A DNA stretch of 64,000 bases, from NCBI GenBank assembly GCA_964016885.1, contig OZ024747.1, positions 63,550,001 through 63,614,000 of the forward strand. The letters are read 5' to 3'. How positions within the stretch are numbered: the stretch's first letter is position 1; the number at the start of each line of letters is the position of its first letter. The translations under genes were made by a program, and so were the position numbers. The notes beneath the pieces are model-generated. The model was not told the origin of the DNA. It saw nothing but the letters and a program-made list of their open reading frames with translations, and did not search any database. Below are positions 1 through 64,000 of this stretch, piece by piece. This DNA is from Eledone cirrhosa. Taxonomy: Eukaryota.

Positions 1-530
1 GGGGCTTTAGGTCAGGCTGTGGGACTGTAGAGATCATCTTCAGTTTGTGACAGGTACAGAAAAAGGCTCGTGAGCATGACAAAGACTTGGATGTAGTCTT
101 TGTTGATCTCATAAAAGCCTTTGAAACCATATCATGTGAGGCATTATGGAAGGTTCTGAAAAAGTTAGGTGTTTCTGTGCAAATGGTCAAAGTCTTTATA
201 TCCTTACATAAAGACATGAACGCCTTTGTATACTCTAATGGTGAACATTCATAGTCATTTGATGTGAAAAATGGTACAAAACAAGGACATGTATTGGCCC
301 TAGTGCCCTTGCCTTATTCTTCTCAATAATGCTTCAATATGGTTTCTCAGTCATTATTGAAGGTGTTATATTGGAATACCAAACTATAGGAGGCATCTTC
401 ATTCAACAAAACTTCAAACCAAGAACTATAGAATAACATATCAAACGTTTTGCAATTTGCTCTTTGCATTTGACTGTGCATTACTTGTACACTCTTTATA
501 AGACTTGTAATTCATTGTTGTTAAGTTTGC
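1..530 (+). pseudogene. Degenerate RTE-clade LINE reverse transcriptase fragment
   Basis: Frame from nt 3 reads GFRSGCGTVEIIFSL*QVQKKAREHDKDLDVVFVDLIKAFETISCEALWKVLKKLG...GTKQGHVLA, followed by an LFAFDCAL (YADD-equivalent) relic. These are non-LTR RT motifs with stops and frameshifts. Confidence 0.85.
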
Positions 531-553
531 TCCACCAACCTACCCACCATATA

Positions 554-606
<53 letters not shown>

Positions 607-1089
607 ACATGTATGTGTATATATATAATCTCAATAAATATCATGGCATTCCTGATAGTTTTAACATTTTCAAACATATCATAAATACATTCTTACAAGC
701 TAGTTCTCTAAAATTAATTTATATCCAGAAATGTATAATACACAATCTTTTACATGCTATCTCTAAGTTAATAAATATAAATTGTATAGATTTGAATTTC
801 ATTAAGTATCTCTCATATAAGTTTTATTATTGCTAACTTGATAACGATTCAAATGAATCTTCAGGCATTTTCGAGAAAAGTTTCACGAAAGTCATTGAAT
901 AAACTGGCTGCCAAATTAAGTCTTATAAGTCTGAGATTTTATAACCCAGTTTGATGTTTATAGCATGCAATGTGCTGCAATTAATGCATTGCACTGTCTA
1001 GATTGCAAATATTTTACAGTTGCAGTTAATTCCCGAATGGAAGTTCATTGCAGAGAAATTCTAACTTTTTACACTCTTCCAACAGATGT

Positions 1090-1365
1090 CCTCTTCATCC
1101 AAATTAAAGAGAAAAATGTCTCTCTCTTTCTCTCTCTATCTCTCCTCCTCTCTTTCTCCATCCTCCATCTCTCTCTTTACCTCACATCTCTGTATCTCAT
1201 TCTCTCTCTCTCTATATATATATCACTCTTTGTCTATCTATGTATCTATCCCACTCTCCTCTTTCTCTCTCTCTTCCAATCTATATCCCTCACTTCTCTC
1301 CTCTCTCTCTCTCTCTCTTACAATCTATATCCCTCTCTTCTCTCTTTTCTACTCTCTCTCTCTTT
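1090..1365. repeat. Degenerate (CT)n microsatellite
   Basis: Interrupted ctctct runs that explain the Leu/Ser-rich ORFs 965-1405 and 1086-1448. Confidence 0.9.
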
Positions 1366-1704
1366 ATACCAATATTATTGCTCTAAATGGGAAACTAAAA
1401 TCTAATGAGACAAACATAAATATTCAATTTTATTATTATCCAACTTGAAATTTCATTATCTCAGTTTTACAGAATTCTAGAATTATTTATTTCAGTGCAT
1501 ACAACCTAGTTGAGGATTCCATATTGTCACTCTTTTGCTTCTAACTTTATATAAACACATCTTTCACACTTTATTAACAGATTTTTAAACACTTAAATTT
1601 ACAATCTGAAATGTGAGTGTCCTAACAGAAATGACCAAAATAGTAGTTGATCAATAATGATAATACTTGTCACTGTTTTGCTTCTGAATTTCTATAAACA
1701 CTGG

Positions 1705-1940
1705 GATTTGCTCTGTGATCTTGAGCAAGACACTTTACTGCATGTTGCTCTAGTTTACTCAGCTGTAGAGATGAGTTGCAACGTCACTGGTGCCAAGCTA
1801 TATAGGTCATTGCCTTTCCCTTGGACATCGGTGGCATGGTATGCTTGGGTGACAACCTTGCCCAGGCATGTGCCTCGTAGGGGAACTTTCTAGGTGCAAA
1901 TCCCATGGTCATTCATAACCGAAGGGGTTCTTTACCCTTT
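1705..1940 (+). mobile_element. 5'-truncated SINE inside a local tandem duplication
   Basis: Contains the cttgagcaagacacttta core shared with other SINEs here, and a related tail occurs at about 58390-58545. The flank taaacacttaaatttacaat...gtagttgatca occurs both before (about 1586-1655) and after (about 1940-2007). Confidence 0.65.
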
Positions 1941-2303
1941 AAACACTTAAATTTACAATTTGAAATGTGAGTGTCCTAACACAAATGACCATATTAGTAG
2001 TTGATCACTATCAATAATAGTTGAAGAAAATTGAGTGAAGTATTCCAGGAGAGAGGAAAAAGTGGACACTGGTACTGCGATGAATTAAACCATGCAAGTT
2101 CTGCTGCTGACATTTTTCTGTCTCCTGGGGGTACTTTACTTGATTTTCTCGATTGTTATTTATAGTAATGGACTACTATTATGGTCATTTTCTTTAGGAC
2201 ACACAAATTTCAATTTTAAAACTGCTCCAATGCTTCCTAAGTCAACCAATTTGTTTATTTTTATTTACATCTTTTATATTTACCAGCTGTGTACATGTGT
2301 ATG

Positions 2304-2602
2304 CAGGGCTGGATTTAACGGGGAGCAATGGGGGCAATTACCCTAGACCCCCTGCAGTGGAGAGACCCACCAGTGACAGCAGTAGCAATATATTTGTGTC
2401 CTCAGCTGGGTTTTTTAGTTTTAGGGTGATTCAATTTTCTTAATTTAATACCTGCATGTATAACTTTTCAATTCCAATTACTTGCACCAAGCTAACTTTG
2501 ATATGTAAAATTGGGGGTTTGCTGTGTATTCTAATTTTTTGTGTAAGAAGGACCCCCCAAACCTGAAGTGCACAGGTCCCCCAAGGTATAAATGCAACCC
2601 AG
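2304..2602. mobile_element. hAT-like MITE
   Basis: Imperfect TIRs cagggctggattta / taaatgcaacccag and an 8-bp TSD with one mismatch (tgtgtatg / tgtgtgtg). The internal sequence is homologous to 55857-56105. Confidence 0.7.
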
Positions 2603-3450
2603 TGTGTGTGTATATAGATAAATGCAGTTAAGACATGTGGCTTAGTGTTTAGAATGTTCAGCTCACACTGAATAATGATTTGTCCCTGGGATTCCAAAAG
2701 CCTGCCTTGTCACATGCTGTCTCATGTTGAATCTCCCCGAGAATAATTGTTTCTGATTGAGGTACAAAGCCAACAATTTTGGAGTGAGGGGAAAGTCTAT
2801 TAAATTAACCCCAGTGCATTACTGGTACTTTATTTTATCAACCTTGTATGGATGAAATGTAAAGCTAACCTTAGTGAAATGTGAACTTAGAACGTAAAGG
2901 GCCACAACTCTATGCTGTAAAGCATATTGGGCGACGCTCTACCAATTCTGCCATTGCTAAGAATAATGTTAAGGATACGCATGTCTGTGGATTGTTCAGC
3001 TACTTACACATTAAGGAATCTGATGTTCCGTTAAACACTTATTGTCAAAACTGACAAATGATTTATCAAAGTGTCACCAATATCTTTCAATGTATAGGTA
3101 AAACTAATCACAGGTACGACCAAACAGATCAAGATGTATGATAGTTAATGAAGACTAATTTATCCAATGTTACCATTAATTTAACACCACAACTTGTTAG
3201 TAATATTACTGTACTGATTTGTATCTATTTGATATCTTAACTCACTTGTAAATTAGTTGGTAATTTGACAGTCTATAATGTTATAAATATCACTGATTGG
3301 ATGTAATGTGATTAGGATTAATTAACCCTTTTGATTCCAAAACAACCATTGGTTCGACTATATAGAATCAATTTTAAAGTGTTTATGGTTAAAACCTACC
3401 ATCATAATTTTATATAAGAACATTTAATATGTTGTCTCTCAAACACCAGC

Positions 3451-3671
3451 TTAACCCTTTAGCATTTACATTACTCTATATTTATTATTGTATTTTTGAA
3501 GTAAAGGCTTTACCTCACATAATTATCTTACATAATATCGAATAATGAGATTTTGATATTATTTATTTTGAGACTAACAACTTAACGTTGGTATGAGTGG
3601 TCAGTTATGGCCAGTTTGAACAGAAAGAAGTGAGAGAATTTCTGGCTGGTTATGGCCAGTTTAAATGCTAA
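3451..3671. mobile_element. TTAA-flanked (piggyBac-like) MITE, decayed right end
   Basis: Starts ttaaccctttagcattt and ends ...tttaaatgctaa. Homologous to 4947-5365 and 40464-40665. Confidence 0.65.
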
Positions 3672-4459
3672 TTCTCTACAGATTTATTTATTTTCATAAC
3701 CGTAGGCTGTCTTTAACTATAAATATGATAATGAAATGGTTGACAATCATACATAAGGAAAACGTAGTTGGGCTGCTGACAGCAAAGTTCTTGTCATCGC
3801 TAGTGGCTTGCCTTATTGAGGTGTCAGGTAATGTCCGTTATGGTGCCTGGTTGTTTCAGTGCCTTAGCATTACCCGTGTTAATGCTGCAATCATATTGGC
3901 TTGCCTCAAAATATTCCATTGTGATGCGTGGCCAATTGTCACACTTGGTGGCAAACTGATGGCCATCTTTGTTTTTGTTTTACACTTTTTTTCTTTCTCT
4001 CACTCTGGTTGTATATTCTGGTGTGTTATATTTGTGAGGTTCCTAGCAAAAGTTAATTGTATTTGTTACATGTGTTTATATTTTCATTTTAAAAGAATTG
4101 TGAGCAATTTGTAATGTTATTTACATATATATTCAAAACTTAATAAAATTAAGTCTTTAGAAAAAACAGTTTCCCTTTCTTGAGAAATTTTATATATATA
4201 TTTTTTGTTTTCATGTAATAGATTTTATTCAAATTAAATGAATGTCATTCCTAAAAAGATTCTTATAGACTTTATATATGGTTGGGGTTGGTGTTGCACC
4301 ATAATCGTTTAAGTGTTTAAAGCTTAAAAGGATTTAATCCAGTCCTGCCTGAATAGATTCAGGAAAGTACTGTCACTTTAACGTCTTCGTTGGGACTTGA
4401 CAGGCTGCAAATGATTCAGTAATTATATTTACTGTGAAAACCATCAATAATAATAATAA

Positions 4460-4795
4460 TAATGATTTCTACTATAGGCACAAGACCAAACATGTTTGGG
4501 GAGGGCAAAGTCGATTAAATTCACCCCAGTTTGTTACTGGTACTTTATTTTATTGACCCTGTAAGGAGGAAAAGCAAAGCTAACCTCGGTGGGATTTGAA
4601 CTCAGAACATACAGGGACATAACTCTATGCTGCAACGCATGTTGTCCAACGCTCTACTTGTTCTACTAATCCACCACCCTGAAAATAATGGTTTCTGATT
4701 CAGGCACAAGGCCAACAATTTTGGTATTTCATTTTATTGACCCCATAAAGATGAAAGGCAAAGCTAACCTCGGCAGGATTTGAACTCTAAATGTA
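4460..4795 (-). mobile_element. Two adjacent copies of SINE family A
   Basis: Reverse complement of the ggtggattggcag...gagttcaaatccc...gcctttcatccttac...gataaaataaagtaccag consensus. Confidence 0.8.
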
Positions 4796-4946
4796 ATAAT
4801 AATAGTAATGATTTACTTTATTGGACACAAGAACCCAAGATATTGAGGACAATACAAAGACAAAAACAACTGATATCGGCAAGGTTGGATTTAGACCTTG
4901 AGGGGCCCTGGGCACTTCAGGTTTGAAGGAGTGGTGGAAAGTGTGC

Positions 4947-5365
4947 TTTAACCCTTTAGCATTTACATTACTCTATATTTACTACTGTATTTTTGTGGTA
5001 AAGGTTTATACCTCACATAATATCGAATCTATGAGATTTTGATATTATTTATTTTGAGAGCGTGGTTTGGCAGTATCGGTAGAGGGTCAGACAACATGCT
5101 TCGCGGCACAGAGTTATGCTCCTTTCTGATCTGAGTTCAAATCCCGCCAAGGTTAACTTTACCTTTCATCCTTACAGGGTCGATAAAATAAAGTACCAGT
5201 AATGCAGTGGAATAATTGCTGGCTTTGTGCCAAAAGTAGAAACAATTATTTATTTTGAGAGCAATACCTTAACATAAGTATGAGTGGTTGGTTACAGCCG
5301 GTTTGAGCAGAAAGAGGTAAGAGAATTCTGGCCAGGTACGGCCGGTTTAAATACTTAAGGATTAA
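4947..5365. mobile_element. TTAA-flanked MITE interrupted by a SINE
   Basis: Termini ttaaccctttagcattt ... aaatacttaaggattaa. A SINE family A copy is inserted at 5062-5244. Confidence 0.75.
5062..5244 (+). mobile_element. SINE family A (tRNA-derived head) with 18-bp TSD
   Basis: A-box-like tggcagtatcgg and B-box gagttcaaatcc. The TSD attatttattttgagagc lies at 5044-5061 and 5245-5262. Confidence 0.85.
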
Positions 5366-5712
5366 GGAAATTCCAGTGAAAACCTCACACAAAACTACAG
5401 ATTACTCTGTCGAGTCGCACGCATTGAAAGTGTTCTCTCCTAGTTTCTTTCCTTCTGCTTACAGTCGGCCCAGTCAGCCACATCAATCTCACCAAATACA
5501 CACTATACTTCTCTCTGTCTAGAGCATCTCCTTTGTAGCAGTTCACGATGCTGCTGCCATGCCAGTCATTGGGTATGACACCATTTTGTGTGCGTGTATG
5601 TATATATATATAATATATATTCATATATATATATATACACATATATTTACATATACACACACACATATATACATACACACACACATATATATATATACAT
5701 ACACACACACAG

Positions 5713-5743
<31 letters not shown>

Positions 5744-5831
5744 CACACAAACACACATTGTATATATATATATATATATATATATGGAATACTGTTGGCT
5801 TCTTGCTACAATAATTTATATATATATATAT

Positions 5832-7051
5832 ATCATCATCATCATCATCATCATCACCGTTTTATGTCCGTTCTTCCATGCTAGCCTGGGTTAGACGGGT
5901 TGTCCTGTTGTGGGCAGTGTCTGAGCTGATTTGGCTTGATTTCTACAGCTGGATGCCCTTCCTAACACCAACCTCATTTACAGTGAGTGCTGGGTGCTTT
6001 TTCGTGGCGCCTACACATCCACTTTACAGTGTGGGTTGGGCGCTTTTTTGCCGTGGCACCTCCACGACCACCTTGCAGTGGGGGGTGTGGGGGCATATTG
6101 TCTATATGCTTCAGCTTGTACCCATGGGCGGTCGGGTACTCTGTATTACTGCGTGACACCAGAGGTCACGGTCGTGTGTCATCGCCTTTGAGAGGTGTAA
6201 TTGGGTAAGGTCGGCTTTTATCACCTCATCCTAGGTCATCTTGGGTCTCCCCACTCCGCGGTTTCCATCGACTTCTAGTGCTCTGCACCTTTTTATGCAG
6301 CTGTCATCCTTCATACGCATCACATGTCCATACCAACGCAACCGCCTCTCCTGCACACAGCATTTGAGTCCTCTTATGCTCAGCCTCACTCTCAATTCAT
6401 TTATGCTTTGTCGTTCGCGTATATTACTGTTACACATCCATCGGAGCATGCAGACTTCCTTTCTCTCTAATCTACGTAAGTCTTCCACCTTCAGCGCCCA
6501 GGTCTTACTACCATACAACATCGCTGTTCGGATACACGCATCATACAGTCTGCCTTTCATTTTGAGGGAGAAGCCTTTTGCAGCTAGCAGTGGTAGTAGT
6601 TCCCTAAACTTCTTCCATCCCGTTCTTACCCTAGTTATTGTACTTTCTGAACATCCACCTCCGCTGCTAATTCGGTCACCTAGGTAGCAGAAGCTGTCTA
6701 CTGTTTCTACAGAGCCCTCCCAGAGATTGGTGGTACTTGTTTCCTGTGGCTGTTTGCTGCTAGCTCTCTCAGCACAGCTGCTGCATGTGAAGCCTACATT
6801 CTTAATTAAGCTTCCTGAGATCCCGCTACATCTCTTGTGTACCAATTGTTTGCATTTTGGGCAGAGAATGGAGTTCCTACCTACACCTTTCCTACATACT
6901 GAGCAAGGCCATTTCCCTGAGGGGATCTGGGTTCTGTTTTCTCGTCTACTTACAAGGACCTTAGTCTTTGTCATGTTGACTTTGAGACCCTTTCTTTCTA
7001 GTCCCTGCTTCCAAGTTTGGAATTTCTTCTCTAGTTCTACCATAGATTCAG

Positions 7052-7052
<1 letters not shown>
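5832..7052 (-). mobile_element. 5'-truncated RTE LINE (C-terminal RT/thumb, 3' UTR, (GAT)n tail)
   Basis: ORF 6231-7193(-) [16 protein letters not shown]...LRWYGHVMRM is nearly identical to the element at 35790-39590, with the same 3' UTR and tail. Confidence 0.95.
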
Positions 7053-7114
<62 letters not shown>

Positions 7115-7139
7115 CACATACACACACACATATATATAT

Positions 7140-7180
<41 letters not shown>

Positions 7181-7320
7181 CACACACACACACATTGTAT
7201 ATATATATATATATATGGAATACTGTTGGCTTCTTGCTACAATAATTTCATTTATATATATATATATATACATACATATATACACACACACATATATATA
7301 TATATACACACAGACACAAA

Positions 7321-7352
<32 letters not shown>

Positions 7353-7569
7353 TATCACTAAGTTGTTTTTTTTTTACCTTTCTGAACAGATTACATATGA
7401 TTAATCAATCCGAGATATGGTGTTCTTTGGTAATTCTTCATAAATCAATTCTGCTGCTTCTTTCATTTCTGTGTCCTCAAATAACATTCTTTTCCAATGT
7501 TTCATCACTGTTTCACACTTCACAGCTGTGACATTATTTATAGAAATATATCTGTGCATATTTTTGGTG

Positions 7570-8125
7570 CCTGTGTGTGTGTATATTTGTGTGTTTATGG
7601 TGTGTGTGTGTATGCATGTGTGTAAGTGTGTGTGTATGTGCTTGTGGTGTGTGTGTGTGTGTTTGTGTGTGTATGTGCTTGTGGTGTGTGCATGTATGTG
7701 TGTAGTGTGTGTGTGTATGTGGGTGTGGTGTGTGTGTGTGTGTTTGTGTGTGTATGTGCTTGTGGTGTGTGCATGTATGTGTGTAGTGTGTGTGTGTATG
7801 TGCTTGTGGTGTGTGTGTGTGTTTGTGTGTGTATGTGCTTGTGGTGTGTGCATGTATGTGTGTGGTGTGTGTGTGTATGTGCGTGTGGTTTGTGTGTGTA
7901 TGTGCTTGTGGTGTGTGCATGTATGTGTGTAGTGTGTATGTGTGTGTATGTGCTTGTGTGTGTGTTTATGGTGTGTGTGTGTTAGTGCTTGTGGTGTGTG
8001 CATGCATGCATGGGTGTGTGTGCCTGTTTGTGTGCATGTGTGCGTATATATATGTGTGTGTGTATGTGCATGTGTGTGTATATATATATGTGTGTGTGTG
8101 TGTGTGTAGTGTATGTATGTATGTT
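7570..8125. repeat. Compound GT-rich minisatellite (gtgtgtatgtgcttgtggtgtgtgcat units)
   Basis: Directly visible higher-order repeat and the source of the His/Thr and Val/Cys ORFs. Confidence 0.9.
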
Positions 8126-8224
8126 TTCTAGTTATCAGTTGTCTAATTCTGATATTGATGCTGTAGCTGTTGCAGGTGTACAATACAGAACTAAATATAT
8201 AGAAATATACTTGTATGTCTCTAT

Positions 8225-8558
8225 CTCTGTTAGGAAGGCACTCCATTGCTTACAACCATGAGTGTTCCAGCTGATCTGATCAATAGAACAGCCTGCTCAT
8301 GAAATTAACGTGCAAGTGGCTGAGCATTCCACAAACACGTGTACCGTTAATGTAGTTTTCAGGGAGATTTGGTGTGACACAGAATGTGACAAGGCTGGGC
8401 ATTCGAATTACAAGTATAACACATTTTTGTTAGCTTAGTTGACTGGAGCAATGTGAAATAAAGTGTCTCACTCAAGGACACAGCTCACTGCCGGGAATCC
8501 AATTGACAACATTACAATTATAAGCCCAATTCCCTAACCACGAAGCCACATGCCTTCA
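8225..8558 (-). mobile_element. tRNA-derived SINE (family B head with a different body)
   Basis: Reverse strand reads gaaggcatgtggcttcgtggttaggg...gtgtccttgagtgagacactttatttcacattgctccag. The body domain recurs at 20790-21520 and 59250-59520. Confidence 0.7.
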
Positions 8559-8689
8559 CCTGTCATAATTTATCAATAGATTAATATTGCTGCTTTTGTT
8601 AATGTTGCAAGTGGTTGCACAATTACAGATATACGTGTGTCTTTCATGGGTATTGGTTAACTAATATCACTTTATTATATTCTTTTACT

Positions 8690-8912
8690 CGGTGGTGGAT
8701 TGGCAGTAAAAGGCAGAGCCTCAGAATCCATGCTTTGCAGCACAGATTTATGGCCTTTTATGTTTTGAGTTCAAATCCCGCTGTGGTTAGTTTTGTCTTT
8801 CATTCTTACAGGGTTGATAAAATAAAGTACCAGTAATGCATTGGTGTCGATTTAGTCGACTTTCCATTCCCCCTTCAAATTGCTGGCCTTGTGCCTAAGG
8901 TAGAAACAATTA
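8690..8912 (+). mobile_element. SINE family A copy
   Basis: Matches the family A consensus from head to the agaaacaatta tail. Confidence 0.8.
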
Positions 8913-9283
8913 TATACTCTTCTATTGCTATCAGTTACTGTAGTAATACTAAGTTAGCTGACCATATCATTTGCAAAGAATAACAAATTCTAGTTTGATA
9001 GTTTCTTCTCTCACACATCTCACCTTTGAGATTTCTTTCCAGCTTCTTGCTTTCCTGACCACTACAATTTGCAAAAGTTCAAAGGCAACATCAGTCATCA
9101 TCTTCCCTCTCCTTAAATCATGTTCTCTCTGTTTTGTTGTTTCCCTTTTTCACTATTCCCTTTCATTTTAATGATTTTATTGCCTTGCTTGTGGTGAGGA
9201 AGAAAAAATGTCTTTCTCCTTTTTGTCATTAGTAAGTTACATTATATAAACACAGGCATGCATATACACACACATACAAGCAT

Positions 9284-9314
<31 letters not shown>

Positions 9315-9315
<1 letters not shown>

Positions 9316-10020
9316 CATCATCATTATCATCATCATCACCGTTTTACATCCATTTTCTCACAATATCATGGGTTAGATGAGTTGTCCTGTTGTAGGCAAT
9401 GCCAGGTCAGGTGACCATGTCTTGCTCATACAGAACTGATTTTGGCTTGGTTTCTACAGCTAAATGCCCTTCCTAATGCCAACCTCATTTACAGTGAGTA
9501 CTGGGTGCTTTTTGTTGTGAAGCCTACACAACCACTTTATAGTCTGGGCTGGGGGGCTTCGCTGGATGTATACTTCAGCCTGCCCTCATGGGGGGGGGGG
9601 TATGGTGGGTTGTTGCATACTGTATATATGCCTCAGCTTCGACCTATGGGATATTGGATCTTCTGTATTACTGCATAACACCAGAGATCTTGGTCCTGTG
9701 TCATCGACTTTGAGAGATACAATTGGGCAAGGTCAACTTTTATCACCTCATCCCAAGGCTTCCATCAACTTTGAGTGCTCTGCACCTTTTTATATAGCTG
9801 TTATCTTTCATACGCAGCACATGTTGATACTAACACAATCTCCTCTCCTGAACACTACATCTGATCCCACTTATGCCTAGTTTCTCACTCAGTTTGTTTA
9901 TGCTTTGCTGTTCAAGTATATTACTATTACACATCCATCGGAACATGCAAGCTTCATTTCTTTCAAATCTATGCAAGTCTTCAGCACACAGCACCCAGGT
10001 CTCACTACCATGCCACATTA
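9315..10020 (-). mobile_element. Older, degenerate RTE LINE 3' fragment
   Basis: ORF 9830-10018(-) HGSETWVLCAEDLHRFERNEACMFRWMC, plus a diverged 3' UTR and (GAT)n tail. Confidence 0.85.
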
Positions 10021-10029
10021 CTATATATA

Positions 10030-10200
10030 TATTTATTAAAATAAGAGATTAAAGTTTAAGCAAAGAATCGTTGCTTTCACCCTTAACGGGATCTTCTAAA
10101 ACTAAAAAAATCAATCTGCTCTAGGGTTCTTATATATTTGAGATATATTTATCGAGCCCTCTTTGGATGTTAGTCTTCAAATTTATTATTATTACTATAT
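10030..10200. repeat. (TA)n-flanked short interspersed element, family also at about 10455-10535 and 48130-48330 (reverse)
   Basis: All three copies share gattaaagtttaagcaaagaat...gctttcaccc...atcttct. The other end tagtcttcaaatttattattattacta is shared with the 48130-48330 copy. Confidence 0.7.
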
Positions 10201-10608
10201 ATATATAGTAATATATACCACTGCAAAAAGGTTGTGGAGGTGCCACAGCAAAAAAGCACCCAGCACTCACTGTAAATGAGGTTGGTGTTAGGAAGGGCAT
10301 TCAGCTGTAGAAATCAAGCCAGAATCAGTTCCTGTCCCACCCTTGCAAGCAGGGAAAAGCGGACGTAAAATGAAATGAAAAATTGAAAAAATGAATATAT
10401 ATACACACACACGCATACACACATATATATACATATACACACATATATATATTATTAGTACGGATTAAAGTTTAAGCAAAGAATTTCTGCTTTCACCCCA
10501 TATAAGATCTTCTGAAACTGAGAAAAATCAATGGGTTTATATATACTTATATATATTTAATTTAGAAAGGCTTCTACAGGACTAGAACTGTTTCCTTCCA
10601 GAGAAATC

Positions 10609-10650
<42 letters not shown>

Positions 10651-10989
10651 GAATCCTTATTGAGCACTTTTCAGATTTTGGTCTTTGTATTTATTATATA
10701 TATATACTCTGTATAAGTGATGAGTTATCTTATGCTGGAGTTTTACCTGTGTGTATACAGGTGAAACCCCAGAGTAACAAGACTCATCACTTAGCCATAA
10801 TAAAAAATATCATTAAACTCTACTTTGGTAATATACATAATCCCTTGAAGGTGGTGCTGAAGCATGGCCACAGTCTAATGAGTGAAACCAGTAAAAGAAT
10901 AAAATAATGTTTTTGTTATTTTTACAGAAATACATTAGAGAAATATGTCTATTTAACTAATGCAAATGTTGTTGTTGTTCATATTTCAG

Positions 10990-11070
10990 GTATACAATAC
11001 ACTTCGTAAGCACAAACACAAACTCCATGTGGACGAATTACGTGAGATCATGGCAAAGCCACATTTCCAG
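10990..11070 (+). CDS. Internal coding exon (81 nt, phase 0-0) encoding part of an L27 domain, probably a MAGUK p55/MPP-subfamily gene
   Basis: Acceptor ...gttcatatttcag| and donor |gtaggt with an open frame VYNTLRKHKHKLHVDELREIMAKPHFQ. The EL..I..KPHFQ motif matches L27 domains such as MPP2/MPP6 ELVGILKEPHFQ (recalled from memory, not searched). Confidence 0.75.
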
Positions 11071-11219
11071 GTAGGTCATGTGATATTTTTATGTCTTATT
11101 TTATTATTTGAAAATAGTTGATAATTCACGCCACCACTACTCAGTTTCCTGCCATGTCTGATTATATCAATATATTTTCTATCACATGTAACTGTGGAAC
11201 CATTACAAATGTTTTATAT

Positions 11220-12223
11220 CTAGCTGGCCCCGTGCCATCAAAAATGATGATTAATTGTAATATCTATACATAATATAAAAAAGAGATGTTTGTTTGTTTG
11301 TTGGTTAGTTAGTTGGTTCCTTCACGCTCACTCACACAAGTGATACAAACATACAAACACACAGCTGTGATGAATCTTAGAATGCTAGACTTCTATAGTT
11401 TCTGCCTCACCTCTTCCTCAGTCATCACATAGATGTGTGTGTATTAGACACCCTTCCTTCCTCAGTCAATATAATCACTCCTTCTTTCCTTAGTCATCAT
11501 AATCATCCCTTCCTTCCTCAGTCATCTCTAGTGTGTGATGGACAAATACACAAGGTTATTATAAAAATATATTCTTACAAAATGAAAATAGACACAAATA
11601 ATCTATAGAATACTTAACAAATATATAAGGTTAAACAAAACAACCATCAGTTCACCACCAAGAGCGACAATCAGCCACACATCAATGGAACACTTTGAGG
11701 CAAGCCAACATGCTTGTCTTATTATAGCTGATAAGATAGTTAATTCAGCTCTGGTGTTTAATAATTTAGACATTACTACTCATCAGTCTAATGGATTAGA
11801 CTGTGATAAAACGTGACTTTAACTCTTTTGTTACCATATTTCTATTGAAAGACACTACATATATATTTCAATAAATTTTGAAAATAACTCAAAATTTGGA
11901 GGAATTTTATAGAACTAGGATGTTTTTCAACACTGTGTATATATGTGTGCATGTGTATGTGCATATGCATACAGTTATATGTATGAATATATAAATATAA
12001 ACGTGCAAACACAGACACACTTACAAAAATACAACACTCACACAGATACACATACATACATTCACACAAACACACACATACACTCACACACAGAATAGCA
12101 AATGGAACCCCAGCCACTGTTTTGCTATAGTTTTTCACCATCTCCTTCCTTCCTTTTACACACACATACATTCACAGACATTGTGTGACAGACAGATGGA
12201 AGTCACTCAAATTTATATATAGA
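11220..12223. mobile_element. Possible nested non-autonomous Helitron-like relics
   Basis: Plus strand A|TCTATACATAATATAAAA...(gttt)n at 11263. Minus strand TCTATATATAAATTTGAG...tctgtctgtc at 12223, with a GC-rich ...cacggggccagCTAG end at 11220. Flanks are not fully canonical. Confidence 0.4.
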
Positions 12224-12834
12224 ATAACTCAATTTTTCATAAGTAAGCTGATATTTAGATCATTACTTAATAAAAGTTTCCAAAACGAAATTATGATGGA
12301 AGGTTTTAATATATGGATAACCTGAACGTGGCAGATTGGCACAGTTTGTAGTCTGTCAGAGAAAATGCAATTGCAATATTTATTCAGTCACTTTACATTT
12401 TGATTTCAAATACATTGAGGCTAACCATGCTTTTCATCCCTTCAGGGTTGATAAAATAAAGTACCAGCCAAGTACTGGGGCTGATATAATCATTTTTGCC
12501 TTCCCTCATAATTTACTGGCCTTGTGTCTAGATTTGTAATCAATATATAGAGACATTCAACACATACACAGGCATATCTCTATTACTTAATAACTTAAGT
12601 ATTTCACATGAAAATATAGAATGAAAACAAAAGAAAATATTAAGTCAACACTGTGCCCATCAGTCACACAGCACAAGGCATGCCAGAGCCTTCCTCTAAT
12701 ACTTTTTGAGGCAAGCCAACACACTGGCAGCATTACCATAGGTGTTAGTGAGGTTAAATTTTCCAAATTCTTTTTTTTTTAAATGTGGATAAACTTTTTA
12801 AAATGAGAAGTTTTGCATCATAAATCTAGGTTTC

Positions 12835-13168
12835 TTTGTCCTGGTTGGTAATTAAAGGGTTAAATAGGAACTCTTTAAAATGGGTGGTTTTATTTCAGAG
12901 AACCAGAACTGTTTTTAACTGTGTTGGTAACTAAAGCGTTAAATAGAAAACCTTTAAAATGGGTGGTTTTATAGAACTAGAGCTGGTTTGGGCTGAGTTG
13001 GTAACTAAAGGTTTAAATTGGAACTCTTTAAAATGTATGGCTTTATTTCATAGAGCTAAAGCAGGTTTTGACCAGGTTGGTAACTAAAGGGTTAAACAGG
13101 AACTCTTTAAAATGGATGGTTTTATTTACTAGAGCTGGTTTTGGCTGGTTTGGTATCAAAAGAGTTAA
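12835..13168. repeat. Tandem array of about 75-bp units (ggtaactaaagggttaaataggaactctttaaaatgggtggttttatt...)
   Basis: Four to five diverged units, each containing a ...aaagggttaa TTAA-MITE-like terminus. Confidence 0.8.
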
Positions 13169-14221
13169 AACTTCTCCCAAAATGGACATGAAATGAGACA
13201 ACAAAGAAAATACCAGAGCAAGATGAAACAACATATTCCTCTGAAAAATGATCATAAGCTGAGCCATTATGACTGATGAAGTGAACAAAAAAATTTGCTA
13301 ACAGTTATTGGTTTTTATGTTCAATCTTTAGTAGCTGTTGGTTGGCTGCAAAGAATGTATTAACAATATATTAGTAGGTCACACCAGTAAATAAATCACA
13401 CCTCCATTTTGTATACATTTACAATGTAAAATATAATCTGCTGGCTTTTAGTACAGTATGTTGGTTAGAAAAGGTACAACTAGTACATAAGTTTAGATGC
13501 TCAATATAAAATGATTTATGCCAATAATAATCTGATATTTGCTGACAATTCATATTCAAATAGATAAATATATGAGGATATGTAGACATCCACGGTTGCA
13601 ATTTTACAAATTTCGGAAAATAGGACACCAAACATTGTGTATGTATGCTGTCATGTGTATGCATACAGTGATGGTATATATGCAGTAATCTGCATACATG
13701 TATGTGTGTGTGTATGTATGTACATACGTATGTATATATGTATATAACTCTTTAGTCATATTTAAGTATGTCATGTGTATTTGCATATATACGTATGCAA
13801 CCAGATCTATTTATTTATGAGTGTCACGTATATGAATGCCATGTGTATGTATGGACTTATGTCTGCGTATGTATATCAGGAGTATGTATGGATATCATGA
13901 GTATGATTTTCTATGATTTTTATTTGTGTGTCAGGGAAAATTGAAAAGATTATATTCAAAGTTTGTTTATAGTTTATGAAAAATAGACAAACATACTTTA
14001 ATTAAATACTGTCAAAATTCTATGACAATAGACAGAAATTATATTACCAAATTAAATATAAACCAAATAGATTGTATTGAATGTAAATAAAGGGCATAAT
14101 AATAGTTTTATATATGGGTGTATTTTTTCAGAATTTTAGAAATTGTAAAGTAATTTGAAAAATATTACTAGCATTATGGGCATGATTACGTACCATAACA
14201 ATTTTTCTGCGTGTATATATT

Positions 14222-14267
<46 letters not shown>

Positions 14268-14272
14268 CACAT

Positions 14273-14309
<37 letters not shown>

Positions 14310-14574
14310 CACACATACATATATGTGTGTGTGTGTGCATGCGTATATATATATATGTGTGTGTGTATATATATATATGAATGTATGTATGCGTGTATGT
14401 GTGTATATATATATGTATGTATGTGTGTGTGTGTCTGCGCGTGTGTGTGTGTATATATATATATATGTCTCTCAGACATGACACCGTTAATTTAATTTTG
14501 GATATATATATATATGAATGTATGTATATGTGTGAGTGTGTGTGTATATGTATATATATGAATGTGTGTGTGTA

Positions 14575-14657
<83 letters not shown>

Positions 14658-14658
14658 A

Positions 14659-14689
<31 letters not shown>

Positions 14690-15167
14690 GTAGATAAATC
14701 TACCAAGAGTTTACGGTAGTGTCCAATCTGTATGAAGAACTCAATGTATTCCGGATATCATGGAAAGAAGAGATGCAATGAAAAATCACTTTCGGTGAAA
14801 GATAAACGGAATACAGAGTCAAGATAAAATATTAAAAAAATAATGAATAAAACAATGAAACAGTTCCTTATATTAAACAAAAAAAGTTCATTATTTAACG
14901 ATCGTTTCTAGGATATATATGTGTTAGAATTGGCATGCATATTCAACAGATTATTATTTCTGAAGACGGCATATATGTGTGTTTGGTATGTATATTTAAT
15001 CTTGATAGTTTGTATAATTTTGTATAATTTTGTACATAGATCTGTTGAATATGCATGCCAATTCTAACACATATATATCCTAGAAACGATCGTTAAATAA
15101 TGAACTTTTTTGTTTAATATAAGGAACTGTTTCATTGTTTTTATTCATTATTTTTTTAATATTTTAT
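14690..15167. mobile_element. Fold-back (TA)n-flanked element with a hammerhead ribozyme (Penelope-like pLTR remnant)
   Basis: Near-perfect inverted arms at about 14824-14951 and 15040-15167. The left side extends about 130 nt further, and both sides abut (TA)n. Confidence 0.8.
14953..15101 (+). ncRNA. Type I hammerhead ribozyme with very long stem II
   Basis: Stem I attattt/aaataat, CTGAAGA at 14960-14966, GAAAC-GATC-GTT at 15083-15094. The intervening about 115 nt fold back (ggtatgtatatttaa with ttgaatatgcatgcc, atatatgtgt with acacatatat). Confidence 0.7.
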
Positions 15168-15934
15168 ATATATATATATATATAAATTCAAACTGAGAAA
15201 AACAAATGAGATAACAATTTACCATCTTACTACAAACATCAAAACTGTGGTTTTGCCTCGTAAGATCAGTTTAGGATAATCTAATAAGTTAGGATATCAA
15301 AAGTATCAACTCATCAAGGGATCATCTCAATACAAGAGATATTTTCAAGTGACCACAACATATAAATGTTTTTGAAAGAGAAAAAGGTCAAAGTGTTGGC
15401 AGTTGACTTGAAAGGGAGTAATAGGTGGACAGTCAGCAGATATGAAGGATTACTTGAAATAACTCACCTTCTAGAATAGTTTTCATTGATTACAGAGAAG
15501 TATAGAACAAATTATCATATAAAGGAAAAGAGTCAGGACCCCGACGGTTGAGCTCTAGCCGTTTCGACAGCTGGATCTGAACAGGTTCGGATCTAGCTGT
15601 CGAAATGGCTGGATGGATGAAAGTCAATGTTAATTTCAATGGCATTTTGAATTCCGAACAGTTGATATGTGTGTAAAGATTTGCTGATCCCCATAGAACA
15701 TATGAAGAAGGTATGCAAAATATATGGCAAAAAAGCTGTGCTGGAAAAGATCCATCTTCCTATGTGTCTTAGACACAAATGTATGTGTCTACATTTATAT
15801 ATTTAAATATATATATATATGGAATAGAATGAAACGAAATTTCATTTCTCACTCTTAGTACGGCAGTTACTTAAATGTAAGTATGCATGTATGTATACGT
15901 ACATACATATATGTATACAGAAATATATATATAA

Positions 15935-15965
<31 letters not shown>

Positions 15966-17354
15966 CATACATATATATAAATAAACACACACACACATAT
16001 ATATATATATACATACATATATATACACACACTCATATATATAAATACACACATATATATATATATACATATATAAATACGTATATATTTATATATACAT
16101 ATATATATGCATATACATATATATACACACACACATAAATATTGCCTGTACAGAAAATCGTATATATAGATTTTTGAGGACATCCTGTATTTATACATTT
16201 ATATATCATTTGCCCACATTCCTCACAGAATGTTCAGTGTGTGTAAATGAAATTAACTTTAACATTTCTTTTTTATTTCCAATAAACTTGCCTGAAAGGT
16301 GTGATATTGAAATATGTGCATATTTCTCTGAAGGAACCGACCTGATCTGTTTAGGATATTGGTAGTTTATTGAAGTTATGTCAGTTATTTGTAATGTCTT
16401 CAAATTAAACTGAGAAAGAATATATATAAATATGAAAACATCAGTGATCCATAGAAGACAGTTGATGAGTGGAAATTGTGTTTGTGTTTCTCTCACGTTT
16501 TCTATATATATGTATGTATGTATGTATGTATATATTGATTGCTTGTGGAACCTGAAAAACAGTAAGATAAAATGTGTACATTTTCACTTTTCCTGTACAT
16601 ATTTCCTGATCTAATATCTCACTGTATTGTCTAATTTCTTCCACACATAAATGTATACACACATGTGTGTGTGTATGTGTGTGTGTGTGTGTGTTTGCAT
16701 GTGTGAAGATTGAGTTGTAATGAGGTAGAAACTACCGGTCGTGCTACAAATCTCACCACACCAATAAATCAAAAAGTTATTCTAAAATATATATTAAGTA
16801 GTATTTCTTGCATTCATCCTTATGTACATATATGTATATATGTACATATATGTATGTATGTGTATATATATATATATATATATGTATGAATATATATGGT
16901 TTGTGGAATAAGAATCTTGAAACCTTTTAATATAGCCTGTTTATATATATATATATATATAATCCGGCTATATTAAAAGGTTACAAGACTCTTATTCCAC
17001 ATACCATAGAGGCATTGACCTGTACTAAGGTCTGGTCTAAGTAGATATATTACAAGTGCAAACAATTTCTCACTAACTGATGCCATTATGGTAGAACTAT
17101 TTCAAAGATAGACATCGTTCTTTTGTTGCTGATATATTAGATATAATATGATGATGACGGTGATTGGAGGGATAAGTTATGTGTCAACATGTTTTGTGTG
17201 GAGAATGGTAAAAGTTTCATAAAAAAAATTCACTATTGGTGATGAATAATTAAGATTTGTGCATAGAAGACACACATACTTATTTATATATACACACATG
17301 TATGTATATATGTATACATGTATGTATATACGTATAGATATATATATATGTGTA

Positions 17355-17430
<76 letters not shown>

Positions 17431-17437
<7 letters not shown>

Positions 17438-17661
17438 ATACTTTGGGAGGGTCATGTTGCCAATAAGAAACACACGCACCAGTTGCTTTCACTTCAATTT
17501 ATTATAATAAATTTATAAATTTAGGAATTTTATAATAAATTGAAGTGAAAGCAACTGGTGCGTGTGTTTCTTATTGGAAACATGACCCTCCCAAAGTATA
17601 ACAATATCGGTTTCAATACACGTTTTCAGATAAAGAATCTTCCTAAACAAATTCAGAAACG

Positions 17662-17664
<3 letters not shown>
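17431..17664. mobile_element. Fold-back remnant of Penelope-like family P1 (short arm plus long arm)
   Basis: Inverted arms 17431-17507 and 17530-17606 with an extension to 17664. Same sequence as the ends of 25358-26591, flanked by (TA)n. Confidence 0.9.
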
Positions 17665-17696
<32 letters not shown>

Positions 17697-17806
17697 TCCA
17701 GTTCCTCAGTGAAATAACAACCCAACCAGGAACTAGGTATATCAGAGTATTGACAAAATTATACGCCTCAACAACATATGTACTTGTCTATACCACACTA
17801 ATTCGG

Positions 17807-17861
17807 ACTGCCTGAAGAGGTCACAGCCAAAGATGGCTGTCACTGAAATATATATAGCAGT
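17807..17861 (+). ncRNA. Type I hammerhead ribozyme
   Basis: actgc CTGAAGA ggtcacagcc-aaagat-ggctgtcact GAAA tatata TA gcagt. Stems I and II and a palindromic stem III are present, followed by aataaa. It lies in a segment of about 220 nt flanked by (TA)n. Confidence 0.9.
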
Positions 17862-17906
17862 AATAAACAAAGCTAAATTTTAAACATTTGACTTCTTATT
17901 TAACTT

Positions 17907-17948
<42 letters not shown>

Positions 17949-18031
17949 ATATATATATATATATATATACACATATATGTGTGTGTGGGTGTATATATAT
18001 ATAAATATATATATATATGTGTATATATATA

Positions 18032-18088
<57 letters not shown>

Positions 18089-18113
18089 GTGTGTGTATAT
18101 ATCTATATATATC

Positions 18114-18155
<42 letters not shown>

Positions 18156-18186
18156 CGTATATATATATATATATATATATATATAC

Positions 18187-18270
<84 letters not shown>

Positions 18271-18410
18271 ATTAAAATTGGTGCTCTGAAATAGTGATGT
18301 GTATATGAATGTATATATAGTGTATTTGGCAATACACAGTATGCTTAATTAAAAGCATTTTGAAGACCTTACGCTATTGTTTTAAAGTAGTGACTATGTC
18401 ACTTATTTCT

Positions 18411-18503
18411 TTTTCCAACAAACAAAGGGAGTTAAGCTGACAGATCTCTGTTTCATACTGTTGGTATTCCTCAGAGCTTAACACTCCCCTTGTTTGTTGA
18501 AAA
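18411..18503 (-). ncRNA. Type I hammerhead ribozyme with GUC cleavage site and long stem I
   Basis: Minus strand reads gttaagct CTGAGGA atac-caaca-gtat GAAA caga-ga-tctg TC agcttaac (core 18431-18482). Stem I is extended by caacaaacaaggggag / ctccctttgtttgttg. Confidence 0.9.
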
Positions 18504-19095
18504 TTATGTATGTTGGATTCTTATAGAATTCCAGTACTAATCAGGAACTGATTATACAGAGTGGTTGCCGGTCCAGCAAAAATTGAAAATTAGAATTAAG
18601 TAGACATGTCTCTATCCTATATATACGCACTACCTCCTGATAGACTCATGACTTAGCTATGACATTATGCATAAGTAGATGTACTTAAATCTTCCTATAT
18701 ATAGCTAATACATATGATACGTTCATGACATTCATGATATTATGAATAAGTAGTCATGTCTCTATCTTATATAAATTTGTGTTTATCTATTACACCATGT
18801 AATTTATCTGTAATTTAGTAATTTCATGCTCCCATCTATTGTATCAGTACAATGTTAAAATCTAGAAAGCCTCCAGCTACTGCTATTTAATGGAAAGCTG
18901 TTAACATTATTTTACAGTCGACTTTATATTTTCCCTAATAAGAAAAATATCTACTCCATTTTTGTGTACATGCACGTGTTTGTGTCTGTGTGTGTGTGAG
19001 CAATGTGTGTGTGTTTCTATGTGTGTATGTTTCTCTGAGTGTCTATTTGTGTATTAGAGTGTATGTCTATCTATGCATGTGTTAGTGTGTATCTC

Positions 19096-19132
<37 letters not shown>

Positions 19133-19519
19133 CTGTATGTATGTTTGACTGTGCATGTGTTTGTGTGTCTCTGTCTGTGAATGTGCTTGTGTGTGTGTGT
19201 GTGTGTGAATGTCTGTATTCTATGCATGTGTTAGTGTGTGTGTTTGTGTGCCTGTGTGTATGTCTGTCGGTGAGTGTGTGTCTGTCTGTGCATGTGTTTG
19301 CGTGTCTGTGTGTAGGGATGTGCTTGTATATGTATGGGTGTGTTTAGGCTTATGTGTGTGTATATGTATATATGTTAGTGTGTGTGTGTTTTAATATGTT
19401 CCTTTGGAATATATTTTTTTTCCTAACTCTCTAAACATGTCTACATCAACTTGAAAATTTTAAGTGAAAGGTTTAATAAGATAATTGTTTCTACTTTTGG
19501 CACAAGGCATAATAATGAA

Positions 19520-19645
19520 AATTATTGTGTACAGTGTTCAGGTGCAGTTCATCAAAAGTGCATATATAGTACATAGAATATTGTACAAATGTCAGGAAAG
19601 TGAACAGTGTATGAGTGATGATATATATACACAGATACATGTGAT
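19520..19645 (+). repeat. Interspersed repeat of unknown class (also about 20660-20780 reverse and 56690-56800)
   Basis: aattattgtgtacagtg.tcaggtgca...catagaata.tgtacaaa.gtcaggaaa.tgaaca.t.tatgagt occurs three times. Confidence 0.75.
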
Positions 19646-19891
19646 ATTTGATATGGAAATGTTAGAGGTACCTTATGTTTTGTATGGAACTGGTACAAGT
19701 AACACATGTCTAGTATGGATCTGGTACAGGCACCACATGCTTGGTATGGAACTGGTACAATTACCACATGTTTAATATGGGACTGAGACTGGAATCATAT
19801 GTTTGGTATGGAACTGAACTAGTATTACATATCTGATATGGAACTGGTAGAGACAGTTTGGTATCAAAATGGTTTAAACACTTATTGTAAT

Positions 19892-20290
19892 GAAGGCACA
19901 TGGATTAGTGGTTAGAGCATAGGGCTTGCAATCGAAAGGTTGTGAGTTCAATCTCAGACTGGGGTGATGTGTTGTTTCCTTGAACAAGACACTTTATTTC
20001 ACATTTCTCCAGTTTATTCAGCTGTAGAAATGAGATGATAGGGACTGGGGTCCATATCATTCCACTGCAAAGTGGTCGTAGAGGTGCCACGGCAAAAAAG
20101 CACCCAGCACTCACTGTAAATGAGGTTGGTGTTAGGAAGGGCATCCAGCTGTAGAAATCAAGCCAGAATCAGTTCCCATATGAGCAAGAGAAGGTCAGCT
20201 GACCGGACACTGCCCACAACAGGACAACCCGTCTAACCCATGCTAGCATTGAAGAATGGACGTAAAACGGTGATGATGATGATGATGATG
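19892..20290 (+). mobile_element. SINE family B: tRNA-like head, ccttga.caagacact core, RTE-derived 3' tail (type 1)
   Basis: Head tggattagtggttagagc...gtgagttcaatc. The 3' approximately 220 nt match the RTE 3' UTR (about 39320-39575, with an internal deletion) and end in (GAT)n. Confidence 0.9.
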
Positions 20291-20789
20291 TATAGTGATA
20301 TTTATATTTGCAAATGTACTTAAATTATTTAAGATTATTTTGGCATTTTTTCCTGAGCTTCATGTCAACCCAAATCTTGGAAGTGAAATTGAGTGAATAA
20401 AAACTGTTTAGCATCATTCTGTTTGATGGATAGTACCTGTAAGTTACAGTGCCACGTTTGAAAATTTCCTGGTTTTAAGGGTATCGTGAAAGGGTTGAGC
20501 TGTTACGTTTACAGTGGTGGTAGGACATCGGCAATAAGTGTGTGAATCTGTGAGGGGAATATGTTGAATAAAATCATAATTAACTAATCCTCCTGTATTT
20601 TCTTTTACCCAAATTTCTAAATTCGCCAACACTACACCTGATATCCCCCGTGCTATACACATGCACATATGTATATCATGACTCATATATTGTTCACTTT
20701 CCTGACATTTGTACATTATTCTATGTACTAATCATCGACCTTTGATGAGTTGTGCACCTGAACACTGTACACAATAATTCCATTATTAT

Positions 20790-21520
20790 TATTTCAGCAC
20801 CCTGTTACACTTGTAATTCAAAGGGTCAGCTTTGCCACACATTGTATCCCACTGAGAATTATGTTAAGTGTACATGTGCCTATAGAATACTTAGTTACTA
20901 TGACTATAACTCAAGATGAATTTTACCTGTAATTCAAAGAACAAATCTTGTGATACTGTGTCACACTGAATCTCCCTGAGAATCATGTTAAGTGTACATG
21001 TCACTGTGGAATACTCAACCACTTGCTGTGCAAGGCAAGATGCACTGTACCTGTGATTCAAAGGGCCAGCATTGACCGACTGTGTCATGGTGAATTTTTC
21101 TAAGAATTCTGTTAAGGGTAAAGATGTCTGTGGAATACTCAGCCACTTATATGAGTTGGTTGCTCCATTGCTTATACAGCTGGAATCCAGTAAAATTCTG
21201 TTTTACTTTCAATTACAAAAAGGAATAAACAAAAAAAACAAAACAAACATTCACAGATCGGATAACCTAGTGTGAGTCATACTGTCACATATTGAATCTG
21301 TCTGAGAATCATGTTAATTGTACACATCACTGTGGAATACTCTGCCATTTGAATTACAAAATGGAAGAAAAAAAAAATACTTCAGATCAGATAACCTACT
21401 ATGAGTTACACTGTGTCACATTGAATCTCCCTGAGAATTATGTTAAAGGAACACGTGACTGTGGAATCCTCACCCACTTGCAGTGTAATGCAAGATGCAA
21501 TGTAGCTGTTATTCAAAGTA
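20790..21520 (+). repeat. Tandem array of decayed SINE-body units (cacactgaatctccctgagaatcatgttaag...ctgtggaatactc)
   Basis: About five diverged units spaced roughly 115-200 bp apart. Confidence 0.7.
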
Positions 21521-21680
21521 TGAGTATGGTGAGGTCATCCAACCATATCATGGCTTGGACTATGACAACCAATTCCACCCATACAATGGAAAACAGACAT
21601 AAAATGATGACAATGACAACAAACTAATGTTATGTCTATTTAACACTCTTCTATAAAGACATCGTCCTGACTTAACCTTT

Positions 21681-21727
<47 letters not shown>

Positions 21728-22839
21728 AACTAACAGACGTTTGATAACATTAACAACAAAATCTTCACACAGAAATGTCATATCAAATATAGAATATTTC
21801 CACTGTTTTGTACATAATTTAGAATTATTATATAAGATAAGATCCATTAAAATATTTATTTTTATAATATCCATTAGCTACACCCTCAATCAACTCCCTC
21901 TCTCTCTCATGCACTCTTTCCCTCAATCTAAGTTCACTACCAAAGTTATATTATTATCTCTCTCCAGAGTGAGCCTTGGATTTCCATTTTCAGAATACCA
22001 AGAGAGAGTCTATTATACATAATCTTTTCTCTCAAGCAATATTTCAGATTTGTACTTGTTATCAATCTATAATAAACTTTAACAACATACAGTTTGTGTT
22101 GGACAAGCAGGAAAATGTTAGTTAAGTAGTTGTAGTGGCTGACTGGTGATATTAGCAGCAAATCTGGCAGTAATCTGCCTTCCCTCTCTGCCAAACATTA
22201 AGTAGCCTTACAAAGAAAAGCAGGATAATTTCAAATTGATTTTGTCTGCAGTAATAGTCAGTGCTAAGTGTAAGTAATTTAAATAGTGGAACTGTAAGCA
22301 TTATACATTACTTAGCTATCTGTGTAGTTTATGGAGCTTAGGAATGGCATTAAAAACTCAATATTTATGTTTTCGACCTCTTCCAAACAGATTCTGGATT
22401 GGAAAAACATTGCTGTGAAACAATATTGTTATTATTTTCTTTATTCTCTAATTATTTTATTTTACTCTTTCACTAGTGTCATTCAGTTCACTAAAGCCAT
22501 GCTGAAGGGGTCTAGTCAAATTTATTGACTCTTTTCTTCTTTAGTCTGATACTAACTTCATCTATCTCTATTTTTCAAAATGCTAAGTTGTGAGACACGA
22601 AGAACAGCATAAACACACACTGATGATGATGGTGGTGGTGGTGGTGTTGGTATTGGTAGTGATGGTGGTTGTGGTGGTGGTGGTGGTCAGCTTGTTACAA
22701 TTAGGGTCAGGTCTTATTCAGAAGCTCTGCTCTCATATACAGCTCAGAAAACCACATCTTGCTCATATGTTGGCATGGTTTCTATAGCTAGATGTCCTTT
22801 GTAATACCAACTACTTAACAATTGGTTCAATAGAGATGT

Positions 22840-23258
22840 TGTATGTCCTTGACAAGTCTAAAGTTCTCTCTCTACCTTACATTGCTTCCCATGGAGAGGA
22901 TGTATGTCCTTGACAAGTCTAAAGTTCTCTCTCTACCTTACATTGCTTCCCATGGAGAGGATGTATGTCCTTGACAAGTCTAAAGTTCTCTCTCTACCTT
23001 ACATTGCTTCCCATGGAGAGGATGTATGTCCTTGACAAGTCTAAAGTTCTCTCTCTACCTTACATTGCTTCCCATGGAGAGGATGTATGTCCTTGACAAG
23101 GCTAAAGATCTCTTCCTACCTTACACTGCTTTCCATGGAGAGGTTGAATCTCCTTGACAAGACTAATCAGCTCTCTCTACCTTACACTGCTTCCCATAAA
23201 GAGGATGAATCTCCTTGACAAGACTAATCAGCTCTCTCTAACTTACATTGCTTCCCAT
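22840..23258. repeat. 61-bp minisatellite, about 7 copies
   Basis: Unit atgtatgtccttgacaagtctaaagttctctctctaccttacattgcttcccatggagagg, with starts 61 bp apart (22842, 22903, 22964). The first four are identical and the last ones diverged. Confidence 0.95.
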
Positions 23259-23374
23259 TCATTCTGTACATTAATAACAATTATTTATCCTGCGTTAAAA
23301 GACATTTTGGGGGAATTTGAATTTTCATATCTATCAAACTTATAAGTTCATAATAGATAAAAGACTGAAATAAA

Positions 23375-23593
23375 TAATGGTTTCTGGTTTAGACACAAAG
23401 TCAACAATTTTGGAGCAAGGGAAAAGTAATTTAAATTGACCCCAGTGCATTACTGGTGCTTTATTTTATCAACCTCCTATGGATGAAAGGCAAAGCTAAC
23501 CTCTGCAGGATTTGAAATCAGAACGTAAGGGGTTATAACTCTGTGCCACAAAGCATTTTGTCCGACGCTCTACCGATTCTGCCAATCCATTGC

Positions 23594-23595
<2 letters not shown>
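23375..23595 (-). mobile_element. SINE family A copy
   Basis: Reverse-complement match to the consensus, adjacent to (AAT)n. Confidence 0.8.
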
Positions 23596-23646
<51 letters not shown>

Positions 23647-24324
23647 GAAGAATAAAGCAGTAAATAAAACTAATGAAATTCCTGTTTCTATATCTATACA
23701 ATAAATGAAGAGAAATCCTCTCTTTATTTCAAATATAAATTAATATATATAATGAATATATTAATTCATTGATAATATTTACCTTAATTGAAAACAATGT
23801 CATTTTGTTTTTCACCTGAAAACATGTTAATTAGAAATAAATATACATCACAATTCTTTTGTCTTGGTTGGTTCCAGTTTTTTTTCACACCTAACTGATG
23901 TTATTTATTAACATCATTTGGCAACCTTCTAGTTATTTTATCACTTCCCTTACAACTTTAGACAATATATGTTTAGTTATCTCAATGTCTTCTATTTTTA
24001 CATATATTTCTGTTTCATGCAATGATACATATAGTGAAGTTATGTATATGTTTGTTACTTTAAATAAGTCTGTATTATAGTAGCGATGTATTTGTTTTGC
24101 AAGGTTCTTTATATGAAATATCATGCATTGAAAGAGATATTGATGTCACAGATGAAAGAACTTAGAAAAACTATATTTATATTTAGTTTTTTAATTGTTA
24201 ATCAATGAGAAGCATTGATTGCCAGCTAAATTATTGATAGAAATATAAAAATATACTGAAGTGAAAACCAAACAAACAGTGAGTGTGTTTTACTATATTT
24301 TGGTAATATTAGGACAACATGAAG

Positions 24325-24545
24325 TGTGGTGGATTGGCAGTATCGGTAGGGCATTGGATAACATGCCTAATGGCATAGGGTTACACCCCTTTACGATCTG
24401 AGTTCAAAACCTGATGAGGCTAGCTTTGTCTTTCATCCTTACGGAGTCAATAAAATAAGTCCCAGTAATGAACTGGAGTTGATTTAATTGACTTTCCCCT
24501 CCCAAAATATTGTTGGCCTTGTTCCTAAATTAAAAGCCATTATTA
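24325..24545 (+). mobile_element. SINE family A copy
   Basis: ggtggattggcagtatcggtag...ctttcatccttacggagtcaataaaataag. Confidence 0.8.
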
Positions 24546-25326
24546 GGACAACGTGACCCTCTCCAAATATATCAATATTTATTATATTCTCAGCCATATT
24601 CTTCTAATAAACATCAACCACTGAAAATTAAATTAGCTTTTGTTTTTATTTAAGATGAAAACAATGAAAATTGTATTACTATTGGTTTTGTTGTTATTAT
24701 TTTTTATAGTGTCAATATGTCATTCAGAGCCATTGGTATACCTACATATGCACACACATACACACACATACACAGACATACAAATACATGTGGACACGCA
24801 AACATACACATCCACACTGGCACACACAAACACACAATACATACACACTGGCACGCACATAAACACTGGCACACACAAAGACACAAATATTATACACACA
24901 CAAATACTCACACACATATATATATATATATATTTAATAAAAGTTCATGCTTTTTATCTTGTTAGTGAAAGGTGGTGGAAGGTTACATTATGTTGCAGGG
25001 TGGGTCTTCTTCAGCATATAAGTGTGTGTGTATGTATATATATATATTAAATTTAAGTGAGAAAAAACTCTATTTATGGGAGTACAAATCAGATAGACAA
25101 AAAAATTATCATATTTTGTGTATCTAGTAATCTTTAATATATATATATAAATCAGTATAGAACCAGCTTAAAACTAGTTAGATCATTACTCAACAGAGTA
25201 CTTGATACTTGATGTAGTAGAGTATGGCTATACTCTAAAGAGTCGGAAACCCGATAGCTGAGCTCTTGCCATTCCAACAGCTAGCTAGCTGAAATGGCAA
25301 GAACTCAGTTGTCAGGCTCTGACTCT

Positions 25327-25357
<31 letters not shown>

Positions 25358-25577
25358 CGTTTCTGAATTTGTTTAGCAAGATTCTTTATCTGAAATCGTG
25401 TGTTGAAACCGATATTGTTATACTTTGGAAGGGTCATGTTGCCAATAAGAAACACACGCACCAGTTGCTTTCACTTCAATTTATTATATATTTATAAATT
25501 TATAAATTTACAAATCTACAAATCTATAAATTTCTGGTTGGTTGGTTGGTTCCACAACCAGATAGTTGTTTATATAT

Positions 25578-25622
25578 AGTCATAGTCCTTTCGTCACACA
25601 CTCTGTGACCTCTTCAGTGACT
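25578..25622 (-). ncRNA. Minimal hammerhead ribozyme (inverted pLTR copy)
   Basis: Exact reverse complement of 26381-26425. Confidence 0.8.
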
Positions 25623-25838
25623 GGGGATTCCTTTCTTTGTTTCTGTGCCTTTCCTTTCTTCTGTCCTACGCCATTTTGTTTCTGTGTGTGTGTTGTGTGC
25701 TCAGTTTGCGCATGCGCCACATCCGGGTGTCTGTGTGTGTTTGTGTTCATTTATCTATTTGTTTATTTATTTAAAAATAAACTCAATATTTATTTAAACA
25801 TAAACTCAATATTTATTTAAACATAAACTCAATATTTA

Positions 25839-26315
25839 TTTAAACATAAACTCAATATTAAGATAGTAGAAAGACCAGGTACCTCCATAAAAACACTTAT
25901 TAGCAAGACATACCCGTTTCAAAGACCCTCATGTATAGATAAGAAATGTATAACCTGTAAAATAAGCCCCCATATTAACTGTAAAACTAGAAACGTAGTG
26001 TATAGCATAAGATGTACTGAAGGACAATGTAGAAACAAAAATATAGTGTACATAGGTGAGACAGCTCGTAGTATAGGGGAACGGATAAATGAACACTGGC
26101 GAGACCTTCAAGATAATAAAGAATCATCTGTACTCTACCAACATGCTAAGATAGAACACAAGGGTAAATTAGAGAACATAGAAATAAAAATAGAATCTAC
26201 ACACAGAAAAGATGCAATGTTTAGACAAATTACAGAGGCAATAAACATAAAAGAATTACAACCAAAATTAAATAGAAAATATGAGTGGAACAGCAACATC
26301 ACAACTTACAATTAA
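25839..26315 (+). pseudogene. C-terminal Cys-rich linker plus GIY-YIG endonuclease of a Penelope-like element (Naiad-like by motif recall)
   Basis: Open frame KLNIKIVERPGTSIKTLISKTYPFQRPSCIDKKCITCKISPHINCKTRNVVYSIRCTEGQCRNKNIVYIGETARSIGERINEH...RQITEAINIKELQPKLNRKYEWN*. The VVY...YIGET..R..EH...E...N signature is intact, with no internal stop. Confidence 0.9.
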
Positions 26316-26380
26316 GGACAAAATGAAAACACACACACACATAGAACAAACAACCAACCAATAACATGTAAAGAATCCCC

Positions 26381-26425
26381 AGTCACTGAAGAGGTCACAG
26401 AGTGTGTGACGAAAGGACTATGACT
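26381..26425 (+). ncRNA. Minimal hammerhead ribozyme in pLTR
   Basis: agtca CTGAAGA g gtcaca-gagtg-tgtgac GAAA ggac TA tgact. Stem III is the quasi-palindrome AGGACT. Confidence 0.8.
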
Positions 26426-26585
26426 ATATATATAAACAACTATCTGGTTGTGGAACCAACCAACCAACCAGAAATTTATAGATTTGTAAATTTGTAAATT
26501 TATAAATTTATAAATATATAATAAATTGAAGTGAAAGCAACTGGTGCGTGTGTTTCTTATTGGCAACATGACCCTCCCAAAGTAT

Positions 26586-26637
<52 letters not shown>

Positions 26638-26929
26638 GTTATCATATACATAAAATTAAATTAAAGATATATATATGTTGCAACTGTTCACTTTTAAGCT
26701 CAATGAAGAATTAATAAATTAAAATCAAAAGATCAGAGCATTATATCATATATATATATATAGGGTACACAGAAACGATAAAAAGCTCATTATATATATA
26801 TATATATCATCATCATTAGACGGGTCACATTTAGAGGTAAGTTGTGCCGGGTCACCATGTCTCACTCATATAGAGGTGTTTGTGGCTGGTTTTCTACGGC
26901 TGGATGCTCTTCCTAAAGCCAACCACATT

Positions 26930-26969
<40 letters not shown>

Positions 26970-26976
<7 letters not shown>

Positions 26977-27378
26977 AGATCAAAAGATGGTTAAAGGAGT
27001 TCCATGTATTTTATTATGCGCATTTCAAAAACAAACATCATCATGCAATAATATTTGTGTTTTCATCAGATAAAACAGGAGAACATGATATGAAGGCTAA
27101 AAAACACTTGTGGATAGTGCAGTTTTAAATCAACATATCCACTGCACTATCCACAAGTGTTTTTTAGCCTTCATATCATGTTCTCCTGTTTTATCTGATG
27201 AAAACACAAATATTATTGCATGATGATGTTTGTTTTTGAAATGCGCATAATAAAATACATGGAACTCCTTTAACCATCTTTTGATCTTATATTATGCATA
27301 CTCCAGTCCTACAAACTGTAGAGTGCTTCTTATCCGATATCTGCATTGCTTTATTGTACTACAATAAAACTCACCTCC

Positions 27379-27381
<3 letters not shown>
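26970..27381. mobile_element. Fold-back (TA)n-flanked element with apparently perfect 154-bp arms and a hammerhead
   Basis: Arms 26970-27123 and 27141-27294 with a 17-nt spacer. The right side extends about 87 nt before (TA)n. Confidence 0.9.
27187..27257 (+). ncRNA. Type I hammerhead ribozyme (mirror copy on minus strand at about 27007-27077)
   Basis: ttttat CTGATGA aaacacaaatattattgcatgatgatgtttgttttt GAAA tgcgca TA ataaaa. Stem II relies on G-U pairs, and stem III contains the palindrome TGCGCA. Confidence 0.9.
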
Positions 27382-27442
<61 letters not shown>

Positions 27443-28559
27443 GACAAGCTTCTTTATCGTTTCTGTGTACCAAATTTATTCACAAGGTTTTGGTCAGCTC
27501 AAGACAATTGTTTAAAGTTCCACATGGTATGACTGAACCTGACACTATATGGTTCCTAAGTAAACATCTTAACCACAAAGCCATGCCTGCATTTATTTTA
27601 TAATTACTTTCTGAAGCATTTTCATCTGTTACCAACTGAAAGTTATATTAGCAGCATCTAGAAGTTTTTTTTTAGTATTTCTTTTACTTTCCTTTTTTAC
27701 TTTTCTTTGTGCAGTGTCAAACACAAAATAATAATCATTGTAATGTCCTTGTCCTTACTGCTATTATTAATTTTATTCTTTCTTTCCTGAGATTATTATG
27801 TGTTTGTATCTAGTGCTATGTCTTGCTACCAAATCTTCATCCTTCCTCCAGGCATATGTCTGTCAAGTGATTCCTATCTTCACTCTTCACTGCTTTCCAT
27901 GACACCAACTTCATTGTCATAAATCTTTTCTTCCCCAACCCTGTCACTTTATTCACTCAGTATACATTTTTATATTCACTTTTTTTTTTCATTCCTGCCG
28001 GAACATATGTATATATTTTCGATTTTCTACTTTTTATTTTTTGTGTTTAGATGCCTTTTTTTAATTTAGTTTTTATGTCAGTCTAAATTATAATATTGTG
28101 AACAATAACATCTTCTTCCTTTCACGCAATCCTGTCAATCACATTCACACATTTGACACTTTGCTTCCTGAAATATCATTTTTAAACTCCATATTTTAAC
28201 TGTGACAGTCTTACAAATGTTCTCTACATTCCCTGCTGTTTTCAATGCCTTCATCAATATTCAATCTTCTGATTAACATTTAGCAAATCATACAGGATTT
28301 TACTTGCTGTGAATAGATTTGTAATCTTGTATAGTCACACTCCAAAATCCATTTGTCATTATTTAACATAGTTTGGGTTGAATGGTTTTATAAATTCAGA
28401 CTTTTGCATATGTTATTGGTTGTAGCAGTTTGTTATACATCATCCACTGAGCTCCAAAGCTGATATGGAAATTATTTTGGTTTAGTTGACAGAAGTAAGT
28501 TAACTGTCTGGTTTTGGAACTAAACTCAAGATCTGTGATACCACTGGAATTCATAGAAG

Positions 28560-29590
28560 TAATTTAGACAAGTGGTTTTGATCAGCATTCATTATTTTTA
28601 CTTTTTATCTTTCCAGAGTCAATAAAGTACCTGTCAAGTATGGGATATTATCAACTTCCTCTCTACTTAAAACTTGCTGCAACTATGGCTAAATAAAAAA
28701 AAACATTATTATTATTATTATTAAGAGGCTCGGATGCCATACTTTGCAGCAAACAGTTATGTCCCTTTATGGTCTGAGTTCAAATCCCTCCGAGATTAAC
28801 TTTGCCTTTCATCCTTACGGGGTCGATAAAATGTAATGTACTGGGATAATTGCTGGCCTTGTGTCAAATATAGAAACAATTATTATTATTATTGTTATTA
28901 TTATTGGTAGTAATAATAATAATAATTGTTTCTATTATTATTGGTATTGGTAGTAGGGTGGTGGATTGGCAGTATCGGTAGAAGGTCGGATGCCTTGCTT
29001 TGAAGCATAGAGTTACGGCCCTTGCCATTCTGAGTTCAAATCCCGCCGAGGTTAACTTTGCCTTTGATCCTTACGGAGTCGATAAAATAAAGTACCAGTA
29101 ATGCACTGGGTTAATTGCTGGCCTTGTGCCAAAAATTAGAAACAATTATTATTATTGGTAGTATCAGTAGAGCATCGGACAACAGCATAATACTATGGCC
29201 CTTTACATTCTGATTTCAAATCCTGTCTAGGTTAGCTTTGCCATTCATCCTTACGGGGTCGAATGGTACACTGGGGTCAATGTAATTGACTTTTCTTCCC
29301 CCAAAATTGTTGGCCTTGTGCATAAATCAGAAACTATTAAGGGCGGTGGATTGGCAGAATCAGTAGAACATTGAACTTAGCTGCATAGAGTTATGGCCCT
29401 TTATGTTCTGAGTTCAAATCTAGCTGAGATTAGCTTTGCCTTTTATTCTTACAGGGTCGGTATCATAAAGTACCAGTATTGCACTGTGGTTGATTTAATT
29501 GCCTTTCCTTCCCCCAAAATTGTTGGGCTTGTGACTAAATCAGAAATCATTTTTATCATGAAAAAAAAAAGTAGAAACAATTATTATTAG
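28560..29590 (+). mobile_element. Head-to-tail cluster of four to five SINE family A copies
   Basis: Copies at about 28725-28885, 28957-29155, 29157-29340 and 29341-29555, plus a decayed one at about 28580-28710, mostly separated by (ATT)n tails. Confidence 0.85.
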
Positions 29591-30289
29591 TTTTATTTTT
29601 ATTGCATGCAAGCCTAGCTCTATGTGTCTTGCATATGTGTAGGGCCTAGTACTGTTTTTTCTTCTTACTATTATTACTTTGATATTATTTAACTGGAAAA
29701 TTTGCCCAAATGAACATCAAGTTGCTATCTGCAGCCTCAGATATTCAGGATGTATTGGAGGGTCCTTGCTTTTCTCAGTAGGCATGCTTTTTGGAATGTT
29801 CCAAAAAAAAAGGGAGATGGGCTAATGTTCTTTAATTAGCCTCAGAAGCTCTTCAAGATAGTACTTAGATCCAGGTACCAATTAGTTTTTTTCCTTCTTG
29901 CACTCTTTTGTCAAAGGGTCAAGCTACATCTATAATAAAGGAAGATCTTTTTTTCCTTTTCAAACACCACTAGGTCAAATACAGTACCAATCATGTACTG
30001 GGGTTGATGTAATCGATTTTCCACCTTCTCCATAAATTGCTTGCTTTGTGCTTAAATAAGAAATCTCTATTATTATTATTGTGGCAATAGATTGTCAGAA
30101 TTGTTATAGTATCAGACAGATGCTTTGCAGTATTTGTTTTGGTTATATACAATCCGAATTTAGAATCTAAGCGAAGTCTGTTTTGCTTTTCATCCTTCTG
30201 GGGTCGATAGATACCAGTAAAATGCTAAGGTTGATTTAATTGATTTTTTCTATTCTTCCCCAAATTGCTGGTTTTGTACCTAAAGAGAT

Positions 30290-30710
30290 AAGTGGTAGTG
30301 CTGGTCCCATGATAAAATGCACCCATGACATTCTGTAAAGTGGTAGGGCTGGTGCCACAATAAAATTCACCAAGTATTCCCTGTAAAATAGTCATGCTGG
30401 TGCCACATTGAAATACAGCCAGTACCTTCTGTAAAGTGGTAGTGCTGGTGCCTGATAAAATGCACCCAGTACACTCTGTAAACTGGTTGGAATTAGGAAG
30501 TGCATCTAGTTGTAGAGACCATGCTGAATATGGAACATATGAACAATACATTGTCTCTCGACTCCTCTAATATAAAGCTGTACCAAACCAGCCAAGCAAT
30601 GCTAACATGGAAAACTTGATGATGATGATCGTGAGTGTGATGATGATGATGGATGATGATGAATTATGGATGATGATGATATGGATGATGATGATGATGA
30701 TGATGATGAT
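30290..30710 (+). repeat. Array of about 45-bp units (gtgctggtgccatgataaaatgcacccagtacactctgtaaagtggt) ending in an RTE-type tail
   Basis: Units are related to the repeated module in the RTE 3' UTR. Similar arrays lie at about 43600-44240, 44450-44900 (reverse) and 53830-54190. Confidence 0.7.
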
Positions 30711-31137
30711 TTGTTTTGATTTTTTTTAATACCTTGATAATTTTAGTTTAAATAAGTCTTCAAGAATCATTCATTCAAACCTATTCACATAAAGCATGAA
30801 TTACAATAAGCTTTTCATAGAAATATATTGAAAGATGAAAAATAATGATGTAGATTGAAGATAAAAAGCTATTTTAGCTAACAAAAATGACACCGTCTTT
30901 TCTTTTTTTTATGCAAATTTAAGCAAAACAATAGAATGTTAAATGAGAATATAGTATTTAATTCTACCTCCAGCAGGTTAGTACAAATGTTTTATGCAGC
31001 ATGAGGAAAAATGGTTTAGAAATCTAATGAAGTGTAACTCAATATAGACAAGGTTCTATATATAACAAAATTGCAGGAGACATTCTTAAAATTAAAATTA
31101 ATAGCTAGTCTTGAGGCTTCTAAGGGTATATGTGTGA

Positions 31138-31174
<37 letters not shown>

Positions 31175-31178
31175 CATT

Positions 31179-31217
<39 letters not shown>

Positions 31218-31218
<1 letters not shown>

Positions 31219-31594
31219 GGTTTGAAGGTTCACCACTAGATGGAGTTGGTCATTCCATATGGTCAATCTTGATGTAATAATATGGAGAGTACTCAACATA
31301 AAGCTGCTTAACTGTCTTTGTGTAGTTTGTGGTCGAGTAGGGAGTTAATTATTATAATAAAATAATAGGAAGCTGGACTTGTGCAAATCCTTGAAAGGTT
31401 TATTATACTATGATCATTTCAATGACCGGATTCCGTATGAATCCGGTGATATCATCAGGTATTCGAAATATAATAAATGAATATATTTCGAATACCTGAT
31501 GATATCACCGGATTCATGCGGAACCCGGTCATTGAAATGATCATAGTATAATAAACCTCTCAAGGATTTACACAAGTTCACCCTCCTGTTATTT

Positions 31595-31600
<6 letters not shown>
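31218..31600. mobile_element. Fold-back (TA)n-flanked element with a hammerhead in each arm
   Basis: Arms at about 31353-31471 and 31482-31600 with several mismatches. The left side extends about 135 nt. Confidence 0.85.
31492..31549 (+). ncRNA. Type I hammerhead ribozyme (mirror copy on minus strand at 31405-31462)
   Basis: atac CTGATGA tatcaccggattc-atgcg-gaacccggtcatt GAAA tgatca TA gtat, with palindromic TGATCA in stem III and aataaa immediately downstream. Confidence 0.88.
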
Positions 31601-31630
<30 letters not shown>

Positions 31631-31634
<4 letters not shown>

Positions 31635-31974
31635 TCATCATTTCATTTCATTTTACGTCCGCTTTTTCCCTGCTTGCAAGGGTGGGACAGAAACTGATTC
31701 TGGCTTGATTTCTACAGCTGGATGCCCTTCCTAACACCAACCTCATTTACAGTGAGTGCTGGGTGGTTTTTTGCCGTGGCACCTCCACGACCACTTTGCA
31801 GTGGAATGATATGGACCCCAGTCCCTATCATCTCATTTCTACAGCTGAGTAAACTGGAGAAATGTGAAATAAAGTGTCTTGCTCAAGGAAACAACACATC
31901 ACCCGGTCTGAGAATTGAACTCACAACCTTTCGATTGCAAGGCCAATGCTCTAACCACTAAGCCATGTGCCTCC
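31631..31974 (-). mobile_element. SINE family B with type 2 RTE tail
   Basis: Same head and body as 19892-20290, but it ends gtcccacccttgcaagcagggaaaaagcggacgtaaaatga. Confidence 0.9.
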
Positions 31975-32976
31975 ATTTTACATATCTCTATATATATTTA
32001 TATATATATTTGTGTGTGTATAAATATATATCTGTACAACCCATGCCAACCTAGAAAATGGATTTAAAATGATGATGATGATTGTTTATGTGTGTGTTAA
32101 TATTTACATCACAATAAGACTTGTGAGAAAATCAGATAATCTTTTACTAAATACTTTTTTCTCCATATGTTTCTAAGTCATATACAGAGATTTTTTCATC
32201 ACTAAAGTAAATTATTGTAAATCTGAATAAACTTAATGATTTCATATAGATTTAAGACGACACAAGAATAAGTCTAGTTATAATTTTAAAAAACTTGCAC
32301 TTAAACTCTCAAATAGTCTTCCACCAAAATTATCATTTTATTTTTCAAACGTACATGTTCTTTGTGAATCTCCAATATGGTTCAATCTTCTTGGAACACT
32401 CTATTCTTAGTGAAAGAATTCATTTTGAAAGACTTCAAAGTGTTTTATTCTTACAGCATATGATATATTCTGATAAGAAAAGGCTGGATTTTGTGTTGGC
32501 TCATTATTTGTTTTCAAACAGCTATAACCAAAAAAAATACTATTATTGGTGTACATGTTAAAAACGTATTCCATGCAAATACAATACATTATTCGTATGT
32601 GTGTTTGTGTGGATGTATATATATATATATACACACACACACATATATATATGTATGGGTGTGTATGTATAATTATATGGTGCATATATATATATATATA
32701 TATACATTATGACAAAAGACCAAGGTTAACAACTTACGTTCGTTCTTTAATTTCTACATTTCTTTCCATTTGGTTACAATTGTACATGGATATGTAAACA
32801 ACTGGAAATAATTAATTATACATAAATCCATACATATGTGTGTGTCATCATCATCATCATCATCATCGTTTAACGTCCATCTTCCATGCTAGCATGGGTT
32901 AGATGGTATATATTGTTAATAAATGAAACAAACAAAACACAGGAGACAATTTTTATACGGTTTATGCTTGGTACAT

Positions 32977-33105
32977 CGTTTTTGTATCTGTTTTGCAAGA
33001 AACTTGATGTGAAATTGTGTGTTGATTCATATATTGTTATACTTTGGAAGTGTCATGCTGCCAATAGAAACACACGTACTAGTTGAGATACCTTCAGTTT
33101 ATTAT
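32977..33105 (-). mobile_element. Diverged family P1 pLTR end
   Basis: tattgttatactttggaagtgtcatgctgccaatagaaacacacg aligns with 25358-25490. Confidence 0.75.
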
Positions 33106-34500
33106 TACTAATAATTCAAAATCCCGCCGAGGTTAACTTTGCCTTTCATCCTTACGGGGTCGATAAAATAAAGTACCAGTAATGCACTGGGTAATTGCTG
33201 GCCTTGTGCCTAAAGTAGAAACAATTATTACTAATAATTCATTAGTTATGTATCTAATCCATTCCCTGGTTAATTTAGTAACCGGATGGTGATTTAATTG
33301 TCATATTTATTTTCTGAATGTCAAACATCTCTTTTCTTTTATCCTGTGACCTTTTTAATGACTCTTTGCGTTCCTCAGTTCCTCTTCTTTATTCTGATCT
33401 TGTTATATTTAATCCATCTTGTCATTGTGTGCTGTGTACGTAGTCTACATATGTGTGCGAGTTTGTGCCTGTTAGTATGTGTGTGTGTGTGTGTCTTTGC
33501 TGTTACTTTGGCAAGCTTCTATGTTTGACATGTGTATGCATGTGAATGTGTTTCTGTGCTTGTATGTATGTCTTTACATTTTATTTCCTCATGAGCATGT
33601 GCTTGTCTATTTTTTTAAAATGTTTACTTGCTCTATCATCTGTCACTTGGTAGTTGTTTAGTTTCTGTATTCTCTGTATATGTGAGGAGGTGATGGGTCA
33701 TGTGTGTTTGTGTATACTTTAATCCTTTTTGAAACTATTATGCTACTATAAGTCACAGCCGATATCTTTCAAATAAATTTGAAACTAATCAAGTATTTGA
33801 AGGAATTTAGTAACCCAAACTAACTTTGTCATTATTAAGATGGTGTTTGGAACATAACAGAGGTTCATATATAGAATTATGATGGAGGGTTTTTAAATAA
33901 TTATAAGCAATTCCAAATAAACAGATTAGTATCATAGATGCAGAAACAGTTTTAGGCAGTTTTGTAAAAGAAGTATTATGTCTGTTCATTCTATTAAACT
34001 CCAAGAGTAACCCCAGTTTCTCAGAATTCTCTTCAGAAGTAATTTATTCCATAGTTCCTTATCTGTTTTACAAAAGGTCAAACAGTTATATCTATTGAAT
34101 ATTGATCTGCTATAAAGGAAGGAAGAAGACACACAACATATCACAAGTGTACTATATGTGCCAAAGCTACTAAATTATATTTAGAACAGAAATAATCCAT
34201 CTATCTGAGAAATATTTGTTTACAAACAATCTTCAACCTTTAAAGGAATAATTTATTTCCCTCTCTTTGCACACCCACTGAATTATTCTGACATTAACAT
34301 TTATATATATATATATATAAGGTTATAGTGTAGTACTTCACTATTTTATTGGCCAGCTGAGATAAGCTCAATGCACTTTACCATCCTCTGTTCTTCAGCA
34401 GTAGAAAGAAACTGAATGAATTAAGGGCAGTTCAGGTAGCCGGGCATTTAAAATTCAAATTTTAAGAAAGCTTTCTTAAAATTTGAATATATATATATAT

Positions 34501-34848
34501 ATCATCATTTTCATCATCATTTCATTTTACGTCCGCTTTTTCCCTGCTTGCAAGGGTGGGACGGGAACTGATTTTGGCTTGATTTCTACAGCTGGATGCC
34601 CTTCCTAACACCAACCTCATTTACAGTGAGTGCTGGGTGCTTTTTTGCCGTGGCACCTCCACGACCACTTTGCAGTGGAATGATATGGACCCCAGTCCCT
34701 ATCATCTCATTTCTACAGCTGAGTAAACTGGAGCAATGTGAAATAAAGTGTCTTGCTCAAGGAAACAACACATCACCCAGTCTGAGAATTGAACTCACAA
34801 CCTTTCGATTGCAAGGCCAATGCTCTAACCACTAAGCCATGTGCCTCC
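34501..34848 (-). mobile_element. SINE family B with type 2 RTE tail
   Basis: Nearly identical to 31631-31974. Confidence 0.9.
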
Positions 34849-35757
34849 ATATATATATAGAAATATATATATGTATAGTAAAATATTGGGGAATGTAAAA
34901 AAGGAAAAAGGAAAAGAGTGCTCAATCATGTAGGAGAGTTGATATATTATTTATTTATGTTTATACACATAAAGAAGTGTTTAACATGCTATATTTTTAA
35001 TGGTATTTTCAAACTCATCCAAGCACTTGACGTCTAGGTCACAAATCTGATCGCCCTTACAATCTGGGGAGATGGTCAAAATTGGGCCTTGAAACCTTGG
35101 GAAGTGCTTTTGTGTTATGTAATGGCAAATCATCCCTGAATGTTGCAGAAATATCAATTTGGGGAGGGTTTGCCATTACAATAACACCAATCTGGCATGA
35201 CATCCCCAAATCAAATTGGTCCTTTATTTTTTATTTTCTGTTTGTTTTCACCATAACACTGTTATCGTATCAAACTAATTCTGCAATTAACACCTGATGA
35301 AATAGTCTATGTCTTGTATCATGATCGGAGGACAAAACTGGGCCACCAAAATCAAAATTTTATAGAATGTTTCCAGACCAGCCTTCTGGGATCTTTTTTT
35401 TTATCTATTCTTAATTCCATACCTGCACTAGCCAGGGGTAATCACATCTATGATAGATGATTTACATCATTGTTTACTAACTAGAACCACCAGTTCTACC
35501 AATTAGTAAACAACCTATTATAAGTGGATCCATATGTATATATAAAGTGGTGTGCTCATGCATTGAGATGCTATAAAATAGCTAATAAAATAGATCAAAG
35601 CCCCTGAAGACGGAAAAGAAGTTGCCATCAGCTGCTACGAGGAATTGAGTCTCCGTATCAGCCAGATGCTGGCTATATATTTATATGTATATATGTGTGT
35701 GTATATCCATGCAGTTCACATGCCATATTTATATAGGTATAAATATGCATATACATG

Positions 35758-35789
<32 letters not shown>

Positions 35790-35795
<6 letters not shown>

Positions 35796-38700
35796 AATAT
35801 TAATATTATTGCTGTTTTTGCTGTATTATTTCGGATATTTACCACGCTGTATTCTAATCTATCGGTTATTTAAGTTTGTTAGCCTTGACGGCGACCCTCA
35901 GTGCATACCTCACAATTTCCCTCCCACTCACCCCCTCACACGACCATAGACTATTCGACCAATCAAACCTCACCGTGCCATTTCTACTGTTGTTACTACT
36001 ACTTCTACTACTACCTAACTAACTCTCTCCTCCCCTGTCGCAGCCCAACATACCCTGCCATTATCCCACCACCACTGTTCTTCTAGCCCTCAATTTTCCC
36101 ACCATTATGGATGGATGAGCTGAGAATAAATTTGAGCAACTCTGAATCAATAGATGAAATATGAATCTGCGAGCTACCAAGCACCCATGTGAAGCGCCAA
36201 CCCAGAAACCCTTCCCTACGAGTGTCGACAAATGCCCAAAACTCCGAGTTGGTACCATCAATGTAGGCTCAATGAAAGGAAGAGCAGGAGAAATCGTAGA
36301 AATGCTAGAGCAAAAGGAAATTGATGTAGGCTGTGTGCAAGAGACTAGATGGAGAGGAGAGTCTGCCAGAGTCCTGGTAGGAAAAAGTCGGTGCTACAAA
36401 TTTTTCTGGGTGGGAAATGACGATGGGATGGGTGGTGTAGGTATACTACTAGCTGACAAGTGGGTAGATAAAGTAATCTCAGTGTACAGGGTAAATGCAA
36501 GAATCATTAAACTCAGACTAGTCCTGAATAAAACAATTACCACATTAATATCAGCTTACGCACCCCAATCGGGGCTGCCAGACGAACTTAAGGATAGGTT
36601 TTACGAGTCCCTAATGCACACTACTGCTCTAACAGACGACAATGACTTCCTAATCATCGCAGGAGATTTTAACGGACACGTAGATAAACACTGCGACGGC
36701 TTCAATAGAGTACATGGAGGCCATGGAGTTGGCACAAGAAATGAGGAAGGATTCAGACTTCTAGAATTCTGCGACGCCAATGACATGTCGATATGTAACA
36801 CAAACTTTAAAAAACCCGACAACCACCTGATCACCTATAGATCAGGGGAGCACTCCAGTCAGATAGATTTTATCCTTATCAGAGGACGTGACAGATAGAC
36901 GGTTGTAAACACAAAAGCCTTCCCTAGTGAGGAATGTACATCCCAACATAGCTTAGTTGTCAGCAACCTCACGGTCAGAACTAGACGAACCTGGAAACAG
37001 AGGCCAACCTGGAGAAGAAAGATCTGGAAGCTGAAAGCCCCCTCAACCAGTAACAGATTTAAAGATATTTTACTCAACGCCTACGACAGTAAAGAAGAAC
37101 AGATACAGACATTTATTGTAGAAGAGAACTGGGAGTTCCTAAAAAATAATATACTAGAGGTGACAGATGAGGTCTGTGGCTGGAGTAAGACCTTAAGCAG
37201 GAGGAGAGTGCCTTGGTGGTGGAACAATAAGGTAGATGAAGCAGTTAAGGCCAAGAGACAGGTATGGAGAGAATGGAAGAACGGGGGGAGCAGGGTACAT
37301 TACATAGAGACCAAGAGGGAAGCTAGGCGACAAGTATACTTAGCTAGGAGGGAAGCAGAGGATAGAAAATTCAAGCATGTTTTGCAACATGAGGACCAGA
37401 AACAGGAGGTATTCAAGATTGCGAGGCAGTGTGTCAGAGATAGTTGTGATGTCATTGGAGAGAAGTGTATCCGGAATGATACAGGTGAGCTTGCCCTCAC
37501 AAGTGCTGAGAAGAAAGATGCATGGAAGAGTCATTATGATAGATTACTAAATGAGGAGAAATCATGGGAAGAAGAGACCCTACCCCAAGTAGACCCTATA
37601 GAGGGGCCAGCAGTACAAGTCAGCAGCAATGTAGTAAGTAAGGCAATCAAAGATATGAAGATGGGGAAGGCAACCGGTCCATCGGGTATAGCTGCCGAGA
37701 TGCTGAAGGCATCTGGGTCTGTAGGTCACACTATAACCACACGTATTGTTAACCAGGTAATACTAGAAGGTGTCATACCAAAAGATTGGTGCAGTAGCAT
37801 CATTGTCAACTGCTACAAAGGTAAAGGCGATGCACTAGATAGAGGAAACTATAGAGGTATAAAGTTGATGGACCAGGTCATGAAAGTAACAGAAAGAGTT
37901 ATAGCACAGTTGATTAGGGACCGGGTGAAAATAGACGAGATGCAATTTGGGTTTGTACCAGGAAGAGGCACCACTGATGCCCTCTTCCTTGTGAGACAAT
38001 TACAGGAAAATTACCTAGCTAAAAGTAAGCCACTCTACTTGGCATTTGTCGACCTTGAGAAAGCCTTTGACAGAGTTCCAGGTGCTGTAATCTGGTGGGC
38101 TCTTAGAAAACTAGGAGTAGATGAATGGCTTGTGAAAGCGGTACAAGCCATGTATAGGGAAGCAGTCAGCAAAGTTAGGATTAGCAATGAGTATAGCGAG
38201 GAATTTAGCGTACAGGTTGGGGTCCATCAGGGCTCTGTTCTTAGCCCTCTCCTGTTCATTATAGTCCTGCAGGCAATAACGGAGGAGTTTAAGACCAGAT
38301 GCCCATGGGAACTCCTGTATGCTGATGACCTCGCACTCATAGCTGAATCTATGGTAGAACTAGAGAATAAATTCCAAACTTGGAAGCAGGGACTAGAAAG
38401 AAAGGGTCTCAAAGTCAACATGACAAAGACTAAGGTCATTATAATTAGACGAGAAAACAGAACCCAGATCCCCTCAGGGAAATGGCCTTGCTCATTATGT
38501 AGGAAAGGTGTAGGTAGAAACTCCATTCTCTGCCCCAAATGCAAACAATGGGTACACAAGAGATGTAGCGGGTTCTCAGGAAGCTTAATTACGAATGTAG
38601 GCTTCACATGCAGCAGCTGTGCTGAGACAGCAAGCAGCAAACAGCCACATGAAACAAGTACCACCAATCTCTGGGAGGGATCTGTAGAAACAGTAGACAG

Positions 38701-39590
38701 CTTCTGCTAGCTAGGTGATCGAATTAGCAGCGGAGGTTGGTGTTCAGAAAGTACAATAACTAGGGTAAGAACGGGATGGAAGAAGTTTAGGGAACTACTG
38801 CCACTGCTAGCTGCAAAAGGCTTCTCCCTCAGAATGAAAGGCAGACTGTATGTATGATGCGTGTATCCGAACAGCAATGTTGCATGGTAGTGAGACCTGG
38901 GCGCTGAAGGTGGAAGACTTACGTAGATTAGAGAGAAACGAAGCCTGCACGCTCCGATGGATGTGTAACAGTAATATACGTGAACGACAAAGCATAAATG
39001 AATTGAGAGAGAGACTGAGCATAAGAAGAATCAAATGCTGTGTGCAGGAGAGGCTTTTGCGCTGGTATGGACATGTGATGCGTATGAAGGATGACAGCTG
39101 CATAAAAAGGTGCAGAGCACTAGAAGTTGATGGATACCGCGGAGTGGGGAGACCCAAGATGACCTGGGATGAGGTGATAAAAGCCGACCTTACCCAAGTA
39201 CATCTCTCAAAGGCAATGACACACGACCGTGACCTCTGGCGTCACGCAGTAATACAGAGTACCCGACCTCCCATGGGTACAAGCTGAAGCATATAGACAA
39301 TATGCCCCCACAGCCCACACTGCAAGGTGGTCGTGGAGGTGCCACGGCAAAAAAGCACCCAGCCCATACTGTAAAGTGGACGTGTAGGCACCACGAAAAA
39401 GCACCCAGCACTCACTGTAAATGAGGTTGGTGTTAGGAAGGGCATCCAGCTGTAGAAATCAAGCCAAATCAGTTCCTGTATGAGCAAGGCATGGTCAGCC
39501 GACCAGACACTGCCCACAACAGGACAACCCGTCTAACCCATGCTAGCGTGGAAGAACGGACGTAAAACGGTGATGCTGATGATGATGATG
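35790..39590 (+). mobile_element. Near full-length RTE-clade LINE (about 3.8 kb)
   Basis: 5' UTR following (TA)n, a single APE-RT frame, and a 3' UTR ending ggacgtaaaacggtgatgctgatgatgatg. Confidence 0.97.
36161..39287 (+). pseudogene. RTE ORF: AP endonuclease, reverse transcriptase and Cys/His finger, with three lesions
   Basis: APE motifs CVQETRW, SAYAPQ, AGDFNGH and IDFIL. RT motifs FVDLEKAFDRV, GVHQGSVLSP and LYADD. TAG at 36896-36898 (TGG in the paralog at about 51120), TAG at 38708-38710 (TAC in paralogs) and a 4-bp gtat duplication at about 38850. Confidence 0.95.
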
Positions 39591-40463
39591 CCAGCATGGA
39601 AAAATGGACGTTAAATGGTGATGATGATGATGATGATGATATATACTTATTTTCCATGGATGCTGAAAGTTCTGAGATATCCAAAGGGGACTTTTGCTTG
39701 ACATTTACAGGTTTACAGAAAATCCATATTTCCTCTTAATATTTCTAAAAAAAATACCTTTCTTACTGTGAGATATGTTTCAAGGCTGTCCTGTCTTTCT
39801 ATCACCAATATTATTATCATTCAATCAGTATGCTTTTTCTTCTTCTCTTCCCACTGACACTGCTCATTTCTAATGCAAACGTAATGCAGACTCTTCACTT
39901 AACAACTAGCTTCTGTTCTGTTGACCTGCTTTGGTCATAAAGTGAATTGTTTGGTAAACAAACTCCTTGCTGAATGATCATGTTCTATTTCAATCACTTG
40001 GTTATTAAAATATCTTTAAATATTGTTTTAATTTCATACAACATATGATAGAATCCTTGAAGTTACCATGTATTAGTTTTATATTAAATGAATTATCACA
40101 CAATTGTAGGAATCTCAATCATGGAAGTAGCTGTGAAAATAACCAGCAGCTAAAAATATAACCTCATAAGATTGGAAGAGCGATCAGAAAAGGAGGGGGA
40201 GAGGGAGAGAATGAATTATCTGACTAAAGAAATTCATAAATTTCTAATGGAAACAATATCTTAGTAACTGTAAATTTGTTTCATTTTGCAAATCCCTTTC
40301 AAACATTAAAAAAATATATTTCAAAACATAAAATAATGATTTCTTGGATAAAGATCAGAGAAATACTTGACATACAAAATTATATGAAAGTAATCAAAAA
40401 TGTCCAAAACACAATTATGTCAACACAAAATATTAAGGGATCGGTTATAAGTGTGAGCAGTCA

Positions 40464-40665
40464 TTAACCCTTTAGCATTTACATTATTCTATATTTACTA
40501 TTGTATTTTCATGGTAAATAATATCGGATCTATGAGGTTTTGATATTATTTATTTTGAGAACAATACATTAACATCAGTATGAGTGACCAGTTACAGTCA
40601 GTTTAAAGAGAAAGAGGTGAGAGAATTCTGGCCACATATGACCGGTATAAATGCTAAAAGGTTAA
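40464..40665. mobile_element. TTAA-flanked (piggyBac-like) MITE, uninterrupted copy
   Basis: ttaaccctttagcattta ... taaatgctaaaaggttaa terminal inverted repeats including TTAA. Confidence 0.8.
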
Positions 40666-41201
40666 ACCAAATCATCAAATTGTTGTAAAGTGAGGAGTGT
40701 TTGTAGGTTGATTTTTCTGGCTGTTTATTTCACAGTGAATCAGTAAAGTTGTTAGATCGTTGGGGGTTTCCTGCAGCTCTCTGTATTGCATTCTGTGCTC
40801 TACATTCATTTTCAGCTATGGTCATCTTTCTTTTCATCCATTTAGCTTTGATAAATACATTACCAGTCTAGTGTAGTGCAGGGGGTTATTTGGATTGTTA
40901 CAGAGACAAACAGGTTCCTTTGTGGAATTTGATCTATCTTTGTGTTCAGAGTTCAAATGTCACCTCCTACTGCCAGAAGATGTGACCAGCAGTAAATATT
41001 AACAATGGAAAGATCTATGAAAACCTAACTTATTTAGTCTGATCTATCGTTCAGCCCCAGTCTGTTTTCTGTTTTATTTTGTTTTTTATTTCACTTTTTC
41101 CTAAGAAAGAAATATGTCACTTCAGTTATTTTGCAAAGCCATTACTATATCATCATCATCATCATCATTTTACATCTGCTGCTGATGATGATGATATAGT
41201 A

Positions 41202-41234
<33 letters not shown>

Positions 41235-41581
41235 TATATATATACACACACACATATATATATATATATACATACATACATCAGTTGTCATGTTGCTGTG
41301 CAATATATGATATGATAGCAGCTATTATGTCAAAGAAGCAAGTCAGTAGAGATCAAAGTATACATGAGATTTTATAGTTTACTTCGGTATAAATAGATTT
41401 CAGTGGGCATTCACTAAAGTTATCGTTCCCTTTTGTTGGAGCTGTATTGATTGAAGGTTTTATAAAGGAATTATTCTATATATATATATATATATAAATA
41501 TATACATATATATATATATATGTATAGAGAGAGAGATTGGCAGACATGTGTGTTTATATATGATTATATATCTATTTATCA

Positions 41582-41652
<71 letters not shown>

Positions 41653-42771
41653 TCATCATCACTGTAGAGATATACTTGCTTGGCAAGAGACTTGATCTAA
41701 GACTGTGTGGAGAATATAACAATTACATCGTTTTGGCCATTCAAAACAGTACAAAAACTTTTCTTTACTTTGCATTTATTATTTATTTCTTGGTGTCAAA
41801 ACTTCTCACATACAGTTAGCAACATAGTTCCACAGTGCAATGAAAATTTGACACCAAAATATATGATAAAAGTAAAATTGAATTTAATTTTTGGTAAGCT
41901 TTTGAATAGTTAAAATGAGTTTTTCACCATGTTTTCTACATATTCTTTCTATGATGTAGCAGATATGTTAGAACATGACAAAATATTTTGGAGTATTTCA
42001 TCTGTTGCTCTTCACTCAGATATCAAATCTCAACTTTAGCTTTCATCCATTCAAGATTGATAAAATAAAGTACCAATCTAGAAACAGGGAATTGGCAGAA
42101 TATCGTGTAAGATTCTTTGTGATATTTCTTCCAGTTATTAGCATTGTGTGTTTAAATCCTGCTATGGCCTACTTGGTTGGAAGACCTTGTAGAGACATGA
42201 ATGGAATTACTTTACATTTTGTCTAATATCAATGGTGTAGTAATACAATAAACTTCATTTCTCTTTTGGCCACTTGACTGACTAATTAGCTGAAGTGTAT
42301 GTAAAGTGGGATTGATTGATTCACCAGGAAAGGTGGTCAATTGTTAGGCATATCTTTAACAAAGGTATATCTGCTTCCATCTCTCTCGCTCATCTCATCT
42401 CTCATGTCACTTATCTGTCAATAGATGTATATATTCCCTCTCATTCTCTGTTGTGTTTAGTCGTATAGATTGCTGTCCATAATATAAAATACTTATTACA
42501 TACAACTGTCTTGATCATCATTACAAAACAATACAGACCTAATCTGAGTGAAAAGTATGTGGGTATATATATATATACCATCTAACCCATGCTAGCGTGG
42601 AAGATGGACGTTAAATGATGATGATGATATATATATATATATATATATTCTGACCACATGTGGTCAGGTGGTCAGAATGTCCAAGGAAAGAATTCCTGGA
42701 CAGATTTAATTGGTGAAATCAATCAGCAGGAAACACCATGAACTTCCCAGAAATAAATGGGCAAAGAAGAA

Positions 42772-42836
<65 letters not shown>

Positions 42837-42844
42837 ACACATAT

Positions 42845-43176
42845 AAACGGCCGAGCATGGATGTGTTGAGAGAGAAACTGTGTCTGAGAGGGATAAATTG
42901 TTGTGTGCGGGAGAGGAGACTGCGATGGTATGGACATGTGATGCGCATGGAGGATGACCGATGGGTGAAGAAGTGCCAAGAAATGCCAGTTGAAGGAAGA
43001 CGTAGTAGAGGAAGACCACTAAAAGCATGGGCGGAGGTGGTGAGAGCAGACCCCAGATCGCTGAAACTCACGGTGGAGATGACGAAGGACCATGACAAGG
43101 GGAGAGATGCTGTGCTGAATAGGATCCGTCCCACCCTTGCAAGCAGGGAAAAGCAGACGTAAAATGATGATGATGA
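42845..43176 (+). mobile_element. 3' fragment of a second RTE family (source of the type 2 tail)
   Basis: RPSMDVLREKLCLRGINCCVRERRLRWYGHVMRMEDDRWVKKC...RGRPLKAW, ending cgtcccacccttgcaagcagggaaaagcagacgtaaaatgatgatg. Confidence 0.9.
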
Positions 43177-45044
43177 TTATATACATTTATTAGATATATC
43201 TATAAAATATCTTTAGCTATATAATTATGTCTGTGTGTCTTGTTTCTCATTAGGAAAATGTTTTCATGCTTTCATGGACACAATTATGTAACATAATTCT
43301 ATTTACATTTCTCTCCATCTTTCAATTTTTTTACTTTATCACAATGATTAGATTATCTATATAGACTTATATCATTCATTTGGAGAATATCGAAAAAGTA
43401 TATGTAAAAAAATATATATTTCCATTCAGTAATATGAAATATTATAAAAGTATTAAATTTCTTTTTTTTTTATTTCATATTATTTTAGTTATCGTTATTA
43501 ATATTTGTGTTGATTGTGATGACAATCTATTGTTGGCAATTGAGTGGCGACATTGTAGGCTGGAGAGGGCTCTTTTGCCTTGTTGAGAACATAATGATAT
43601 TTCTAATGCTGGTGTCATTATCAAATGCACCTAGTAAACTCTGTAATGTGGTTAGTGATTGAATAAAGGCTTGTTGAAATCTTAAAAACCTCTCAAGTGT
43701 GTTAGTGTGTGCCATGATAATATACACTCAGTGCACTTTATAAAGTGGTTGGTGATTGAATGGATCTGATGTAATGAAGCAAGAACACTTTTGTTTCGTT
43801 GAGAACATGACAATCTATTTAGTGTTATGACAAAATGTGCCCAGTATACATTCCAACTTATGGCAATGCCTACCCAACCAGACCAAAGACACTGTGTACT
43901 CAAGGTTTGTAATAAGGTAGTACTGGTGCCATGATAAGATACACCCAGCCATTCTGTAAAATGGTAGTGCTGGGGCTGTGATGAAAAACACCCAGTCCAC
44001 CTTGTAAAGATGTAGTGCTGGTGCCATGGCAAAAGCACTCTGTGTATCCTGTAAGGCGATAGTGCCTGAGACATGATAAACTATTTTAATTACATGCTGC
44101 AAAGGGGCTGGCATTAGGAAGCCAAAATGGAGTGTATGTGCAGGACGTGGTCACCTGAGCAGTCTGGTCTCAGCACAGGATAACACATCACACCCATTCA
44201 AGCATGAAAAATAGATGTTAAACAGTGATGATACACTCTAAAGTGGATGATGTTAGGAAGGACAGCGAGGGATAGAAACCCTGTCGAAATCAGAATGTAA
44301 ATATAAAATGTGGTTCCTCGAGCCTGTCTAGGAGAGCAATAACCAAATAAAAGCTGTGTTGGACTGTAATGACCTGACTAATCAATGTCTGAATGGAAGG
44401 ATGATGTTGAGGAGGTGGATGATGATGATAATTATCATGGTTTAATGCTTAATGTCCATTTCCCATACTAGCATAGGTTAGACAAATTATCTCATTGTGA
44501 AAAAATTCAGATCAGGTGACTGGCTTGCTCATACAGAATTATTTCTGGCTTGGTTTCTAGGGCTGGATGCCCTTCTTAATGTCACCCACATTTACAGCAT
44601 GAACTAGGGGCTTTTTATTGACACCAAAACAACCAACTGACAGGTTGTACTTGGTACTTTTTCATTGTTTCACCCAGCATGATCACATTACAGGGTGGAC
44701 TGGGTGCTTTTTGTCATGTAACCAACATCACCATCATACAGTGTGGGCTGGGTGCTTTTTATCGTGGCACCATCACAACCACCTTACAGTGTGGGCTAGG
44801 TGTTTTTTGTTGTGTCAAAAAGACAACCACTTTACAGTGTGGAATGAGTGCTTTTTGTCATGTCACCAACATGGCTACTTTAAAGGCTGGAGTGGGTATA
44901 GAGATGAATGTTATGTTTTCACCAGCTTCATATGAGATTCTACTGTTTCACCAGTGCATCCTTGACTTTCTGAGGTATCTGTAGCATCACCTTTTATTCC
45001 AGTTAGTGGTATAGAATGGTGTTTCTATGTATATGTTGCGTCTA

Positions 45045-45575
45045 AATTGTTTTGTTGTGAGGTTTGTTATATTTTGATGTTTGTTTTACTGTGATGTTTA
45101 TTTTGTTGTGAGGTTTATTTTGTTGTCAGGTTTGTTTTGTTTAAGGTTTGATTGTTGTGAGGTTTGTTTTACTGGGAGGTTTGTTTTGTTGCGAGGTGTT
45201 TTGTGATGTTTGTTTTGTTGTGAGGTCTGCTTTGTTATGAGGTTTGTTTTGTTATGAGGCCTGTTTTGTCGCGAGGTATGTTTTTTTGTGAGGTTTATAT
45301 TATTGTGAGGTTTGTTTTGTTTTGAGGTTTGTTTTATTGTGAGGTTTGTTTTATTGTGAGGTTGGTTTTGTTGTGAGCTTTGTTTTGTTGTGAAGTTTGT
45401 ATTGTTGTGAAGTTTTTTCATTGTGAGATTTGTTATATTTTGAGGTTTGTTTTATTGTGGGGTTTGTTTTGTTGTGAGGTGTGTTTATGAGGTTTGTTTT
45501 GTTGTAAGGTGTGTTTTGTTGTGAGGTTTGTTTTGTTTTGAGATTTGTTTTGTTGTGAGGTGTGGTTTGTTGTAA
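45045..45575. repeat. Degenerate minisatellite of about 17 bp (ttgttttgttgtgaggt)
   Basis: About 30 visible units that explain ORF 45098-45421. Confidence 0.9.
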
Positions 45576-45834
45576 TCTACTATTTTTATTATAATTACAA
45601 TTGTAACCATGTCTCTACATTTGTATCTAATCTCTAAAGCTTTAGATTTCGTTTCTATTTAATCCAAGCAGGAAAACTGATTGAAATGTTACAACGTTCA
45701 TACAAAATGTTCTGTTAATCAGATTTAAACACTTTCACAATTGTATTTCTAGATTGATTGTTGCAAAGAAATATTGCAAAATAAAATATAAGTTATCGGA
45801 ACAATCAATTGATATATATTCCATCTTACAAAAA

Positions 45835-45980
45835 GACAGAAAGAGATAGAGATAGATCGATAGATAGATAGATAAAGGGAGAGAGAGAGTGAGAGAGAGA
45901 GAAAGAGAGAGAGATAGAGAGGGAGAGAGAGAGTGAGAGAGAGAGAAAGAGAGAGAGAGATAGAGAGGGAGAGAGAGAGG

Positions 45981-46016
<36 letters not shown>
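45835..46016. repeat. (GA)n/(GATA)n microsatellite
   Basis: Directly visible. Confidence 0.95.
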
Positions 46017-46018
<2 letters not shown>

Positions 46019-46589
46019 CAAACATAAAGAACAATAGATATTTTATACAAGAATTGAAGTACAAATGACAAATGTTAAAAGAAGTAGAATTTTAATGTCT
46101 GTCTAAATTTGTACTTTTATAGCTTGTCTGATAGCTCTGATAGCTGTTTGATGTTATTCCAAATGACACTGATTGAATAACAATAAGGAAAAAGAAGACT
46201 TCACTTTATGAAATAGCAATTCAAAGTAATTCTTTCATATGTCCAACAAAGGTTAAACTGAATTCTATTAAAATACTTTCATTTTTTTTCTTTTTTCCTC
46301 TCTGATGGAAATCTGTACACAACAAAGATGAAGTAAAGAAAGAATTTGAAAAAGAATAAAAACTACTCTCACCTAACAAATGAAATCAATATCATTTAGC
46401 TATAAAATAGAGATTTACATTTCAACTTTAGTAATTTATTTCTCATTCGGGAAGATTTAAACACGAAAATATTTATTAATTTCCACATGTCGATTTTGTC
46501 AGCTTTAATACAGATTCTAATACTTTTACTTTTCCCTGCTTTATAACCCAGCAGAGCAGAGGTGTGTCACCCTAGTGTTTTAGATATAC

Positions 46590-47372
46590 ATTCTATGAAT
46601 TGTAGTGTATGAGTCGACATTTTAAGCTGTAAAAAATTTCTCCAAAGCTTAGCATCAACTCATAGGATGAAGATGCAATGCAAATCTTTATGGCCATGTA
46701 ATAAACAAGTTTCATAGTAGGTTGTATGTAGTTGGTGCTGGTAGCTGAGTTGAGCATTTCTATAATGTTGAGCCATTGAGACACTAATACAAATACAGCA
46801 TTTATGTATTGAATATTACAACATTTTAAACTTAAACACTAAAGACCATGTTCATCCATTCTACACCTCTACAGCAGTGGAGAAATATGTAACAAAAAAA
46901 AAAACAACTGATGGTAAAATGGGGTGGGGAGTCAACTTATATTCAAGGTTAATATTTTGCCGACTTTCAACAACTTCAAAATTCCATATAAATGAGGTGC
47001 TAAAATATTTACACTTTGGAGGTGAATAGTACATTGGTTTCACTTTCAACATGAAATTCATATTTCCTATTGTTTTAGTTATGTTTTGAATGAACATGGC
47101 CTTCAAAACAGTTGGAAATTGGTAAAATATAATTACTTAATGGAGTTGTGAAACAAAAACTATTCTCTAAACAATACGCAAAACATTTTAAATATCAAAA
47201 TAGGAATACATCATAAATATATTCTCTACTCATGAGAATTCTAAAATTGCACCATCTAAACATTATGTGTTGATTACCTGTCTTGGCTTATAAATGGGAT
47301 TTGGATTTTTGCCTGTTTCTCACACATAAAATAGGGGGAGTGGGGTTGACTTATATTTGAGTATATATGGTA
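46590..47372. mobile_element. Possible Tc1/mariner-superfamily relic
   Basis: The right end gttgacttatatttgagtatatatggta is complementary to a decayed left-end gtgtatgagtcgac motif, and a subterminal copy gtcaacttatattcaag lies at about 46930. Confidence 0.4.
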
Positions 47373-47766
47373 ATTTTGTTAGGAGAGAATTGAACCTACA
47401 CACACATACATATATATGTTTAAAAAAAGGAACGAGGTGCTCATGTGCTGAGATGCTATAAAAGGACTTATAAAATAGGATGATAACACCTAAAAGATGA
47501 AAGCTGTTTTTCAGCTATCCATTTAAAAAGATGATAGAGAGTTGTCACAGCCCCTTAGTTTAAGGGTTAAAAGTGCCTACTATCTGGGACATATGGGGTT
47601 CAATTCCTCTTAACAGTGAATGGTAACTTCTTTTACCTTCTTTTAAGGTAAAGTTGATAAGCTATTTATAGCACCACTGCAAATGAGTACATCACTCTTT
47701 GTATTAACTTTTCAGCACAAGTTCAAGAGATCAGCCCCGTATATTCTTTTTTATGTGTGTGTGTTT

Positions 47767-47797
<31 letters not shown>

Positions 47798-48339
47798 GTT
47801 ACTTTTACTGTTTGTTTATATTCCATAATTTAATGAGTCAACAAATATAGATTGGTAAAATATATATCTGGCTTGAATAGATATGTATTGGTGTTGTTAT
47901 GACTAACAAAATACCTTGAAGTATGTGCTCAGCCATCACCACAGTCTAATGAATAAATTGTTTATGTTCAAACAGGAACATTTTATTTATTTATGAAAAG
48001 AAATAAACAATATAATTGTATTTGAATATTGACATGTGACTCATCTTTATGCCTGATGCAAAAGGGTTTTATTTCATGGTATATTACTACAAACAATTGG
48101 AGTCTTATTTGATATATATATATATATATTTATAGTAATAATAATAAATTTGAAGACTAGCGAACGTTTCCACAAACAAAAGTATCGTCTTCCTGTCTTC
48201 CTCCGGTTGCAACGTTTTTTGAAATATCCAGTTCTGCGTTTACAGATTGACTTTGTTAGTTTCAGAAGATCCCGTTAAGGGTGAAAGCAGCGATTCTTTG
48301 CTTAAACTTTAATCTGTTATTTTAATAAATATATATATA

Positions 48340-48417
<78 letters not shown>

Positions 48418-48511
48418 GTTATGCAAGAAATGCTTAGGATAATGCTGAATGCAGTAATGGTTAATTACTACACTAGATGGAGCCGACGTATAGTGAGGGG
48501 TTACATATATA

Positions 48512-51135
48512 TATCATCATCATCATCATCATCACCGTTTTACGTCCGTTCTTCCATGCTAGCACGGGTTAGACGGGTTGTCCTGTTGTGGGCAGTGTCT
48601 GGTCGGCTGACCATGCCTTGCTCATACAGGAACTAATTCTGGCTTGATTTCTACAGCTCGATGCCCTTCCTAACACCAACCTCATTTACAGTGAGTGCTG
48701 GGTGCTTTTTTCCGTGGCGCCTACACGTCCACTTTACAGTGTGGGTTGGGTGATTTTTTGCCGTGGCACCTCCACGACCACTTTGCATTGGGAGGGTGTG
48801 GGGGAATATTGTCTATATGCTTCAGCTTGTACCCATGGGAAGTCGGGTACCCTTACTGCATGACGCCAGAGGTCACGGTCGTGTGTCATCGCCTTTGAGA
48901 GGTGCAATTGGGTAAGGTCGGCTTTTATCACCTCATCCCAGGTCTTCTTGGGTCTCCCCAATCCGCGGTTTCCATTGACTTCTAGTGCTCTGCACCTTTT
49001 TATGCAGCTGTCATCCTTCATACGCATCATATGTCCATACCAACACAACCACCTCTCCTGCACACAGAATTTGATTATTCCTCTTATGCTCAGTCTCTCT
49101 CACAATTCATTTATGCTTTGCTGTTCGTGTATATTACTATTACACATCCATCAGAGCCTGCAGGCTTCGTTTCTTTCTAATCTACGTAAGTCTTCCACTT
49201 TCAGCGCCCAGGTCTCACTACCATGTAACATTGCTGTTCGTATACATGCATCATACAGTCTGCCTTTCATTTTGAGGGAAAAGCCTTTTGCAGCTAGCAG
49301 TGGCAGTAGTTCCCTAAACTTCTTCCATCCCGTTGTTACCCTAGTTATTGTACTTTCTGAACACCCACCTCCACTGCTAATTCGGTCACCTAGGTAGCAG
49401 AAGCTGTCTACTGTTTCTACAGAGCCCTCCCAGAGATTGGTGGTATTTGTTTCCTGTGACTGTTTGCTGCTTGCTGTCCCAGCACAGCTGCTACATGTGA
49501 ATCCTACATTCTTAATTAAGCTTCCTGAGATCCCGCTACATCTCTTGTGTACCCATTGTTTGCATTTGGGGCAGAGAATGGAGTTCCTATCTACACCTTT
49601 CCTACATACTGAGCAAGGCCATTTCCCTGAGGGGATCTGGGTTCTGTTTTCTAGTCTACTTACAAGGACCTTAGTCTTTGTCAGGTTGACTTTGAGACCC
49701 TTTCTGTCTAGTCCCTGCTTCCAAGTTTGGAATTTTTTCTCTAGTTCTACCATAGATTCAACTATAAGTGCGAGGTCATCTGCATACAGGAGTTCCCATG
49801 GGCATCCGGTCTTAACCTCCTCCGTTATTGCCTGCAGGACTATGATGAAGAGGAGAGGGCTAAGAACAGAGCCCTGGTGGACACCAACCTGTACCTAAAT
49901 TCCTCGTTATACTCATTGCTAATCCTAACTTTGCTGACTGCTTCCCTATACATGGCTTGTACAGCTTTCACAAGCCATTCATCTACTCCTAGTTTTCTAA
50001 GAGCCCACCAAATTATAGCACGTGGAACTCTATCAAAGGCTTTCTCAAGATCGACGAATGCCAGGTAGAGTGGCTTATTTTTAGCTAGGTACTTTTCCTG
50101 TAACTGCCTCACAAGGAAGAGGGCATCAGTGGTGCCTCTTTCTGGTACAAACCCATCTCATCTAGTTTCACCCAGTCCCTAATCAACTGTGCTATAACTC
50201 TTTCTGTTACTTTCATGACCTGGTCCATCAGCTTTATACCTCTATAGTTCACCTTTACCTTTGTAGCAGTTGACAATGATGCTACTGCACCAATCTTTTG
50301 GTATGACACCTTCTAGTATTCCCTAGTTAACAATACATGTGATTATAGTGTGACCTACAGACCCAGATGCCTTCAGCATCTCGGCAGCTATACCCGATAG
50401 ACCAGTTGCCTTCCCCATCTTCATATCTTTGATTGCCTTACTTACTACGCTGCTGCTGACTTGTACTGCTGGCCCCTCTATAGGGTCTACTTGGGGTAGG
50501 GTCTCTTCTTCTCATGATTTCTCCTCATTTAGTTATCTATCATAATGGCTCTTCCATGCATCTTTCTTCTCAGCACTTGTGAGGGCAAGCTCACCTTTAT
50601 CATTCCGGATACATTTCTCTCCAATGACATCACAATTCTCTCTGACACACTGCCTCGCAATCTTGAACACCTCCTGTTTCTGGTCCTCACGTTGCAAAAC
50701 ATGCTTGAATTTGAATGTAATGTACCCTGCTTCTCTTTCTTCCATTCTTTCCATGCCTGTCTCTTGGCCTTAACTGCCTCATCTACCTTATTGTTCCACC
50801 ACCAAGACACTCTCCTCCTGCTTGTGGTCTTACTCCAGCCACAGATCTCATCCGTCGCCTCTAGTAAGTTATTTTTTAGGAACTCCCAGTGCTCTTCTAC
50901 ATTGAATGTCTCTATCTGTTCTTCTTTACTGTCATAGGAGTTGAGTAAAATATCTTTAAATCTGTTACTGGCTGATTGGTCTTTCAGCTTCCATTTCTTT
51001 CTTCTCCTGGTTGGCCTCTGTTTCCAGGTTCGTCTAGTTCTGCCGTGAGGTCGCTGACAACTAAGCTATGTTGGGAGGTACATTCCTCACTAGGGAAGGC
51101 TTTTGTGTTTACGACCATCCATCTGTCACGTCCTC
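48512..51135 (-). mobile_element. 5'-truncated RTE LINE (about 2.6 kb), same family as 35790-39590, more decayed
   Basis: ORF pieces 50533-50754, 49840-50112, 49151-49753 and 48734-49063 match the RT, with several indels, the same 3' UTR and a (GAT)n tail. Confidence 0.96.
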
Positions 51136-52441
51136 TATATATATATGAGCATATACTTACATAGATTTGTAGCTCCTTATCTGAGAGAAATGATTCTAAA
51201 AATATTTTAGAAGAAGAATGCATCGTGTGGCATTGAAATAGGATTACATTGTTTCAGTGACCCATCCATTCCAATGTAAACTGCTCAAAGATCAACGAGA
51301 CACTCAATAGAAGTGTATGTGTGAATGTATTCTTCTAACACTACATATACATGAAATGGTAATATCTTTTCTGTGTCTCTGTACTGAAGGAGGCAAAAAA
51401 AAAGAGAAGATTGTTGCATCTATTATATCTATTTATAAGAGGAACAAAGGAAGCTGGTAAGAATACAAAACTATTTACAGAAATTCTAGCAATGTGCATG
51501 TCTGTAAACTTTGCTGAATAGCCATCATCATGAAAACATTGAGTTGATAAACACATACTTAGTAGAAATGCCATCAAAGACTACTTATTAGATATAATAT
51601 AGTTGAGTACCGTTTTCTTATACAAGAAAGTTGGTAAAAAGAACAGCACGTGATAACATTAGTAAGGAAGTGGTGAAACTACTATTACACTGTTGAAAAC
51701 TGACAAAAGAAATTCTCTTCATTATTACGTTTCTTATTAAATTACTGTTTTCAAAATTATTGATAGATAATAGCATAATATTCAGTTTTGTGGATTTATT
51801 ATTTTAACTGTAGTTCTTTTATATTAGTGAAGGCACGTGGCTAAGTGGTAAAAGAATTAGATTCAGAATCATGAGGTTGTAAGTCCAATTCTTGGACTGG
51901 GCGATGCATTATGTCCTTGAGCAAGACACTGTATTTCACATTGCTCCTTCTACCTTGAGTTGCGACTGATAGAAAGTATTGGCAATTAAAAGACCAATGG
52001 AAACATTGTTTCCTCGGTCTGATTTGACAAAAGTCAATCGACTATATATATATATACTTATCTATCTATCTACCTATCATTATCATATCATCATCATCAT
52101 CCTTTAATATTCCTTTTCCCAGCTAGCATAGAGAATTACTAACCACTAGACCACTTGAGAAATATATATATATATATATATATTCATTAAAAACAACAAC
52201 AGAAGGCTGGATTGGAAATAATTATAATTTTAATTTTAATTCCACATAAACACCATACATGTTTCAAAGGCCCAGCTTCATCAACAGAATATGATGCAAG
52301 ACCCAGATTATTTCATCAAGTGTTAATTGCAGAATTAGTTATATAAGAGAACAGGATTTGGGTGAACACAAACAGAAAATAGAAAATAGAGGATCAATTT
52401 TAATCTGGAGATGGCCCACTGATTCCGTGTTATTGTAAGTG

Positions 52442-52730
52442 ACAAGGCTGGTGCCTGTCATCAGTGGTCTGGTAGCAGAGGTACACACATGTGCCATTCT
52501 GGTTAGATCCATTCACAATAACCTCCACCTTATTTGATATGTCATAGAGAGAGGGTGTCTAAGGAACCTGGCACAGGTTGGACTCTGATCAACTTAGATC
52601 AATCAAAAGCTTTCGATAGATTCAATCATCGGTACCTGGCAGCAGTCCTCAAAACAGTGAGTTTTGGACCTTTTCACAGAAGATAGATTGCTGCAATACA
52701 CAGTAACATCTTTTCAGTGGTCAAAGTGTA
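52442..52730 (+). pseudogene. Tx1/L1-clade LINE RT fragment
   Basis: TRLVPVISGLVAEVHTCAILVRSIHNNLHLI*YVIE, then a frameshift to LINLDQSKAFDRFNHRYLAAVLKTVSFGPFHRR*IAAIHSNIFSVVKV. The LDQ.KAFDR..H.YL..VL...FG pattern is typical of Tx1/L1 RT. Confidence 0.8.
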
Positions 52731-53829
52731 CATATGCATCACATCCATCATCTACTACCAACTGACTATCATGCCTTGTCATGGTCCACATCTGACCACT
52801 CTGGAGTGTTTGCTCTTTTGCTTTTTGTGGAAGGGACATGTGGCAATGATCAGGCAGTCTATTTGCTGCCAACACCCACTGATGAAAGTGTTTGGATCAT
52901 GATTGCAAAGTTGTGACCTCAATTCCTGGTAGTGCACTGTGTCCTTGAGCAAGGCACTTTATTTCACATTGCTCCAGCTCACACAGCTGCCAAAAATAAG
53001 AAGGGCTGTGGATTGTCAGCATCATTAGAGTATCAAACAAATGCTTTCTGTATTATACCTCTTTACATACTGAATTGTAATCCCACTCAAGTCAACTTTT
53101 CCATTCATCCTTTTAGTGTTGATAAAATAATAAACCAGTTATGTACTGGGGTCAATATAATCAATTTTCTCATTCGCTCAAATTGCTGGCCTTGTGCCAA
53201 TGCTAGAAAGAATAATTATTGTTGTTATTTAAATAGAAAAAAATATGAAAATGAGAACTTTTTGAGAAATTGTATATATTTAATGAGTGTTATATGCAAA
53301 CTTTAAAGTGTAATTGAATTCAGTAGTTTAGTTTCTATGAAACATTTTAAAATATGTGGTTTGCATTGTTTTGAGAAAGCCAGTAAAATTCAAGTGAGAA
53401 ATTGTAAAATAAAACCTAAAGTAAGACAAATAAAATATTTTACTTTATATTTCATGACTTACAACATAAAATTATGAATTGTTATTTTGTTTTGTCTGTC
53501 TTATTATAATCAAGTTTACATTTCTTTATTTCTAAATTACATTGTACTGGCATTCCCGAAAAAAACTTTACTCCAATTTAATTATCTGAAAAATGAAAAA
53601 TATGTTTATATATTTATAATTTAATAATTTATTAAAATTTATTAACTCTAAAATTTGATATAATTGTAAATAAATTAATTCTATGTTCATTTTTAAAAGC
53701 AAATATTACTAATGCTAAATATTTCTCATGATAAAATGTACATAATATTTGCTTAATAATATTAATAGATGGCGGTGGGAATGGACTAAAGTGGTGTTTA
53801 TTAGATGATGGATGGTACCACAACCTCCT

Positions 53830-54190
53830 ACTACATATTTTAAACCATAGAAACTATGGCAATGTGGGTTTAAGAAGACACCTAATTGTGTGGAAGATAT
53901 GACAGCCTAAATAGTGCTGGTGGCATGATAAAATGCACCCAGTACTCTGCAATATACTTGATATTCAGCCATAAAAAACTATGGCAAAGCAGGTTTAATA
54001 AGGCACTTAATTGTGTGAAAGACATGACAAACTGACTAGTGCTGGTGCCATGATAAAATGCACCCAGTACACTCTGTAATGTACTTGATATTCAGCCATA
54101 AAATCCATGGCAAAGCAGGTTTAATAGGGCACTTAATTGTGTGAAAGACATGGAAAGTTCACTAGTGCTAGTACCATGATAAAATGCATC
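53830..54190 (+). repeat. Three diverged tandem units of about 120-130 bp, with an inverted copy at about 54640-54810
   Basis: ctatggcaaagcaggtttaata.ggcacttaattgtgtgaaagacatg...tagtgctggtgccatgataaaatgcacccagtac is repeated. Confidence 0.75.
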
Positions 54191-55856
54191 TTCAAGCAGT
54201 AAGGATCTGTGGTATTGTTATAGTATGCCTATTGTGGTAGATAAGGCATGCCTCCATTTTACATACAACATTTCCAATCATCATCATCATCTGTTTTTCC
54301 ATGCTGGTATGGGTTGGATTGGTTGTAACCAACCAAATCAATACATAATTGAAGCTATTGTTCTCCTAAATTGGCTGAGAACCACAACTTGCTTACACGC
54401 ATATTTTGACTTGGTTTCTACACCTGAATGTCCTTATTATTACCGGTGGATTGGCAGTATCGGTAGAGAGTCGGACACCATGCTTTGCAGCATAGTCATG
54501 TCCCTTTACGGTCTGAGTTCAAATCCTGCCGGGGTTGATAAAATAAAGCACCAGTACTGTACTGGGGTCAATTTAATCGACTTTCCTCTTCCCCCAAATT
54601 ACTGGCCTTGTGCCTATAGTAGAAATCATTATTACCAACTATTTTGCAGAGTGTACTGGGTACATTTCATCATGGCACTAGCACTAGTGAGGCTGTCATA
54701 TCTTCCATACAGTTAAGTGTCCACATAAACCTGCTTTGCCATGGTTTCTATGGCTGATTAACAACCACATTAAAGTGTGTATTGGGTGCATTTTATCATA
54801 GCACAAGTGGTATGGTGTTTGTCAGACTGTTGACTTCATAGAAATTACCAAGAGCATTTTATAGTGGCACCAGCACCCGGATGGGGAAGGAGGTTAGTTT
54901 GTTTCCATGCAGAGATGTAGGAGAATGAGAATAAAGGGTATAGGGTTGTATGAGGAAAGTGTTGGGGTAAAACAGAATGACATAAAGAATAAAATGGGAG
55001 GAGTTAACATATGAGAAAAATGAGGAGGTCCAGTAGTTAATTCAGCTGCTGGCTTTAAACATGTTTTCATAGAAAAATATGTAAGTTATATAATAGTATA
55101 AATGGTTATTGGTGAGAGGCATTTTCTGCAAAGCTTTATCAGTAAAAGAAATAAATATAAAAGAATTTGTATTTAATCCAAATATAAAACAAAACTAAAC
55201 TAAATAACCCAATCAAAGAATGGAGAGATTAATTTCCTTAATAATGCTGAAGATTGAAGATGTTAAGACTCTGTAATAAGGCCTGAGGGATTTAATCTTA
55301 GTTAAGCCTCGAGCTTGTGTGAGAACTTTCAAATTAATATCTTGTAAATCATTGTTTGTTCCAGTAATACATTGGATAAGATGGTAAACTTCTTGTTTCT
55401 CTTTAGGGAAAAATCCGAAAACTGTTTATCAAAAATAAAATAAAATAAAAAAAAATATATGAAATTGTTTCTCTCAGACACATTGTTTTTAAGAAGGAAA
55501 GAAACTGAAATGTCATTGTTTTCGATATAGAATTAATTGTGCTGATGAAAGCAAAATTAATGTTTCTAATCTATCAGAGTAATGCTATTGTATAGAATAT
55601 ATATAATCCAGCCACAGTTGTTACAAACAGACAAAGCTAGATTAAATCTGTCAATTTTAAAAATCTTTTGTAAGGATTAATAATTGAAATATATAAATAA
55701 ATTTCTTATTGAGAAATGTTCAAAGATTCAACAATTAATATTTGGATAGAAACAACAATATATTGTAGTTGACAGCGGGTTCATTTATTTATTTATTTAT
55801 CTATTGTTTAGTTAGAGAAAGTCAGATCCATCATAACACTTTCCAGGACCTCTAGG

Positions 55857-56105
55857 CAGGGCTGGATTCAATGGGGCCAAAGGGGGCAATTTATTTGTGC
55901 CCTTAGCTGGGCTTTTACGTTTTAGGATGGTTAGAATTTTTAAATTTAATACCTGTATGTATAACTTTCCAATTACAATTTCTTGTGCCAAGCTAACTTT
56001 GATATGTAAAATTGGCAGGGTTTGCTGTGTATTCTAATTTATTGCGGATGAGGTTCCCCCAAACCTGAAGTGCCCCGGGCCCCCAAAGTTCTAAATCCAA
56101 CCCTG
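55857..56105. mobile_element. hAT-like MITE
   Basis: TIRs cagggctggatt / aatccaaccctg and an 8-bp TSD cctctagg (55849-55856) / cctctggg (56106-56113). Confidence 0.8.
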
Positions 56106-56209
56106 CCTCTGGGACTGATCGGGCCCCCAAAGTTCTAAATCCAACCCTGCCTCTGGGACTGATCGGGCCCCCAAAGTTCTAAATCCAACCCTGCCTCTGG
56201 GACTGATCG
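56076..56209. repeat. 44-bp perfect tandem triplication spanning the MITE right end, TSD and flank
   Basis: cgggcccccaaagttctaaatccaaccctgcctctgggactgat repeated three times. Confidence 0.95.
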
Positions 56210-57864
56210 ATGGAGAAATGTATCTTCCAATCAGAGCCCTAGCCCAAATATTTGCAACAGAGTAAGACTTTAATAAAATCACACACCCAATGACAAAGTG
56301 TTTGTTCTAAACAAGTAGGTGATTGAGGGATTTGAACTTAGAACACAAAGAATTGAAATAAATACCATCTTACATCCTAACAATTCCACCCAATCTACTG
56401 CTCTAGATTAGTACTTTATTTTAACAGCCCAGAAATGAGGAAAGACAAAGTTGACAACTATGGGGTTTGAACTCAGAGTACAAAAAGACAAAACAAATAC
56501 AAGACAATTTTCCCCATGTTCTAACTACTCTGCTAATCGCAGCCTAAATATTTATCAAAACACCACAAAACCAATCAAACTATTAACTCTCTCATTGAAA
56601 TCTAGATATAATATTAGTTCACACGTATGACTGAGTAAAGAAGTTTGCATTATAATCATAAGGTTATGGGTCCTATCACTCTGCTTGAAAATTATTGTGT
56701 ACAGTGCTCAGGTGCACTACAACTCATCAAAGGTGCATGTATAGTGCATAGAATAATGTACAAAAGTCAGGAAAATGAACAATGTATGAGTTATGATATA
56801 TCTTTATCATAGCCTTAGACCAGCTCAAGGTTGGTAGATGGGAGCTGTGTGAAAGTCCATTGGATTGATTTTTACCTGTAATGTCAGAAGTTGAGTCACA
56901 CTAATTTCTGCCTGAGGTTCACATTAAAGTTATACATGTCTGTGGAAAACACAACCACTAAGATGTTAATTCATGAGATTGACAGTCAATTAGTGAAACA
57001 GCTGAATGCTCTACATTGGAACCAATGAAGGATCCATACTCCTCATCATCAACATCATCAACATTACTAGTATGAGCATTATTTCACCCTCTGGCAGTTA
57101 TTTATTTCAACCTCCAGAAAACTCAGTTATACAAATCAGGTATTTTTTATTTCTTCTTAGTACTAGAATACTGGCTAATCCACACTTCACAAAATATTTC
57201 TCTTGCTTAAAGTTCCAAATCTACATGTTCATTTCCAATGCCTTTAGGTTAAATTTAGTTAAAAGCTAGCGTAATACACTGTTATATCCTTAGATAATAA
57301 CAGAAAAGAAAGTTTTAAGTTTGCTAAAATAAGTTGTAATATTTTTAGACATTTCTTCCAAAGATTCATTTTCATTTATAATCCTGGGAACAAATGTTTC
57401 TTCTGAGTTAACCACTGAACAGACTGTTTGATGCTTTGATTGAAAATATTTTAAATTCAAAGATAGTGTGCAGCAACATTACACAGCTACTGAGTGGCAA
57501 CAGTTTGATGTGTCTGACACCAATATAGCAACTGCAGCACTGTGCACCCATGCAGTTTAGAGAGAATTAGGAACATAGTTCAAGATAAACCAACAACTTA
57601 TACTAAATAGATCTAACTAGATTTTTCAACACTAGTTAATTTAGATTGTGATCAAACACTTTCTTTTAAAACATATAATGGTGGAATATACTGAATTAGC
57701 ATACTTCTTAAGTATTCAGCCATGCTTAAGACATGGGTAAGAGTATAACTGTGAGGGTAAGATAGGTAAAAATATGGCTTTACATATATATATATATATC
57801 AACTGACTTTGGTCTCTGATCTTTTAATAATAATAATAATAATATAATAATAATAATAATAATA

Positions 57865-58252
57865 ATAATTGTTTCTACTTTTGGCACAAGGCCAGCAATT
57901 ATCCAGTACATGACTGGTACTTTATTTTATCGACCCCGTAAGGATGAAAGGCAAAGTTAACCTTGGCGGCATTTGAACTCAGATCATAAAGGGACATAAC
58001 TCTATGCATCAAAGCATGGTATCCGACTCTCTACCGATACTGCCAATCCACCGCATAATAATAATAATTGTTTCTCCTTTAGGCACAAGGCCAGCAATTA
58101 CCCAGTGCATTACTGGTACTTTATTTTATCGACCCCGTAAGGATGAAAGGTAAAGTCAACCTCGGCGGGATTTGAACTCAGATCATAAAGGGACGTAACT
58201 ATGCTGGAAAGCATGTCGTCCGACCCTCCACCGATACTGCCAATCCACCGCA
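57865..58252 (-). mobile_element. Tandem dimer of SINE family A
   Basis: Two complete copies (about 57865-58055 and 58067-58252) separated by (AAT)n. Confidence 0.88.
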
Positions 58253-58544
58253 TAATAATAACAATAATATATATATATGTGTGTGTGTGTGCGTGCATAC
58301 ATCTTAGGGGCTCCATATGCTGCAAGGAAAGTAATGCATTTAGGAGAGGAATCACTGAATAAAAGGTTGTACAAGGTAGAAATGACTCTTAAGTCATGGC
58401 AGGCACCCTTGAACAGCATTGGTGGTGTTGAGAGGGGAGGCTGGTATGCATGGATGACTGCTGGCTTCTATAAATAATCTTGCCCAGACTTGACCCTCAG
58501 AGTGGAACTTTCCTTTCTAGGTGTAAATCTCATGGTCGTTACCC

Positions 58545-58604
<60 letters not shown>

Positions 58605-59685
58605 AAGTAAACAGAAGTAACCAAGCAAACAACACAATACAATGAAGAAATATATTTGTTTAACACTTGAAATAATAAGAAAAGAGTCTTGATATTTCGA
58701 ACACTAGTTCTTTACCAGAAGATAGAATGAGAAATAAAAGATGAAAAGATAAAGAGTGAGAAGAGCAAGGTATGAAAAAAGAAAATTGAGGGAAAAAAAA
58801 ACCCAGAGACTATATATATAGTGAAAAGTTAGTGCATGGTGGCTGAGTTGATGTGGTTATGTATCTCAGACTCTAGCTTTCTATTTCAGACATTTTGTTT
58901 CTAATGTAGCAGTATCTCCAATACAGAAATACAGATGCCATTTAATGCCATAAATAACATCACTTCACTTCTCAGCTTCACTGAACTTAGTCAATCCATT
59001 CAGCTATTAGTGAATTGCACCTCATCTACTTAACCAATAATTGATTCTAGCCAATTACTTTTAAAATCAACATTATTTTGATATATAATTTTCTATAAAT
59101 TGAAATATTGATATAATTTTTGTTTTAACTTTCTAAGAGATTGTTTTTGTTTCTTTATAGTGTTGTAAAAATAGTGTAGTTTTTTAAGTTTCTCCTCCTC
59201 CTACTACTGTTGCTAATGATGTAACAGTGTGTGTACATTTATTTGTGCCTTAGTGGTTCAAAGTTTTGACTCACAATTGTAAGGTCATGAATTTGATTCC
59301 TTACAGCACATTGTGTCCTTAAGGAAGACACTTTATTTCACATTGCTCCAGTCCACTCATTGGCAAAAATCAGTTGTATCTGCAATTTAAAAGGTCAGTT
59401 TGCCATGTACTGTGTATGATACACTGAATTTCCCTGAGAACTACATAAGGGTGCAAATGACTGCAGAATATTCAACAGGCTGTTCCATTGTTTGAACAAC
59501 TGAAACACTCATCATAGGAACTGACAAACCATACAACAACAACAATATATACTTTAATTTTCATTCATTATTTTTAATGGCAGTATCGGTAGAGGGTCGG
59601 ACACGATGATTTGACGTATAGAGTTACAGGCCCTTGCCATTCTGAGTTCAAATCCCACCGAGGTTAACTTTGCCTTTCATCCTTA

Positions 59686-60100
59686 CACACAAGGATACAG
59701 TGGACCTATCCCAAGCCAGATAAACACAGAGATGCAGCATATCTATTTCAAGCCAGATACACGCAAGGATACAGTGGACCTATCCCAAGCCAGATAAACA
59801 CAGAGATGCAGCATATCTATTTCAAGCCAGATACACACAAGGATACAGTGGACCTATCCCAAGCCAGATAAACACAGAGATGCAGCATATCTATTTCAAG
59901 CCAGATACACGCAAGGATACAGTGGACCTATCCCAAGCCAGATAAACACAGAGATGCAGCATATCTATTTCAAGCCAGATACACACAAGGATACAGTGGA
60001 CCTATTTTAAAGCAGATATACACAGGGATGCAGTGTACCTATTATAAACCAGACATACTTTGTGATTCAGTGTATTTATTCTAAATCAGATGCACACAGA
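59686..60100. repeat. 74-bp minisatellite (dimer of 37-bp subunits), about 4 perfect units then decaying, replacing the 3' half of a SINE A (59577-59685)
   Basis: aaggatacagtggacctatcccaagccagataaacacagagatgcagcatatctatttcaagccagatacac(a/g)c with period 74. Confidence 0.92.
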
Positions 60101-60841
60101 ACAATATCCACTACAATAGCTATTAAAGTTAGTTTCATTAGTTTTTAAATCTCGTAATATCTCCAGATACTTAAATTCTCTGACTCATTAACTACAACAT
60201 AAGAAACTAGAAGCAATTCTTGGAATATCAAGAAAATACTGTCTAGAATTGGTAAATAATTGGTATAGGTAGATAAGTAGAAAGTTTTAAACTGGAAGCA
60301 CACAAGTTTCAATTATTTTTAGACACACTAATGGGAATTTTTGGTAAAAATTGTTAAATTATCTACAAATATTTCTGATTTTCCTGTTTCTTATTAAAAA
60401 TTAATTTTCAGCAATTGCATTTATTTTTTATTTGAGGAGTTCTCCAGGTATGAATGTGTGATGTATGTATATATTCCAGTACTGAAAAATACAGACATAA
60501 AATGATGTTGATCATCATCATCCTAATTATTCCATGTCATTTTAGGTGTTCAGTCTATCACTCTCTGCCCTTCCCTCTTTCTTTTGTTGCTTAATAATCC
60601 TTGCCTTATCCCTCCTTTTCTTCTCATTTATAGCATTTATAGGTTTTCCAATTTCTCTCTCTTGCATGTGTGTATGTATATATATATATATATCAGATGG
60701 TTGGTGTTAGGAAGGGCATCCAGCTGCAAAAAACGCTGCCAAAATGTAGCTCCATTTGAGTAAGGTACAGCATGGCCAACTAATTTGCATCGAGGGGTTG
60801 TTGGTTAGCAATCAATATTATTTTATAGATCGATATTTACA

Positions 60842-60880
<39 letters not shown>

Positions 60881-60883
<3 letters not shown>

Positions 60884-61461
60884 TGTTATACTTTGGGAGG
60901 GTCATGTTGCCAATAAGAAACACACGCACCAGTTGCTTTCACTTCAATTTAATTTAATATATATTTATAAATTTACAAATTTATAAATTTCTGGTTGGTT
61001 GGTTGGTTCCACAACCAGATAGTTGTTTATATATATATAGTCATAGTTCTTTCGTCACACACTCTGTGACCTCTTCAGTGACTGGGGATTTCTTTCTTCG
61101 TTTCTGTGCCTTTCCTTTCTTCTATCCTACGCCATTTTGATGACAAACAAAATGGCGTAGGATAGAAGAAAGGAAAGGCACAGAAACGAAGAAAGAAATC
61201 CCCAGTCACTGAAGAGGTCACAGAGTGTGTGACGAAAGAACTATGACTATATATATATAAACAACTATCTGGTTGTGGAACCAACCAACCAACCAGAAAT
61301 TTATAAATTTGTAAATTTATAAATATATATTAAATTAAATTGAAGTGAAAGCAACTGGTGCGTGTGTTTCTTATTGGCAACATGACCCTCCCAAAGTATA
61401 ACAATATCGGTTTCAACACACGATCTCAGATAAAGAATCTTGCTAAACAAATTCAGAAACG

Positions 61462-61464
<3 letters not shown>
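60881..61464. mobile_element. Fold-back remnant of family P1: 259-bp arms, 8-nt spacer, about 58-nt extension
   Basis: Arms 60881-61139 and 61148-61406 appear perfectly complementary, with (TA)n on both sides. Confidence 0.92.
61204..61248 (+). ncRNA. Minimal hammerhead ribozyme (mirror copy on minus strand at 61039-61083)
   Basis: agtca CTGAAGA g gtcaca-gagtg-tgtgac GAAA gaac TA tgact. Confidence 0.78.
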
Positions 61465-61536
<72 letters not shown>

Positions 61537-61839
61537 TACACATAAATGTATGTATACACACACACACACACACACGTGTGTGTGTGTGTGTATTTTCGCC
61601 CCCTCACACATCCCTAATTCACTTACCTTGTCCAACAATGTCAAGATTGAAAGTGATTGCCATTAGGAATGGCATTTAGCTATAGATACCAATCCCCAAC
61701 ACTTACACAGATAAGACATGTCCATCTGACTAGTCTAGCCACAGTATATGACAATTTGTCTAACTCCTGCAAGCATGGAAATAGACATTAAACAATGTTG
61801 ATGATGAGCATGATACTATTATCTTTTTTTTTTACCTAG

Positions 61840-62222
61840 TTATTCCTGAGAGAGTCGTGGGGGCAGAGTCCTCAAACACTCCTTCCAGCAGGTCTTATCA
61901 GAAGCAACCATCTCCAACTGATCCAGCTGGATCCCCAAGCAGGACTAGCCAAGCTCATGGATGTTTGGGGTCTACCCCTGGGTCTCATGCCATTTGGTTT
62001 TGCCAGTAAAATGTGTCCAGCGATTCTTTCCTGTGACATTCTAACCACATGCTGCCCCATAATATAGGAGCTATGATCTCTCAATTTGGAGAAGTAGCTA
62101 CTCTACAAAGAGTGACTCTCTGGGCTACAAACTCTATCAAGTAACGTTTGGAGGAACCCCATTTCGGCTACTTGTATTTGTGATCATATTCTTTTAGTCA
62201 TTACCTAAGATTCATGACCATC
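61840..62222 (-). mobile_element. Degenerate 3' fragment of another RTE-like LINE
   Basis: HVVRMSQERIAGHILLAKPNGMRPRGRPQT is a typical RTE/CR1 C-terminal motif. Confidence 0.75.
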
Positions 62223-62496
62223 TTGGAATGATACTATATGACATAGAAAATAATTGCAACAGAATTCAAATGCACTAAAGAATTTAATGAAATGCATTAT
62301 TTCGTACATTAGTTTATAATTAGAAACATTTGCAGCAGGAATTTAAAGGAATTGTTTCCACACAGAATGTTTCTTAGTTAAATGAATTGGAACTTCATAT
62401 CAATTGTATTTTCTATATCCCTGAATTGATTAAAACATACTATGAGGAATTCCAAACTGTTATTGAATATCATTGCTTAACATTATTTGGTTAACA

Positions 62497-62690
62497 GGGC
62501 GATGGATTGGCAGTATCGGTAGAGGGTCGGATGCCATGCTTTGATGCATAGAGTTACGGCCCTTGGCATTCTGAGTTCAAATCTCACCGAAGTTAACTTT
62601 GCCTTTCATCCTTACGGGGTCGATAAAATAAAGTACCAGTAATACACTGGGTAATTGCTGGCTTTGTGCCAAATGTAGAAACAATTACTC
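62497..62690 (+). mobile_element. SINE family A copy
   Basis: Complete consensus match. Further copies lie at about 2750-2955(-), 12330-12545, 33115-33230 and 54445-54630. Confidence 0.85.
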
Positions 62691-62906
62691 CAAAGACCCT
62701 TCGGAAGAACCCCACTTCAACCACTTGTATTGACATGCAATTTGTCAGGCCTGTTTTTTTCTTTAGTAAAAACATTAGCATGGCTTATATGTGGGCCTAC
62801 AAGTTGATACATAAATACATGGTTTAAACAGCCAAAGAGAGAACAGTCAAAATGTGACAACCCTTATACCTATTAAAAATAACTTGGCCTTCTATTTTAA
62901 GAGTAC

Positions 62907-62938
<32 letters not shown>

Positions 62939-64000
62939 ACCACCACCACCACCACTACTTCTACACACTTAGTATCCAAAAGCAGTTTTGTTGTCCCATG
63001 CAGAATTTCCCTTAGAAGCCCTGTCCCCAAGTGTAAATGATAATTTTTTTTTATGGGAACTCCATGTTTCAATGAATTGCAAGTCAGAAAACAACCTTAA
63101 ATTATTTCATGTAAGGGGCATGAGTCCCCTATCAATCATGACTGACCGTGTGTTTGTATCTGGAAATTTGTTCTCCAAAACTGCCCTGGCAAAGTGTTTT
63201 GTGGAAGACTAACATCTATGCATGCATGTTAGTCACACCTCTCTATAATGCTTAGGGAAAAGCCAAGGCTGATACAGCTTGACATAATGTGCTGCCCAGT
63301 TTGGGAATTAAATTCACAACCATATGATCCTGAACCAAATACTCTAACCACTAATCAATATTAGTATGATCCCCCTAAACAGCTGCCTTTGTCTTTCACT
63401 AAACTTCTTAAAAATATACATTTTTTTCTACACTACGTTAATTCTATAGATAAATTAACTATTTTGGTTACTATGATTTTGAATAGATGACTAAAATCGA
63501 TATAGTGTTTGAGAACTCTGACAAAAATACAATGTGGTGTACAAGAATAGCCTCATATAGATTTCGATAGAAACTAAAATATATAATCCCCTGAACTGTA
63601 CAAAGAAAAAACAAAAGAATTTCATCAATATGTTACAGAAGACTTCCATTGTTGAGTATCTTTATTCTATTTGACAATCTTCTGGCAGCAAAATTAGTTT
63701 AATCCGGAATAAACCAATCTCCTAGTCCTGATTTTGGAACACCAAGAATTATTTCCCTTTCATTGAATAGAACTTTACAAAAGTTCTTTGTTAGAGAAGC
63801 CTTTAAGTGACTGGTTGAGAATTGATTATTTTGAAGTATTTTTCGTTTATCCCTTTCTTTACCAAATCTCTAATCAAACATATTATATATCAATTCAGAA
63901 AAAATTTGGAGGAATTTAGAAAAATTATTAAATATTTCATTATTAACCTTTAGGCATTTAAACTGGCTATATCTGGCCTGAATTCTCTCATCTCTTTCTG

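Follow-up and report, generated by a model that had tools for sequence, protein, structure and literature searches.

Penelope-like elements (PLEs) carry inverted pLTRs with a tail on one side only, an arrangement that has already been published (PMC8557442). The available portions of three papers state that the origin of these inverted repeats and of the one-sided tail is unresolved (PMC8557442, PMC3846280, PMC11167929): PMC8557442 calls for mechanistic work, PMC3846280 leaves open whether the sense or the antisense RNA serves as template, and PMC11167929 leaves the later steps of integration unvalidated. Published tails measure 30–40 bp and are termed 'optional' where these sources describe them (PMC8557442, PMC3846280). 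For PAc, a Poseidon element of Anolis carolinensis, the available text of PMC11167929 reports that the protein, for which a dimer is predicted, cuts both strands and extends them, and that two internal reverse transcription (RT) start sites delimit the tail in vitro. Start-site use did not differ between the strands, the sites were described as lacking homology with the target, and hammerhead cleavage was dispensable (PMC11167929). An earlier note on the DNA analysed here was unaware of the two tail-delimiting start sites of PAc.

P1 copies in the window and their paired ends

P1 is a high-copy PLE that inserts in (AT)n. The window, by which we mean the whole 64-kb stretch of DNA that was analysed, holds three copies at the positions named by the earlier note, each with one short (S) and one long (L) arm. 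In copy 1 the S arm (17431..17523, minus strand) has its outer end in (AT)n and the L arm (17508..17664, plus strand) closes with a tail at 17608–17664. The L arm of copy 2 (25358..25773, minus) comprises the tail (25358–25411), the pLTR and part of the 3′ UTR, with a hammerhead-like core at 25589–25617; its S arm (25841..26593, plus) comprises the 3′ end of the ORF, an internal deletion and the pLTR, with a second hammerhead-like core at 26386–26414. The 260-nt S arm of copy 3 (60880..61139, minus) is 100% complementary to the L arm (61148..61464, plus), which carries a hammerhead-like core at 61209–61237 and a tail at 61408–61464, and which starts at the inner hot spot discussed below, immediately ahead of a CAAAATGGCG motif. 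In all three copies the S arm terminates in ...gtataacaat/(AT)n and the L arm in ...cagaaacga(aa)/(AT)n, 55–57 nt past the S end (the slash marks the boundary). Arm overlaps by BLAST are ~94–100, 224 and 260 bp in copies 1, 2 and 3; lengths of ~77, 215 and 259 bp had been given earlier, and the greater value obtained for copy 1 stems from an AT-rich self-palindrome at its centre. An older, diverged P1-related pLTR piece (32972..33114, minus, ~80% alike) has flanks without a clean (AT)n.

The single ORF of P1 is a 919-residue open frame at locus L068 with RT plus GIY-YIG at its C-terminus, and full copies encode RT plus endonuclease (EN). In a profile scan the RVT_1 match had an E value of 9e-4, which falls short of Pfam's cut-off; GIY-YIG (PF01541) was matched with E 5.5e-5 on the copy 2 fragment (25857..26312, plus, within the S arm) and was absent from the listing of the full-length scan. 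The copy 2 fragment and the coding capacity of the full copies bear out the link to the Penelope inverted pLTR and tail that had been drawn from the letters. Protein P0001 reads CIDKKCITC in the linker, followed by C..C..H..H (CCHH), and DKS in place of the DKG motif; comparison of P0001 with solved structures gave no match. Motif descriptions in the available text of PMC8557442 place P1 as a predicted Neptune/Nematis-type element, with which it shares an RT followed by a C-terminal GIY-YIG, a CX2-5CxxC linker and CCHH. We rejected the Penelope/Poseidon clade, which requires that the linker zinc finger be absent (P1 has one, CX4CxxC), and the Naiad/Chlamys clade, which requires an N-terminal GIY-YIG. 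A miniature inverted-repeat DNA transposon, which would show symmetric terminal inverted repeats with a set structure, was likewise set aside: the ends are asymmetric, RT-EN sequence lies within the arms, and inner extents range from 6 nt up to several kb. The order pLTR-tail-ORF-pLTR plus an inverted arm was seen in units U121_068 and L139.

Across the genome, P1 arms terminate at either of two fixed sites, named S and L, which lie ~58 nt apart and both at AATAT/CG; the tail corresponds to the initial 58 nt of the element body. Chance does not account for this pattern. Counting by exact sequence patterns identified 25,602 core ends genome-wide, among which 11,177 run on into the tail and 12,428 pass directly into (AT)n (23,605 in the two classes); a reversed control pattern had 0 matches. 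Judged by coordinates only, 43 of 48 head-to-head pairs less than 5 kb apart were S/L (expected 0.5, p 6e-9). Two-ended units were S/L in 72 of 74 cases, with one L/L and one S/S (three hand corrections); the count was 69/71 once 3 apparent local duplicates were removed and 44/45 in the C1 portion sampled without pair selection. Thirty loci picked with a tail-bearing query were excluded from every pairing count. Among two-ended units the short/long pairing is near-obligatory, the outcome on which the earlier note had proposed to check its proposal, and S/S and L/L pairs are rare. One-ended units made up 31 of the 76 classifiable units in an unbiased sample, so that two successful primings are not obligatory, and some units have a tiny L arm with zero overlap with the S arm. 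The palindrome described in the earlier note is therefore not an obligatory outcome of P1 insertion. The one-sided tail is near-obligate here among two-ended units; PMC8557442 and PMC3846280, in their available portions, give neither a pairing count nor a template test. The titles and abstract openings searched, mostly of open-access papers, contained no report of near-obligate S/L pairing or of editing barcodes in PLE arms.

Three further families that obey the S/L rule

The palindromes that lie at 14690, 26970 and 31218 had been called unrelated to P1. They are unrelated in sequence, but they represent other families, Q1 and Q2 of Penelope type and Q3 putatively so, that obey the same S/L rule, with pairing in 16/17 (Q1), 12/12 (Q2) and 11/12 (Q3) units, together 39/41. 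The Q1 palindrome (14690..15167) has a tail of ~137 nt on its left arm, Q2 (26969..27381) a tail of ~89 nt on its right arm, and Q3 (31218..31601) a tail of ~140 nt on its left arm; with the ~58 nt of P1, all four exceed the published range. Q2 and Q3 contain a minimal hammerhead-like motif, and Q3 also has the (AT)n target; an RT-EN ORF was sought in Q3 arms up to 2.5 kb and was not found. Visual inspection of the Q1 and Q2 ORFs revealed an RW motif (the RWK position reads RWT or RWR), a CxCX5C linker, and CxxC and CxH near the C-terminus with no CCHH; a DKT motif was read in Q2 only. By the motif descriptions available in PMC8557442, Q1 and Q2 are predicted to be Hydra-like, sharing with that clade the RW motif, DKT (Q2), the CxCX5C linker and a (TA)n target. 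In 7 of the 9 short Q1 pairs, both arms stop at one fixed inner site. Opposite-strand Q1 joints occur in raw short reads from two further samples, with 1 and 3 reads at this inner hot spot; two asymmetric places shared by the samples also have such joints (read counts 48 and 55; 72 and 26; with one start each).

Priming, templates and shared editing marks

We analysed how far inward each arm extends in 59 P1 units. The S arm reached further in 22 and the L arm in 22, and the two lay within 15 nt of each other in 15. Among the 22 S-longer units an internal tail that could be copied is present in U121_068 alone, and nine L arms match for merely 6–22 nt, without overlap with the S arm. The extents are variable, as the earlier note had it, but the inner junction is not fully free, since one 20-nt bin collects the inner ends of 17 of 151 arms. 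This hot spot is likely to be the transcript start; the bin of the predicted hammerhead cut site held 5 of the 151 arms, with no clear peak. No pile-up of L arms at the S boundary, possible under a displacement barrier, was seen. Microhomology of at least 2 nt was found at 16 of 26 insertion-free junctions, compared with 13% in random joins, and junction insertions also occur. The hot spot and the frequency of one-armed copies had escaped the earlier note.

Taken together, the S/L pairing, the equal frequency with which either arm is the longer and the tiny non-overlapping L arms indicate two opposite primings at two RNA positions, and thereby support the earlier proposal of oppositely oriented priming on (TA)n. 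We consider it probable that a single sense RNA is primed by both target strands, at S by one and at L by the other, and that the two cDNA ends are then joined. A dimeric RT-GIY-YIG protein would cut both (AT)n strands, and each 3′-OH would pair with a short AUAU at one of the two sites, S or, ~58 nt downstream, L. The S primer would copy the RNA first or simultaneously; the L primer would copy the tail and then stall, leaving a tiny arm, or displace the first cDNA. Each cDNA would halt at a variable point or run off the 5′ end of the RNA, which would give the hot spot, and the 3′ ends would be joined blunt, via 2–5 nt of microhomology or with templated filler before the second strands are filled in. 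Failure of one primer, with the partner cDNA joined to the other broken end, would yield one-armed copies, and S/S and L/L units would be rare because one RNA offers each site once.

In LINE-1 twin priming, two target primers act on one RNA and produce an inversion joined by microhomology; the upstream site taken by the second primer varies, and there is no overlap between the two cDNAs. The P1 sites, by contrast, are fixed and adjacent, and therefore the cDNAs overlap and form a palindrome. P1 also differs from PAc, which belongs to a different clade (P1 having the CX4CxxC linker): the PAc start sites, as reported in the available text, lack target homology and show no strand difference, whereas the P1 sites carry AATAT and are used one per strand (PMC11167929). 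This difference in start-site use counts against the twin-priming reading, as do the one-ended units and the lack of an L-arm pile-up at the S boundary.

Edited P1 units carry natural marks of their template. All eight edited units with overlapping arms, a small set found partly via patterns derived from the first two, share edits between arms (197 of 209 sites, A>G in the sense strand); the S arm is the longer in six of the eight. The Jaccard index between arms was 0.86–1.0 in the six heavily edited units, and between units it had a median of 0.24 and a maximum of 0.54 (161 between-unit pairs). The edited fraction was 0.15 after G and 0.42–0.45 after T or A. ADAR has a neighbour preference that matches such a 5′-base bias, and the bias of the P1 edits is ADAR-like. 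In one band, A>G occurred at 171 of 486 A sites and T>C at 0 in all 11 primed arms; T>C is at background in primed arms generally. A control locus, L187, in which an older palindrome lies inside a read-through RNA, had A>G changes in one of its arms and T>C changes in the second, unlike the eight units. We read the shared marks as a sign that, for each insertion, a single RNA molecule was probably copied two times. The 12 discordant edited sites across the eight units are too few, and too near the background of other differences, to decide the copying route, and the genome data tell two RT passes over one RNA only incompletely apart from copying between arms at the DNA level.

An alternative is that a single priming is followed by fold-back, with the cDNA hairpinning and copying itself and the second arm ending at the other AATAT by template jump or endonuclease trimming. 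This would also give identical edits in both arms and the junction microhomology observed, it fits the 22 L-longer units plus U121_068, in which the S cDNA has an internal tail, and EN-mediated resolution of the tail is suggested in the available text of PMC8557442. We nevertheless judge it unlikely: 21 of the 22 S-longer units offer no internal tail to copy, the nine tiny L arms have no sequence in common with the S arm, and a variant with an extra short priming at L would be needed for the S-longer units, which amounts to two distinct routes in equal numbers.

Two RNAs held by an asymmetric dimer, one at S and one at L, would account for the pairing and for either arm being longer, in keeping with the dimer predicted for the protein of a relative in the available parts of PMC11167929; shared edits would then go back to a source locus that had already been edited, or to conversion of one arm by the other afterwards. 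This is a decidedly poor prospect, since editing patterns differ among units, none of the eight is discordant, and pattern searches found no identical pattern at a second locus (one of the patterns matched only the two loci from which it was built). Nor are arms routinely homogenised, because unedited arm pairs show 301 differences in 17,449 shared columns, in which short overlaps are mostly uninformative for arm distances. Self-priming on an antisense RNA template, put forward from palindromic junctions of rotifer elements in the available portions of PMC3846280, would likewise build a head-to-head repeat, but T>C would be expected from an antisense template that had been edited, where the primed arms show sense A>G; we hold it highly improbable overall, and for edited copies it is already contradicted. 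A fold-back assembly artefact, to which the perfectly complementary arms of copy 3 might point, is the least credible reading of all, in view of the fixed asymmetric ends, whose lengths are not alike across the four families, the dissimilar sequence and content of the arms, the insertions at junctions, the tiny arms and the opposite-strand Q1 joints in raw reads.

Returning to twin priming on one sense RNA, what is new here is the presence of the same sense-strand edits in both arms of all eight units, the 22:22 inward reach and the nine L arms of 6–22 nt. The genome offers thousands of insertion events, together with natural RNA barcodes; these speak for a sense template, a single RNA and the use of one site by each strand. 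We lean, by a little, towards a wider reading in which PLEs of at least two clades use fixed-site twin priming: one sense RNA would be primed once per strand of the cut microsatellite, at a pair of neighbouring hard-wired sites, and copied twice, and each success would create a new palindrome whose dsRNA is edited by ADAR, the edits becoming fixed as genomic barcodes except in the ~130 nt that surround the priming sites and are required by the protein. A recognition element is likely to lie at about −70 to +58 around S. The genome thus reveals an ample source of newly formed palindromes and of A-to-G editing that is written back into germline DNA, and it offers the established in vitro PLE system a sharp prediction.

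The tail region of P1 folds into a structure that is not unusual (z −1.1 and 0.1). The pLTR contains a putative hammerhead-like core (CUGAAGA-stem II-GAAA, with a closing stem I; fold z-score −0.5), which an Rfam scan of P1 for hammerheads did not match. This core is intact in 92 of 102 unedited arms and broken in 9 of 11 edited arms, a likeness to PAc, for which the available text of PMC11167929 describes the hammerhead as dispensable.

End types and identity of P1

Three copies of P1, an element inserted in (AT)n, lie in the window (17431-17664, 25358-26593 and 60880-61464), which sits in an AT-rich genome of 3.0 Gb. As the earlier note had claimed, the outer ends are fixed and asymmetric: (AT)n flanks each copy on both sides, one arm stops at ...gtataacaat (the short end, S) and the other runs 55-57 nt further (the long end, L), the difference being the tail. 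The proposed link to Penelope was also borne out. In copy 2 a GIY-YIG endonuclease is represented by its C-terminal part, and a full copy (fetched stretches L121 with L068) encodes a 919-residue open frame with reverse transcriptase motifs, a CX4CxxC linker, CCHH and, at its C-terminus, GIY-YIG; judged by the motif descriptions in the available text of PMC8557442, P1 would be a Neptune- or Nematis-type Penelope-like element (PLE). Partial tandems show that the tail makes up the initial 58 nt of the body that follows the pLTR; S and L each fall at AATAT|CG. The pLTR holds a hammerhead-like core, which an Rfam search left unmatched.

A 26-nt core adjoining S gave 25,602 exact matches, 11,177 running into the tail and 12,428 into (AT)n. 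We sampled 100 stretches of one searched collection, comprising the first 100 listed core matches, then pairs picked on strand and distance alone, and 8 further single matches. Window included, 189 ends were classified as 99 S, 86 L (81 of them sharing one alignment position) and 4 continuing into the body. Three hand corrections (L095 to one unit, L102/L103 to a single unit enclosing 3.9 kb of other DNA, L123 to two) took the units outside the window from 116 to 115: 72 S/L, including 3 apparent local duplicates, 1 L/L, 1 S/S, 39 with a single end and 2 that an edge or a gap left undetermined. A hand count of the subset free of pair selection gave 45 two-ended units, 44 of them S/L, and 31 one-ended. 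S/L pairing is near-obligate given both ends, and both ends are formed in only ~60% of units; the suggested short/long pairing thus stands for 72 of 74 two-ended units, but with 31 of the 76 units in that subset one-ended the palindrome is not universal.

Two probable primings and their junctions

In 59 simple S/L units (L128 was excluded as complex), the arm reaching further inward is S in 22, L in 22 and neither, the two being about equal, in 15. Nine units carry a tiny L arm, matching over only 6-22 nt, joined straight to the inner end of the S arm, and one unit carries a tiny S arm. The equal frequency of longer S and L arms and the nine tiny L arms agree with the earlier suggestion of two oppositely oriented primings. 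Two primings are needed, because fold-back from L cannot yield the longer S arm seen in 22 of the 59 units, and fold-back from S yields a tail only if the tail is internal, true in 1 of the 22 S-longer units and not in the other 21; variants of fold-back are accordingly unlikely.

P1 junctions are blunt, show 2-5 nt of microhomology, or carry insertions, part of these local duplications. Microhomology of at least 2 nt occurs in 16 of 26 insertion-free junctions versus 13% for random joins, a measure that is crude in old copies. The junctions look like end-joining of two cDNA ends, and we take them to resemble polymerase-theta joints.

The inner junction had been described as freely variable. 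Arms do come in many lengths, yet 17 of 151 P1 arms end within -280 to -261 (counted inward from S; neighbouring bins hold 3 and 0), directly before CAA(A/G)ATGGCG, and in Q1, another palindrome family, 7 of 9 short pairs have a single inner site common to both arms, at TCATT before AAGACGGC. We presume these motifs to be Initiator- and YY1-like; run-off at a putative transcript start inside the pLTR has about an even chance of explaining the hot spots. S-arm stops at ~-30 to -40 are a second inner hot spot, the very short arms often being joined to a tiny L arm (L088, L090, L107, L119, L123, L125, L135, L137). The unit from L102:913 to L103:5857 has two P1 arms of almost full length that agree at 99.8% over 3.9 kb and have outer ends L and S. 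Between them lies unrelated repeat DNA, 3.9 kb long, that may have been trapped between the cDNA ends.

A>G changes and the template RNA

Dense A>G changes mark both arms of two sampled P1 units, and three pattern searches located further edited units. Eight units have an edited stretch covered by both arms, and in all of them the arms share changes (197 sites shared, 12 discordant); this set omits three more edited units with too short partner arms and L179, L182, L188 and L189. Arm-versus-arm Jaccard values are 0.86-1.0 in six heavily edited units and 0.67 and 1.0 in two lightly edited ones; between units the median is 0.24 and the maximum 0.54. That the arms derive from two RNAs is, given this sharing in 8/8 units and the between-unit maximum, decidedly improbable. 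The edited sites show a neighbour bias consistent with ADAR, whose preference we assumed in reading it.

In both arms the changes are A>G in the element sense, so the template is sense RNA, contrary to the antisense template proposed in the accessible part of PMC3846280, which we regard as very hard to sustain. L187 supplies a natural control: an older palindrome within read-through RNA has A>G in one arm and T>C in the other. The ~3 kb at L187:5374-8209, a P1 palindrome, spacer and second P1 arm with same-strand edits in the P1 arms, T>C changes in an internal (AT)n tract and a clean L end, looks like read-through RNA retrotransposed with flanking DNA. Shared edits fit a second arm read from RNA or from the first cDNA, and arm lengths and tiny arms favour RNA. 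Twin priming at fixed sites on one sense RNA is probably the mechanism.

Across 11 primed arms, A>G changes affect 171/486 and 75/216 sites in bands spanning -280 to -71, 1/254 at -70 to 0 (two of the arms having originally been found via a pattern within this band) and 1/238 in the tail, the last being less telling because an S/L hairpin would leave the tail unpaired. A carried, unprimed copy has 9/23 at -70 to 0. We infer that this region is protected or required to stay unedited. Of 11 edited arms, 9 have a broken hammerhead-like core, while 92 of 102 unedited arms keep it intact; cleavage would therefore be dispensable for insertion, as PMC11167929, in the portion available, reports in vitro.

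The same portion describes two internal starts of reverse transcription that bound the tail, along with cutting and extension of both strands. An inverted truncated copy with a 30-40 bp tail, frequently at one end only, is described in the available text of PMC8557442, so this architecture, shared with P1, was already known. The accessible parts of a retrozyme preprint, an octopus repeat paper and a killifish Neptune paper held nothing further on pairing, and in the literature searched, supplements aside, we did not find the pairing count or editing barcodes reported. The P1 data add new evidence on an unsettled step in the mechanism of Penelope-like elements.

Families Q1-Q3 and other repeats

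The palindromes at 14690, 26970 and 31218, rightly noted as having one longer arm, represent families Q1 (14690-15167), Q2 (26969-27381) and Q3 (31218-31601), with 5,228, 8,000 and 4,446 exact pattern matches. Their short and long ends are fixed, ~137, ~89 and ~140 nt apart respectively, and 39 of 41 examined head-to-head pairs are S/L, the exceptions being one Q3 S/S pair and one Q1 arm continuing into the body. Q1 and Q2 code for RT-EN proteins bearing motifs of the Hydra clade; in Q3 a minimal hammerhead-like motif is present, but no ORF was found in arms of up to 2.5 kb.

The asymmetric palindromes of P1 are a real feature, and an assembly artefact deserves almost no credence. For Q1, opposite-strand joints turn up in raw short-read data from two other samples: 1 and 3 reads place them at the inner hot spot, and both samples also have them at two shared asymmetric places. 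One sample also has 440 reads with a loose (AT)n end at the Q1 S site. These reads are modest evidence, for Q1 only, and we rank the structural evidence as stronger.

Different PLE families abut within one (AT)n tract at L280:5225-5578, L284:6900-7700 and L125:2557; each insertion therefore supplies targets for the next. In the window, a small inverted repeat with central (AT)n (16895-17008, 91% alike) has a layout unlike P1, and self-comparison gave further imperfect palindromes, 73-83% alike, at 25229-25336, 1952-2220, 10714-10793, 15554-15613 and 41141-41203. A tRNA-like match (34778-34841, Rfam 29.9 bits), within a repeat family also at 31611-32002 and 19889-20177, is likely a tRNA-derived SINE head. 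A ~2.7 kb repeat forms an inverted pair (36881-39590 and 48502-51136, 92-93% alike) and recurs as a partial third copy at 5823-7056, and minisatellite arrays with units of ~61, 74 and 80 nt lie at 22811-23258, 59684-60100 and 12778-13169.
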